A stretch of 64,000 nucleotides of DNA from a virus. Every line of letters begins with the position of its first letter. Position 1 is the stretch's first letter. Shown here piece after piece: positions 1-64,000 of this stretch. Where the stretch lies: the IMG/VR virus record IMGVR_UViG_3300008262_006988; one strand, written 5' to 3'. The notes below the pieces were generated by a model. The model was given only the letters and a program-made list of their open reading frames with translations, ran no database searches and had not been told where the DNA came from. The translations under genes and the position numbers were made by a program.

Positions 1-1800
1 AAGTATGCCCCCTGCAAGAGGTAGATAGTTAACCTGATTTGTATATGCCAATTGCCAATTTGCAGAATTTGTCGCAACAGTGCTGTATGTTGATTCCCAG
101 CGCGGTGATGCATTAACTGCACCCTGCCACCCTGCGCTTAAATTATAAACACTTGAATATGTACTGTCATATCTAGTAACGTCAATAGGGGTACTCCATA
201 CAGCACTATATGTCCAGACAGTTGTATTTGTATCATTCCAAGCTGCACTACCTGCTGTTACCGCGCTCTGTACCTGTAAGTTTACAGCACTTTGTTGGCT
301 AAAGAGGGTTGCTGTGGTATTCCATTTTGCGGAATTGCTATTAACGTTAGTATATGTATTTTCCCAATTACTAGTTAATGCTTTAAGATCTGTACCATTA
401 TAATCCCATGAAGCAGAGTTATTTCTTACAAAAGTTGATGTATAATCCCAGGTTCCTGAAAGTAAGTTTACTGTATTATGTGCAGCATTCCAATTAAGAT
501 AATTGTTATTGACAGTATTATAGGTATTTTGCCAGTTTCCTGTTAGAGCTCTTACACCGTAATCAGCATTCCATGTTGCACTATTCGCTAATACCGTATT
601 ATATGTGTTTTCCCAATTGCTTGTTAATACTTTAACATCAGTGCCCGTATATCCCCAGCTGCTGGAATTAGTGCGCACCGCGCTGTAAACACTGCTCCAA
701 TTAGCGCTGGTGCTATTAACAGTTGTATATGTACTTTCCCACCTACCCGTAAGCACTTTAATATCGGTTCCATTATATGACCAAAATGCTGAGTTTGTTT
801 GTACAGTACTATATGTATCCTCCCAGTTGCCTGTAAGTGATATAAGAGCTGTATCGTTGGATGCCCATTGAGCAGAGTTGTTTTGTACAGTAGTCGATAT
901 ATCAATCCATGTACTACTGTTGGTTCTTACATTAGTGTATGTATTCTGCCAGTTTCCTGTAAGCGCTCTTACCCCAAAATCTGTAGAATTATCAATAGCC
1001 CACTGTGCCGAGTTAGCATTTACAACAGTAAAGGTATTATTCCATGTTCCACTGTTATTATTAACGTTGGTATATGTATTTTCCCAGTTACCAGTAAGTG
1101 ATATAAGAGCTGTATCGTTGGATGCCCATTGAGCTGAATTAGCATTTACAATGGAAGAAGTATCGGACCATGTTCCGCTGTTACTAATGACGTTGGTATA
1201 TGTGTTCTCCCAGTTGCCTGTAAGTGATATAAGAGCTGTATCGTTGGATGCCCACTGTGCCGAGTTAGCATTTACAATAGATGAAGTATCGGACCATGCT
1301 CCGGAATTGGCATTTAATATAGCGGTACTATCATTCCATATATTATAATTGCTATTAAAAAGAAAAGAGGTATTATCCCATGTAGCAGATTCACTGCGCA
1401 TTGTAGTCTCAGTGTCTGCCCATCCGCCGCTATTTAATGCAAAGAGACTCTCCACATCATTCCAACCCGCACTATTAGCGCGCATGATATTGTATGTGTT
1501 ATCCCAATCTATAGTATTGAGGCCACCCCAGCCGGCACTAAGAGTTCTTACAGTCTGGTAAGTAGACTGAAAATTACCGCTGTTCGTGACGTACGATGTG
1601 GAGGCAGTGTTCCAGAGCCCGCTTGATCCATATATGAGCGTCTGTGTCGTATTGTATACGTTATTAAGTAGGTCTAATACAGGTATTCTTAATTCAGATT
1701 TTACACCGGTATCTTCATAGCCGACGAAATAGCTAGAAAGAATTAAATTATTCTTGTTTTTAAGCGTGAAATCTGAAAATTTCTTTGTACTAAAAGCCAT
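1..1800 (-). CDS. Trp-repeat (14-aa period) tail-fibre-like protein, 3' end runs off the window
   Basis: Absent from the ORF track because it has no stop in the window. ATG at 1800 lies 5 nt after TATAAATA. Reads MAFSTKKFSDFTLKNKNN..., then dozens of W-x-x-T-Y-x-x-V-x-x-N-S-A-x units, and reaches YLPLAGG, a motif common in phage fibres. Follows the baseplate genes. Confidence 0.75.
   Translation of the reverse strand, partial: MAFSTKKFSDFTLKNKNNLILSSYFVGYEDTGVKSELRIPVLDLLNNVYNTTQTLIYGSSGLWNTASTSYVTNSGNFQSTYQTVRTLSAGWGGLNTIDWDNTYNIMRANSAGWNDVESLFALNSGGWADTETTMRSESATWDNTSFLFNSNYNIWNDSTAILNANSGAWSDTSSIVNANSAQWASNDTALISLTGNWENTYTNVISNSGTWSDTSSIVNANSAQWASNDTALISLTGNWENTYTNVNNNSGTWNNTFTVVNANSAQWAIDNSTDFGVRALTGNWQNTYTNVRTNSSTWIDISTTVQNNSAQWASNDTALISLTGNWEDTYSTVQTNSAFWSYNGTDIKVLTGRWESTYTTVNSTSANWSSVYSAVRTNSSSWGYTGTDVKVLTSNWENTYNTVLANSATWNADYGVRALTGNWQNTYNTVNNNYLNWNAAHNTVNLLSGTWDYTSTFVRNNSASWDYNGTDLKALTSNWENTYTNVNSNSAKWNTTATLFSQQSAVNLQVQSAVTAGSAAWNDTNTTVWTYSAVWSTPIDVTRYDSTYSSVYNLSAGWQGAVNASPRWESTYSTVATNSANWQLAYTNQVNYLPLAGGIL
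821..1254. repeat. Three near-identical ~47-bp intragenic repeats (821, 1082, 1208)
   Basis: tcccagtt(g/a)cc(t/a)gtaagtgatataagagctgtatcgttggatgccca occurs three times, 261 and 126 bp apart (both in frame), encoding WASNDTALISLTGNWE. Confidence 0.9.
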
Positions 1801-1805
1801 ACTAT

Positions 1806-1813
1806 TATTTATA
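1806..1813 (-). promoter_or_regulatory. T4-type late promoter TATAAATA
   Basis: Exact TATAAATA, 5 nt before ATG 1800. It contains the TAA stop of the upstream gene. Confidence 0.8.
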
Positions 1814-4800
1814 GGGTGTACATTATATTTAAACCGTCCTCTGTTACTATATATTCACCTTCAAAAGTAATGTAAGGTACCGGCGGGTCAATGTGTCCCC
1901 AAACAAATGCGTTATCAGATTCGTCTATGCTTCCTGTTCTTGTACCAAGAGTAGCGTAATTGTCAAATTCTGTTAAAAATACAGGGTTCGCAAAATTTAA
2001 ATTCAGCACATCCATTGTTGGCATGTACATTGTCTGTGTTTTTATGGCTACAGCGCCGTTTATATATGCAAATTCTATAACAAAAATATAAAACATACAC
2101 GACACATCACGTCCGACGTATGTTAATTTGTATATATCAGTATCGCTATTATAAGTTAATACAGGTTTATCAATCTCAACAATATTAAGCTCAATACTCT
2201 TGTCAATTAATGAGAATCCGCGCAACATTTCAAAGGTAAGAGTCTCATCGCGTTCTTGCGGATATACCTGTGAAAATTCTTTAGTACCTATGTCGTGTAT
2301 AAAGATTTTTGGGTAAATTATTTTGTAGTTTGATGCACTTAGTTCTGGTAAGATGCACATCTTACAGACTAAAAGATTATTATTAATCTCATCAAACCAT
2401 ACTGTTGATAATTTTTCAAAATTAATATTAACACCTTTTGAAATGGCGTTCATGGTGCCGGTGTTACTGTATATCGTGTTACCGTCCGGTGATGGTACAA
2501 CTGCATCAAAGACAGCATAATTTTCTGTCTCAATTAATATAGTATCATAGTAAATGTCGAAGTTAATTACTTTACTATATATTTCTTGCTGTATATCGTA
2601 GTTATACTTTACAAAAATCGCACTAAGAGCTGATGAAAGAGGTATTACTTCAGAGTCTGATGCACGTCTAAAATACATATCACCGTATGCTTTAAACTCT
2701 GCGTCATATATAGTTTTATTTTCTGTTACATAAGAGGATGTAGTATCGACAACAGTTTCACGTAACGGAATATGGTAGTCGAGGAAGAAGGATGTCTCTG
2801 TGTAAAGCGTTGGTGCACTTTCCGCACCACAAGGTGCACCACTATTTGCAACAAAATAAAAACTACCATCATAATCACCAATAGATGTAAAGGGTGGTGT
2901 GTATGTGAATTCACCTGGGTAAGCGAATGTAGCGCGGTATGTTGGTAAGTTTAAGTGATTGACACCACCATCAACAAGTTCTTGATAATAAAGACCAGCA
3001 TCGTTAGGATCATAGGAAGGACTGTCTGATGGTACATCAGGTAACTGTGCATCATTTGATAGAGTAAACGTCTGACCATCTTTTACATTACAATCGTATT
3101 TTACGTCAATATAATCACTGCAAAAGCTCTCTGGTTGAAAGTCATACGAGGCTATTACGTAATCTACACCGGATAACGGAAACATACCGTTTCCTGAAGG
3201 TGTGTTATTGAGTGTTGATGTTGAGGTCTTAAGAATAACACCTGAATAACCTTTTTCTTCATCTACAACATTATAATTAAAGTTGTACCCCGATAAGGAA
3301 TCATAGAAAAGATGACCATCGAGAACCAAGCATTGAAAGGGTAATGTTGATGTTTTGTTTAATTCTTGAGTTACTTTGTACGGCTCAACATCTTTGTATA
3401 GACCGTAATCGTTACCGTAAATATCACTCTTATATTGTATTAAGGTCTTGTTAATGGGTAGCTGTTTCTGTATACGCTCATCGATCGGAAACTGGTTAGC
3501 AGGTATTAGTGGGTAAACATCACCATTTGCCCATATATTCTTCTTATCACCTTTAAAAAATTCTTGTGGGTCAGAATAACGTACAACACCAAAGTTTGAA
3601 ATGTTTAGGCTCTGCTCACGTGATTGATATGCTCTAAATGTATGAAGTTGAGAATCTGACTGCACATCACCAAAAGCGTATTGATTTGAAAAGTCAATTT
3701 TATTAAAATGATTTTCTTCACGAAATACAAACGGTGTCTTAAAATCTTGTTGTGTATTGCTCGTTATGTTACCGTATTTTGAAGGATCTGGAAAATAGTA
3801 AACAGTATTAGGTTCTAAACCATCTTTAAGTACAGGTGTAAACTTAAAGTTTGTAAAATGCAAAAGCCCTTGTTTGTCAGGTTTAAAGAATAACCCTATT
3901 TCTTTACCTGTCTTTAAAAATTCTTCACTAGGAATTGCTGCAATACTTGGATAGCGTTTGTTAAGAACGTTAGCAAATTCACTTTCTGCCTCAAAAAGAA
4001 TACCTGAAACACCTACACTGCCTGATGAATTGGTTTGTATATAATAAAAGTCGGTACCAATAAACTTTGTTATAAATTCTTTTTGATCGGTTAAGTTTAA
4101 TTCTTGACGCTGCTCAATATTAATGAGCTTTGTATAGTCATTATCTTTTAAAAAACCTAATTGATTAGAATTTACAGCAGGGTCAATTGTTAAATTTTCA
4201 CCGAGTTCTATAAGATAAAAAGGATATTGAAAGATAGCTCTAAGGATACTTTCATCGATATTTAAAAATAAATATGGATCAACATTATATTGATTGAGAT
4301 TAAAATATTTTGATCTAATGTCATTATTAGCGCTGTATGCAGAGCTAGGTAATGTCGGTGTTATGTCGTAGTAGTTTGAATACGTGTCATATATATCCTC
4401 CACTTCTATTACCGTATCATTTTTTATGGTAGAGATCGGTGTATAGAGTGACGATATATCTTTAACATAATCATCAGTTGTTACTGTCTCTATTATAGCA
4501 TTATAAATTAATTTTTGAATACCGTAATTTGAACCATTGAGGTTGTTAGCAATTGCAGTATATTGGACTTTATCGCGTAGAGTAGAGTAATATAGACAGA
4601 TGTCTTTTAATTTCTTAGCAAAAAACGGAACTGCAGCTGCTAAATCGCGTTGATTTGTAGGATCAATGTTTTTAAGAAATCGCTGCTCATCAACAGTCGA
4701 ATAGTTAATAACTATGTCGTTTATTAGGCTTATATACAGTTTTTGTATTGTCGCTTGACTATCAATTTTTGATACTTTTTTCTGTATGAACCAGTTGTTT

Positions 4801-4979
4801 AAATAAGAGCTGTATCTCGCAAGATATTCTTCTGTACCTGCAGATATTACTTCACCACCAAATTTCGCCCAATCAATAAAAGAAAGCGGCTCATCACTAT
4901 CTACGGGTGCTTGTGATGGGGTCAACGATGTTATTGAATTAGGTATTCTATCATCTATGAACCTTGTAATATCTGACAT
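1809..4979 (-). CDS. Large virion structural protein, probably baseplate-associated
   Basis: 1056 aa, downstream of the gp25-gp6 block, preceded by TAAATA-N5-ATG. No diagnostic motif recognised. Confidence 0.5.
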   Translation of the reverse strand: MSDITRFIDDRIPNSITSLTPSQAPVDSDEPLSFIDWAKFGGEVISAGTEEYLARYSSYLNNWFIQKKVSKIDSQATIQKLYISLINDIVINYSTVDEQRFLKNIDPTNQRDLAAAVPFFAKKLKDICLYYSTLRDKVQYTAIANNLNGSNYGIQKLIYNAIIETVTTDDYVKDISSLYTPISTIKNDTVIEVEDIYDTYSNYYDITPTLPSSAYSANNDIRSKYFNLNQYNVDPYLFLNIDESILRAIFQYPFYLIELGENLTIDPAVNSNQLGFLKDNDYTKLINIEQRQELNLTDQKEFITKFIGTDFYYIQTNSSGSVGVSGILFEAESEFANVLNKRYPSIAAIPSEEFLKTGKEIGLFFKPDKQGLLHFTNFKFTPVLKDGLEPNTVYYFPDPSKYGNITSNTQQDFKTPFVFREENHFNKIDFSNQYAFGDVQSDSQLHTFRAYQSREQSLNISNFGVVRYSDPQEFFKGDKKNIWANGDVYPLIPANQFPIDERIQKQLPINKTLIQYKSDIYGNDYGLYKDVEPYKVTQELNKTSTLPFQCLVLDGHLFYDSLSGYNFNYNVVDEEKGYSGVILKTSTSTLNNTPSGNGMFPLSGVDYVIASYDFQPESFCSDYIDVKYDCNVKDGQTFTLSNDAQLPDVPSDSPSYDPNDAGLYYQELVDGGVNHLNLPTYRATFAYPGEFTYTPPFTSIGDYDGSFYFVANSGAPCGAESAPTLYTETSFFLDYHIPLRETVVDTTSSYVTENKTIYDAEFKAYGDMYFRRASDSEVIPLSSALSAIFVKYNYDIQQEIYSKVINFDIYYDTILIETENYAVFDAVVPSPDGNTIYSNTGTMNAISKGVNINFEKLSTVWFDEINNNLLVCKMCILPELSASNYKIIYPKIFIHDIGTKEFSQVYPQERDETLTFEMLRGFSLIDKSIELNIVEIDKPVLTYNSDTDIYKLTYVGRDVSCMFYIFVIEFAYINGAVAIKTQTMYMPTMDVLNLNFANPVFLTEFDNYATLGTRTGSIDESDNAFVWGHIDPPVPYITFEGEYIVTEDGLNIMYTL

Positions 4980-4987
4980 ATATGTAT

Positions 4988-7900
4988 TTAATTATTATAC
5001 GTAATATTAGCGGCAGAAGTAAATAATAGCAGACCTTTTGTTAGCTCGTAACTTAAAAGTGTTTGCGCGATACCGTTATCTTTACTCCACGATTCAAATG
5101 TACTTTGATTGTAGGTTAGAGTTGTCAGCGGATCCTTCCAATTTATTACATTATTATACACTGTACCTTCATAGGTTGGTTTAAATTCGTAAAATTTATA
5201 ATATGTGCTTATATCCGTACCAGAAACTGCAGGTGGTGCCACCAAATTCCATCCCCAGAAATATGAAAATGTAGACAGCGGTAAAATACTCGAAAGAGCA
5301 TAGTTGTTTATACATTTATCATTAACTGTAGTATATTTTTCAGAAAATTTCTCGTATGCAACAATTGTTTTACCAGATGTAATAACACCGGATATTGGTG
5401 ATATTTCATTTCCGAGATTTACACCATATTTTGTATTTGAAGGTATTGTAAATTTATAATCGAAATTTTCGTTGTAAGCATTAATATCACCGTAAAGATG
5501 TTTATGTTTTATAGAGAGTATATCGATTACACGTCGTATTTGTGGTGGATAGGAGTAATTGTGTTTTTCAAAAGCTACAATAAATTCGGTGCAAAATGAC
5601 AGAAGCGTCTCAAGAGTGCAAGTTGTAATATCTGCTTTATTAGCGACGAAATTTGCTATTTTTTCATATATTGTTTTTCCGAGCTCGTAAGGCATTGAAT
5701 CAATATCGCCGACAATTGTCCCAAGAAAATCATTAAAAAATACATCTTTGTCTAATAGCATTTCTTGATGTCTTAATGACTTGTAATACTCAGCTAAGTC
5801 GTAGTTTTCGTTAATTTTTGTAATATTGTACATTCCTTTTGAGGGGAATACGTTAAAGATATTAGATTGACCGGTGAGGTACTTAACGGTTGTTGAAGGT
5901 ACCATGTATTTGTTAATCCATCTTTGACCAAACCAGTCACCGTACGCTTGAAACTGCTCTGTCTCAAACGCCGATAATGGATATGAGGAGAGCAAAGGTG
6001 GGTATTTTAAATCTAAATATGTCTCAACTTCAAACGCGGTTGTCGGTGGCTTAGTACTGTCAAGAACGTAAGCCTTGCGATCCATATTATTAATAACCCA
6101 TATATAATCACCGGTATCACAAGCTATGCCTACTATACTGCCTATGTAGGATGTTTCGTTTCCTGCAGATCCTGCAATATAGTTGGTGGTATTGCGTGTT
6201 ATGCCATCAATTTTTGTTACTGTATGTTTATTGTGTGCTACCCATGCGTTTTGACTACCGTCAACTGCTATGTTGCCGATCATTCTAAACCCTGAAAGAG
6301 GGTAACCTGAAACAAGACTACCGTCTTGATTGAATTTATATACAAGGTCATTGTGTGCAGTGAGCGTGCTGCCTGTAGTGTTATTTATTGCAGTAACCCA
6401 AATATAAAAATTTCTATCAGCACATATCTCTACAGGCTGTATTCTGTTCGGGAACGGTATGGTAGTTAATAGTGTCCCGTAAGTATTATACTTACACAAG
6501 TAATTTGATAGTGGGTGGGTGTATGCAACCCATATATTGTCTAATCTATCCGTCTCTACACTTGCTGGTAACAACGTTGATTCGCCAGTATAACCACTCA
6601 GTGCACGTATATTATATGAACTACCTTCATAATAAAAGGTATTATTAAACGGAGGTAGTGCAACGTTTGTTACATATTGTTTTATATTATCTATTTTTAT
6701 TACTATACCTGTCTCATATAAAGCACACCATACATTCTGCTTACTATCAAGCGCTATACTACTCGGTGCTGCTGCTACCGGTGAGAGAGGTGCTGCGCTT
6801 AGCGGAGCATGTAGTCTGTAGTCACGTTGATATATGAGATTGTTAACTAGCGTAGGGCATGCTGATAATCTAAATTGCTTTAACAGTGTACCATCAGCTC
6901 TATAATTAAGAATAGTGTCGTTTGTTGAATCTGCAACCCATGCTTGATAATCGTTATTCTTACCGGCGCCGGATGGTGCAAGTGAGATAGCTAATATGTT
7001 TCGATGCTCTGTAGTTTTTAAAAATATTTGAGCAGCAGTAAGAGTCATTGATACAAAGCCAGAACAACTGTCATAAACTTGCTGTTTAAGTATTTGCATC
7101 AAATAGCTGTATTGCGGTACAGCAACATAGCCTAATAATGCATCTTTTGGGTAGTTAATTGGTTCGATAAGCGTAATTGCAGCTGTTAGAGCGCAGTTTA
7201 TTGCTGTATCTGATGATACGAAGTAACCTTTGTAAAAACCGCCTACTGATTGTGGTATTTGATCATCAAAATCGTCATAAAATTTTACGTTAGTAATAGG
7301 CCTTAATCCGTTTTGTGTTACTTCTACTAACCCGGTACTAAAAGAATTGACGATAGCTGTTGATAGTTCAGGATGTACTGTCATTGACGACAGTGGTGGA
7401 TAGGTTTTTGTAGTGAAATTTTCAGTATCCTTTAATTTTATCACAAATGGCACTGGTGTGTGCTGCCAGCTTATCTCTGGCATTTCGAATTTTGTTGTGG
7501 ATAATGTACCCTCGCCGTCAATACCTGTCGTAGTTATTGATAATTTGTCTGCAGGGTTATGTCTGACTTTTACAACCGGCTGTGATAGTGATTTTATTGT
7601 TTGAAAATGAGCAGGCTGCAGCCTGATAGTGTCATAGACGTTGTTATACTGTGTAAACCTGTCGTTAAGTTGGACGTTGTTTGGTGTTGCAAAAACAAAG
7701 ATAGGGTTTTCGCGGGATGTATAGTTTTTTGCTCTTTCATCTACATAATAAAATTCTGCAGACCCTGTTACACCGGCAAATACACTGTCTTCATCGTTTT
7801 TTGAACATATTTCAAATCGATTTTGAGACTTGTTGTATCTTGTATAAATTTCAGTAAGATCAGCTGTTAAAGTATCCGTATCAGTATAAAACTCTCTACT

Positions 7901-8479
7901 ACCAATTTTTTGTTTAATTTTAAACCGACTTAAAAGACGTAGGTGCGACCATTTGTCATTAAAAAAATTATCGATATTTTGATAATCTCCAGATGAACCA
8001 GAAGCGTAAAGATAAAAAGTGTGGCCGGTAGCGCTTACTGCATGATAGTTTTGCCAGCTATCACGTATAATTATTTTGAGAGGGTCACCTATCTTGCTTG
8101 CGGGAACATCATACACCAATTTACCTATATCATCAAAAATATAATCAAACGGTATAAAGTCATATATGTTTACTGTGGGTGAATATATACTCTCGTATGC
8201 TTCACCGTTAACATCAAGTATGGTGAGATTGACTTTATATTCACCAGGCCATTGATATACATGACTCGCTGTTAAATCAGTTGAATAGGTACCATCACCG
8301 AAATCCCATCTTACAACTTTATTTGATACACTTAACGCTCCTGACAAGAGATCTGATGTCGATAAATCAGGTTTAAAAATTAGCGGCGTATTTTCAAGGG
8401 TATATGATGACAGCGAATTTTTACCGGTGTGGTCATTTATATAGAAATAAAGATACGAACGTTTAAAATCAGTATTCAT
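4988..8479 (-). CDS. Baseplate protein with N-terminal PKD domain and central beta-propeller (gp7-position wedge candidate)
   Basis: PKD motif VRWDFGDGTYST...HVYQWPGEYKVNLTI. NHL/Vgb-like blades (SIALDSKQNVW, VETDRLDNIWV, IAVDGSQNAWV, IACDTGDYIWV). Coupled directly behind gp6. Confidence 0.6.
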   Translation of the reverse strand: MNTDFKRSYLYFYINDHTGKNSLSSYTLENTPLIFKPDLSTSDLLSGALSVSNKVVRWDFGDGTYSTDLTASHVYQWPGEYKVNLTILDVNGEAYESIYSPTVNIYDFIPFDYIFDDIGKLVYDVPASKIGDPLKIIIRDSWQNYHAVSATGHTFYLYASGSSGDYQNIDNFFNDKWSHLRLLSRFKIKQKIGSREFYTDTDTLTADLTEIYTRYNKSQNRFEICSKNDEDSVFAGVTGSAEFYYVDERAKNYTSRENPIFVFATPNNVQLNDRFTQYNNVYDTIRLQPAHFQTIKSLSQPVVKVRHNPADKLSITTTGIDGEGTLSTTKFEMPEISWQHTPVPFVIKLKDTENFTTKTYPPLSSMTVHPELSTAIVNSFSTGLVEVTQNGLRPITNVKFYDDFDDQIPQSVGGFYKGYFVSSDTAINCALTAAITLIEPINYPKDALLGYVAVPQYSYLMQILKQQVYDSCSGFVSMTLTAAQIFLKTTEHRNILAISLAPSGAGKNNDYQAWVADSTNDTILNYRADGTLLKQFRLSACPTLVNNLIYQRDYRLHAPLSAAPLSPVAAAPSSIALDSKQNVWCALYETGIVIKIDNIKQYVTNVALPPFNNTFYYEGSSYNIRALSGYTGESTLLPASVETDRLDNIWVAYTHPLSNYLCKYNTYGTLLTTIPFPNRIQPVEICADRNFYIWVTAINNTTGSTLTAHNDLVYKFNQDGSLVSGYPLSGFRMIGNIAVDGSQNAWVAHNKHTVTKIDGITRNTTNYIAGSAGNETSYIGSIVGIACDTGDYIWVINNMDRKAYVLDSTKPPTTAFEVETYLDLKYPPLLSSYPLSAFETEQFQAYGDWFGQRWINKYMVPSTTVKYLTGQSNIFNVFPSKGMYNITKINENYDLAEYYKSLRHQEMLLDKDVFFNDFLGTIVGDIDSMPYELGKTIYEKIANFVANKADITTCTLETLLSFCTEFIVAFEKHNYSYPPQIRRVIDILSIKHKHLYGDINAYNENFDYKFTIPSNTKYGVNLGNEISPISGVITSGKTIVAYEKFSEKYTTVNDKCINNYALSSILPLSTFSYFWGWNLVAPPAVSGTDISTYYKFYEFKPTYEGTVYNNVINWKDPLTTLTYNQSTFESWSKDNGIAQTLLSYELTKGLLLFTSAANITYNN

Positions 8480-10335
8480 TAATATTCTTGATTAACGAGT
8501 TGAATCGAAGGCGATACTACAGATATTTTATTAATAAATTCTGTAACATTATTTAAATAAGGATATTTAAAATATGGCAGCTGCAAATCTTGTGCAGTAA
8601 TAGTTATATCGTTATAAGGGTAAACGGGGTTATACAATAAAAGACTGACACCGGGAGTTGAATATACTATGTTGTCAATTGTTGTAGCTGTATTTACACC
8701 TATTACACCTTCGATAGATAATATCTCGTTTGTAATATCTGTAAGAGATATATATAATCCAAGGTTATCACGTGTTGTTGAAAAATAGTTAGCAAATACC
8801 TTATATACAAGCTCTTGTACTGCTTCTGAACTACGAGATGAAGACGGGTTACGTAGAACTTCAAGCACTGTAATATCACTTGTCTCGGGTGTTGGTGTTA
8901 CACCGGCAACCCGTACACCGATATCAACAGCAGTATAAACTGGGTCATTTATTATTATCTCTGATGTTGTAAGTTTAATTTGCTGTAAATCATTTAATAA
9001 TATTTGTTTTTGAGCGCTATTTAAATAATTGTTTCTTGTTGCGATGGAATTTATTTTTTCAAGTTTAGGTACTGAGTATATATAAACATTGTTCGAGTTA
9101 CTTGCATCAGCAAATTTAACTTGACTATACAAAACTCTCGATTCGAGATTAGGTTTTGTAACACCGAGATCAAAATAATATTTTAAGTGTCCGGAAATAT
9201 ATGCCCAATTATTAACAGCTTTTGTTGACGCTATAATATTACCATAATTTTTTGAAATGTAGTTTTCAAAATCAGACGATGTAATTAATCGATACTGTGA
9301 TTTAAAAGTATTAGTAGCGTTGGTTTTAATACTACTCGCTGTCTCGATATCTACAAATCGCGTTGTGGGATCAGTATTAGTGAATAATAAACTCGCTACC
9401 TGACTAGTAGTTATTAGGGAAAGATTGGGTGGTGTGGTATCTGTTTGTATACTGCTAAATCTTGCGGTATTATATAAAAATAATCTGTTACCATTGATAG
9501 TATTAGGACCCGACTCACCTTGTGCACCATCAGATTGTAGATAATAAATAGCAACTTCATCATTTGGGCTTAATTGCTTACCAGTAATATTGTTACCGAA
9601 TTTTATTTCATACCTCAAATTTTCATTGAGTCTTATTTCATAAGTTTTTGCATTTGCTCTCTCAAGGAAAAGTGACTGTGTTGCTTTCCATTTTTCCCAT
9701 TTAGGATTTGCAAGTGTATTGTCTTTTACATAGACATCGATATTAAAGTGATCTATATACGGAGCACTCCCGTCAATACCAACTATAGTCGGTGTTACGA
9801 CTTCGTATGGTTCTCCAGTTGCATAATATGTAGGGTATTCACGATAAAGGCCTTGATATAAAAGATTCTCTTCTTGAAACTTTGTAAGTTCTTCTAAACT
9901 GTCTGTTGCTTTTGTAAATGTTATATCTTTATTAAAAGAAAATGAAAGCCCATTAATAGTGAAATATGCATACCTTGGTATTGTGTATGTACCAGCGGGA
10001 AGCGCTGTTGTACCTGACGCTTTAAAAGGTAATATAGCGGTCTGGTAACCTATAGGTGCATAGTTTAATATTTTAACTATTCTGTTTATATTTTCATATA
10101 AATCTGCTGTTGAGAAAGTACTTTCCGCACCTGTTCTGTTAAGATAAAAAAGCAATACATGGTACGCATAACCGATAATATCAATTACTGATGATAAATT
10201 ACTACCTTCAAAATTTTGATCTGTAAAGATCTTATTCGTACTGAGACGCTTGATAATTAAGCTTTTTAAGCTTAGCGCATCAAATGCTGCATACCCGTCT
10301 AGCGGTAGAGTAAATTCTGCAAAGTTGTTGTTCAT
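8479..10335 (-). CDS. gp6: Baseplate wedge subunit gp6
   Basis: FDALSLKSLI..FEGSNLSSVIDIIGY, YEIKFGNNITGKQL and RLITSSDFE motifs; adjacent to gp25. Confidence 0.9.
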   Translation of the reverse strand: MNNNFAEFTLPLDGYAAFDALSLKSLIIKRLSTNKIFTDQNFEGSNLSSVIDIIGYAYHVLLFYLNRTGAESTFSTADLYENINRIVKILNYAPIGYQTAILPFKASGTTALPAGTYTIPRYAYFTINGLSFSFNKDITFTKATDSLEELTKFQEENLLYQGLYREYPTYYATGEPYEVVTPTIVGIDGSAPYIDHFNIDVYVKDNTLANPKWEKWKATQSLFLERANAKTYEIRLNENLRYEIKFGNNITGKQLSPNDEVAIYYLQSDGAQGESGPNTINGNRLFLYNTARFSSIQTDTTPPNLSLITTSQVASLLFTNTDPTTRFVDIETASSIKTNATNTFKSQYRLITSSDFENYISKNYGNIIASTKAVNNWAYISGHLKYYFDLGVTKPNLESRVLYSQVKFADASNSNNVYIYSVPKLEKINSIATRNNYLNSAQKQILLNDLQQIKLTTSEIIINDPVYTAVDIGVRVAGVTPTPETSDITVLEVLRNPSSSRSSEAVQELVYKVFANYFSTTRDNLGLYISLTDITNEILSIEGVIGVNTATTIDNIVYSTPGVSLLLYNPVYPYNDITITAQDLQLPYFKYPYLNNVTEFINKISVVSPSIQLVNQEY

Positions 10336-10336
10336 A

Positions 10337-10879
10337 TTATGTATTAAAGAAGAAACCGGAATTATTTAATGTACCGACGAGTGTAAAGCTATTCTGAGAT
10401 ATGGTGGGTATATTTATAATAAGTGTAATTTGATATTGATTAGAATCTGCATCTGCGGGTATAAACCTAACGTCGATTGGAGATGTAGGGTCTTTTGCAC
10501 GTCCTTTTGCAGTAACTGCAACAACTTGTACCTTTTTAACCTCGACTCGCGGTTCAAACGTTGTTATACCTTCATATATAGCTTGACCTATAAGTTCTGC
10601 AGTGTCTTTAGAGCATGGTTCAAATATGTATTGTATTAAATTAATGCCAAAGAAAGGGTTAAGCAATTTTTGACCTGGTACTGTTGTAAAGAGGTTAAAC
10701 AGTGAATTTTTTATAGCACCGTAATCATAACTCAGCGTTAAATCTTTAACTTCAGATTGTTTTAATAACTCGTTGTTTTTCGTATAATTCATCTTAAGAT
10801 CAAGATAAAGATCACTATACGTAAATGTAGATATAGGTTTTTTGGGTTGCTGTATAGAGTTGAGCTTAATACTCGCCAT
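10337..10879 (-). CDS. gp25: Baseplate wedge subunit gp25
   Basis: YSDLYLDL..AIKNSLFNLFTTVPGQKLLNPFFG..IFEP..ITTFEPRV, the GPW/gp25 pattern. Confidence 0.9.
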   Translation of the reverse strand: MASIKLNSIQQPKKPISTFTYSDLYLDLKMNYTKNNELLKQSEVKDLTLSYDYGAIKNSLFNLFTTVPGQKLLNPFFGINLIQYIFEPCSKDTAELIGQAIYEGITTFEPRVEVKKVQVVAVTAKGRAKDPTSPIDVRFIPADADSNQYQITLIINIPTISQNSFTLVGTLNNSGFFFNT

Positions 10880-10884
10880 ATAAA

Positions 10885-10941
10885 TATTTATGACGTTTTT
10901 TATTTTTAAAAAATGTTTCTCCTATACCTAAATAATAAATA
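10885..10941. promoter_or_regulatory. Divergent pair of late promoters
   Basis: TAAATA at 10885-10890 (-), 5 nt before ATG 10879; TAAATA at 10936-10941 (+), 6 nt before ATG 10948. Confidence 0.7.
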
Positions 10942-10947
10942 ATTATA

Positions 10948-11544
10948 ATGAATAAAAAATTCGTAAAGCTTTATGAGAGCATTCGTACCCGTTATACTAA
11001 TGGCGGATTTCTCGCCAATGATGTTGTAAAATTTGCTGATGGCGCCTTGCGTGATCCATTTTTTAAAGAGGTCCAAGATGACTATAAGAAAGAAGTAGAA
11101 AGATATATTACATCTGGCGATACTTTACGTATTAAAAATATTAAATCTGCTATGCCAGCAGTAATGGGTGCTGGTAATACTGATAATAATGGATATAGCT
11201 TTAATGCTGAAGTATGCCGTGAAATTGCACCTGGTAGATTTTCAAATGATGCAATAACTGTACCTGTACATCTCTTAGTACGTGTGGATTCATATCCTAA
11301 TTTGCCTGAAGTACCTGCAAAACACAGATATGAAGATAAATCACATATCGATGCTAAACCTGTTAAAGATGAGGGTGAAGAGGTTCCGTTCTTCTCTCCT
11401 GGTAGAACGCGTACCGCGGATTTAGGTAATGGTAAAGATTCAAAAAGTGAAACTAATCTTTCCGGTAAAAACGTGAAGATACCAAGTATGCCTGCTAAAG
11501 GTGCAAAAGATCCTGCAAGCTATACTGCAGCTTATCTACCTTAA
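10948..11544 (+). CDS. Hypothetical late protein (candidate internal head protein)
   Basis: 198 aa with a late promoter; N-terminus MNKKFVKLYES. Confidence 0.55.
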   Translation: MNKKFVKLYESIRTRYTNGGFLANDVVKFADGALRDPFFKEVQDDYKKEVERYITSGDTLRIKNIKSAMPAVMGAGNTDNNGYSFNAEVCREIAPGRFSNDAITVPVHLLVRVDSYPNLPEVPAKHRYEDKSHIDAKPVKDEGEEVPFFSPGRTRTADLGNGKDSKSETNLSGKNVKIPSMPAKGAKDPASYTAAYLP

Positions 11545-11545
11545 G

Positions 11546-12472
11546 TTAAATCTCAGATAGCTTTATTAAACAGGAATAACAATTTATCTCCTGATCAATA
11601 ACAAAACTCGATCTATAGATATACTCTGCAAGGGTGATCAAGTAATTCTTTTTTCTTTCAGCATCTTGTTCTCTTGAATCAATAAAATTAAAGAGATCAC
11701 GCATTAACGCAACATAATCGCTACTAAAAGTATGCTCATTCTCAATAAGAACTCTGCGGATGTGATTGATATTCTTTTTTTGCACCTCTTTAAAGATTAG
11801 TTCAAGCGTCTCATCATTCTTTAAACTATCGAGTTTAAGAACACCTGTAGAAGAATTTTTTTGTAATTCGTTAATACATTTTCTTAGATCAGGGTAATTG
11901 TTTTTTATTAGTTCAACAAGCTTAGGTTTTTGATCATCAGCAACACTAATATTTTCTGATTTAAGAACTACAACACAACGCTTAAGAACACTCTCGAGTG
12001 TTGGTGTAAGGTCGAATGATTGGCATCTGCTCTGAAGAGCAGGAATTACTCTGTACTTGTAGTTTGCTGTTAGAATAAAGCGTGTTAACTTTGCATATTC
12101 TTCCATTGTATTGCGGAGTACTCGTTGTGCATCTATTGTGAGACCATCACACTCGTCGAGTATGATAACTTTAGTCTTTCCATCAAAGCTTCTTGTTTGT
12201 GCAAAGCTTGTTACCTTAGTACGTATAGTATCAATACCATTCTCATCACTTGCGTTAATGTATAGATATTGACACTGTAGAATGTCATTTACGATGATTT
12301 TAGCGAGCGATGTCTTGCCTAGACCCGGTGTACCAATAAAGAGAAGATTAGGTATTTCTTTCTTTGCTTTTACTGAAGTAAAAAACTCCCGTACAGAATC
12401 TGTGCATACATAATTATCTAATGTAGCTGGTCGGTATTTTTCACACCATAAAGAATTGAAGTCATATGCCAT
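11546..12472 (-). CDS. gp44: Sliding clamp loader, large ATPase subunit gp44
   Basis: LWCEKYRP, Walker A GTPGLGKT, INASDENGID, Walker B IILDECD, SRC motif. Confidence 0.95.
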   Translation of the reverse strand: MAYDFNSLWCEKYRPATLDNYVCTDSVREFFTSVKAKKEIPNLLFIGTPGLGKTSLAKIIVNDILQCQYLYINASDENGIDTIRTKVTSFAQTRSFDGKTKVIILDECDGLTIDAQRVLRNTMEEYAKLTRFILTANYKYRVIPALQSRCQSFDLTPTLESVLKRCVVVLKSENISVADDQKPKLVELIKNNYPDLRKCINELQKNSSTGVLKLDSLKNDETLELIFKEVQKKNINHIRRVLIENEHTFSSDYVALMRDLFNFIDSREQDAERKKNYLITLAEYIYRSSFVIDQEINCYSCLIKLSEI

Positions 12473-12475
12473 ATA

Positions 12476-12940
12476 TTATTTGCCTGATGAACCAAACCCC
12501 TTTTCACCTCTATCACTTTCAACTACCTTTCCCCATTCAACAGGCATATGTATATTAAAATACAATACGAACTGCGCAATTCTATCACCTTTTTGTACTT
12601 TATATTCAACGTCAGTATTATTATACAGCTTAATACCTGCATCACCCCTATATCCGTTGTCGATAATACCAGGATGCGCTGAAACACCGTGTTTAAATCC
12701 TAGCCCACTTCTCGATTCAACTTTAACCCAATAACCTTCTGGGATAAAAGCAAACTTCAACCCTACATTAACTACCGCACTGCCTCTTGCTGGTATTACA
12801 ACTTCCTCTACACTATAAACATCATATCCCGTATCACTCTCGTGATTCTTACTCGGCAGCTTCGCATCTGGATGTGTCTGCTCGAATTTCATTACCGGTA
12901 AGTATTGGACAACTTTATCTTTCGTATCATTATAATTCAT
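12476..12940 (-). CDS. dut: Trimeric dUTPase
   Basis: GYDV, SRSGLG, GIIDNGYRG, GDRIAQ and RGEKGFGSSG motifs. Confidence 0.97.
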   Translation of the reverse strand: MNYNDTKDKVVQYLPVMKFEQTHPDAKLPSKNHESDTGYDVYSVEEVVIPARGSAVVNVGLKFAFIPEGYWVKVESRSGLGFKHGVSAHPGIIDNGYRGDAGIKLYNNTDVEYKVQKGDRIAQFVLYFNIHMPVEWGKVVESDRGEKGFGSSGK

Positions 12941-12947
12941 GCACGTT

Positions 12948-12975
12948 ATTATAATTTTGCTGTATAAAAAATCAA
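12948..12975 (-). promoter_or_regulatory. sigma70-type promoter for dut-gp44
   Basis: TTGATT-16-TATAAT, 7 nt before ATG 12940. Confidence 0.75.
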
Positions 12976-12980
12976 CCTGG

Positions 12981-12988
12981 TATAAATA
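12981..12988 (+). promoter_or_regulatory. Late promoter TATAAATA
   Basis: Exact match, 10 nt before ATG 12999. Confidence 0.75.
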
Positions 12989-12998
12989 ATTTTCGCGT

Positions 12999-13469
12999 AT
13001 GGAAGACGAACCTAAAGTTACAGTTGAAGATTTACTCGCTCAATTACAGGCTCCTGCTACTTCAGAGAGACAAATCGAAGAGCCTAGACCACCTTTACGT
13101 AAGGAGGATTTAGAAGATTTTGTAATCCAAAAAAGCAGTACCCTTGTTGACGAGACTCTTAACATGATAACAAATGTTCGCGATTATATTACATCAGCAC
13201 CTGAAAGCAAAGATGTTTCTTCGATGGCTGAATTAATAAATGCTGCATCATCAGCTATCGAGACACTAAACAAAATTGTTATTTCAAATAAGAAAAATGA
13301 AACGTCTGTAAAAATTAAAGAAATGGATGTTGCAGTAAAGAAGGAATTACAAACTGCTGATGAAAATCTTAAAATAGCTCTCAAGAGAGAAGATATATTT
13401 AAGATGCTCTTTAAGGAAGCAAAGCCTATTGAAGGGCAGGTTGTTGAAAATAAGCAACTCGAAAATTAA
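12999..13469 (+). CDS. Putative terminase small subunit (gp16-like)
   Basis: 156 aa, helical. The pattern DLEDFV..SAPESKDVSSMAELINAASSAIETLNK..REDIFKML recalls T4-type gp16. Late promoter. Confidence 0.5.
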   Translation: MEDEPKVTVEDLLAQLQAPATSERQIEEPRPPLRKEDLEDFVIQKSSTLVDETLNMITNVRDYITSAPESKDVSSMAELINAASSAIETLNKIVISNKKNETSVKIKEMDVAVKKELQTADENLKIALKREDIFKMLFKEAKPIEGQVVENKQLEN

Positions 13470-16400
13470 CCGCCAGCTGACGGTTTACCTGATTTATCAG
13501 CTTTCTTGTATTTTTCACAGCTGAGAAATTGTTTAATAAATTTCTTCCCAATCTCTTCAAGTGTTTCTTTAAATGATTTGTTGAGTTGTTTGAGTAATTT
13601 AACAATATTAAACCGCTCGATAATTCTATTAACAAACCGCTCAACCATTTCACCAATTTTTTCCTTTACTTCTTTAAAGTCCATTTCTAGCAATGCTTTA
13701 ACATCAGGGAACGTAATAATTGGTAGCTGGAAGTTACAGATAATAGAATAAAGCTGCTCTTGCATTTTAATAAACCCTGTCAAGCTTGTTGGGGGACCAG
13801 ATGTAGCGACACTAGCAGCAAGGCTTAGCAGATCTTTAATTGAGCCGATATCAACAGAAGGTAATATAGGTGGCAGCTGTAAGTCATCAAAAATAAGGCT
13901 TGGATCGAGTACATCGATAAGCTCGGAGCTGGTAGGTAAGAGAGGACCGAGAGTCGGATCGCCTCCTAATAACCCACCGAGTTGGTTAATAGAGCCAGCA
14001 GCGCCGTCGTAATAACCGGTTATCGTCTGTGCAATAGGATTTTCAAGGGCACCGTCAATAAAGCCATCGTAATTTTTTTGTATCAAACCGCTTATGACAT
14101 CGTTTGATTGATCATTATCGAACATACCACCGATTAAAGTGCTTGCTGCATCCGCTAACCCTTCTGGTACACCCAGTAATGATAATTGTGCTGCAGCGGT
14201 AGCAGGTGATGATGTATCGAGTCTATTAGAAGCTGCTGTTGCTGCTGTTGTTGAGAGACGTTGTTGTATGGCTTTACTTGGGTTAAAGCCTGTTCTAACG
14301 CTCTTTAATAAGTAGTCTACTTTTTGATATACACCTTCAACATTAATAAAGAATGTAAAAATATCGGCTGTTTGTCTGTTACTGAACTTACCAGAGCCGA
14401 GACCGCTCATAAGAGAAACAACATCCTGAAGTAAAGATGTACCAGTTGCTGCTTGTTGTTGTGCATTGTTAAACCCTGGTGCTGTAATAGTTCCAGGTGT
14501 ATTTAACGCTAGTGTTGTGGGTGCAAAGTCATCTGCTTTAGAAGGGGTACTGGTTGCAGGCAGTTGATAGGATAAATCAGCGCCTGCAGGTAGAAGTATT
14601 GCATCGGTATCAGAAGAATTTTCTGAAGAAGCTTCATTCATTAGAGCGTCAATATCTACCACTTCTTGGTTGCCCCTAAAAGTTGTCGGAGCAACGTCAT
14701 TACTTGCTGTTGCTCCTGGTGATGGAGCCAATATATTACTTTGAGTATTTGTTGCGCCTGATTCTGGCCAATCAGGTAGTGGTGGTTCTACTATACTCTC
14801 ATTTTGTATTGCTGCAGCTTGTGATGCAGCTTGCGTTACCGCTTTTACGTTAGCACCGGCATTTGAATTAGCTTGATAAGAAGTACCAATACGACCTTGA
14901 GTAGAGAGTTGTGATTGTAGTTCTCTGTATTGTTCAACACTAGTGACGCTACCTTCAAGAAATTCAAAAGAAGCAGTTGTACCTTTTGGCATATTAAGGA
15001 ACGGTGTTCCGCTTGAGTTTCTGCCCACTTCAACACCAAGCCCTTGACTTTGCAGTGCACGGTATGTATTAGACCCAAACTCTCCCCACGTACGTTGCGA
15101 GCTGTTATTACCGACCCACTTACCTCCTGTATCATTACCAACGGCAAGTATTTTGTAACTATTACCGTTTGCATCTGTAAATGTAACAATAGCAGGTTGA
15201 CGTAAACGCGCTACGGGATTTCCATTTGCATCTAACTGTATTTTTTTAAGTGAGGAATCTAGCGGTATTGTATAACCGAGTATTTCACTATCATTGGGTA
15301 TACCGGATGCTGTTTGACCGAGATACGTATTTGAAAGTGTGGTATCTTGAGTAGTATTTCCATCATTATTAAACGAAAATGATGTTATTTGTCCAGCATC
15401 TTGTGCGGTTGCAGTTGTAGAGATATTGCCTTCTGCAGCAGCGTAAATACCTGTTTGACCGGATGCTGATACTGTATTGCGCGGTAGCACGACAGAAGAT
15501 CTGCCAGAAAAGTATTCCTCAATAACTGAACTTTGGGTAAGTTGCTGAATTTTAGCTTGAGCCTGAGCTAAACTTGCCATTTCATTTATTTCATTAACAA
15601 TACCTGCGGCTTGCTCTTCTCCTTTTAATAAAATAAAATCTTTATCTGATGCCATTGCTGGTCTGTTATCACGATAATTAAAGCCTGATTTATTACCTAT
15701 GTTACTCAGGTAACTAATGTATTGAAAAATCCTTGGATTTGAAATTACACTTACAAGTGCTGAGATTAATGCACCTATACCGGAATTTAATTTTACAAAT
15801 GTTGGTAAATCATTAATTAAGTTAACGCCGTGAGCAAGAGTTGCATCAACAGCTAGATTTGCAGTAACTGTAGTATTACCATATGCTACAGGTATAAGAT
15901 TACGTCTCATTAGAGCAGTATTAAATTTGCTCAAATTATACATTATGTTTCTTGTAGTAGGGCTTATTTTATTTTCAGTTGACGCTGAAAATGGAATAGG
16001 TACACCGTAACGTTCTTGTGTTATATCAATAAGTGGTAGTGTTGAATCAAGTTGCATGTACTTGGTGTTAGCCATAACACCTATACTGTCGCTTGTAGCG
16101 TCATTAAAATCACTGAGATCTGCAGTACCGGTATTTATGGGTGATACACCAATAATAGAAGAGCCTGCTTGTACGAGTGGATTATTTGCAAAGTTCTGTA
16201 AACTTGTAGCAGCTTCGCTTGCAAATCTTGTAAGTCCTTGCGGTACTATTTTTGATAAAAATCCTTGTGTAAATAAACTACCTGTGCTGCTATAACGAAC
16301 TATTTCTCTATACGAATATTTCTTTTTTACAACCCAATATAATATTGAATCATTTGCAAAGCTAAATGACTTATATTGACTTTCAATATTTGAAAAAAAT

Positions 16401-16606
16401 GAATTAAGTGCCGTTGCAACATTTCCCGCTTTAAACGCATTACGGAAATTTACAGCACTTTTTATTTCCTTCTCACTCGCTAATTTACCAAGACCACTTT
16501 TTAATTTTACAGCACCGTTATTTAAATATACAAGTGAACCGGTAACATTAGCATCCGCAATGTTTTGACTACCTATAATAACATTTTTGTTACCTCTTCT
16601 ACTCAT
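13466..16606 (-). CDS. Large tail/baseplate-associated protein with a possible DPBB (RlpA/3D-like) muralytic domain
   Basis: Coupled to the hub gene. Internal GQITSF...ILAVGNDTGG...GEFGSNTYRALQSQG segment; A/S/T/Q-rich linkers. Confidence 0.5.
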   Translation of the reverse strand: MSRRGNKNVIIGSQNIADANVTGSLVYLNNGAVKLKSGLGKLASEKEIKSAVNFRNAFKAGNVATALNSFFSNIESQYKSFSFANDSILYWVVKKKYSYREIVRYSSTGSLFTQGFLSKIVPQGLTRFASEAATSLQNFANNPLVQAGSSIIGVSPINTGTADLSDFNDATSDSIGVMANTKYMQLDSTLPLIDITQERYGVPIPFSASTENKISPTTRNIMYNLSKFNTALMRRNLIPVAYGNTTVTANLAVDATLAHGVNLINDLPTFVKLNSGIGALISALVSVISNPRIFQYISYLSNIGNKSGFNYRDNRPAMASDKDFILLKGEEQAAGIVNEINEMASLAQAQAKIQQLTQSSVIEEYFSGRSSVVLPRNTVSASGQTGIYAAAEGNISTTATAQDAGQITSFSFNNDGNTTQDTTLSNTYLGQTASGIPNDSEILGYTIPLDSSLKKIQLDANGNPVARLRQPAIVTFTDANGNSYKILAVGNDTGGKWVGNNSSQRTWGEFGSNTYRALQSQGLGVEVGRNSSGTPFLNMPKGTTASFEFLEGSVTSVEQYRELQSQLSTQGRIGTSYQANSNAGANVKAVTQAASQAAAIQNESIVEPPLPDWPESGATNTQSNILAPSPGATASNDVAPTTFRGNQEVVDIDALMNEASSENSSDTDAILLPAGADLSYQLPATSTPSKADDFAPTTLALNTPGTITAPGFNNAQQQAATGTSLLQDVVSLMSGLGSGKFSNRQTADIFTFFINVEGVYQKVDYLLKSVRTGFNPSKAIQQRLSTTAATAASNRLDTSSPATAAAQLSLLGVPEGLADAASTLIGGMFDNDQSNDVISGLIQKNYDGFIDGALENPIAQTITGYYDGAAGSINQLGGLLGGDPTLGPLLPTSSELIDVLDPSLIFDDLQLPPILPSVDIGSIKDLLSLAASVATSGPPTSLTGFIKMQEQLYSIICNFQLPIITFPDVKALLEMDFKEVKEKIGEMVERFVNRIIERFNIVKLLKQLNKSFKETLEEIGKKFIKQFLSCEKYKKADKSGKPSAGG

Positions 16607-18261
16607 ATACTTGTATCACTATTTAATTGATTCTTTAGGTATGTCTTTACACATCTTATATCCGTATAATATTCACCATTAATAAAATGATGTTCAACGC
16701 CTATAATAAAATAAATACCTAATATTTTGTTATCAAATGCACTCGCCTCTAATGCACCGTCTCTGTTTATACCTATAAAGCGCCCAGCCTGCCTGTGGGT
16801 TGAACCCGGTAGTCTAAACGTAACAGTAGCATTAGTAAAAATACTCGCATATAGTGTTTTGTTTCTACCTGTTGCAAGTCTTTGATCTTTTTCAGCTTCT
16901 ACTACAGAAAAAACATTTTGTGTATTTTTGCGTTCATTACGAATAAGACCGGGGTTAAAATTTTGTATATAGCCGCCTTTTAACGGGTCAACATAATTCG
17001 ATTTATAGACTTTTAATGTCTCTTCTATGTCACCTTTTTGTGAATCAATTTGAAATGTACTATTTTCAAAATTATAGCTATGTACAATTTTTGAAGTAAG
17101 TTCTTTTTGCGAAAAAACACCTGACATATCGCTAAAATTAAAATTACGTATGGTACCTATTCTTTCAAAATACAAAGACTTACTCGGCACCACTTCAAGC
17201 TTATACAGAAAACCTGCAACAGCTTCGTTATCAATTTGAGTAAACCCGCCAATTTTTACAGTTTCTAAATAAAGCGGGCCACCAGCATCTGCGCTACGTG
17301 AATAGCTATCTTTAAAATAATTCTTTAAGCTTTTAAAAGTAAATACTCTCGGACTTCTTTCAATACGTAAGAAGCACTGATCGAAATCACTTTCAGCATT
17401 TGATACATGTCTACTTAAAAGATAATTTAATGCATCGAGAGCTTTATATTGCGCGGGTGCTGAAAAGAAAGCTGATGTCCCACCGGCATCCCAATTAATA
17501 TCCTGTTCTTCTGTAGGTATATTAGGGGTTGGTGTTGCTGGCAATTGCGGTGGTAAAAAGTCTACGTTATATTTGTCGACACCAACTTCTGGATTATTAA
17601 ACGTCTCTTTTAATAATTCTTTTATAGCTAGACCAGTTTTTATACCTCTACCTGTATTTGTCGAATTTACAATATTTTTATTTTTTGTATATTGCGCTGT
17701 TGTAAAATATGTATTTTGAGTACGCAGCAATTCATAATAAAGATCCCAAAAATATAATTTCTTATGCTTTACGTCAGGTGTATCGCCTTCTATGTCTTCG
17801 GAATGATATATTGCAAAATCATATAACATTCTAAAATTTTCTTGTGATTGTTTGTTGCCTATGTTTCCAGGATTTGTAGCGTCAAGACTCGGCATTATAT
17901 CAACTCGTAAGATATCACGACTATCGCCTTTGAAGATAAATCCGTTCGAAGGTATGCTGCCTCCTGGCTGTGTACTTGGAGCGTATGACGGGTTGTTAAT
18001 ACTGTTGTAATACTGAGGTGTAGCAGGTGTATTAGCTCCCGTATAGTCACGCTCAATCATATCAAAAGTATTATCAATTACGATATACCCTTTATGATAA
18101 AAATTTTCAAAAGAATCTTCAATAACTAATCTCTTAATAGCAGATGGTTTTACTACCTGCATACGTCCTTCTAGATTAACAATAGATACATCGAATCTAT
18201 AATAGGTATTATTGATTCTATATACCAATGAATCGTTTGTTGGTAAATCAGGGTAATCCAT
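16603..18261 (-). CDS. Baseplate hub protein (gp27/VgrG-like)
   Basis: IKRLVIEDSFENFYHKGYIVID N-terminus; C-terminal VTFRLPGSTHRQAGRFI..GIYFIIGVEHHF; follows gp53. Confidence 0.65.
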   Translation of the reverse strand: MDYPDLPTNDSLVYRINNTYYRFDVSIVNLEGRMQVVKPSAIKRLVIEDSFENFYHKGYIVIDNTFDMIERDYTGANTPATPQYYNSINNPSYAPSTQPGGSIPSNGFIFKGDSRDILRVDIMPSLDATNPGNIGNKQSQENFRMLYDFAIYHSEDIEGDTPDVKHKKLYFWDLYYELLRTQNTYFTTAQYTKNKNIVNSTNTGRGIKTGLAIKELLKETFNNPEVGVDKYNVDFLPPQLPATPTPNIPTEEQDINWDAGGTSAFFSAPAQYKALDALNYLLSRHVSNAESDFDQCFLRIERSPRVFTFKSLKNYFKDSYSRSADAGGPLYLETVKIGGFTQIDNEAVAGFLYKLEVVPSKSLYFERIGTIRNFNFSDMSGVFSQKELTSKIVHSYNFENSTFQIDSQKGDIEETLKVYKSNYVDPLKGGYIQNFNPGLIRNERKNTQNVFSVVEAEKDQRLATGRNKTLYASIFTNATVTFRLPGSTHRQAGRFIGINRDGALEASAFDNKILGIYFIIGVEHHFINGEYYTDIRCVKTYLKNQLNSDTSI

Positions 18262-18264
18262 TTG

Positions 18265-18627
18265 TTATACAAGTTGCGTTTCTATTTCATTAAAAAGCTC
18301 AGGTAAATATTGTGGTCTTAAAATTTTTATTGTTGTACCAGATTCAGGGAATAGAAGCGGGTTATAGATTTTATTTACTAAGCAGATAAGCCACCATAAT
18401 TCTATAGTTTTATACGCTCTAAAGCTTATCATTGTCCATGGTTCTTTTTGTTTTGCAGTAATATAATAAATTTTTGTTTGATCAATTTGATCAGGTAAAT
18501 AAAGCGTTTGTAATAAATTGTAAAAATAATGAACGCCGTTATTTTTATAGATACGAAAGATTTTTTCGTATCTATATCTATTAAGTGCAGGTAAATCCTT
18601 TATTTGATTTTGAAATAACCCTATCAT
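18265..18627 (-). CDS. gp53: Baseplate wedge subunit gp53-like (LysM-like)
   Basis: EPWTMISFRAYKTIELWWLICLVNKIYNP...GTTIKI. Confidence 0.8.
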   Translation of the reverse strand: MIGLFQNQIKDLPALNRYRYEKIFRIYKNNGVHYFYNLLQTLYLPDQIDQTKIYYITAKQKEPWTMISFRAYKTIELWWLICLVNKIYNPLLFPESGTTIKILRPQYLPELFNEIETQLV

Positions 18628-18665
18628 TAGAATTATTTAACTAAAAACTATTAAATTGCGCCTAA

Positions 18666-19796
18666 TTATGTTTCTCCTGCTTGAACAACTTCTTGTTTTG
18701 TAAGCATGTGATACATAAAGTTACGTGTTGTTGAATTAAGTCCATGTAAGGTTATTTTAACCATATAAGCATCTGGTACTATTGCTTCTACCTTGTGCGA
18801 TGACGTAAGCTGACTTACAGCTCTTGTTCCATCTGTTGTAGTATCCACTGTTGTCTGTGTTTCAGCATACGGTACATCAAATATTAATCGACGACGTGAT
18901 CCTTGAAAATCAACAGATAAACTTGATATATAAGCGTATGGAAAGAATTTTACTCCTGGTATTTCAGCCTCGTAAATAACCGGTTGCTCAACAGTGTTGA
19001 TGCTTGTTTTACCGGGTCTGTTATTATACATTAACAAGAATATAAGCTGCCAATTGTTAAATACGTCATTAAAGTCTACTTGACCGGTATTTATTAATGG
19101 AAATGTAACAACAATATCTTCACCGTCGTCTGAATAATTAAAAAATTTAGACCTTTCAACATATGTAACTTCAAAAGGTCTATTTGTTGCTGCTAACATT
19201 TCAGTTACACCTGTAAGAAACTCGGAACCTGCTTGTGCCATACTGCCAAGTACGTTAGTAGGACCTGAAGAGCTAAACTGATTCTGTATACCGTCCCATG
19301 CATTTTCAAAGTATGGTAAGTAAAATTTCCATCCGGTATTTTCTGTTAAATAAAGATTTCTATATGGTACTAGGTAGGGTGAATTCCAAGCAGTATCGTT
19401 AGCGTTACCGGGTAGCACCTTGTCGCTTACCGCTGTAATAAGACCAGCACCTGTTTGTACATCACTAGCAATTGTTTTAAGCAATTTACTTGCATCCGGT
19501 CTGCTTGCAAGTTGTTGTGCTATCTCGTTTGCTCCGTTAGCAGTTAACCCGAGAGAGTACTTTAATTGCGCGATAAGAGCGTTGGTACGTAATCTCTTTT
19601 CAGTTAATTTTATATACGGAACTTCCTCACGTGAAGCAGGTCTCGGTGAATGAGTCCAATAATAATGACGAACAACATCAACCGGTAAAGGAAGCGGTTG
19701 TATTATAGGTAGAGCAACAGCGTCATTAACACTAGTAGATGGTACACCGGTTGCGGGTACATCAAGTGCACTCCTTCTTATTGACCATAAACTCAT
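18666..19796 (-). CDS. Baseplate-tail tube cap protein (gp48-like)
   Basis: Tube-fold pattern (FYLPYFEN; EQPVIYEAEIPG..AYISSLSVDFQG; PDAYMVKITL); lies between tape measure and gp53. Confidence 0.55.
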   Translation of the reverse strand: MSLWSIRRSALDVPATGVPSTSVNDAVALPIIQPLPLPVDVVRHYYWTHSPRPASREEVPYIKLTEKRLRTNALIAQLKYSLGLTANGANEIAQQLASRPDASKLLKTIASDVQTGAGLITAVSDKVLPGNANDTAWNSPYLVPYRNLYLTENTGWKFYLPYFENAWDGIQNQFSSSGPTNVLGSMAQAGSEFLTGVTEMLAATNRPFEVTYVERSKFFNYSDDGEDIVVTFPLINTGQVDFNDVFNNWQLIFLLMYNNRPGKTSINTVEQPVIYEAEIPGVKFFPYAYISSLSVDFQGSRRRLIFDVPYAETQTTVDTTTDGTRAVSQLTSSHKVEAIVPDAYMVKITLHGLNSTTRNFMYHMLTKQEVVQAGET

Positions 19797-19811
19797 ACGT
19801 AATATTATTTA

Positions 19812-22412
19812 TTAAGGTGCTATGCCTGCAGCGTTTAATGCATTCATTTTAGAATGTAATGTGCTTGTATTGCCGAACGAATTTATAGAGTTTTTAACAC
19901 TACTAACTACGACATTATTTCTTGGTGCATTACCGAGGGATGCAATTCCTTTTGATGTTTGCTCGAGATGCGAGACTTGTGCTTTGCTATTAAAAGCAGA
20001 TTCTTTCAGCATATTTAAAATCGGGCCATTAATAAGCTGATATAATTTTTCTTGTGTTTCAAACTGTTGTTTACTGTCTTGTTCTTCCTTTACAAGTAAA
20101 CCTCGATATGTGCTTGTTTGCATTTCAAACTTATCAGGAGCTTGATTTAATCTGTTAAACGGAGTTGCTGTTATTAAATTTTCTGTAGGTTGGCTTGTAG
20201 TTTGTCGAACGTTTACAGGTGCAGGGGAGGAGTATATATCCATTTTTGGAAATAAGTACTCTTCTGGTATACCTGCTTTATCTACCAATATATCACCTAC
20301 ATTTTTTTGCTTTTCTTTGAGCTCTTTAATTTTCTTTAAAGCCATATCACGTTCTTTTTGTGTATTATATAAGTTACCGGTTATAGAAGGGTCTATTAAG
20401 CCTTCAAATAAAGAACCAGAAAAAATTAAATTTTGAAAGCCCTGTGATGTTGTAAGATCTTCTCGTGTTTTTTTATCTTTACCTCGTTTATTTATTTCTT
20501 CTTGTTGTTCTTTTATTTGTGCTCTGTATGCTTCAAATTGTTCGAGCTGCTTTTTTTGTTCTTCGGGTATAACGCTCATATAGCTTGCTTGTCTACTATA
20601 CTTACCTTCTGTTGAGAAATCTGTAGTAAGTAATTTTAGTGTTGATATTTTACCATCAGGTGTTACGACTTGTTTTAAACTATCCATTACGTTAAGAAAA
20701 GTACGAATGCCTTGTGTAATGCCTGGTGCGTATCTATCAAGTATAAGTAATCCACGATGCTGCGTTCTTTCGTCGCCGCTAAACACCATTCCAAGACCAC
20801 TTAATAATTCTGAAATAGTGCTAAATGCTTTGGTGATTTTTTCGCTTATAGTAGTAAACACAGTGTTAAACATATCGCCAATATTAATTGGTTTTACTTC
20901 TTTGCCTGCATCTGGCTTGACACCCATCTTTGCTGCTGTCCAATCAAACGAACTTTTTGCAAGAGATTTAAATATTTCTGCAACTGGCTTTAATGAAGGG
21001 AAGTAATTTGTAGTAATACTGTCTAATGCTGTTGCGACATCATTGTAGTTAATGTCTGTACCTTTCTTTAATAAGTTAAATACATCACCTAATGCACCAA
21101 ACCCATCTCTAAAAAATGTAATTACAGGTTGAAATATATTAGCAATACCGCCAAATACACCGTGATATAATTGCTCAACAGTTGCTCCAATAAACGGTAT
21201 TTTCATGCTCTTATCACCGGCTTTATCATATGCAGCGCCAAGCAATCTTTCTTTTGAAGTATCGAGCAATAGTGCGAGGTATTCAGCGCCAGGTATAGCA
21301 AACGCAAGCTGTTTAAAGCCTGCTTTATAATTACCTTTATGCATTAAACTCAATGCATCCCATAGGTCAACCATTCTACCTATGAAAGGTATATTTCTAA
21401 TAATTTCTTTTACGCTTTTATTTTTTGGGCCAAGTGATTGAAAGAACGACATTATGCCACCACCCATTGAAGTCTTGGTAAATGCATCAAACATTTTCTT
21501 TACTGTTGGAAATTTAAATACACCAAAAGCAAGAGCACCAACACCTCCGAGCAAGAGCATAAGAGGTGATATTAATTTTAGTAGAGGGGACTTACCATCG
21601 GCTTTTTTTGAGTCTTTAACCTCATGCAAGAGTGCGTCAAATTTTGTAGCGTTGTCAAGTGATGTTAATAATCTTCTATCTTTTCTCGATAAATTAATCT
21701 CCGGAGGAGTTGTTTTTTCTTTGCGCTCTCTTGCAGCCGTCCGCTGATTAGCGCTTGTAATAGCTTCAAATATAGAAGTAAGCTTTTTATCGGATGAAGA
21801 CTTAAACGAGTTTAAAATATTAATTTGTTGCTTTAATATATTAGCTGCATCACCTTTAACATTTACATTACCAGATTTACCCGTTGATACCCTATCTTTT
21901 AATTGAGCTATAGATGATGTTACGTTGTCGAGTTTACCACCAAGTACAGTAACGATGTTATCTATATATGCTTTAAATGGATCTTCTTTACCTTCTTGTG
22001 ATTTTGAGAGAAATGTTTCACTTACTGTTTTAAAATTTGATGATAATGTTGTTTGTAATTTATCGATCGTTTCTTCTTGTTTTGTACCGTACTTATTAAG
22101 CTCGTTATTAATGTTTTTGCCTATTTCTTTGTTGGTAGAAACGATATTGGTGTTAATTTTATTAAGCTCATCAACGGTCTTTTCACCTGCTGATGTTACA
22201 GCTTGTTCATTTTTATGTGATGTTCGTACAAGCTCGCTAACAATCTCTTTTACATCGCGTAATGCAGTTAAATGCTTAGTAATATCGGGTAATTTGTCAC
22301 CGAGTACGTGTGCTGTTTTTTCAATGACGCGCTGCTGTGATCTGACTTCTTTTTCAATGTTAGCAACAGTGCCGAATATAGATTGAAGCTGTTCTGCATT
22401 TACCTCGTTCAT
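19812..22412 (-). CDS. Tape measure protein (gp29-like)
   Basis: 866 aa with a coiled N-terminus, hydrophobic LLLGGVGALAFG, RNIPFIG motif and an NNVVVSS tail; follows the gp26/51-like genes. Confidence 0.65.
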   Translation of the reverse strand: MNEVNAEQLQSIFGTVANIEKEVRSQQRVIEKTAHVLGDKLPDITKHLTALRDVKEIVSELVRTSHKNEQAVTSAGEKTVDELNKINTNIVSTNKEIGKNINNELNKYGTKQEETIDKLQTTLSSNFKTVSETFLSKSQEGKEDPFKAYIDNIVTVLGGKLDNVTSSIAQLKDRVSTGKSGNVNVKGDAANILKQQINILNSFKSSSDKKLTSIFEAITSANQRTAARERKEKTTPPEINLSRKDRRLLTSLDNATKFDALLHEVKDSKKADGKSPLLKLISPLMLLLGGVGALAFGVFKFPTVKKMFDAFTKTSMGGGIMSFFQSLGPKNKSVKEIIRNIPFIGRMVDLWDALSLMHKGNYKAGFKQLAFAIPGAEYLALLLDTSKERLLGAAYDKAGDKSMKIPFIGATVEQLYHGVFGGIANIFQPVITFFRDGFGALGDVFNLLKKGTDINYNDVATALDSITTNYFPSLKPVAEIFKSLAKSSFDWTAAKMGVKPDAGKEVKPINIGDMFNTVFTTISEKITKAFSTISELLSGLGMVFSGDERTQHRGLLILDRYAPGITQGIRTFLNVMDSLKQVVTPDGKISTLKLLTTDFSTEGKYSRQASYMSVIPEEQKKQLEQFEAYRAQIKEQQEEINKRGKDKKTREDLTTSQGFQNLIFSGSLFEGLIDPSITGNLYNTQKERDMALKKIKELKEKQKNVGDILVDKAGIPEEYLFPKMDIYSSPAPVNVRQTTSQPTENLITATPFNRLNQAPDKFEMQTSTYRGLLVKEEQDSKQQFETQEKLYQLINGPILNMLKESAFNSKAQVSHLEQTSKGIASLGNAPRNNVVVSSVKNSINSFGNTSTLHSKMNALNAAGIAP

Positions 22413-22435
22413 TTAATATATTTAATAAAAAAATA

Positions 22436-23188
22436 TTAAATGGTAAAAAACGATCCGTCGATATCTATTGTTATATCACCTATTTTACAGAATTTATTTT
22501 CTAAGATTCTATAAGCTTTTATAAAGTCTAAAATAATATTTGTAATATTAGAAGAAAATTTTTCAGCAATAGCGATTCTATCTTCAATTCTTATAGTGCT
22601 AAATATTACCTCAGTAACTTCTTCACCGTTCTTTATAGTAACAGATTTTATAAATTTTAAAAGCTCGTATATAAATAACTCACCGATAACAGACTTTAAA
22701 TCTGCACCCTGTTGTTTAAGTTTATTTAGCGAATAATTACTCAACTCAAAGTCGGTTTTAAGCTGTGGTGCTACTAAGCTTATGGTTATGTTATCGCTTG
22801 TAAAAGTGTGTTCAAGATTTGTTAGTTCAATTGAAGGAGCGTTAGCAATAACTTCTTCTAAGTTTATATCCCTTTCACCGTTGTTATAAGATTTATCAAT
22901 ACCAGTTGAACGTAATGTAAGCGCTATAACTACACGATCAATAGTTGTTAGCGTATTAATGTCTATGCTCTCTGTACTATTTTCTTTTATAATGTTGTAT
23001 ATGTTAGCATTAAACGAAAGTTTAGTAAGAGATTCATCTATAGCTGATTTAAGTAAATTTTTCTGTTGCTTTAGTGTAAGATTTTTAAATTTGACAGTTC
23101 TTTTTAACGTCGGTATAAAAACATCGATAAGAGCTTGCTGGTTAATATTATCAAGCTGCTTTAGTAAGTCATTAACATTTGCATTCAT
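22436..23188 (-). CDS. gp26-like baseplate hub assembly protein
   Basis: VFIPTLKRTVKFKNLTLKQQKNLL..LTTIDRVVIALTLRS. Start taken at ATG 23188 (track uses 23209). Confidence 0.7.
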   Translation of the reverse strand: MNANVNDLLKQLDNINQQALIDVFIPTLKRTVKFKNLTLKQQKNLLKSAIDESLTKLSFNANIYNIIKENSTESIDINTLTTIDRVVIALTLRSTGIDKSYNNGERDINLEEVIANAPSIELTNLEHTFTSDNITISLVAPQLKTDFELSNYSLNKLKQQGADLKSVIGELFIYELLKFIKSVTIKNGEEVTEVIFSTIRIEDRIAIAEKFSSNITNIILDFIKAYRILENKFCKIGDITIDIDGSFFTI

Positions 23189-23236
23189 GTCTTTATTATA
23201 TATAATCAAAACTATATAGTATTCAACCTATATACG

Positions 23237-24109
23237 CTATTGAGGTGGTGGTCCGATCATTACCGACCGGTTCTGTTGTTTTTGTTGTTCGCTTTTTTCC
23301 TTATTATAAAAATTAATATACAGCATAAGCTCTGCCGGTGTCGATCCATACACTACATCGTAGGGTAGTTTTAACTTTGATGTTAAAATATATTCAAGCT
23401 CATATATAGACAGCAACTCCCTTTTATAGCATAATTTAAGAAATTCGAGTACTGAATTTTCAACAAGGGTTAACGGTACTTCTAGAGAATTATCAGGTGA
23501 TGTATCCGGCGCCATAACTGTCATTAAATTTATACCATTTATTTTGCTCTCTAGTTCTGTTAAAAAATTCTTAGCGTCTTTAAAAACATTTACCGGTAAT
23601 CGTTCTACTATATCGTCTCTCTCTAACGGTACTACAATATTATTAATTTTTATTTGTCTTATTGTTGTAAATAATGATTCGTTAGTTTTATCAATAAATA
23701 AATTATTTGGTATACCAAAAGTAACTTCAAGTATAGCATTATATGTTTTTATAATCGTATCATATCCTGTTAAATCGAGTTCAGCAAGCTTTTGTATAAT
23801 ATCGTAAATACGGTAATTTACGTTAAACTTTTTTTCTGTTTCTGGCGATGTCACGATTAGTTCTATGTCAGAAAGTATGCAAACTGAACGGATTGTAAGC
23901 AGTATAAGCAGCTTATCAAGAAATGTAAAGGTTTCGTGTTTCTGATCGGTGGCTTTTTCAATAAGCTCATTAAACGCAACTTCAATTAATGCGTTGTTGT
24001 CGTTTGTTATAGTCTTTACTATACTTTTATATTCTTTAAACGTTAACTCTTTTAGTCTTATAGTGCGTTGCTGGCTGGGTATATATACTGTATAATAAAA
24101 AGAAAGCAT
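23237..24109 (-). CDS. gp26-like protein with a gp51-like C-terminal extension
   Basis: YIPSQQRTIRLKELTFKEYKSI..TFLDKLLILLTIRS; C-terminal IYELEYILTSKLKLPYDVVYGSTPAELMLYINFYNKE. Confidence 0.6.
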   Translation of the reverse strand: MLSFYYTVYIPSQQRTIRLKELTFKEYKSIVKTITNDNNALIEVAFNELIEKATDQKHETFTFLDKLLILLTIRSVCILSDIELIVTSPETEKKFNVNYRIYDIIQKLAELDLTGYDTIIKTYNAILEVTFGIPNNLFIDKTNESLFTTIRQIKINNIVVPLERDDIVERLPVNVFKDAKNFLTELESKINGINLMTVMAPDTSPDNSLEVPLTLVENSVLEFLKLCYKRELLSIYELEYILTSKLKLPYDVVYGSTPAELMLYINFYNKEKSEQQKQQNRSVMIGPPPQ

Positions 24110-24146
24110 TGATAATAATTAATGCTATTTCTGTATAACTCAATAA

Positions 24147-25034
24147 TTACAGCGGTGTAAAGCTGTTAATGTTAAACGCACCGCCTGTTATTTTAGGGAA
24201 ACCGTTTTTAGAAATGTTGTTAATGATGCTGATGATCGGGAAATAAGAGTTATTGGCGACTGTATAATGAGAGTATGTCCAGCGTGTTGTAATTGTCGAA
24301 AGTTTTTCCTCAGTGTAGTCGAGTGTCTGCTCACCGACGTTATAAGGTACACAATTATAAAATTGCCACACTTTACGTGGGATCATTGACATATTAGCTA
24401 ATGATCGTGAGTATTGCATCACCATCACGTTTGCTTTTACATTCTTCGGATCTCGTGTTATTGGTGTATCTCCAGGTCTCGCTGCAAGACCGTAATGTGA
24501 AGCGAGTATTACCCATGGTCTTATTACGAAATCAACGAATGATGTATTAGTCTCTCTAAACTCAAGCGCAAGTGTTGGCGGCTCGATTTGTCTCCCGTTA
24601 GCTATTATGCCTGGCGTAAAACCGCGATTGTTTGGTACGCTTATAGATCCGACATCATACTGTTCATTAGGTAGAGTAGCGCTGTAGGTAAACAGACATC
24701 CTACTATTCTTTGTGTTGCATGATTATATGTCGTGTTTTTTGCAACGTCAATATCAAACCCGTGCTTACTACCGTCTGTTCGTTCAAGCGTCTGAAGAAC
24801 TTCTGTGGTCAGATTTCGAGGTAAACTTTCAATGAGGACAATCCACTGTGTTGATAGCGGTGTTGCTGTAATCCACGAATCCATCTGCGCGAGAAAATAA
24901 TCCCGTGCACTTATAAGAGGTTGACCAGGTATATTAGTACCAATGAGTTCGGTGATTTGTGGAGCAAACGGCGGGTTAGTACCGTTAATTAACCCCACAG
25001 CGTTGTTTAGCGCGCTAGTTATTGGATCTGTCAC
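24147..25034 (-). CDS. Tail tube initiator (gp54-like, tube fold)
   Basis: LALEFRETN..IRPWV..WQFYNCVPYNVGEQTLDY..TTRWTYSHY; next to gp19; GTG start 5 nt after TAAATA. Confidence 0.6.
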   Translation of the reverse strand: MTDPITSALNNAVGLINGTNPPFAPQITELIGTNIPGQPLISARDYFLAQMDSWITATPLSTQWIVLIESLPRNLTTEVLQTLERTDGSKHGFDIDVAKNTTYNHATQRIVGCLFTYSATLPNEQYDVGSISVPNNRGFTPGIIANGRQIEPPTLALEFRETNTSFVDFVIRPWVILASHYGLAARPGDTPITRDPKNVKANVMVMQYSRSLANMSMIPRKVWQFYNCVPYNVGEQTLDYTEEKLSTITTRWTYSHYTVANNSYFPIISIINNISKNGFPKITGGAFNINSFTPL

Positions 25035-25051
25035 TTAATTATTTATTAAGT

Positions 25052-25615
25052 CTACGCTGATCTCGTGAAGTAGTGATAAGATAATGTAGTAGTAAACTCT
25101 ACTGTTTCACCTGTACCTGCTGCAATATTATAATTTAATGCACCAACAGATCTCGGTGATACACCGACTAGTGTGTACTCTGCGACTTTAAGCATTTTAT
25201 TGTCGAGCTGAACGAGAGTGATGTATGATGTTTGCCTTGGTGTGAGGTAATCACCTGTGCTGGTTGCATCATCAAACGTATATCTTGACCAGTCTTCGAA
25301 TTTTTGGCGTATTTGTGATTTTGCATCAGCATAGAAGGTAAGTGAGTAGCTATCGCTACCTGGGTATACTGCATTACCTGGTACGTTAAAGTTAAGACCC
25401 ATAAACGGTACAGGTACATTTGTTATTGCTCTTTCAGGTAATGTCGCAGTTTTGACATATACAAGATCAGAATTATCAAAAACAATTGGTTGTCCTGCAG
25501 CGTTTACTGCACTACCTGTATTGATTTGTAATACACGGAAATTAAAATCGCGAGCGAATTCTCTTTCACGTGCTACTCTGTAGAAGTCTTGGATTAGTTG
25601 ATTTACGTCTGCCAT
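25052..25615 (-). CDS. gp19: Tail tube protein gp19
   Basis: VKTATLP..VPFMG..VPG..SLTFY..IRQKFEDW..LVQLD..VEFTTTLSYHYF; directly after the sheath gene. Confidence 0.9.
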   Translation of the reverse strand: MADVNQLIQDFYRVAREREFARDFNFRVLQINTGSAVNAAGQPIVFDNSDLVYVKTATLPERAITNVPVPFMGLNFNVPGNAVYPGSDSYSLTFYADAKSQIRQKFEDWSRYTFDDATSTGDYLTPRQTSYITLVQLDNKMLKVAEYTLVGVSPRSVGALNYNIAAGTGETVEFTTTLSYHYFTRSA

Positions 25616-25642
25616 ATAATTATTTAGTTAAATGTTAGCTAT

Positions 25643-27955
25643 TTAGGCAACAATTTCTTGGAAATTAGCTCCTGTTCTTGTTGCATAGAAGTTGACAAGA
25701 ATAAACTCTGCAGCTCTCACTGGTTTGAGATATATGTCAACTATAAGTTCGTTTTGATCGATAACATCAGGTGTATTGTTTCTTTCATCGCATATGATCA
25801 AGTAGTCATATACACCTTGTGTATTTTTGGCGAGATCAAATATAGGTGAGAGAACGTTTTTAACATTTGTTCTTGTAAACAGTGTGTTAGGTTCAAATAC
25901 AAAATATCTCACTGTATTTTTTGTCTGCACTTCGAGGTATAAGAATAGACGGCGTACGTTTACTCTATCAAATGCACTTGGTCTCTTAAGTGATGTCTTT
26001 TGACCGAAGATTACAAACCCTTCATTCGGGAAGAATACTACAGGGTTAAGTGATAGCTTATACAATTGATCACGTTGTTTTTGTTTCGGGAAAAATCCGA
26101 GATCAGTTATACCTGTCACTACACCTCTCGTAAACCCTGCAGGTGCAAACCATGGATAGAAGTTAGTATCTGTTTCAGCCATCGAGGCTGCTGCAAAACC
26201 TGAGAATGGTACCCATGTTTGTCTATTAGAAGTCATGTCTGCAACTTTTGCAATGTTAGCATATATTGCTACATAGCTTGAATTAATACCTGCAAATTGA
26301 TTTCTTAACGGCCAGTAAATGTGTTGTGAGAAGTTTTTCTCTGGGTCATCTAATGTTTTAATATCATTACCTTCAACAAATATATTTGTAAGAGGATCTG
26401 CAATAAATAAGTGATCTTTACGCTTATTATCTGCAAAGGTGATAAATTCGTTTGCAACTGCAAGGTAGTATTGTGCTGCTTGCGGTATGGTATCCTCACT
26501 TTGTGCTGTTAACCCGTTTGTAAGGTTTGTATACGGTACCATGTCGTCAAAATAACCACTTGTTGAAGGGTTAAGTGAGTTTACATATACTGTACCGAGA
26601 CCAGCTTCGCAGGTGATGCTAAGCGGATATATTTCGCTATTTTCGATTTTATCGAGACATGTCTGTACTTTCGCTGGTACATTACCGATTTTCTTTGTGT
26701 CGAGGCTTTGCTCTACATAATCACTTACTGCAAAAAGATGGTTTGTTGTCTTGAGATCGTTAACCATCGCTTGTACAACAGCAGAAGGTGCACCCATACG
26801 TGTTGTGTATGATGAGACTGTGTCATCTGCTAACGGTGCGACGCGTGGTCCACTTAAGAAGCGGACGTTTTTTGTTGGTACACCGTTAATATCATCCCAC
26901 GAGACACCTTTATTTTTATTAGAGATGTAAGGGTTTACAAGAGTAATAATATTTTTAGAGCTGTCGTCAAGATTTTCGAGGAAGAATGTTTTTGCTGGTC
27001 CACCGTTTGGATCGTTAATTTGACTATAGTAATCGAGTGAAGCTACATAGCTCTCTTCAAGAATAAAGTCAAGTGCGATTGTATCAGGTGAGAAAATTGA
27101 TTGACGTAATTTAAATAAACCAAAGGCGACAGTATCGTTGTCAACTTTAGAGCTTATATTAAAGGATGGCAAGTTTTCCATTACCTCAGAAACACTATCA
27201 ACCACACCTTCGGCTGCTGCGGAAAGCGGGAAATTGAGACGTGTTGTCGGTACTTCAACGTACGTGCTTGTACCACCGTCATATATAGAAGTAAGAGTAT
27301 TATTAATGGATAATACGTTAATAATATTATCGAAAGTAGTAGCAGGGTTGAGGTTTGAGTTATCTATAAGACCAACATAGTAACCTTCAAACTTACTATT
27401 AATTGTTGTCTGTGCTTTATTAAGCACTATAAGACCAGCTTTTCCAAAATCACTTACACTTGTAAAACCTGGCGTAGCTTTGCCGCTTGCAGACCAAGTA
27501 AATGCATCACCGCGTAAAATACCAAGATATTGTTCTTTTGTTAATTTTACGTGAGTTGGTTTACCGAAGAAATATGTACCATTTGCAATATCAAAGTTTG
27601 TTGAAGAAAGACCTGATGTTGAGTTGTATGTTTTGGTTGGGTATACAAGAGCACTATATGTGCTGCTAAAGTCAACACCTTGGTTTTCACCGTATGGCAA
27701 TCTATAAACAAGTACATCTGCTGGTGTTTTTGATACCGCTTTTACGGTATGATAGAAATATCTCTCTGCAGAATTGGTTGGTACACCAAAAATACGCTCA
27801 TATTCTGAGAGTGATCCTATTTGTATAGGTTCTGATGTCGGCCCTTTTGCGGCAAAGCCGGGAATAAAAACCGTTGTAGGCGGTGCACCTACCGCTCTCA
27901 ATGAGAGATCTACTTCATTAATCTGAACACCGGGACTCTGTATCGTTCTTGCCAT
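25643..27955 (-). CDS. gp18: Tail sheath protein gp18
   Basis: SPGVQINEVDLS N-terminus; PWFAPAGFTRG, FGQKT, SAFDRVNVRRLF, FEPN and IYLKPVRAAEFI motifs. Confidence 0.97.
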   Translation of the reverse strand: MARTIQSPGVQINEVDLSLRAVGAPPTTVFIPGFAAKGPTSEPIQIGSLSEYERIFGVPTNSAERYFYHTVKAVSKTPADVLVYRLPYGENQGVDFSSTYSALVYPTKTYNSTSGLSSTNFDIANGTYFFGKPTHVKLTKEQYLGILRGDAFTWSASGKATPGFTSVSDFGKAGLIVLNKAQTTINSKFEGYYVGLIDNSNLNPATTFDNIINVLSINNTLTSIYDGGTSTYVEVPTTRLNFPLSAAAEGVVDSVSEVMENLPSFNISSKVDNDTVAFGLFKLRQSIFSPDTIALDFILEESYVASLDYYSQINDPNGGPAKTFFLENLDDSSKNIITLVNPYISNKNKGVSWDDINGVPTKNVRFLSGPRVAPLADDTVSSYTTRMGAPSAVVQAMVNDLKTTNHLFAVSDYVEQSLDTKKIGNVPAKVQTCLDKIENSEIYPLSITCEAGLGTVYVNSLNPSTSGYFDDMVPYTNLTNGLTAQSEDTIPQAAQYYLAVANEFITFADNKRKDHLFIADPLTNIFVEGNDIKTLDDPEKNFSQHIYWPLRNQFAGINSSYVAIYANIAKVADMTSNRQTWVPFSGFAAASMAETDTNFYPWFAPAGFTRGVVTGITDLGFFPKQKQRDQLYKLSLNPVVFFPNEGFVIFGQKTSLKRPSAFDRVNVRRLFLYLEVQTKNTVRYFVFEPNTLFTRTNVKNVLSPIFDLAKNTQGVYDYLIICDERNNTPDVIDQNELIVDIYLKPVRAAEFILVNFYATRTGANFQEIVA

Positions 27956-27961
27956 ATAAAT

Positions 27962-27967
27962 TATTTA
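27962..27967 (-). promoter_or_regulatory. Late promoter core TAAATA for the sheath gene
   Basis: 6 nt before ATG 27955. Equivalent boxes precede gp19 (25621-25626), the gp54-like gene (25040-25045), tape measure (22419-22424) and gp53 (18634-18639). Confidence 0.75.
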
Positions 27968-28014
27968 TGGCTTTTAGTTTTACTTTTTAAAAAATGACAA
28001 ACTATTCTGAAAAT

Positions 28015-28602
28015 TTATATATAGTCGTTTAAAGGTTCAACTATTAATTGTGAATAATCATATGTAAAAGATGATTCCATTTCATTTGAATTACGGTAAT
28101 CATACTCTATACCTCCAAGACCAGTAGGGAATGATTGAATATATTTAAATTCTATAATTTTTTTGTTATATTCATCTAACCCAAAAATGGAAATATCACA
28201 CCTATACTCAAGATTTGATTTATTGCTTGTTAAATCTTGTATATCGTATACACCTATCTGATCATCATTTAAAAGTTTTAACCATTTATATATAAACCAG
28301 TAGTTATTAAATCTATTATCTATAGTAAATTTTACAGAGTTAGGTTGATATGGTTTTCTTGCATGGCTTGTATGTAATAGAGAGTGACCTGCATAAGGTG
28401 TTGTAACTGCAGGTACCTCAATATCAGGTACTATATGACCATATATTGAAAATTGTAGACTTTCTGGTATTATAGTATCAGGAGAACGTATTTGTTTTGA
28501 TGATATCTCACGTAATGCCGGGGGTATATTAATAACCATGAGAAATTTGTCTTTTCTCGATTTGTTTAATGGGCTTTGTATGTATGTTATTTCGTTTGCC
28601 AT
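28015..28602 (-). CDS. Tail completion / tube terminator (gp3-like)
   Basis: LQFSIYGHIVPDI..VKFTIDNRFNNYWFIYKWL..FPTGLGGIEYDY tube-fold pattern. Confidence 0.6.
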   Translation of the reverse strand: MANEITYIQSPLNKSRKDKFLMVINIPPALREISSKQIRSPDTIIPESLQFSIYGHIVPDIEVPAVTTPYAGHSLLHTSHARKPYQPNSVKFTIDNRFNNYWFIYKWLKLLNDDQIGVYDIQDLTSNKSNLEYRCDISIFGLDEYNKKIIEFKYIQSFPTGLGGIEYDYRNSNEMESSFTYDYSQLIVEPLNDYI

Positions 28603-28605
28603 GTA

Positions 28606-30315
28606 TTAATATAGTGGTTTCCACCCTTCACTCTCTAAAGTCAACATCTCTGCATTTTCTTCAAGGTTTTCATCAAAAAGTATAGGTAGCGGTGGTGCTG
28701 CTTCATCACTATTTTGTTGATTACTATACATTGATGTAGGGTTTATGAAATATTTAATACCGTAATCTAATGTTCGTATTTTTAATGGTCTTTTATTATC
28801 ATCATATTCTTCTATCTCAAAATATTTTTCAACTAATTCATTTTCTAATATAATAAGAGCCCATATAAGACTCATTACTCTATCATCATGAATATCGGTC
28901 CCTGGTTTTGCAGACCACGTGCCGTTTGGATATCTTACAAAGTTTTTTAATTCGTTTAATGTGCGAATATCGTGTATCCGCACACTTTTTAGCTCGTTTA
29001 CAAAATATCTCATATTAGTAACACCTTTATATTTGGTATTTGTATGAGCTACGATACCTATTTTATTAAAAGATAGATTACCTGCCTTAACGCCGTAACT
29101 TACGATATTCTCATAGTTATGTGTATGCTTTAACTGATCTACTACTTGCGCACCGCAGTTATTTCTTTCAATTAATGCAGGTGGTGACCCCCAGTGTTGT
29201 AATATTTCGTGTAATTTTGTAGTAAAATTAAAGGGGCTTATAGTTTTATCATGATAAACGGCGACTTGTCTAATATTTTGTAATTCGGTTATATCTAATA
29301 CCTGAACAACACTAGCTGCTTCACCAACACCCTCACTTACGTCGACGCCTGCTACATATAATCTGTCACTTTTTGGTTCATCCCAAAGCAGATACTTACC
29401 TTCGTCATATACCAATGTAGGGTCGCAGCAATCTGCACGTAATTCCTCAAATAATTTTTCATCTACCGCACTTTCACCTGTTTCAACAAAAACATTACCA
29501 AATTCTTGATCAAATGCTTCACGATTTCCTAAAGATCTAATAGTTTTTTCTTTCCATACCTCATCACGTCCGGGTACATCCCACCAATCAACACGTTCTG
29601 CGTGCCAATCATTTTTACCTTCTGTTGCTTCAGAATAAAGTTTGTGAAATAAATTGCCTGTACCCTTTGGTGTTGAAGCTACAAATATTTTTGATTTTTT
29701 GGATGAAGAAATAATAGGGTAAACAGAGTTCCAAAAGTCTTCAACAAGGTGATTATCAATAAACGCAAGCTCATCAAGAATTAGACAGTTACAGCTGTCA
29801 CCACGACCTGCATCACTACTTGTAGTAGATATACCTATACTTGACCCGTTTGCCAATGACATAGATGTTTTACCATACTCTAAAACACCTGGTTTTAAGT
29901 AATTGGGTAGTTTTTCATATGCAGTACGTACCCGTTTAAAAATATTCATAGCAGTTACTTCTTTGTTAGCTACAATTAATGTACGCTGATCTTCAAAAAA
30001 GCATGAATTCCATAATGCATAAATAGTCATAAGTGTTGTTTTACCTATCTGTCTACTTGCAAGTAATACAACAAACCTACTATCTCTTAAAGCACGCAAT
30101 ATTCTTTTTTGAAATGGATGAAGTTCAATTTTTATTTTACCGCGATCGAGGTTTGTAATATAAAAAAAATTTTCCGCAAAATATAATATGTTTTTTCTAC
30201 ATTTTTCTATATCAATTACCCACTCCGGGTGATCTGCATAATCAAATGTAGCATCTGGTGTCGGTAACTGCTCGTTACCTAAATAGTATTCTTTTTTTTG
30301 TTTTTTAGTCGCCAT
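28606..30315 (-). CDS. gp17: Terminase large subunit gp17
   Basis: YLGNEQLP, LHPFQ, ASRQIGKTT, LILDELAF, STPKG, FDQEF, GVDVSEG and HDDRVM motifs. Confidence 0.97.
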   Translation of the reverse strand: MATKKQKKEYYLGNEQLPTPDATFDYADHPEWVIDIEKCRKNILYFAENFFYITNLDRGKIKIELHPFQKRILRALRDSRFVVLLASRQIGKTTLMTIYALWNSCFFEDQRTLIVANKEVTAMNIFKRVRTAYEKLPNYLKPGVLEYGKTSMSLANGSSIGISTTSSDAGRGDSCNCLILDELAFIDNHLVEDFWNSVYPIISSSKKSKIFVASTPKGTGNLFHKLYSEATEGKNDWHAERVDWWDVPGRDEVWKEKTIRSLGNREAFDQEFGNVFVETGESAVDEKLFEELRADCCDPTLVYDEGKYLLWDEPKSDRLYVAGVDVSEGVGEAASVVQVLDITELQNIRQVAVYHDKTISPFNFTTKLHEILQHWGSPPALIERNNCGAQVVDQLKHTHNYENIVSYGVKAGNLSFNKIGIVAHTNTKYKGVTNMRYFVNELKSVRIHDIRTLNELKNFVRYPNGTWSAKPGTDIHDDRVMSLIWALIILENELVEKYFEIEEYDDNKRPLKIRTLDYGIKYFINPTSMYSNQQNSDEAAPPLPILFDENLEENAEMLTLESEGWKPLY

Positions 30316-30333
30316 ATATATAAGTATATATAC

Positions 30334-31188
30334 ATGAACTTAACTCGTACAATGGAACAGCTCGGTGAGCTATATGAAGAAAAAGTAACTTTACCAAAAG
30401 ATACGTTTCAGGTTGAAACTTCGAAAAAAGCTGCACCTGCAAAAGGTAAAGGCAAAAAGCCTTTTGTATCATCACCGTCTGGCCCTGCAGAAGCTGAAGG
30501 TATTAAGGAAGAAACTATAGATCCTAAAACCTCAAAAAAGAATAACTTCTTTGAGCCTAAAAAATTTTCTCAAAATAATGAAAAAACAGAAACACAAAAT
30601 ATAAATAATTTTATGAACAAATCTATTTTTGATAAGCTTTACGAGGATGTAATGTCTGAACGCCTCGATGATACAGAAGTTAATGATGCTGAGGCTCTCG
30701 GCTTGCCTGGTGAAGGCGAAGGCGAGGGTGAGATGGAAGGTGAAGATACTGTCACACTTACCATGGATCGTGAAACAGCACAAAAATTACATGATCTTTT
30801 AATGGGTGTTCTCGGTGGCGAAGAAGAGCCAGCCGTTGAAGAAGAGCCTGAAATGGGCGGTGAGATGAGTGAAGACGCTGAAGAAAAAGACGAAGAAGAA
30901 GAAGTTGATGATGAAGATAGCGACACACTCGGTGAAGCAACAGATATTAAAGAGCTTAAAGGTAAAGGTGAATCCTTACAGAGCAAAAATAACAAGGTCG
31001 GCGATGTAACTGGTAAGCTCACATCAAAAGGTGGCGGAGAAGGAAAAGTAACTGATGAAGTAAGCTCAAAGAGCACTGGTAAGCATGCCATTGTCTCAGA
31101 TACAGATTCCGGCAACCTCAAGGGTAAGAATAATAAAGTTGCCGGTAAGGCATCAAAGGTCGGCGAATATCTCGCTGGTCTCAAGTAA
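30334..31188 (+). CDS. Acidic/low-complexity head-associated protein (scaffold or internal protein candidate) with a nested in-frame start at 30613
   Basis: ATG 30334 follows TAAGTA. E/D-rich middle, K/G-rich C-terminus, followed by a terminator. Confidence 0.55.
   Translation: MNLTRTMEQLGELYEEKVTLPKDTFQVETSKKAAPAKGKGKKPFVSSPSGPAEAEGIKEETIDPKTSKKNNFFEPKKFSQNNEKTETQNINNFMNKSIFDKLYEDVMSERLDDTEVNDAEALGLPGEGEGEGEMEGEDTVTLTMDRETAQKLHDLLMGVLGGEEEPAVEEEPEMGGEMSEDAEEKDEEEEVDDEDSDTLGEATDIKELKGKGESLQSKNNKVGDVTGKLTSKGGGEGKVTDEVSSKSTGKHAIVSDTDSGNLKGKNNKVAGKASKVGEYLAGLK
30600..30607 (+). promoter_or_regulatory. Intragenic late promoter TATAAATA
   Basis: Exact match, 5 nt before the in-frame ATG 30613. 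Confidence 0.7.
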
Positions 31189-31210
31189 GATAAATAAAAA
31201 ATAGATTATA

Positions 31211-31244
31211 AAGAGCCTTATTTTCGAATAAGGCTCTTTTTTTT
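31211..31244 (+). terminator. Rho-independent terminator
   Basis: 12-bp stem aagagccttatt/aataaggctctt, TTCG loop, T-run. Confidence 0.9.
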
Positions 31245-31245
31245 G

Positions 31246-31253
31246 TATAAATA
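31246..31253 (+). promoter_or_regulatory. Late promoter TATAAATA
   Basis: Exact match, 5 nt before GTG 31259. Confidence 0.8.
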
Positions 31254-31258
31254 TTTCT

Positions 31259-31588
31259 GTGAATTTTAAAGACTATTTTAATACGAAGAGTGTTGAGCCG
31301 ACAAAGAAACGACATATGCATCCTATAGGTCGCGATGTTTCATCACATCCACAATCACCGGGTAAATTTGTACCTGATATGCATCGTACTATACATAAGA
31401 ATCAAAAGCTTAACACTCTCATGAAGCAGCAATCAGGTAAGGCAGTTTTGAGTAAAAAAGATATAGCACAAATTGAAGGTGAATTTCCGCCTTTGAGATT
31501 TGACCCTAATAAACCCAAAAAGATAGGTAATACAGGTGTTACACTACGGTTTGATGCTTCTATGAATAGACCTATTATTGAAAAATAA
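31259..31588 (+). CDS. Hypothetical basic late protein
   Basis: 109 aa, GTG start after a late promoter; N-terminus MNFKDYFN. Confidence 0.6.
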   Translation: MNFKDYFNTKSVEPTKKRHMHPIGRDVSSHPQSPGKFVPDMHRTIHKNQKLNTLMKQQSGKAVLSKKDIAQIEGEFPPLRFDPNKPKKIGNTGVTLRFDASMNRPIIEK

Positions 31589-31593
31589 ACACA

Positions 31594-32331
31594 ATGGAGA
31601 CAAAAGATTATTATACAGGCGGTATTGAGACAAGTGTATATCCTATGTCTTTTCAGGATAACGAGTGTTTTCGTATTACTGATAAAGATAATAATGAGTC
31701 AGAGCGCTTACTTGTATCAAATTACTGGCGTGAATTAATAAATCTTTACGGTCAAAAAATTAATTATTACGTTAATAATTTCGCTCTATCATCTGCAGAT
31801 TTATTGTATGGTGAAGAGCCATTACAAAAATTCTCACCACCTGTTGCAATATTGGCGGCTGTCAATCTTAATGATAATGCTTTAATGTTGAGTAAGTACG
31901 GTCTTCTTTCAGAAGATGAACTAACAGCATTTATTCATATAAGTGGGTTTTACGCTACCTTCGGTTACGATAAGGAGCCAAAATCAGGTGATGTGTTTCA
32001 GTTAATTGAATATGGTAGAGATAGACCAGGTGGACGTGATGGTAAGTTTTTTGAAATAACGGAGCGACTTGATGAAGATGTCGCACAAATAAATGCACTC
32101 GCCGGTCATTATGTCTGGTTGATTAAAGGTAAACGATTTGAGACATCGTTTGAGCCGGGGTTATCAGCTGACGCTGTTAATAATCAGGTATATGATGATA
32201 CAAAGAATACTTCTTTGACGGCGATGTCGGGTGCAAATAAGCCTTACTCGTTCAATGTCGATGTTGAGTCTAAGACCATTTTTGATTATTCAAAAACTGA
32301 TTATAGCGACGTTTACGGTGGATATTATTAA
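31594..32331 (+). CDS. gp14: Neck/head-completion protein gp14
   Basis: ELINLYGQKINYY..LLYGEE..LSKYGLLSEDELT..EPKSGDV..FFEIT pattern. Confidence 0.8.
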   Translation: METKDYYTGGIETSVYPMSFQDNECFRITDKDNNESERLLVSNYWRELINLYGQKINYYVNNFALSSADLLYGEEPLQKFSPPVAILAAVNLNDNALMLSKYGLLSEDELTAFIHISGFYATFGYDKEPKSGDVFQLIEYGRDRPGGRDGKFFEITERLDEDVAQINALAGHYVWLIKGKRFETSFEPGLSADAVNNQVYDDTKNTSLTAMSGANKPYSFNVDVESKTIFDYSKTDYSDVYGGYY

Positions 32332-32603
32332 GTGTCGGTACTTCTACTATAAAAAGCATCGTAATCCGGCACTCGCTCATTTCGGTAAATACCTATCATC
32401 TTATCTGCTTCTCTGCAACTACTAAACGGTATTTTTACCCTATTGCGCTGTGTATCAACAAATGTATAAATAAGCCCGTTCTCTTCTTTCTCGATTTTTA
32501 GAATAAAATAAGTAGTACCGGGTATCAGTTTTTCACCCGTCTGTGTTTGTCGTATTCTTAACTGTGAATTAACTGTGAATTGTGTACCGGTAATGTAGTG
32601 CAT
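32328..32603 (-). CDS. Hypothetical protein
   Basis: 91-aa ORF with ATG start in a minus-strand run. Confidence 0.55.
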   Translation of the reverse strand: MHYITGTQFTVNSQLRIRQTQTGEKLIPGTTYFILKIEKEENGLIYTFVDTQRNRVKIPFSSCREADKMIGIYRNERVPDYDAFYSRSTDT

Positions 32604-32815
32604 GTAAAGTCAATTTGATCATCATTTTGTTCGAGAATCTCAAGTTCACACTTCATAGATTCATATCGTTCTGTAATATATTTTTGAAAAGCAAGCGGCT
32701 TAATCCAATCCATATCTTCATTCTGCAAGCGGTGACCGAGCTGTTTCATTTTACCTGAAACAATGTCGACAGCTTCAAGTAGACAAAGCCAACGTGTATA
32801 TTCATTTTTCGACAT
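32558..32815 (-). CDS. Hypothetical protein
   Basis: Likely start is ATG 32815, just after the upstream stop (track extends to 32911). Confidence 0.55.
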   Translation of the reverse strand: MSKNEYTRWLCLLEAVDIVSGKMKQLGHRLQNEDMDWIKPLAFQKYITERYESMKCELEILEQNDDQIDFTCTTLPVHNSQLIHS

Positions 32816-32819
32816 TGTC

Positions 32820-33284
32820 TCACTGCCCTTTGATGTATTTATTGTTATGTGCTCGTTTGAGTGTTTCTGTTGCATACCCGAGTAATATACATGAAATATC
32901 CTGTACGTCAATATTTTTTTCGTCGACAGATAAAGTTTCTGTCGCTACATATAGAGTTTCAAAAAAAGATATTATTGTTTTTTGAGCATTTTCATATATT
33001 GAAATAGCTAGTAATCTTTCTTTATCATCAGTTATATTTTTTTTAAATGCTGAAATTATAGTATTAATATACAATAAAATAATATTTTTTAAAAATAAGT
33101 TGTACGTTGTTGATGCTTTATAAAATGTATAACCTTCATCAAATTTTTTTGCTTGATCAATAGTTAAAAATTGCTTCAATTGCATTGTGAGTCGATCGTA
33201 GTCGACAGCTTCAGGCTGCAATTTTTGCGAAAAAATATCGTTAGGTTTTTCCGTCGTAATATTAGCTATACTATTTGGTATCAT
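32820..33284 (-). CDS. Hypothetical protein
   Basis: 154-aa helical ORF in an operon-like run. Confidence 0.55.
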   Translation of the reverse strand: MIPNSIANITTEKPNDIFSQKLQPEAVDYDRLTMQLKQFLTIDQAKKFDEGYTFYKASTTYNLFLKNIILLYINTIISAFKKNITDDKERLLAISIYENAQKTIISFFETLYVATETLSVDEKNIDVQDISCILLGYATETLKRAHNNKYIKGQ

Positions 33285-33693
33285 CTATTTTCGGTATGCT
33301 AATTTTTTGTGTACTTGTCTCAAGTATAGGTTGAGTTGCAAGAGCCGTGTCAATATTAATATATACTTTAATAAGTTTTTGGCAAGTAACGCATGTATAC
33401 TGATTGTCAGTGTTAAATCTTAGTGGAACGATTTGCTTGTGATTCGCAGAACATGGACACGTTACCTCGGTTGTCTGGAAGCTAAGTTCTTTGAGCTGCT
33501 CGAGTTCTATTTTACGTACCCGTAAAATAGTAATACTATCGACAATATAATTAAACCCGTTATATAATGCAAATTGTATAACAAGACTAGTAATTACTGA
33601 TACAAATATATTTACACCAACAGTTACAAAGAAAAGTGTAATAGCCGATGTTATTGTAATAAGCAGTAAAAGCTGCTTTATAAGTGTTTTCAC
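33271..33693 (-). CDS. Membrane protein with two N-terminal TM helices and a putative Zn ribbon
   Basis: Hydrophobic residues ~5-45, then CPC...CVTC. Confidence 0.6.
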   Translation of the reverse strand: MKTLIKQLLLLITITSAITLFFVTVGVNIFVSVITSLVIQFALYNGFNYIVDSITILRVRKIELEQLKELSFQTTEVTCPCSANHKQIVPLRFNTDNQYTCVTCQKLIKVYINIDTALATQPILETSTQKISIPKIDDTK

Positions 33694-33702
33694 ACAATTA
33701 AC

Positions 33703-34104
33703 TTAAGAAACAGGTGGCGCTTTTTCAACTCTTTCTTTTGCTTTAGCAAAATAAGAATTTAACTCAAAAAGTGATTTTTTTAAAGCGGTAATAATCTCAG
33801 TAATTTCTTCCTCCATTTGTTTATTTTGCTTTATTGCAGGATTTTTAAGAGCATTTTTAAACATTGTAAGTGCATTTGATGTACCGATAATTAAGTCACC
33901 AAAAATTGAGACAGTGTTTGGAAGCGGGTATGGCATAACATTACCCGCTTTTGCAGTGTTAGGGCTTTGCGACTCGTGGTCTTTATTCGCATTTACTATA
34001 TCTTTAAATTTTAACTGCTGTGTGCCAAACTCTTTTCCAGCAATACCTTGTACCCATTTATTATAGTACATTGTAGCATCTTCAAATAACAGCTTATTTT
34101 TCAC
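33703..34104 (-). CDS. Hypothetical late protein
   Basis: GTG start 5 nt after TAAATA (34110-34115). Confidence 0.6.
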   Translation of the reverse strand: MKNKLLFEDATMYYNKWVQGIAGKEFGTQQLKFKDIVNANKDHESQSPNTAKAGNVMPYPLPNTVSIFGDLIIGTSNALTMFKNALKNPAIKQNKQMEEEITEIITALKKSLFELNSYFAKAKERVEKAPPVS

Positions 34105-34109
34105 AAAAA

Positions 34110-34131
34110 TATTTAATACGTTGTATAAATA
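34110..34131. promoter_or_regulatory. Back-to-back late promoters
   Basis: TAAATA (-) at 34110-34115 and TATAAATA (+) at 34124-34131, each 5 nt from its start codon. Confidence 0.8.
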
Positions 34132-34136
34132 ATTAT

Positions 34137-34535
34137 ATGAGTTTGTTTAGCAAAAAATTTAATTATATACTCGAAGCTGATGAAGAGCCACAACCAGCGC
34201 CTGCTAGTGATCGTGAAGCGATGGCTCAACAACTTGATACAGCAAGACCAAGTGATTTTGATGTACAGCAAGCAGGAAGAGCGCAATTAGTAGATCAACA
34301 TAAAGCTAATCAAATTAAGCAACTCGATGAATGGATTGCGCAGCTCGATTCCTTTATTGAATTTTTAAACGGTACATCGCCAGAGTCTATTCAGTCAAAA
34401 TTACATGAAGCTCCTTGCGAAACTATCTTTCAAGACATTGCACGTAGTGAAAAGAAAAAAATCTCACGTCTTGCTGCTGAATTAAGCTCGTTAAGTGAAT
34501 CATTCAAAGGATACAAAATATCCGCTAACGATTAA
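34137..34535 (+). CDS. Hypothetical late protein (candidate internal head protein)
   Basis: N-terminus MSLFSKKFNYILEA; late promoter. Confidence 0.6.
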   Translation: MSLFSKKFNYILEADEEPQPAPASDREAMAQQLDTARPSDFDVQQAGRAQLVDQHKANQIKQLDEWIAQLDSFIEFLNGTSPESIQSKLHEAPCETIFQDIARSEKKKISRLAAELSSLSESFKGYKISAND

Positions 34536-35562
34536 TATTACTGAGCATTAATTTTGCTTTTATACCTGAAAAACTGTTCTTAATAAAAAGTGATGGTTGT
34601 ATTTCATACCTGTCACAGGCAATACAAAGATCGTTTATGTCTTTAAATTGTCTCCCTATCTGCTCAGGCCATATAAATACTGTTTCACCTTGATCAATTA
34701 AAATTTCTGTTTTTTTGTGACTAGCATTATCTAACCACTGACTATCTAAGACCCATATCTTTTTATACAGTCTAAAAAGTGACAATTGTTGTTCTTGTAG
34801 AACAGTGAATGTCTTGCTGCTTTTCTCTTGGATGCCTGCAACGGCTGTTGCATTACGTACAAAGAAAGCATCGATAGGTCCTTCAAAAATAAAAATATAA
34901 TCTAATGATGGGTCAATTTTATTAATATTGAATAAAGATCTTTCCCCGTTTATTTTACCGAGATACTTTGGTCTGAGGTATGTATCTTTTTCATATATAG
35001 CTCTTGTCTGGTAAAAGATAATATCACCATCTTCGTTGTAAAATGGTATAATGATGCGGTTCTTATGTACTTTATCTGTTAAAGAGAGCCAAAGAGTATC
35101 AGGTCTGTTTACTGCCTTATCAATACGTCTCTCCTTTATAAGCTTTAATGCATCAGTTACTACTTTATTCTTGTTATAAAAGTGTAGCTGACTCTCATCA
35201 TATAGGTTAATGCTATCAAGCGGCAACACGTGTTGATAGGTCTTCGTAGGCTCAATATCACTTTCATAGTGTAAGATGTCGAGCGGCAGTACATCGAAAT
35301 GCTGAGATTCTTTGTAAATTTCTTCTCTAGTGAGACCTGATACCTGCATTATCCATTCGAGGGGATTGGAATACCAGCCACAATTGTGACAGCAAATGGC
35401 ATTTTTATCTATTAGATAGTAACAACGTTTTTTTCGTCCCCATGAACGACCTTCACGACATATAGGACAGCACGCTTCATGAGCTTTAGAAAGCTTCTTG
35501 TACTTCGGAAACCCTGCATATTGATAGAATTTCTGTACAATATACTCTAACGGTAATATCAC
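34525..35562 (-). CDS. gp61: DNA primase gp61
   Basis: Zn finger CPIC..CHNCG, RIIIPF..FYQTR, TOPRIM FEGPIDAFF..WVLD, KDIND. Preceded by TTGTAA-16-TATAGT-6-GTG. Confidence 0.93.
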   Translation of the reverse strand: MILPLEYIVQKFYQYAGFPKYKKLSKAHEACCPICREGRSWGRKKRCYYLIDKNAICCHNCGWYSNPLEWIMQVSGLTREEIYKESQHFDVLPLDILHYESDIEPTKTYQHVLPLDSINLYDESQLHFYNKNKVVTDALKLIKERRIDKAVNRPDTLWLSLTDKVHKNRIIIPFYNEDGDIIFYQTRAIYEKDTYLRPKYLGKINGERSLFNINKIDPSLDYIFIFEGPIDAFFVRNATAVAGIQEKSSKTFTVLQEQQLSLFRLYKKIWVLDSQWLDNASHKKTEILIDQGETVFIWPEQIGRQFKDINDLCIACDRYEIQPSLFIKNSFSGIKAKLMLSNINR

Positions 35563-35599
35563 ATATTAACTATATATGACTGCTGGGAATTTACAAGCT

Positions 35600-35776
35600 T
35601 TATTTTTGTATATCTGTTACAGAAACGACACCCTTACGAATAAATGCACCTGAAGCAGGATCGTAATACTCTGCTTCTACAATTTCTTTACCCTCTCGGA
35701 TATATTTTTTAAGAATAGGGCGAGAAGGCTGTCCACTTATAGGTGATGTGATGATCTTTGGTTGAATTATATCCAT
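35600..35776 (-). CDS. 58-aa small late protein (below the ORF-track cutoff)
   Basis: MDIIQPKIITSPISGQPSRPILKKYIREGKEIVEAEYYDPASGAFIRKGVVSVTDIQK. TAAATA (35782-35787) lies 5 nt before the ATG, and the ORF fills the gap exactly. Confidence 0.8.
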   Translation of the reverse strand: MDIIQPKIITSPISGQPSRPILKKYIREGKEIVEAEYYDPASGAFIRKGVVSVTDIQK

Positions 35777-35784
35777 GTTATTAT

Positions 35785-36087
35785 TTATGCTTGTGCGGTA
35801 TTTTTAAAATATTGTGCCACACAAGCCTTATAAGCGTATTTAGGTAATTTCTCTACAACATCAACTATACGCTCTTTTACCCCGAGATTAAACTTATCAA
35901 TAGGTATTTCACGTATCTTCATTTCCGGTAAAACAAGAAATGAGTGAACGTTTTGACCTTTTTTTGTAGAGATGTAGACAAGGAGTTCTCCTAGATATAC
36001 ACCACCGGTAACCGCATATATGTATCTTTTCTTAGGGTGTACTGACGAAAGCTTACTCGTCAGTATCTTCGTCAGATAGTGAAGCAT
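35785..36087 (-). CDS. Hypothetical protein
   Basis: 100-aa ORF in an operon run; start uncertain. Confidence 0.5.
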   Translation of the reverse strand: MLHYLTKILTSKLSSVHPKKRYIYAVTGGVYLGELLVYISTKKGQNVHSFLVLPEMKIREIPIDKFNLGVKERIVDVVEKLPKYAYKACVAQYFKNTAQA

Positions 36088-36397
36088 TTTGAAAGAACTT
36101 GTTTACGAGTGTAGCGAGTGAATCAGCTTCTTGCTGTGTATGTGCACAAATGTATTGAATTGGTGTACCATCGAAAGTATAACCAAGAACAATAAAGCAG
36201 TTTAAAAATTCTTCTATAACACCAATAAGCGATTCAAGATTTTTTTTAGTAATATTTTTTTCCTGAATCTTTTCTTTCAAAAAGCTAGAAAGAGCAGATT
36301 GGATAACCTCTTTTGCTGATGCATCTTTATTCGGTGTAAACGAATTATTGTTATCAGGATCCTGAGGCTTCTTGTGATTGTTCTTGTCCTTCATCAT
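36053..36397 (-). CDS. Hypothetical protein
   Basis: 114-aa ORF with an acidic C-terminus. Confidence 0.55.
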   Translation of the reverse strand: MMKDKNNHKKPQDPDNNNSFTPNKDASAKEVIQSALSSFLKEKIQEKNITKKNLESLIGVIEEFLNCFIVLGYTFDGTPIQYICAHTQQEADSLATLVNKFFQNASLSDEDTDE

Positions 36398-36743
36398 TAT
36401 TATTTATCTCTTTTGATACAAATCGTGATCTGCCTTGATAATGAGTATTAGATACACCCTTGGTTATCAAGTAGTCAATAATCACTTCGATACTGCTTGT
36501 GTTAAGAAAAATATTTTTAGGCATACTTACACCACCGTCGTTAAATTCAAACATAACATCACCGAGACTATCTTTATTATTGTAACAAGTAATAAACACA
36601 GATCTTTCACCAGGATTAACAATTGCTGTCCATCGTCTTGGATCAGCTTTATCATACATTGTGAAAAGCTTGATTGCTATAAACCCGTTATCACGCAATC
36701 TTTTTATAAAATAACTCGGTGTTTTAAGTTTGTTCTTACTCAT
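36354..36743 (-). CDS. Hypothetical protein (N-terminus weakly HicA-like)
   Basis: MSKNKLKTPSYFIKRLRDNGF; immediately downstream of the clamp gene. Confidence 0.55.
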   Translation of the reverse strand: MSKNKLKTPSYFIKRLRDNGFIAIKLFTMYDKADPRRWTAIVNPGERSVFITCYNNKDSLGDVMFEFNDGGVSMPKNIFLNTSSIEVIIDYLITKGVSNTHYQGRSRFVSKEINNNDEGQEQSQEASGS

Positions 36744-36744
36744 A

Positions 36745-37476
36745 CTAATTTGCTAATGCTGATATAATAAATTTAATCTTCGTTTTCTCAAGCTCAATGT
36801 TAAAAGTCATAACACCTAGCGACGATGCTATATTACATACTGATGTATTAAATTTCATAGAAGAAATTATTCTAAATATCTCAAAATTCAATGGTAGTGG
36901 CTTGGTGTTTGGTTTACCTGTATAATCTGATGAAATAAGTAACCCATAAGAGTCAGTGTTCGCTCTTGCATGATCTGTTAATTCACCGTGTACTTCTTTA
37001 TCAATAAAAGACAAGTAGATCTTATTTGTATCAGTAGCTATTGTACTACCCTTTACGAGGGATGATATTGATGCATATGCTAGAGTAAATTTGCTATCAA
37101 AATCGATAGTCTCAAGCTTTTTAAGATCTATCTTGGGTACAGTAATAATACCGTCATCATATAAATGATATTTAAAACGTATCGTTTTTGAGCTATAACT
37201 TATATTATTACTGCTTAATGTTAATTCGAAACCCGGTGTTTCAATACACTGAATTACTCTACATAATTTCTTTACGTCAGGTATATTAAGAGTAGCTTCA
37301 CAATCTATGCTTTCATCTTCATAGCTAATAGAAATAATACTCGTATTATCTGCTGTGCTTACCAAGCTATCGATTCTGCCCGGTGTAATCTTAAGAGTAG
37401 CACTTTCTGCTATCTTACCTATTGAAATAAGAAAATTATTAAGAAATATATCCTTATTAGGAATTGTTAATTTCAT
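36745..37476 (-). CDS. gp45: Sliding clamp gp45-like
   Basis: 243 aa alpha/beta clamp pattern (LNIPDVKKL..KTIRFKYHL..FIISAL) in the replication cluster; promoter TTGCTT-16-TATAAT-6-ATG. Confidence 0.75.
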   Translation of the reverse strand: MKLTIPNKDIFLNNFLISIGKIAESATLKITPGRIDSLVSTADNTSIISISYEDESIDCEATLNIPDVKKLCRVIQCIETPGFELTLSSNNISYSSKTIRFKYHLYDDGIITVPKIDLKKLETIDFDSKFTLAYASISSLVKGSTIATDTNKIYLSFIDKEVHGELTDHARANTDSYGLLISSDYTGKPNTKPLPLNFEIFRIISSMKFNTSVCNIASSLGVMTFNIELEKTKIKFIISALAN

Positions 37477-37518
37477 ACCATTATTATATACATTTAAACA
37501 GACTAAGCAACGTCTGTA

Positions 37519-37950
37519 TCAGTCCTTTTTTTTATTGGCTGACGTAATAATATCGGTAAGTTCGCGAACGGATGTGTGAAGATCTCTCAATTCGCGTGTA
37601 TGTGAATTGAGGACTTTCATTATCTCCTCGTAATAGCTCGGATTAAAATCAAACTCTAACTGACCATTATCTGTTACTTGTTCTGGTGCAGGCTGCGGTA
37701 GTGATTGTTGTATTGCAGGTGCTGTGATAGGCTGCTGAGGAACTGGTTGTGGTGGTGGTTGTATAACACTCTGCGGTTGCGGGATGCTTCTTAGTACTGC
37801 TTCCGGTTGAAGCATCATCCCGTTAAGTGTATTAGTTTTATTAATAATATGTGAATCAAGTGTCTTTAATTCACCTATATTCTCTCCCATGAATTGGAGT
37901 ACCGCCCGCTGAATTTCAGCGGGCGTTGGCTCTCTAAATGCATCATCCAT
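37519..37950 (-). CDS. Hypothetical protein with P/Q-rich linker and C-terminal coiled coil
   Basis: 143 aa between SSB and clamp; contains QLEFDF. Confidence 0.6.
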   Translation of the reverse strand: MDDAFREPTPAEIQRAVLQFMGENIGELKTLDSHIINKTNTLNGMMLQPEAVLRSIPQPQSVIQPPPQPVPQQPITAPAIQQSLPQPAPEQVTDNGQLEFDFNPSYYEEIMKVLNSHTRELRDLHTSVRELTDIITSANKKKD

Positions 37951-37952
37951 TA

Positions 37953-38819
37953 TTATTCAAGCCCCTTGAGAAGGTCTTCGATTGTATCATCAGCAAATGT
38001 TGAAGATGTTTGCTGTGGTGTCGGTTGTGTTGGTGTAGGTACGCTCTTGACAGGTTGCGGCACTTCTATATCCTTACTCTCTTCTGTGACATCATCGCTT
38101 GTTTCAATTCCGTAGTAATGTTCATCGAGGAGCTGTTTAATCTCATCATTATCTTTCATTGTAACAAAAGACTCAAGATCAAATGCTTTGTTATAGATTT
38201 CTTTAATATCATCCTCTTCAACTCCAGGTATTTCTTTCGGTAGAGCGAATTTTGATGATACGTATGTAGGGTAATCACCTTGCTTCTCTACTTTAATTCT
38301 AAAGCTACATCCCTTAGGAGAAAGATCAAAGATTCTTGGTCCGAAGTCAACTGCTTCTTCACCCTGCATAGCATCCATAATAATTTTATGGAGCTGTTTA
38401 CCGAAGCGAAGAACTTTAACTTGTCCATTATTTTCTTCATTTACAGGATCATTAACTACATAAACATTCACATACCAGCTTTCACGTCGCGTCAAAGCAA
38501 CAGCTTTTGCTTTTTCTTCCTCAGTACCGGTTCGAAGAATACGATAACGCTCTTCCGCGATCAAATCACGCTTACCCCAGGTAGCAGGGCTTGTAATATT
38601 AATAAGCTGACCGTTTGCAAAACTCTTCCATGTATATGCATAATAATGAAAGAAAGTCTTAGCAGGATCCTTAACATTAGGAAGTAGGCGTACGGTGTAT
38701 GTATTACCTGCTTCTGTCTTGAGGATATCTTTATACTTGTTTGTTGTTGGTGCCGTTTCTTTAGTAAGGGCGGATTTAATGCTTTCGAACATATTGGATG
38801 TAAATGCTGTTGTGCTCAT
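37953..38819 (-). CDS. gp32: Single-stranded DNA-binding protein gp32
   Basis: VRLLP, YVNVYVVNDPVNEENNGQVK..FGKQL, IFDL..GCSFRIKV, YPTYVSSKF, acidic tail EDLLKGLE. Confidence 0.9.
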   Translation of the reverse strand: MSTTAFTSNMFESIKSALTKETAPTTNKYKDILKTEAGNTYTVRLLPNVKDPAKTFFHYYAYTWKSFANGQLINITSPATWGKRDLIAEERYRILRTGTEEEKAKAVALTRRESWYVNVYVVNDPVNEENNGQVKVLRFGKQLHKIIMDAMQGEEAVDFGPRIFDLSPKGCSFRIKVEKQGDYPTYVSSKFALPKEIPGVEEDDIKEIYNKAFDLESFVTMKDNDEIKQLLDEHYYGIETSDDVTEESKDIEVPQPVKSVPTPTQPTPQQTSSTFADDTIEDLLKGLE

Positions 38820-38851
38820 ATTTAGTCTTTATAGTAAGAAAGTATAGGTCA

Positions 38852-46406: not shown

Positions 46407-48998
46407 CTATACACCTAATAAATCAAATAAATCTGTTTGACCTTGTTGACTCGGTGTCTTAAGCTTCCACTTTACTGCTTCGTAAAAACGCTGTATTACT
46501 GAGTGTATAATCTTCTCAAAAATCATTTCGTAATCTGGCTCGAAAATACCTTCAAATTCCTTAGGATATTCGTACTTGTATCCTATTACCGACAGACCGT
46601 ACCTATTAGGTTTTCTAACATAAAAATAACGAATATGATCACCGGATGATATCGTTTCATATTTTCTCTCGATATTAAGTTTTTTAACGAACATATTATA
46701 GTAGTATGCCGCTTTCACGTGAATAGGCATTCCTTTCACAGTTTTAAACTGATCACACTGCGATGCATACTTCTCGTAATTCTTTATGCCCATTACTGAA
46801 GAGATATCATCGACGCTCAATGTCTTGAATATATCGTATGTCTCAATGAATACTTTATCAGTTTCAGCTCTTGATTTTGTTGTTAGCATTGTCTCGATAA
46901 TCTTCTTAACATGCTCTTTAATAGTGGCAGGCATCGTCGTTCTCACCACCTCTACGCCGGTATATTTAAATTTACTGCACGGTATACCTTCCTCGTCTAA
47001 AACATGCAATACATATCTTTTCTTCTGTAAAAATAAACCTGTATCTGCTATGCGTTCTCTCTTAAAATTTAATCTACAGTCTTTTGAGCCGAGAGATTTA
47101 CACCCCCATTCCTGAATACCTTTGTTCAAGTAATCTTCAATATTCCTAACTGCATCATAATACTCCTTTGTTATTTTACCGTCTTTATTAAACATTTTTA
47201 TATTTTTATGCTTAATGAGATGTTTAATAGAGATATACGAACTATCCGTATCGTTATAGATGATGGGGGTGTCTTTCTCTAATTCTTCAGGCTTCAGACC
47301 AGTTTGTTCACAAATGTAATCCATCAATAATTGATTTGATTGCTTAATGGTTGCTTGGCCAGTTAAGGTAATAGATTCTGCTAACTCATCATCACCGAGC
47401 GGACTATGCTTGTTACCAAAATACCCGTAAATCGTATTAATTAGAATCTTGATTGTATGCTGCGTAATATTGAGGTTCTCAACCTTCTTTTGCATTTCAT
47501 TATATTCTTTAGTATCTTTCTCACAGTTTAATTGCTCACGCTTAGCTGCAGTAAGTAGCTTTTTAATCTCGACGCGTTTCTTGTAATAGTGATCTACTGC
47601 TTCAGGTATAATACCTTTTGTCTTTTGTGAGAATAAAACTTTAGCTTTTGATATGGCTATTTCTTCCTGTTTCACAAATGAAGAAAACTTTTCTTTTGTA
47701 AGTGTAAAGTGTGATCCGTTAACATGCTTTATTGTAATCTCATCATCAGTTATATCTGTTATTGTACCTATCTTTGTTTCTGGTGATAGATTAAGTGTGA
47801 TCATTACGTTTGGATACAGACTGTTAGCATCAAACGACACTATATGTTCTTGAAATCCTTGCTGCGGTTCACCGACATATGCACCTGCGTTCTGCTCGCC
47901 GTCCTCATTAACTTTACCTTTGTTAAAGGTTGGTATGCGTTGATTACGTGACCGTGCACGAATCGCACAAAGACCGGTAATGACGCTTAACGAGCCAAGA
48001 GCACCTTCAAACGTAGTAAGACCAGCGTACGCAATCATACGCAGCAGTTGTATGTATTGTAATTTCTTCTCAAGCTCTACGAGAAGGTTAACGTCTTGAA
48101 TGTTGTATTTTACAAATAAATTCCAATCTGTATCCGCAAGTGTTGCAAGATCTATATCACCGTAATCAATCTTGCTCTCCCCTAATTCTACTTCACCAAT
48201 GTACCCAAGTTTATATCGCTCTCGTAATACAGGGCAAAACCTTTTATAAATTTGTAGATAGTCGACGCACGATATTCCCTCTATATACCATCTCTTCTGC
48301 TCCTTACCGAATTTACCAAGAAACATTCTTGATCTCACACGACCTATCGGTGATAGCCTGTTTGCTTCACTCTCCCCGAACAATCTTACTATTCTATTAA
48401 TAATATAGGGTACATCAAAGAATTCGCTGTTCCATCCTGAGAGAATATCGGGATAATCACTAACAAAAAAATCAATAAATTTACTAAGAAGTTCTTTCTC
48501 TGTCTTACAATACACATATTCGACATTCTCATCGCCGCCTGTATACTGCTTTGTACCAAACGTTTTAAATTTTTTAAGCAATGTATCATATATCGTTATG
48601 ACATTAATTGCGTGATTTGCTTCGTCAATATTAGGAAAACTATCTAGACTATATGTCTCTATATCTAAGAAGAATACTTTCAATGGATGCTTAGCAAAAT
48701 CCGGCTCTTCATTACGGTCTCCGAAGTAATCAATTAAAAATTGCTGCTGCACACCAAAATTCTCAAAGACACGTACAATGTTATTGTCTTTAAAATATTG
48801 AGCTCTGTCTGATTGATTGCGAAACCGCCTCTTTTTTAGCTTTGTATTAAAGATACTCATACAATCTTCATTGTGAGTTGTCTCTAAATAAACGTATGGC
48901 TCATACGTTGAATCAATTATGATTCGCTGACCGTTCTCGTCCCACGTATAGAGACGCATTGCCTGGTCCTTTGGCAGATAAGCACAATTTCTAAACAT
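46407..48998 (-). CDS. gp43: Family B DNA polymerase gp43
   Basis: Exonuclease motifs LDIET, GWNSEFFDVPY and YNIQD; polymerase motifs SFDANSLYP, KILINTIYG, YNDTDS and KKRY; C-terminal clamp-binding-like QTDLFDLL. Confidence 0.98.
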   Translation of the reverse strand: MFRNCAYLPKDQAMRLYTWDENGQRIIIDSTYEPYVYLETTHNEDCMSIFNTKLKKRRFRNQSDRAQYFKDNNIVRVFENFGVQQQFLIDYFGDRNEEPDFAKHPLKVFFLDIETYSLDSFPNIDEANHAINVITIYDTLLKKFKTFGTKQYTGGDENVEYVYCKTEKELLSKFIDFFVSDYPDILSGWNSEFFDVPYIINRIVRLFGESEANRLSPIGRVRSRMFLGKFGKEQKRWYIEGISCVDYLQIYKRFCPVLRERYKLGYIGEVELGESKIDYGDIDLATLADTDWNLFVKYNIQDVNLLVELEKKLQYIQLLRMIAYAGLTTFEGALGSLSVITGLCAIRARSRNQRIPTFNKGKVNEDGEQNAGAYVGEPQQGFQEHIVSFDANSLYPNVMITLNLSPETKIGTITDITDDEITIKHVNGSHFTLTKEKFSSFVKQEEIAISKAKVLFSQKTKGIIPEAVDHYYKKRVEIKKLLTAAKREQLNCEKDTKEYNEMQKKVENLNITQHTIKILINTIYGYFGNKHSPLGDDELAESITLTGQATIKQSNQLLMDYICEQTGLKPEELEKDTPIIYNDTDSSYISIKHLIKHKNIKMFNKDGKITKEYYDAVRNIEDYLNKGIQEWGCKSLGSKDCRLNFKRERIADTGLFLQKKRYVLHVLDEEGIPCSKFKYTGVEVVRTTMPATIKEHVKKIIETMLTTKSRAETDKVFIETYDIFKTLSVDDISSVMGIKNYEKYASQCDQFKTVKGMPIHVKAAYYYNMFVKKLNIERKYETISSGDHIRYFYVRKPNRYGLSVIGYKYEYPKEFEGIFEPDYEMIFEKIIHSVIQRFYEAVKWKLKTPSQQGQTDLFDLLGV

Positions 48999-49006
48999 AT
49001 ACCGTT

Positions 49007-49035
49007 ATGGTATAGGAAAATAAGTATGAAATCAA
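49007..49035 (-). promoter_or_regulatory. sigma70-type promoter for gp43
   Basis: TTGATT-17-TACCAT, 8 nt before ATG 48998. Confidence 0.65.
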
Positions 49036-49038
49036 ATA

Positions 49039-50247
49039 CTATCTAATTTGATTTAAGGTATTAAGAAGCTTGCGATCAGGGTGTGCATAAGGCAATGTAT
49101 AAAGCTCTCTATACTTGTCAATATTTTCATCAAGCTCCAACCACCGCGTCTCAGCTATCTTTCTAAACTTTGCAGAAAGATTCATGTATTTACCTTTTTT
49201 ACCGAGAATGTCATCGAGTTGATCGATCATCTCATCACCTGTCTTAAACTTAAACGGTGCGTTCTCATATGTAACGAGATCTTGACATGCAATAGGTATA
49301 CCGTAGCAACTCGCTTCAATAAGCTTGAGATCGCTTTTTGCTTTATTAAAGGTATTATCTTGTAATGGTGCTACCATCGCATTAACGTTAAGCTTAAATA
49401 TTTTTTCAGGGTATGTGTAAAGCCTCTCCCATGGGTGGAATTCAACTTCACCGCTGCGTACGAGAGGTGTAAGGGGTAGTGGGTATGCTCCTAGGAATAC
49501 CCATTGGTACTTGTGCTTTGTCGCTTCAATGACACGACAGACATGTGCGAAATCATCATTTTGACCAACACGGTTTTCTACATCAAAGTGTGCACCTGAG
49601 CCGGCATAGAGTACTCTCGGTCTTTTTTGATACTTATCGTAATTTTCTGAAATTTTCTTTTCATTATAATAATTACCCATCCAGAATTTTGGTGGGTAAT
49701 TTGGTATAACAGTAATATTCTTATTACCTGTCTTACTCATATAATAATCTTTCATGAAATTATTTGTGACAGTTATCTCATCACATAATTCCATAATTGA
49801 CTGCGCTACTCTTCTTATTTCGGGATCTGTAAAAGCGGGTTTATATTTGTTATATTCAGGTATGTCTTCACTAAAGACAAGATCATCAATTTCATAAATT
49901 ATGCGGAATTTATGCTCTCTGCTCAAATCTTTAAGAAATTGAATAAATCTAAGTTGATGTGCAGTAGCTTGTCTTTGAATACGTACAGCTGTTACATTTC
50001 TAAAATAATTAGGATCAAAACACATAACAGTACTACCGTGTACAGTCATTTTTTGATGTGCATTTAATAAATGTTCTGGCCAGATCATACGCCAAAAACC
50101 ACATCCACTATAATCCGCATAATAGTTTAAAGCACGTTGAAGGCTTAACTCTGGTGGCGGTGGAAGTGAATTTTGCGCTTGTGGCGCTGGAGACGTATAG
50201 CCGCCGAAAGGGCTTGGAAAAGGTGATACAAATGGTGAAACGATCAT
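49039..50247 (-). CDS. GT-B fold glycosyltransferase
   Basis: SGCGFWRMIWP, YEIDD, DEITVT, VIPNY, LYAGSGAH and APLQDNTFNKAKSDLKLIEAS..GIP motifs; lies between gp46 and gp43. Confidence 0.8.
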   Translation of the reverse strand: MIVSPFVSPFPSPFGGYTSPAPQAQNSLPPPPELSLQRALNYYADYSGCGFWRMIWPEHLLNAHQKMTVHGSTVMCFDPNYFRNVTAVRIQRQATAHQLRFIQFLKDLSREHKFRIIYEIDDLVFSEDIPEYNKYKPAFTDPEIRRVAQSIMELCDEITVTNNFMKDYYMSKTGNKNITVIPNYPPKFWMGNYYNEKKISENYDKYQKRPRVLYAGSGAHFDVENRVGQNDDFAHVCRVIEATKHKYQWVFLGAYPLPLTPLVRSGEVEFHPWERLYTYPEKIFKLNVNAMVAPLQDNTFNKAKSDLKLIEASCYGIPIACQDLVTYENAPFKFKTGDEMIDQLDDILGKKGKYMNLSAKFRKIAETRWLELDENIDKYRELYTLPYAHPDRKLLNTLNQIR

Positions 50248-50261
50248 GATACTGTTTGTAG

Positions 50262-52073
50262 TTATGTTGTTGTACCCGTAAAATCAACTTTACGGGTAAT
50301 ATTGTTTTTCTTTTCAAGGAAAATAATTTCCCCGGTAGCAGCTTTTATACTTTCCTTGCGGTGACTTATTACCATAATACTTTCATTAAACTGCTCAACT
50401 CTTTCGTTTAATATACCTATCACCAGATCTACACCACGTTCATCCAGACTCGAGTCAAACAATTCATCATATATACTGAAATTAAAACAAACGTCGCCTT
50501 GTAATCTGCGCATATCCATAAAGGTGAATAAACATGCTAGGTCAACATTTTTACGCTCAGCACCACTAAAATTAAAATATGAGCATGTTTTGCCCTTAAT
50601 ATCTTTTATTTCTTCTTCAAAATATTCATTAAACGTACAGGTGCAATTTGCATCCATTTTTTTCAAATAATATGCAAGTTTACTGTTAAAGAGTTGCAGG
50701 ACCTTCTTAATAACAACTGACTTTACACCCTCCTCTGAAAAAACGAATTTTGCAGCTTCAATCACTGATATCTCTCTTTTTAAAATTTTAATTTTATCTT
50801 GAGCTTGCACAAGTTCAGCTCTCTGCTCATCGAGATTAAGATTAACACTGACGATGGAGTTCTCTACATCATTTATATCGCTCTCTATAGTTAAAAGTAT
50901 ATCTGATAGCTGCTTTATACGCATGCTAAAATTATTTTTTTCCTGTATCTTTAATTCAACTTTATGTATATTGTTCTTTAACTCAGCGATCTTTGTCTCT
51001 ATTTTATTACGCTTTGAACGGTAGTCAGTAATTTTTTTATCACAATCTTGAATGTTATGAAGATGCTCGGTAACTGATACCGTTATTTTTTCTTTTTCAG
51101 ACTCTATATGCTCCTTATCGTGCTTTTCTATTGCTCTCAAGCATACAGGACACGTATATTCATCGGTACCGATTTGTTTTAATTGCTTATTAAGCTGTTG
51201 TGCACTCGCGCTGTGTACAGCTCTGTCCTGATTAAGATTATGTACAATACTATCTATTTTAATAATACCATTTTCAAGCTCTGTTACTGTCTTTTTAATG
51301 CTATCTGTAGACTCCAAAACTATGTCTTCTGCTGCTTTTTGTAACTTTGCTATGTCTGCTATGTTTTGCTTTTTTCTTTCTATTAATGAATTTTTTTTGC
51401 GCTCTCTTTCAGAACTCATTTCAAGGTGTTGTTTTTCTTGTCTCTTTAAAGAGCGATCATTTTCTTCATATTTCGCTAACTCTATATCATATACTTTTCT
51501 CTTCTCACTCAGATCACTTTTAAGATAAACAAGTGCATCACTAAAGATACTTAAATTAAAAATATTCTCAATAAATTCTCTCTTTTCTTGTTTCTTTTTC
51601 GCCATAAACGGCGTTGTGTTATTAATCGTCATTATAACACAATTTTGAAAAATTTCTGGAGTGCAGGATAATAATTCTCTTATAAATGTGTTGGTACTTG
51701 AAATGCTGTCAAGTGTCTTATCCTCTCCGTCGATATGAATATAACACTTTGATGGCTCGATTGTCCTGACAATCCTGACACCTGTAGTACCTGTAAGAGT
51801 CTTAACTTGTATTTCTAATTCTACGGTACAACCTTTTTTTGTGGTACTATTTACAATATGCTCTTTTTTAACATCGCGTAAAGTCTCACCAAATACTGCA
51901 AAATATATCGCGTCAGCAATTGTAGATTTGCCGACACCATTACGCCTATCTTCTTTATCTCTATTAACGCCTGTAATAATGTGTAAGCCGGGGTTAAAAT
52001 CAATAACTACAGGCTCACTGCCAACTGAAAGAAAATTTTGTATTTTAACTCGATTAAAAATAATATTTTTCAT
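50262..52073 (-). CDS. gp46: Recombination endonuclease ATPase subunit gp46 (Rad50/SbcC-like)
   Basis: QNFLSVG, NGVGKST, Zn hook CPVC, FSGAE, YDELFDSSLD and VISH motifs. Confidence 0.95.
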   Translation of the reverse strand: MKNIIFNRVKIQNFLSVGSEPVVIDFNPGLHIITGVNRDKEDRRNGVGKSTIADAIYFAVFGETLRDVKKEHIVNSTTKKGCTVELEIQVKTLTGTTGVRIVRTIEPSKCYIHIDGEDKTLDSISSTNTFIRELLSCTPEIFQNCVIMTINNTTPFMAKKKQEKREFIENIFNLSIFSDALVYLKSDLSEKRKVYDIELAKYEENDRSLKRQEKQHLEMSSERERKKNSLIERKKQNIADIAKLQKAAEDIVLESTDSIKKTVTELENGIIKIDSIVHNLNQDRAVHSASAQQLNKQLKQIGTDEYTCPVCLRAIEKHDKEHIESEKEKITVSVTEHLHNIQDCDKKITDYRSKRNKIETKIAELKNNIHKVELKIQEKNNFSMRIKQLSDILLTIESDINDVENSIVSVNLNLDEQRAELVQAQDKIKILKREISVIEAAKFVFSEEGVKSVVIKKVLQLFNSKLAYYLKKMDANCTCTFNEYFEEEIKDIKGKTCSYFNFSGAERKNVDLACLFTFMDMRRLQGDVCFNFSIYDELFDSSLDERGVDLVIGILNERVEQFNESIMVISHRKESIKAATGEIIFLEKKNNITRKVDFTGTTT

Positions 52074-53128
52074 TTTACTTTCTTCAATACGTCAATGCAA
52101 TATGCTTCTATTTCGCTCTTGTCTTCAATATCTAAAGTAGCAATAAAATCTCTCAGTGTCTGATCTAAATCAACACTATCAGAAACGGATAATGCTTCAT
52201 TCACACCTATTGTGGTGTCATGTAATGAATAGTCAATTGATAAATTAACTGGATTTAATCCCGATGCATATTTTATAACTTTATCTATATCATCTACACC
52301 ATGCTTACCATCGACTACCACCCGCACAATATTATTTGCAAATAGTTCTGAAATATCTCTCTTTGTATCACAGTACTGTTGCAGTTCTGTTACAGTTATT
52401 TTACTGTGACGCGGTGATAATGTATTTTCACAAAAATCATAAGTTAGCGCATTAATGTCAAGAATATAGTATCCTTTTTTAGAGTTATAATCACCATAAT
52501 CCATCTCATATGGATTGCCAACGTATATCACTGTGCCCTTATCATATGACCGTTCTTCACGCAAATGAAAGTGACCTGTCATTACAAGCTTTGCTTTATC
52601 AAATAAAGATTGTGTTTTGATACCATGCTCACAAAGCTTGTAGCTATTCATCTTAAAGCTCTCAACTTCAAGATGTCCGAACAATATGTCGGATTTCGGT
52701 ACATCAGATAATGGTGCACCCCACGGCAGAAAAGTAACCGTTTTACCGTAAAGTGTAAAGGTTTGTGTTGTATCTATGACGCGTATTTTGTTTTTGCCGT
52801 CAAGCAGTGATAGTGAGCTAACTGTAGAATTATCTTTATAATATGCGTCATGATTACCAACCAGCACAGTAATATTAAAATCTTTCCAGAGCGAAAATAT
52901 CTGATTAACAACGTGCATGGTATTAACAGCAACTTCATCACGATAATGATAAACATCTCCAAGTATGAATATATCATATATATTCTTCTTCTCTAGTTCA
53001 CCTTTAAGCCAGTTCGCCCATTTGAGTGCTATATCATGCCATAGTGTATTATTTTGATGAACACCGATGTGTAAATCGGCAATACAGCAAATTTTCGATG
53101 TATTGGTGCTAAGGTCAGTAATCGTCAT
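52070..53128 (-). CDS. gp47: Recombination endonuclease nuclease subunit gp47 (Mre11/SbcD-like)
   Basis: ADLHIG, LGDVY, VGNHD, FGHLE, TGHFH and YVGNPY motifs. Start taken at ATG 53128. Confidence 0.93.
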   Translation of the reverse strand: MTITDLSTNTSKICCIADLHIGVHQNNTLWHDIALKWANWLKGELEKKNIYDIFILGDVYHYRDEVAVNTMHVVNQIFSLWKDFNITVLVGNHDAYYKDNSTVSSLSLLDGKNKIRVIDTTQTFTLYGKTVTFLPWGAPLSDVPKSDILFGHLEVESFKMNSYKLCEHGIKTQSLFDKAKLVMTGHFHLREERSYDKGTVIYVGNPYEMDYGDYNSKKGYYILDINALTYDFCENTLSPRHSKITVTELQQYCDTKRDISELFANNIVRVVVDGKHGVDDIDKVIKYASGLNPVNLSIDYSLHDTTIGVNEALSVSDSVDLDQTLRDFIATLDIEDKSEIEAYCIDVLKKVK

Positions 53129-53732
53129 CGTTGGCGTATGTGGGATCAACATATACATGTGTCCCGTTAACTTCATTATTATCAATCATCAGCTCCGTAT
53201 AGACCTTATCTCTATAGTCGTTGAGAGCTTCGTGATGTTTTTTTTCTTTTTTAATTCTATTAATAAAAGCGTGGAATGCAATGGTAGTAAAATATGAAAA
53301 CGGGCTAAACCCCGAGTCAAGCTTGAAGCTTTTGTTTTTTAGTGCAGAGAACATTTTTACAATAGCATCACCTATCATATCCTCCTTGTATGAATAATTG
53401 ATGAAATTTGTTGCGTAAGAAAGACCGCTCGCTATTTTATTAATACTTTCACCGAGCTTCACAGTAATTACACCGGTACTATAATATTGACGTATTTCTT
53501 CTTCAAACTCCTTACCATTAACATAATGCTCCTTATCACGCGGCTTAATCTTCCTTACAGGCTCTTGCACAGATATCTTCTCAGCATCAACACCCCTCAA
53601 TACGACCTCTTTGTTATCACTGCGTGTTGCACTAATACTTTTTACTTTAGGTTTTTTGTTTTTTGGTGCTTTAATTTCCTGATTTTTTTTCTTCAATTTC
53701 TTTGATTGAGAATTTAATGTGCTCTTTTTCAT
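53115..53732 (-). CDS. gp55: Late transcription sigma factor gp55
   Basis: HYVNGKEF, KIASGLSYATNFINYSYKEDMIGDAI, PFSYFTTIAFHAFINRIKKEKK. Confidence 0.93.
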   Translation of the reverse strand: MKKSTLNSQSKKLKKKNQEIKAPKNKKPKVKSISATRSDNKEVVLRGVDAEKISVQEPVRKIKPRDKEHYVNGKEFEEEIRQYYSTGVITVKLGESINKIASGLSYATNFINYSYKEDMIGDAIVKMFSALKNKSFKLDSGFSPFSYFTTIAFHAFINRIKKEKKHHEALNDYRDKVYTELMIDNNEVNGTHVYVDPTYANDDDY

Positions 53733-55119
53733 ATAATAAAATTCGTTTTTCAAGGTGACTTAAACTGTAGTGGTAAGCATCTGCAATATCAAAAATAATC
53801 AGCTTATCCTTATCCTTGTGCAGTCTCAAACCGCGACCTATTGATTGTACTATCTTCACCTTTGCTTTTCCACCACAAGCAAAAATAATATAGTGTAAAT
53901 TTTTAATGTTAATACCGGTGGAGAATATTTTAGAGATAGCAACTACAACAATATCGTCTGCTTCTTCCATTAACTGTCTTACTTTATCTCTCTCAGAGAC
54001 ATCTATATCCCCGTGTATGAAAAAAACACGTTTAGCAGGTGCTGCTTTTGTTATTGAATCATATAAACGTTTGCCGTGCTCAATGTAATCCACCAATACT
54101 AAAGTGTTCTTTTGTAATTTCGAGGAGATAGTGCTTATTGTGTTATTTCTGTAATCACTTGTTATTAATGTCTCTATTTCTTCTCTATACGTGAGATTAT
54201 GTTTGTGATTGTTATGTTTAAGCTTTAATATTTGTATCTCAACACCGGAGATGTAACTTTCATTACGCAAATCAATACTCTCTTTTTTATAAATAACAGG
54301 ACCTATTTTACCTGTTATATTCCATTGATCGAGAGGGCCTTCTGGCATTGTACCAGTTAAACCGTAACGGTGTGGTGTTTTTAATATTTTAAAAATATTG
54401 TTTATTTCATTTCCTTTTCTCAATCTATGGCACTCGTCTATAAACAATACATCAACCTCACATAACCAAGAAAGATCAGTATTCTTGCTTTGCATTATAC
54501 CGATATTTGCTACAATAACATTCGCGGTTTTATCAAGAGGATCGTCGCCTGTCCATTTTGAGACTGTAAATGATACACCGTATTGATCAAAATCTGAGCT
54601 CGTCTGCTCTACAAGACCTCTATCAGGAACAATAAAAAGACATTTAAACTTACTGCCGTATATATGAAAAATATTTGTGAGTATGGAGGCAGCTGTTAGT
54701 GTTTTACCGCCTGCTGTCGCAAGCAATATAGTGCCTCTGCCGTACTCCAAGCTACGCTTTACTATTTCGCGCTGATAATCTCGCAGCGGTAATAGTAACG
54801 GTAACGGTTCATTAGTAAATTTAGGTGATGTATGCCATGTAGATAATGCCGGTATTAAGAAATCTGTAAATTCTTTATCTACTACTATATCACCTACATA
54901 ATTTTTACTTAAAATAAATTGACGTATATCATTATACATACCTGGCTCGAATCGACCGTTTGGTGTTATAGCATATATACGCGACGGTATGAATCTATTG
55001 TAACGTTTTGCAAAGCGTGCTGCGTCATTTTTAACAGAAAAGTACTCGCGCATCTCCTGAAACAGATCACCTGATATTATACCGAGTCTTTTCGCTTTGT
55101 CAAAGCCAACGTTTATCAT
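53671..55119 (-). CDS. uvsW: SF2 helicase UvsW
   Basis: LRDYQ, ATAGGKT, DECH, GLTGT, FSTGINIKNLH and QSIGRGLR motifs. Confidence 0.95.
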   Translation of the reverse strand: MINVGFDKAKRLGIISGDLFQEMREYFSVKNDAARFAKRYNRFIPSRIYAITPNGRFEPGMYNDIRQFILSKNYVGDIVVDKEFTDFLIPALSTWHTSPKFTNEPLPLLLPLRDYQREIVKRSLEYGRGTILLATAGGKTLTAASILTNIFHIYGSKFKCLFIVPDRGLVEQTSSDFDQYGVSFTVSKWTGDDPLDKTANVIVANIGIMQSKNTDLSWLCEVDVLFIDECHRLRKGNEINNIFKILKTPHRYGLTGTMPEGPLDQWNITGKIGPVIYKKESIDLRNESYISGVEIQILKLKHNNHKHNLTYREEIETLITSDYRNNTISTISSKLQKNTLVLVDYIEHGKRLYDSITKAAPAKRVFFIHGDIDVSERDKVRQLMEEADDIVVVAISKIFSTGINIKNLHYIIFACGGKAKVKIVQSIGRGLRLHKDKDKLIIFDIADAYHYSLSHLEKRILLYEKEHIKFSIKEIEEKKSGN

Positions 55120-55508
55120 TACGTTATTTCTAATTTCATAATCTCTATGAGATTTTTAATATCATATGTAGCACTGCTCAGCGTCTTCTCTGTTTTTTCT
55201 AGCAATTCTATAACCAATTTTTTATGACTTATTTTTTCTACTAATTGTTTGTATTGTGTATGTTTTTCAACTGCAGAACTAATAGCTGGTAATGATAGTT
55301 TTACAGGTGCATTTTTCTGTATCTCATTAGTTAGAAGTTTTTTTAAACTCTCACTATCTTTAATATCATTAGCTACTTCAAGTTTAAGACGTATCATTCT
55401 ACCTGCCCATTTATGTTTTAAAGCAGGTAATCTTAATTGATAATCTTTGAGATTAAGTTCATCAATTTTTAAATCATTCTCAAGCTCTTTTATGTAGTCT
55501 TCAAGCAT
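55119..55508 (-). CDS. uvsY: Recombination mediator UvsY
   Basis: DLKIDELNL..LPALKHKW..YDIKNLIEIMKL; adjacent to uvsW. Start taken at ATG 55508. Confidence 0.8.
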   Translation of the reverse strand: MLEDYIKELENDLKIDELNLKDYQLRLPALKHKWAGRMIRLKLEVANDIKDSESLKKLLTNEIQKNAPVKLSLPAISSAVEKHTQYKQLVEKISHKKLVIELLEKTEKTLSSATYDIKNLIEIMKLEIT

Positions 55509-55547
55509 TATTTTACTAAATAATAGTATAAATATACAAATTTGCAA

Positions 55548-55784
55548 ATGAGTATTTTTCATAGAATTTTTGAGTCTTTACTTAGTGAAGATGTGACAGC
55601 AAGTAGTGCATTTGGTCCAAATGCTACAGGAGAATTTGGTAATCAGTTCCCTAGTCAAAACAGCAAAGCTTATAACCCTAATGATAATAGACCAATAAAC
55701 CCTGTTGATGCAATTTTAGGCCGTAAAAAAAGCAAAAAGCGAGTAAAATTCAAAATCGCAAGACGTACGCCTGCTGTAATGTAG
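55548..55784 (+). CDS. Small hypothetical late protein
   Basis: MSIFHRIFESLLSED..., basic C-terminus; TATAAATA at 55527-55534. Confidence 0.6.
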   Translation: MSIFHRIFESLLSEDVTASSAFGPNATGEFGNQFPSQNSKAYNPNDNRPINPVDAILGRKKSKKRVKFKIARRTPAVM

Positions 55785-55785
55785 T

Positions 55786-56235
55786 ATGAATTTAGGTCAT
55801 TGGATTTTAAGTGAGGGGGTTATCTTTACTGACCATTCTTTTGGCTTTATATATGAAATAAAGAATACTGTTACCGGTAAGAAATATATTGGTAAAAAGC
55901 AGTGTAATTCAAGAATAAAACGACGGCCGCTAAAGGGAAAAAAGCGTAATCGGATTGATTATAGAGAATCTGATTGGCGTGAATATACCGGTTCATCTAC
56001 AGATCTTAATATTGATATTGAAAAATACGGTAAAGAATCATTCATTTTTACTATTATTAAAGTTTGTGACTCAAAATGGGCTCTTGCTTATTATGAAATA
56101 AAAGAGCAAATAAAACAAGATGTTATCGTAAGAGATGATTATTATAACGGCATACTAAACGTAAGAATCGGCAGACCGCCAAAAAGTGAGTTTGAAAAAC
56201 TAAAAAAAGAAGCTACAATAGTAGGTAGTGAGTAG
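55786..56235 (+). CDS. GIY-YIG endonuclease (Endo II/DenA- or Seg-like)
   Basis: GFIYEIKNTVTGKKYIGKK..ESDWREYTGSS..YYE..YYNG. Confidence 0.85.
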   Translation: MNLGHWILSEGVIFTDHSFGFIYEIKNTVTGKKYIGKKQCNSRIKRRPLKGKKRNRIDYRESDWREYTGSSTDLNIDIEKYGKESFIFTIIKVCDSKWALAYYEIKEQIKQDVIVRDDYYNGILNVRIGRPPKSEFEKLKKEATIVGSE

Positions 56236-56779
56236 TACTGTCTTTATTAAAGAGTATAATATTTGTGCGGTAGATATATGGTCAATTCTTAATGAATGTT
56301 ATGATGATATATGTACAAATTTTATTCAATATAATATTGAAGTCAAAACGAAAATTTCCAGCGATGTTAAAAATATATGTTTACATTACATGATATATAA
56401 CATATGTAAATTTACTGTATCACAGAAATTAGGTGTAAAGGTTATATTTTATTATGATACAACTTACACATCTTCATCTTTGCATAGTATTCTGCCTCAC
56501 GGTTTTTTACAAAAATGTATTAAAAAAATTGCTTCACTCCTACCAATGAAGTTGTATAATATTGATAATGTTTCGTATGCCGATTATGTAAAATTTTTAG
56601 ATAATAAGTGTGGCAATAGACGAGAGTATATTTTAAAGCTTGTTGAATATACTAACAAAATTGATTTTAGTTCTTTCACGTTCAGTAAGACGATTTCTTT
56701 TATAAAAAGACATGACCTTTACTTGCTCGATAAACAATTGTTAACCGATCTTAAAGCAAAACAGCTTCTATTAGCATAG
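56228..56779 (+). CDS. Hypothetical protein
   Basis: 183-aa ORF coupled to the GIY-YIG gene. Confidence 0.5.
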   Translation: MSSTVFIKEYNICAVDIWSILNECYDDICTNFIQYNIEVKTKISSDVKNICLHYMIYNICKFTVSQKLGVKVIFYYDTTYTSSSLHSILPHGFLQKCIKKIASLLPMKLYNIDNVSYADYVKFLDNKCGNRREYILKLVEYTNKIDFSSFTFSKTISFIKRHDLYLLDKQLLTDLKAKQLLLA

Positions 56780-56795
56780 TAACATAAATAACTAT

Positions 56796-57236
56796 ATGGC
56801 CTTTTTAACAAAGTATAATGAATATATTACAACATTAATAGAGCAAGATGTAGAGCAAGGTAGTCCACAGGACGCCACTACACCTGATCCTAATGCGCAA
56901 CCTAAGCCTGCTACTGATAATACTCCACAAGCTGTTGCTCCTGAGGGATATGTAAGTCTTGTTAAAATGCTCGCTAAAGCATTAGTGATGGATATACCTG
57001 CTGGTGAAATTGACGCAATTTTCACCGGTGACAATATCACAAAAGAAAATGCATTCGATATACAAAATAAACTTAAGTTTGTAATGAACGAAAATGAAGT
57101 GAAATCAGATAATATCGAGAGACTCAACAACCCCAATTTTAAAAAGTTTGTTAACTCTGTTAACGAGAATAATTTTATGCAAAAATATAATGTTATTGTT
57201 AACAGTATGAAGAAAAAGAGCCCGTACGTTCAATAA
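56796..57236 (+). CDS. Hypothetical late protein
   Basis: TAAATA (56785-56790)-N5-ATG; N-terminus MAFLTKYNEYITTLIE. Confidence 0.6.
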   Translation: MAFLTKYNEYITTLIEQDVEQGSPQDATTPDPNAQPKPATDNTPQAVAPEGYVSLVKMLAKALVMDIPAGEIDAIFTGDNITKENAFDIQNKLKFVMNENEVKSDNIERLNNPNFKKFVNSVNENNFMQKYNVIVNSMKKKSPYVQ

Positions 57237-57785
57237 CTATCGGCTTTCGAGAGCTGTAATAGCTTCATATAAAAAATCTTCTATTTGCTCTTTAGATTCT
57301 CTTGAAAGTACTGTACGGATCTTATTAATAATCGTCTCACCGCCATTGGCTATAGAATTATAAAGATCTTGCTCTGTTTCTTCTTCAATATTCTCTATAT
57401 CCGTATCGACCTGTTGACGATATGTTTCATAGTCCATATAGCCATAAACAGATTCGATGTGATTAAGAGCTTCTGTCACTTTACTTAATACCCACGGCTC
57501 TGCGCTGCTATGTTTTGCAACTAAATCATGTAACATTGCTGAAAGCTTTACAAGCCTAAATAAACTTTGCTTAACCATTCCCGCGTTTGTATCTTCATGA
57601 TTTACTGAACCTTCACATTCTTCATCACTACATTGACCGCACTGTCTGTGAGGAGGCATTTCAACATGATTAACCTTAGATACTGATGGTTGCATACTGT
57701 CATTATCACCTCTCGGCCCGATACCCATTTCGGTTATTTTTTGTACGTAGATTTCGTTCAGTAATTCAATATCTTTTGCGAACAT
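57237..57785 (-). CDS. Hypothetical virion-type protein
   Basis: GMVKQSLFRL..EPWVLSKVTEALNHIESVYGYMDYE, a helical motif I recall from large-myophage proteins; TAAATA boxes upstream. Confidence 0.6.
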   Translation of the reverse strand: MFAKDIELLNEIYVQKITEMGIGPRGDNDSMQPSVSKVNHVEMPPHRQCGQCSDEECEGSVNHEDTNAGMVKQSLFRLVKLSAMLHDLVAKHSSAEPWVLSKVTEALNHIESVYGYMDYETYRQQVDTDIENIEEETEQDLYNSIANGGETIINKIRTVLSRESKEQIEDFLYEAITALESR

Positions 57786-57846
57786 AGCTATTTATATTTA
57801 ATTTCTAGGCTACTAAAATATTACAATTTATATTATAAATAATTGT

Positions 57847-58341
57847 GTGCAATTAACGTTTAAAGAATTTTTTAATGAAAAAAAGTGCTGGAAGGGGTAT
57901 GTTAAGAGGGGTCTTAAGAAAAAAAACGGCAAGCTTGTTAACAATTGTGTTAAGGAAGATGCTGATGCAAAGTTAATTTTACCAGTAGTAGAAAATATTT
58001 TCATTAATGGCATCGGAGTGGTTGCCGCAAAAATAGATAGCGGTAATGAGGCGTATAATGTATTACACGGGCTAAACACTAATATTGACGGCGATGTCGT
58101 TACATTTACAACTGTAAATGATAAAAAAATGTCAGCACCACTTGTTGATACGACAGTTATACATATCGGCAGTGGTGTAAAGGAAGAAAGACCTGTTGTT
58201 GCTCTTGATATTAAGCTAAAGGATAAAGTTTACCGCAACATACCTTTCAGTCTTGCAGACCGCTCTGAAAATGATGAACCGGTATTGATAGGTGAGCCGT
58301 TTATACGCGATATCGGCGCACTTATCGATGTGAGCTTATAG
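57847..58341 (+). CDS. Retropepsin-like aspartic protease (RimK-associated putative protease family) with an N-terminal CWKGY module
   Basis: AKIDSG, ERPVV, FSLADRS and VLIG motifs. TATAAATA (57834-57841)-N5-GTG. Confidence 0.8.
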   Translation: MQLTFKEFFNEKKCWKGYVKRGLKKKNGKLVNNCVKEDADAKLILPVVENIFINGIGVVAAKIDSGNEAYNVLHGLNTNIDGDVVTFTTVNDKKMSAPLVDTTVIHIGSGVKEERPVVALDIKLKDKVYRNIPFSLADRSENDEPVLIGEPFIRDIGALIDVSL

Positions 58342-58989
58342 CTTCTTCATGTTTGCTACAAATGTATAAAATTCAGCCCGTGTTGCTGCATCTGCCATAA
58401 AATCACCACTAAGCTTGCTTGTCTTCATCTCACACCCGTCGTGTTTAACGCCGCGATTACATGCACATGTATGTGTAGCGCTAACTACAACAGCAACACC
58501 GCGATTTTTCTCGCATACTTCGTTAATTGCATCGTGAATCTGTATAGTGAGACCTTCTTGAATTTGCGGACGACGCGCGTAAAATTCAACAATTCTGTTT
58601 AATTTTGAGAGACCGATAACACGACCATCTAATGATGGTATATATGCCACATGAGCTACACCTGTAAACGCGAGGTGATGATGACTACACATGCTCTTTA
58701 CAGGAATGCCGCCTTGAAATACAATGCCATCATAACCATTACTCGGAAACGAAGTAACTTTCGGTGGTTCATTATAGCAACCTGCAGCGAGGTCATTTAC
58801 AAAAGCTTTTGCAACACGAAGAGGTGTGTTAGTACTATTCGGATCATTTCTCCAATCAAAGCCGAGAGCATCTAAATAGCTCTCATATGCCTTTGCGGCT
58901 CTCTCTATAATTGTTCTCTTTTCCTCGTCAGTATGAGGATGATTACCATTTGCGTATTTAATGCGTACTTCTTTCGTATATTCTTCCAT
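58336..58989 (-). CDS. folE: GTP cyclohydrolase I FolE
   Basis: TPLRVAK, SMCSHH, GLSKLNR, RRPQIQE and HTCACNRG motifs. Confidence 0.97.
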   Translation of the reverse strand: MEEYTKEVRIKYANGNHPHTDEEKRTIIERAAKAYESYLDALGFDWRNDPNSTNTPLRVAKAFVNDLAAGCYNEPPKVTSFPSNGYDGIVFQGGIPVKSMCSHHHLAFTGVAHVAYIPSLDGRVIGLSKLNRIVEFYARRPQIQEGLTIQIHDAINEVCEKNRGVAVVVSATHTCACNRGVKHDGCEMKTSKLSGDFMADAATRAEFYTFVANMKKL

Positions 58990-59004
58990 AATAATTGTTG
59001 TTAC

Positions 59005-59042
59005 ATTATATTACCTGAATACGGTGTTTTCAACTATAAATA
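59005..59042. promoter_or_regulatory. Back-to-back sigma70 (folE, -) and late (+) promoters
   Basis: TTGAAA (59028-59033)-17-TATAAT (59005-59010) on the minus strand; TATAAATA at 59035-59042 on the plus strand, 5 nt before GTG 59048. Confidence 0.75.
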
Positions 59043-59047
59043 TTATT

Positions 59048-59470
59048 GTGAAATTTGATTTATTGCTTGAGACATGCTTTAATAAGCTTACCGCATTGCA
59101 GCGCGTACGGATTAAAGTCGATCCATCTACAATACCACATGCTGATGATTTAAGTGAGTGCCCGTCTTATGAAGGTTATGTACTGGAAGAGAATGATGGT
59201 ATTGTCAAGATTTTAATGGTACAACCGACAGTAGGTATCGAAACACTACCTGCATCGAGTATAGAGCCCACGGATAATGATTGTGAGTCAAATACCCTTG
59301 ATGAGCTTAAAAAATTTATTTTACAGCGATTACAGTTACAGGAATGTGACCCTTTATTTACACAAATTATAAATTGTACGAGTCTTGATGAAGTTGAGAC
59401 ATTTCTACAACAATCTGGCTGCAGCGAAGGGGATATGATGGAATTGTATAAAGATTTTATAACATTATGA
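59048..59470 (+). CDS. Hypothetical late protein
   Basis: Start reassigned to GTG 59048 (MKFDLLLET) from promoter spacing; the track start overlaps folE. Confidence 0.6.
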   Translation: MKFDLLLETCFNKLTALQRVRIKVDPSTIPHADDLSECPSYEGYVLEENDGIVKILMVQPTVGIETLPASSIEPTDNDCESNTLDELKKFILQRLQLQECDPLFTQIINCTSLDEVETFLQQSGCSEGDMMELYKDFITL

Positions 59471-60030
59471 GTAAATTTGATGAATTAGCGAAATTAGTGT
59501 TAAATGAAGCGTCTCTAGGTACATATGCTAAGCGCGTGGTATCGCCGTCGAGCTGGCGCCGAGGTATTGCTAAAACATTACACGGTGCTGGCACAGTGGC
59601 AGGTGCGCTTAAAGATCCTTATAAACCCGCAGGCCCGGAGGCTGTCTCAAGAGCTCTTAAAGGTGCTGCAAACATTATAAGTCCTGATCCAAGTACGGCA
59701 TGGGCAAAACCTGAAGAGCCTGCAACTCTAAAGCAAACTAATAAAAAAGAAGTTGTCCCAAAATTTAATGATCGCGATTACTTTAATATTGTCATGAATG
59801 GAAAGGTATTTGCTGGTAAAATAATTAAAGTCGCTGGTGAGTATGTATTTGTTAAGTTGTTTAAGCATCCACAGTATGGCAGTGCTGTAGCACTTGTAAA
59901 ACAGCGTGTACCGGAATTATTTTTCTATAAAGAAAAAATACCTAAAGGTAAATCGCGCTATATTGATAGTGCAAAGGCTACTATTACATACAATAATAAA
60001 AAAAGACACTGGGTAGCTATGACTAAGTAA
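59467..60030 (+). CDS. Hypothetical protein (candidate internal head protein)
   Basis: MSKFDELAKLVLNEA followed by a basic region; ATGA-coupled to the previous gene. Confidence 0.6.
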   Translation: MSKFDELAKLVLNEASLGTYAKRVVSPSSWRRGIAKTLHGAGTVAGALKDPYKPAGPEAVSRALKGAANIISPDPSTAWAKPEEPATLKQTNKKEVVPKFNDRDYFNIVMNGKVFAGKIIKVAGEYVFVKLFKHPQYGSAVALVKQRVPELFFYKEKIPKGKSRYIDSAKATITYNNKKRHWVAMTK

Positions 60031-60035
60031 ATTTT

Positions 60036-60278
60036 ATGCCATTAAAAAAGGGAACATCAAGTAAGGCTATTTCTTCTAATATAAAGAAAGAAATGAGCAA
60101 GTATAAAAAAACCGGTAAAATCGGTACATCGCATCCAAAATCTAAGAAAGCTGCGCAAAAACAAGCAGTTGCAATAGCTCTACAAACCGCTGGTAAGTCT
60201 AAAAAAACCAACGAATCTTTTAATCAATACGTTATTAATATTCTTGAAAGTATTGAAAATTTGCAAAAAAATAGTTGA
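60036..60278 (+). CDS. Small highly basic phage protein (MPLKKG..KQAVAIAL family)
   Basis: MPLKKGTSSKAISSNIKKEM..AQKQAVAIAL; TAAGTA 6 nt upstream. Confidence 0.7.
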   Translation: MPLKKGTSSKAISSNIKKEMSKYKKTGKIGTSHPKSKKAAQKQAVAIALQTAGKSKKTNESFNQYVINILESIENLQKNS

Positions 60279-60377
60279 TTTCCTGACCAACGTTGGTTAT
60301 AATATTCTTAGGTATAGATATAAGAATTTAGAAAAAGTTAATAAAATAGTTGAACGCGGTGGAATTGATGTTATAAT
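60275..60377 (+). promoter_or_regulatory. Tandem sigma70 promoters upstream of queD
   Basis: TTGATT (60275)-17-TATAAT (60298) and TTGAAC (60350)-16-TATAAT (60372, with extended TG). The second is 7 nt before ATG 60385. Confidence 0.75.
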
Positions 60378-60384
60378 ACCTTTT

Positions 60385-61008
60385 ATGAGTTTTGAGAGCA
60401 CAAAAGTAATTGATTTAGGTAGCTGCGCATTTCGTCAATGGAGAGCAGATCACAGTCACTGTAAGTTTATTCATGGTTATAGACTAGTTGCTAAATTCTG
60501 GTTTTGTTGTAATGAGTTGGATAATAAGAACTGGGTTGTCGACTTTGGTGGTTTGAAGGAATTAAAGGTAGCTCTTGAGAAACAATTTGATCATACCTTC
60601 TGTGTAGCTGCTGATGATCCTTTACTGAGTCATTTTAAGCAACTACATGAGCTCGGTGCTTGTGATTTAAGGGTCATGCCTGACGGTGTAGGTATTGAAA
60701 GAACTGCAGAATGGTGCTTCAAAACAGCTAATAGAATTATTCGATCACAAACAAATAATAGATGTTGGGTCAACAAAGTCGAAGTTTGGGAGCATGAGAA
60801 AAATTCAGCCTTATTCGTTAATAACGATACCTGCTACAATGATAGAATAGTGCAGAAAGAAGTGAAGGATACTACACAATCACAAGAACAGTCGATTACG
60901 ACACAAGTAAATCCGCAGCATCAAAATGAGCCGATACCTGCACGAGTAGGTAATCAGGTTAGCTCCGGGTGGTCAAACCCTTTTGCAGGTACAAGTTGGG
61001 GTGTCTGA
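60385..61008 (+). CDS. queD: 6-carboxy-5,6,7,8-tetrahydropterin synthase QueD with C-terminal extension
   Basis: CKFIHGY, VVDFGGLK, FDH and VEVWE motifs. Start taken at ATG 60385. Confidence 0.9.
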   Translation: MSFESTKVIDLGSCAFRQWRADHSHCKFIHGYRLVAKFWFCCNELDNKNWVVDFGGLKELKVALEKQFDHTFCVAADDPLLSHFKQLHELGACDLRVMPDGVGIERTAEWCFKTANRIIRSQTNNRCWVNKVEVWEHEKNSALFVNNDTCYNDRIVQKEVKDTTQSQEQSITTQVNPQHQNEPIPARVGNQVSSGWSNPFAGTSWGV

Positions 61009-61421
61009 TGTCACCTGAGCATAGACATCAGATATACGGCGGAGATATATCTGATTATATTGTACCGCAAAAACAAAAAGAAACACAATTACCTTTTCTT
61101 CAAACACAAGATGATCTATCTAATATTTACGATAGACAAATAAAGGGTAAGCCAAGTATCGATACAACAGGTCTCGTTTCTTCAGGCAATATTTTACCAC
61201 CTTTTGAGCGTGATCCTCATTTTCAGCACATAGAGAATAATTTAAAAGATACACTTAATATTATTGCTCAACAAATAGGTCTAAGCGACAATGATGGTGT
61301 AAAGACATTACGCTCTGGATCAGTTGATCTCAAAGATCAAACAACTGATGATTTGACTGCAGCAAACAATAATGTACTTAAAGCTCTTGAAGAACTCAAG
61401 AATTTAGGAGCTGCTTCGTAG
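61008..61421 (+). CDS. Hypothetical protein
   Basis: TGATG-coupled to queD. Confidence 0.55.
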   Translation: MSPEHRHQIYGGDISDYIVPQKQKETQLPFLQTQDDLSNIYDRQIKGKPSIDTTGLVSSGNILPPFERDPHFQHIENNLKDTLNIIAQQIGLSDNDGVKTLRSGSVDLKDQTTDDLTAANNNVLKALEELKNLGAAS

Positions 61422-62178
61422 TTCCGCAAGGTATCTGCTTGAATATATGTGTAACATATTTACACAACTCTGATCTCACAATATGATCCTCAGTAAGTTC
61501 TATACAGTGTATACCATGAGCTTTTGCGTCATCATTATTAAAAGCATTATAAACCGCATTGAAGCCAGATTTACCGGGTGGTAAATCGCTTTGATCCGGG
61601 TCACCGCAAATCATTACTTTGCTAAATTCACCAATACGTGTAAACAAGGTTTGCAATTCACGTATAGTTAAATTTTGACTTTCATCGCAGCATACAAACT
61701 TTACTGAAAAATGTAAACCACGAGCGAAATTTATAGGGCAAACGGCAATTCGGTTATCTTTCTCGAGACGCTTAATCTGCATATCAGTAATTAACTCGTT
61801 AAATTTTTCGTTAAACGGTGTGAGATATACACCGAACTTCTCCATCATATCTCCAGGAAGATACCCAAGTTTAGATTCAGAGCTCTCAACAGCAGAGCGT
61901 ACAAGTACGATATCTGAGACTTTTTTTGCATTTAACAACTGTAACCCAAGATACATTGACAAAATTGTCTTACTTGTGCCCGCCGGGCCCTTTAATAACA
62001 TTAATTTTGTTTTCTTATTGAGAAAAAGATTTATAATTTCTTTTTGCTTTTCTGTCCACGGAAGCTCTTTGACCTTTAACTCAAAATCGATTTTATCACG
62101 TTGTGCTATATAAGGTGAATTGTCAGTTGGCGGCTCAACATTTACAACAGCAACGTTGTTTTTCTTGGATTTACTCAT
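61396..62178 (-). CDS. phoH: PhoH-family ATPase
   Basis: GPAGTSKT, LGYLPG, FARG, DESQN, TRIG, CGDPDQSD and IVRS motifs. Start taken at ATG 62178. Confidence 0.95.
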   Translation of the reverse strand: MSKSKKNNVAVVNVEPPTDNSPYIAQRDKIDFELKVKELPWTEKQKEIINLFLNKKTKLMLLKGPAGTSKTILSMYLGLQLLNAKKVSDIVLVRSAVESSESKLGYLPGDMMEKFGVYLTPFNEKFNELITDMQIKRLEKDNRIAVCPINFARGLHFSVKFVCCDESQNLTIRELQTLFTRIGEFSKVMICGDPDQSDLPPGKSGFNAVYNAFNNDDAKAHGIHCIELTEDHIVRSELCKYVTHIFKQIPCGTTKQLLNS

Positions 62179-62202
62179 GTACAAGTACTTATTACATTTC
62201 TC

Positions 62203-62230
62203 TTGATTAACCATAATTAACCCTTACAAT
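62203..62230 (+). promoter_or_regulatory. sigma70-type promoter for queE
   Basis: TTGATT-16-TACAAT, 9 nt before ATG 62240. Confidence 0.65.
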
Positions 62231-62239
62231 CATTACTGT

Positions 62240-62998
62240 ATGATAAACATTGATGAAGAGACGCTTTTCTTAAGTGATGATAAAATATTTTACACAATTG
62301 AGGGTGAAGGTGAATATATCGGAACACCGTCTGTCTTTATGAGACTGTCAATGTGTAATCTTACATGTAATAAGTTTATATCAGATGACTCTCCGCATGG
62401 TTGTGATTCTTACGTCTCTTGGTCTGTAAAGAATAAAATGACTTTTCAAGAGATTTTTACAATGATGGAAAAAAGCTTTCACATTAACTATCTTCAAGAC
62501 GGTAGTATTTTAAAAATTACAGGTGGTGAACCGCTTGTACAGCAAAAGCAGCTTTTAAAGTTTATAAACTGCTTTATTGAGCGATATGGATTCTTACCGA
62601 GAATTGACTTTGAAACAAACGCTACTATTATGCCCGATAACGAATGGGTAGCACATTATAGAGCTACATTCACAACTTCACCTAAGCTGTCGACGAACGG
62701 TGATCCAGTGGAGAAGACGTATAAGCCTGAAGTTCTTAAATGGCATGTATTGAATAACTCTGGATTTAAGTTCGTAATAACTACTGATAGTGATATAGAG
62801 GAAATATGGAACAAGTATGTACGTGATGACGAAGGCATAAATATACCAACAAAGCGTATATGGTTTATGCCTTGCTGCGGTTCACGTGAAGAGCACTCTC
62901 AAAGAGCTGCTGCAGTTGCAGAATATGCAAAGTGTATGGGCGTAAAATTCAGCCCACGCTTACAATTGGTTATCTGGGACAAAGCTTTAAAGGTTTAA
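62240..62998 (+). CDS. queE: 7-carboxy-7-deazaguanine synthase QueE (radical SAM)
   Basis: FYTIEGEG..PSVFMR, CNLTC-x11-CDS, ITGGEP, ETN, SPK, KFV and SPRLQ motifs. Confidence 0.93.
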   Translation: MINIDEETLFLSDDKIFYTIEGEGEYIGTPSVFMRLSMCNLTCNKFISDDSPHGCDSYVSWSVKNKMTFQEIFTMMEKSFHINYLQDGSILKITGGEPLVQQKQLLKFINCFIERYGFLPRIDFETNATIMPDNEWVAHYRATFTTSPKLSTNGDPVEKTYKPEVLKWHVLNNSGFKFVITTDSDIEEIWNKYVRDDEGINIPTKRIWFMPCCGSREEHSQRAAAVAEYAKCMGVKFSPRLQLVIWDKALKV

Positions 62999-63999
62999 AG
63001 CTCACTATAAGCATCGTAAAGCAGTTTAAATATGAGACTATCACTATTAGATTGCATCATGTGTATATAGTTGTGTGTTGTAATAGGTATCGCTCTCCTA
63101 AGAATGTTATTAAATTCTGTTACACTTAATTCGTTTAAGTATTTAAGTGTATTAATTAGATATCGTAATCTATCCGACCAGTCTATAACAACATCATAAC
63201 TTTCATCCCAAAAAGATGAAAAAGTGCGATAGCCGCAACGCTTTAAAAACGTTAAAAAATTAGGCTGTGCTACAGTAATGAACGGCATAGAGTAAAGCAT
63301 ACATTTATATATTTTTTCTGTAAAAAAAACACTGTTAGCAAAGCAGTGATGAACAAGTGTTTCAGTAATAATATTAATACCTACGTTTTCGATAAAATTG
63401 CTGTTATAAGTATCCCACTGATTAAATTTTAATTCAACATTATCTGCACTAAGAGGTAAAACTTTTGTAAATTTTTGAAACTCTGGTTGCTTAAAGAGTT
63501 TTTCTGTATGCGGTAAGGTATACAACGTGTCATTTTCATTGAACAGTTGTAAACTACAGAGTGTGTTTGGAAGTATATTATGTTTCCACAAACTAAAAAC
63601 GGTTTCATATCGTGAGTCTTTTGGTTGTCTGTTGAGACATAGAAATCTTTTTATGTCTGACTCTGTGTGTATATTAGTAATACGACGCTTGTGCGAGGTG
63701 TGTATATCGATTTGCTTTATAGAATATTTTACTGCTTGCTCAAAATAATTAAATTTGCATATTTTAATACCGTTAACATTACCTATAACAGGTTCTCGCT
63801 CAGAGTTGTTAGATAAAAAAATTAACTGACTTAAAGGTATTTTATATTTGTCAAATAAAGTATATATTTTCTCCATACCTGTATAGGTAACACTATGAAA
63901 TTCATGTGCCTGACTTAATATAATAAGAGCTTTGCCGTTAATTGCGCGGTTAATTATAGATATATCAATAATATCTGTCAAATCATTTACATGCTCGCA
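62995..63999 (-). CDS. Glycosyltransferase-like protein (GT10-like C-terminal motif), 5' end may lie outside the window
   Basis: FLCLNR..R and INIITET..FFTEKIYK..PFI..GYRTFSSFWDESYD. The frame stays open to the window edge. Confidence 0.55.
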   Translation of the reverse strand, partial: CEHVNDLTDIIDISIINRAINGKALIILSQAHEFHSVTYTGMEKIYTLFDKYKIPLSQLIFLSNNSEREPVIGNVNGIKICKFNYFEQAVKYSIKQIDIHTSHKRRITNIHTESDIKRFLCLNRQPKDSRYETVFSLWKHNILPNTLCSLQLFNENDTLYTLPHTEKLFKQPEFQKFTKVLPLSADNVELKFNQWDTYNSNFIENVGINIITETLVHHCFANSVFFTEKIYKCMLYSMPFITVAQPNFLTFLKRCGYRTFSSFWDESYDVVIDWSDRLRYLINTLKYLNELSVTEFNNILRRAIPITTHNYIHMMQSNSDSLIFKLLYDAYSEL

Positions 64000-64000
64000 A

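Follow-up and report, generated by a model that had tools for sequence, protein, structure and literature searches.

In the uncultured freshwater phage recorded as IMGVR_UViG_3300008262_006988, a set of genes that includes tail sheath and tail tube carries TAAATA, the core of the T4-type late promoter, 5 or 6 nt ahead of the start codons. We consider it probable that RNA polymerase holoenzyme with the phage's gp55 starts late mRNAs at, or within 1–2 nt of, the start codon, that ribosomes initiate at the resulting 5′ AUG or GUG, that translational coupling serves the genes downstream, and that the major capsid gene is expressed from a leader. Profile matches of the contig genes place the phage in the T4 superfamily, with sheath, tube, terminase, baseplate, polymerase, helicase, primase, uvsX/Y/W and gp46/47 genes. 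The record is 39% complete, with a contig of 98 kb, 107 called genes and a GC content of 35–36%; the stretch analysed here in detail (the window) covers 64,000 nt of it, and a tRNA search of the window found none. A complete relative has 230 kb, and IMG/VR holds at least 214 sheath relatives and about 600 capsid relatives. A cultured relative was looked for and none was found, the best DNA polymerase identity being 31% and the sheath matches covering at most 41% of the protein.

The sites in the window are listed below, where N5 or N6 denotes the number of nucleotides (d) between the box and the start codon.

1800..1811, minus strand: TATAAATA-N5-ATG; TAA is the stop codon of the upstream gene; 658-aa product without assignment
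4979..4990, minus strand: TAAATA-N5-ATG; TAA is the upstream stop codon; 1056-aa product without assignment
10879..10890, minus strand: TAAATA-N5-ATG; baseplate wedge subunit, head-to-head with 10948
10936..10948, plus strand: TAAATA-N6-ATG; lone plus-strand gene, 198 aa
18627..18639, minus strand: TAAATA-N6-ATG; small baseplate wedge-like gene (weak PHROG match)
22412..22424, minus strand: TAAATA-N6-ATG; 866-aa gene without assignment
25034..25045, minus strand: TAAATA-N5-GTG; tail-tube-family gene; 9 orthologs have GTG at d = 5
25615..25626, minus strand: TAAATA-N5-ATG; tail tube; box at d = 5–7 in 29 of 34 distinct orthologs
27955..27967, minus strand: TAAATA-N6-ATG; tail sheath; box at d = 5–7 in 58 of 79 related loci
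30334..31188, plus strand: 284-aa ORF; own start after a variant TAAGTA box at d = 7, with a nested second start inside
30600..30615, plus strand: internal, in-frame TATAAATA-N5-ATG at codon 94; nested product of 191 aa
31248..31261, plus strand: TATAAATA-N5-GTG; box in 26 of 26 family members
34104..34137: back-to-back boxes in a 32-bp head-to-head gap, TAAATA-N5-GTG at 34104 (minus strand) and TATAAATA-N5-ATG at 34137 (plus strand)
35776..35787, minus strand: TAAATA-N5-ATG; 58-aa gene; TAA is the upstream stop codon; box in 9 of 9 orthologs
36394..36406, minus strand: TAAATA-N6-ATG; box in 10 of 10 orthologs
56785..56798, plus strand: TAAATA-N5-ATG; 146-aa gene without assignment
57836..57849, plus strand: TATAAATA-N5-GTG; head-to-head; product matches PF05618 Zn_protease
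59037..59050, plus strand: TATAAATA-N5-GTG; head-to-head with folE

A sequence-only reading of this DNA had named 17 of these sites (36394, at d = 6, is an extra one), and with the strand considered, TAAATA was found at the claimed 5 or 6 nt from an ATG or GTG at all 17, 9 of them on the minus and 8 on the plus strand. The sites had also been described as lacking a Shine-Dalgarno (SD) sequence, which is borne out by the absence of GGAG, GAGG and AGGA from the 20 nt upstream at 17 of 17. The full T4 8-mer TATAAATA is present at only 6 of the 17, so that the conserved core is TAAATA. At 1800, 4979 and 35776, the TAA of the motif doubles as the stop codon of the preceding gene, while six of the 17 sites lie head-to-head and have no upstream gene from which coupling could occur. 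A virion family could be assigned to only 5 of the 17 box-led genes in the window; outside it, the box also precedes the portal, gp13, gp15 and protease genes. No recognisable replication gene on the contig has a box at d = 4–7; the replication and other genes without it comprise polymerase, helicases, primase, ssb, uvsX/Y/W, gp44, gp46/47 and gp55. The box is also missing before terminase, gp6, hub and gp14.

It had been proposed to check the spacing by a histogram of motif-to-start distances against shuffled controls, and the 5–6 nt spacing is clearly enriched in it. On the 98-kb contig, 15 ORF-opening starts follow TAAATA at 5 nt and 8 at 6 nt, against 0–5 at any of the remaining distances between 0 and 30 nt. 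Among the called genes, 19 of 107 have the box at d = 5 or 6, whereas shuffling 40 nt, the last 15 nt or the columns gave means of 0.59, 1.04 and 2.09, respectively, and never more than 9 in 5000 shuffles. Control regions of T4, Syn9 and P-SSM5 contain no box at d = 4–7, most boxes lying about 20–30 nt upstream, and T4 and P-SSM5 show no peak even though their GC content equals that of this phage. Melnitz has one d = 5 site only, and Rhizobium phage RL38J1 was uninformative, since it has no TAAATA near starts. An SD-like word precedes only three of the 107 genes of the contig.

It is already known that T4 late transcription depends on gp55 as the sigma factor, gp33 as the co-activator and gp45 as the clamp (PMC1524935, PMC2988020, PMC7892883). 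The corresponding genes recognised in the window are as follows.

53115..53732, minus strand: gp55 late sigma factor (phrog_234, E 2.3e-25, match given at 53115–53753)
36745..37476, minus strand: candidate gp45 sliding clamp (phmmer E 8.6e-6 to HTVC008M gp45)
11546..12472, minus strand: gp44 clamp loader (clear match)

The gp55 of this phage is 33–43% identical to named gp55 proteins, and it is the likely reader of the TAAATA box. The gp45 candidate has no PF02916 match and itself stands behind TATAAT-N6-ATG. For gp33, PF16805 matched nothing in this 39%-complete record, nor in four relatives including a complete one, although such a small, divergent protein may be missed. The marks of a gp55-family promoter were found together: the motif, a gp55 encoded by the phage, and the box before virion genes but not before replication genes. 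In T4 the late promoter TATAAATA occupies positions −13 to −6 (PMC1524935), so five bases after the box would bring +1 onto the start codon at d = 5. The gp55 geometry assumed in the sequence-only reading agrees with that source, and the gp55 gene is on the contig; its placing of +1 on or next to the start codon is likewise consistent with the spacing, the start codons and the −1 base described below, the position as such being carried over from T4. Conservation of −13 and −12 has been lost in other T4-like phages (PMC1524935); in the clade of the present phage, A stands at −12 in 62% of box-led starts. T4-type late promoters have no conserved −35 element, and here no strong conservation was seen at positions −18 to −13, the upstream span that was tabulated.

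The same signatures were then counted in about 160 related loci, which yielded 463 distinct box-led starts and 979 other starts; the relatives behind these counts are not independent of one another. At d = 5, 71 of 77 families have a pyrimidine directly before the start codon, compared with 124 of 203 families without a box (p = 8e-8), while at d = 6 this base is mixed (26 vs 23). A pyrimidine is expected directly ahead of a transcription start. The start codons at d = 5 are ATG (237) and GTG (44), with neither TTG nor CTG; in all 463 box-led starts TTG occurs once and CTG never, both codons having been permitted in the search. GTG is found in only 4 of 119 starts at d = 6, the difference between d = 5 and d = 6 having p = 0.05 when counted by family. 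A restriction to ATG and GTG is the rule for leaderless initiation in mycobacteria (PMC4633059), and the d = 5 starts match this rule. SD words precede 6 of the 463 box-led starts and 113 of the 979 others, and the TAA of the motif is a stop codon at 33 of the 463 sites.

The clade genes without the TAAATA box have a peak of their own: TATA[AC]T occurs before 32 of them at d = 6, against 0–12 at other distances, and d = 6 is the leaderless distance for a sigma70 hexamer at −12 to −7. The peak is visible in the pooled clade data, this contig alone having no clear peak; examples in the window are the gp45 candidate, primase, uvsX and dUTPase. There are thus two promoter classes, each at its own predicted distance from the start, and the earlier picture, in which such a geometry belonged to the late genes, was too narrow, as sigma70-type boxes before non-late genes of the clade share it.

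The site at 30613 needed a correction. Its spacing was as claimed, but the ATG is not the 5′ end of an ORF: it is codon 94 of ORF 30334–31188, whose orthologs align from residue 1. The internal box-N5-ATG is kept in 21 of 22 full-length orthologs, mostly 37–50% identical to this protein. The Ile codon within the box is ATA in 21 of the 21 orthologs that have the box, whereas of all the Ile codons in these genes 57 of 203 (28%) are ATA, and at the next conserved Ile, ATT is used in 15 of 17. In another subclade, the gene is split at the point equivalent to 30613, and the second gene starts there behind its own box. Because of this retention, the invariant ATA and the gene split, the internal box-plus-ATG is, as far as comparison of the orthologs can tell, selected at the DNA level and marks a protein start.

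A second natural variant concerns the sheath gene. In 20 of the 79 related sheath loci, the box lies about 45 nt upstream of the gene, with a GGAG-type word in most. These 20 SD-bearing genes had been considered as ordinary T4-like leadered genes, a reading dropped after the arrangement of box, ATG and short upstream ORF (uORF) had been found. In 20 of 20, an ATG stands 7–8 nt after the box and opens a uORF of 11 codons, which closes with a TAA that stops 1 nt short of the sheath ATG, or 5 nt short of it in one variant. The 13 distinct uORF sequences differ by about 42% at each codon position; in-frame stops occur in none of the 13, and stops in the +1 frame in 11. This means that the frame, the length and the end point are conserved and the peptide is not. 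In a quick tree, the leadered group is a single clade (SH-aLRT 100) nested among box-led relatives, and we infer that the leader was gained in this sheath subclade, with the 5′ AUG probably still loading the ribosome. Having one origin, the sheath uORF counts as a single piece of evidence, and for the same reason the combined no-stop probability of the uORFs (1e-5) is too strong. With a spacing of 7–8 nt, this clade would require a leader of 2–3 nt.

The view that the late genes as such are leaderless agrees with the sequence for sheath, tube and the GTG-started genes and fails for the major capsid, terminase, gp6, hub and gp14 genes. Within the head operon, the major capsid gene comes last; some 110 nt separate it from the preceding stop codon, and it has no nearby box. 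A hairpin of the UGA-GG-loop-CC-UGA type recurs in its leader in 40 of 69 relatives, where shuffles give 3.6, and 46 of the 69 have an SD-like word there; an Rfam search of the leader returned nothing. Since capsid leaders bear SD words, the host should read SD, and the late mRNAs are not leaderless throughout. As for RNA, 6–8% of the sequence words were found in three freshwater metatranscriptome runs (two studies), and RNA-library contigs lie inside tube (25074–25565), inside sheath and at 30687–31190, several without any differing letter; these contigs show neither 5′ ends nor strand nor level, and the libraries may contain DNA. Missing RNA cover over 30334–30612 and over promoters was not taken as evidence.

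To hypothesize on the mechanism, gp55 would bind the TAAATA core of a T4-type late promoter, and the first base transcribed would be the first of the start codon at d = 5, or lie within 1–2 nt of it at d = 4, 6 and 7. Host ribosomes would then take the leaderless mRNA at its 5′ AUG or GUG without an SD, and translational coupling would serve the downstream cistrons. Promoter and start would together form a cassette of about 14 bp for each late gene or short operon head, and such a compact cassette would suit dense packing and frequent strand switching. The capsid gene would use a separate structured leader, often with an SD, and the early genes appear to do as the box-led late genes do, with host sigma70 −10 boxes. 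It is assumed here that the host can translate sheath and tube strongly from leaderless mRNAs; leaderless mRNAs in E. coli yield about 10% of what leadered ones do (PMC4633059). We also put forward, with somewhat less than even confidence, that a widespread clade of aquatic jumbo phages of the T4 superfamily has placed nearly all of its early (sigma70) and late (gp55) expression on entry at a 5′ AUG or GUG. On this view the leader gained before the sheath gene would itself be a leaderless loader uORF of 11 codons, nested isoforms would arise from a promoter-plus-ATG cassette set into coding sequence, and the hosts would be an abundant aquatic lineage whose leaderless efficiency resembles that of mycobacteria.

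Three other explanations were weighed. TAAATA could be an AU-rich non-SD enhancer of translation, S1-binding or Kozak-like as in Bacteroidota, on longer transcripts, and this would suit the AT-rich context, a genome almost free of SD (3 of 107 genes) and the bS21-like protein encoded in a complete relative, a bS21 gene being also carried by phages with other translation habits (PMC9723584). We regard it as unlikely, since the motif equals the gp55 box in a phage encoding gp55, and only some of the genes have the box, replication and capsid genes not among them, while non-SD motifs precede all genes (PMC6028130). The A preference at −3 that a Kozak-like signal of Bacteroidota would bring is absent in both groups of genes (T 0.50 and A 0.39 in box-led genes; A 0.42 in the others, the same as at the adjoining positions), and sigma70-type TATA[AC]T boxes speak against a Bacteroidota host, from what is generally known of promoters in that phylum. 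In addition, back-to-back boxes fill the 32-bp head-to-head gap, a −1 pyrimidine and ATG/GTG-only starts are predicted for a transcription start site and not for an enhancer, and the second promoter class keeps its own distance (d = 6).

The messages could also be leaderless with a host sigma or another phage factor, instead of gp55, reading the box. The conservation of just the 6-base core (the full 8-mer being at 6 of 17 sites) and the missing gp33 in the record and four relatives would fit such a reader, although the loss of −13/−12 is known from other T4-like phages (PMC1524935). This seems rather more unlikely still, given that gp55, the gp45 candidate and gp44 are encoded, that replication genes lack the box, and that a host-type TAnnnT at d = 6 stands beside TAAATA at d = 5, as two readers would need. 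It is very improbable that the spacing is a by-product of gene packing, in which a TAA stop codon and an AT-rich gap of 8 nt allow termination and reinitiation on a polycistronic mRNA: 1800, 4979, 35776 and 33 of the 463 clade sites formally fit it, but at 14 of the 17 sites the motif contains no stop codon, six sites lie head-to-head and one is inside a gene, and the peak is absent from composition-matched nulls and from phages of the same GC content.

Regarding the host, capsid matches in metagenome-assembled genomes (MAGs; Bacteriovoracaceae, Terrimicrobiaceae and an archaeon) were rejected as an assignment, because they look like co-binned phage contigs; one of them is a 38% GC contig inside a 59% GC bin. 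PhoH homologs yielded no taxonomy for the host, and WhiB was searched for and is absent. Leaderless initiation is commonly viewed as weak in Proteobacteria. If gp55-driven leaderless expression is true, leaderless mRNAs for sheath and tube would suggest that the host is abundant in water and strong in leaderless translation, and would offer a handle for host prediction. The box would also pin down true start codons across a large uncultured clade, among them GTG and internal starts overlooked by gene callers. The value of the observation is in the clade-wide rule and the two natural experiments, the sheath uORF and the nested start, and not in a single genome. T4 late promoters and leaderless translation are each known, whereas the searchable, open-access literature yielded neither their genome-wide pairing in the expression of abundant virion proteins nor any account of leaderless late mRNAs from T4-like phages.

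Compared with T4, the phage shares the core motif, a gp55 homolog and a box before sheath, tube, baseplate, portal, neck and protease genes on either strand. In T4, however, the box lies 9–46 nt (mostly 21–28) before the start and is followed by an SD (29 of 53 genes); the sequence-only reading was right that T4 late mRNAs are SD-led, as genes 18, 19 and 22 have the box and then an SD. Here the box lies 5–6 nt before the start, SD is nearly absent, TAAATA alone is conserved and gp33 was undetected. The T4 nested genes 17 and 21 (PMC9026906) also give long and short in-frame products, gene 17 by internal transcription; 30613 differs in that a promoter box abuts the internal ATG, in its codon-level conservation and in the split of the gene in a subclade.

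The leaderless genes of Mycobacterium, Deinococcus-Thermus and GeneMarkS-2 group C (PMC4633059, PMC6028130) resemble the present ones in having a −10-type box 5–8 nt ahead and ATG or GTG only, as well as short ORFs at transcript 5′ ends and operons whose first gene is leaderless while the inner genes are led otherwise. Unlike in those bacteria, the promoter here would be a phage late promoter with abundant virion products among its targets, and no WhiB was found. The lambda cI mRNA from pRM (PMC10491246) is likewise a phage mRNA beginning at AUG, but it encodes a single weakly expressed regulator, depends on host sigma70 and belongs to no programme of structural genes. The cultured Pelagibacter phage HTVC008M (Kyanoviridae) has, in 100 kb, about 10 genes whose ATG follows TAAATA at exactly 5 nt. 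It is distant kin, and SD words lead its sheath, tube and capsid genes and 42% of its genes overall, as against 3% here; with about 10 such sites in a cultured phage, the geometry is directly testable.

Ahead of the major capsid gene, a structured leader is conserved both in the genome that holds the window (G000, outside the window at L001:3230-3340, minus strand) and at the major capsid loci of relatives (L084-L163). Among 69 relatives, 40 have a hairpin of the type UGA-GG-loop-CC-UGA, which resembles a tandem G-A kink-loop (shuffled sequences give 3.6), and 35 have the word GUCGA. The leader had no match in Rfam; it is a candidate cis-regulatory RNA.

The sheath subclade L042-L065 carries an 11-codon upstream ORF about 45 nt ahead of the sheath ATG, its first codon 7-8 nt past TAAATA and its end 1 nt short of the sheath start. 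Its length and frame are kept while the peptide is variable, and most of these leaders hold a GGAG-type word. Elsewhere, TAAATA lies 9-10 nt ahead of the starts at window 19796, 42635, 57785 and 12999, which would leave a leader of 4-5 nt if it is the promoter there; in most orthologs of the 12999 gene the distance is 4-7 nt.

Two starts may also share one frame:

Window 30334-31188: nested gene, predicted from sequence to give in-frame products of 284 and 191 aa, with a separate TAAATA-type box before each.

Its counterpart is two genes in four relatives (L025, L028, L030, L038), and a Pfam search with its product gave no match. Many small proteins whose starts closely follow TAAATA (window 10948, 30613, 31259, 34137, 56796, 57847, 59048) have a short F..L/F/Y.E-type stretch at the N-terminus, reminiscent of the capsid targeting sequences of T4. 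They may be head-internal proteins; capsid targeting sequences are described in PMC9026906.

Other gene content of G000 is as follows:

Window 41894-44779 and 58336-62998: preQ0 pathway genes folE, queD, queE and queC, an amidotransferase-like gene and phoH.
Past the window end (L002): glycosyltransferase (GT10, GT11, GT2, GT7C), epimerase and methyltransferase genes in series.

The first set suggests 7-deazaguanine DNA modification.

The Pelagibacter phage HTVC008M has TAAATA-N5-ATG at about nine genes in its first 50 kb and, being in culture, is suitable for mapping their transcription start sites. In the complete 230-kb relative G003, a TAAATA-N4-ATG start belongs to the following gene:

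G003:C1:39318-39521 (L203:3318-3521): divergent bS21-like protein gene, directly ahead of gp15.

In G000 the slot before gp15 is instead occupied by a helicase-like gene.
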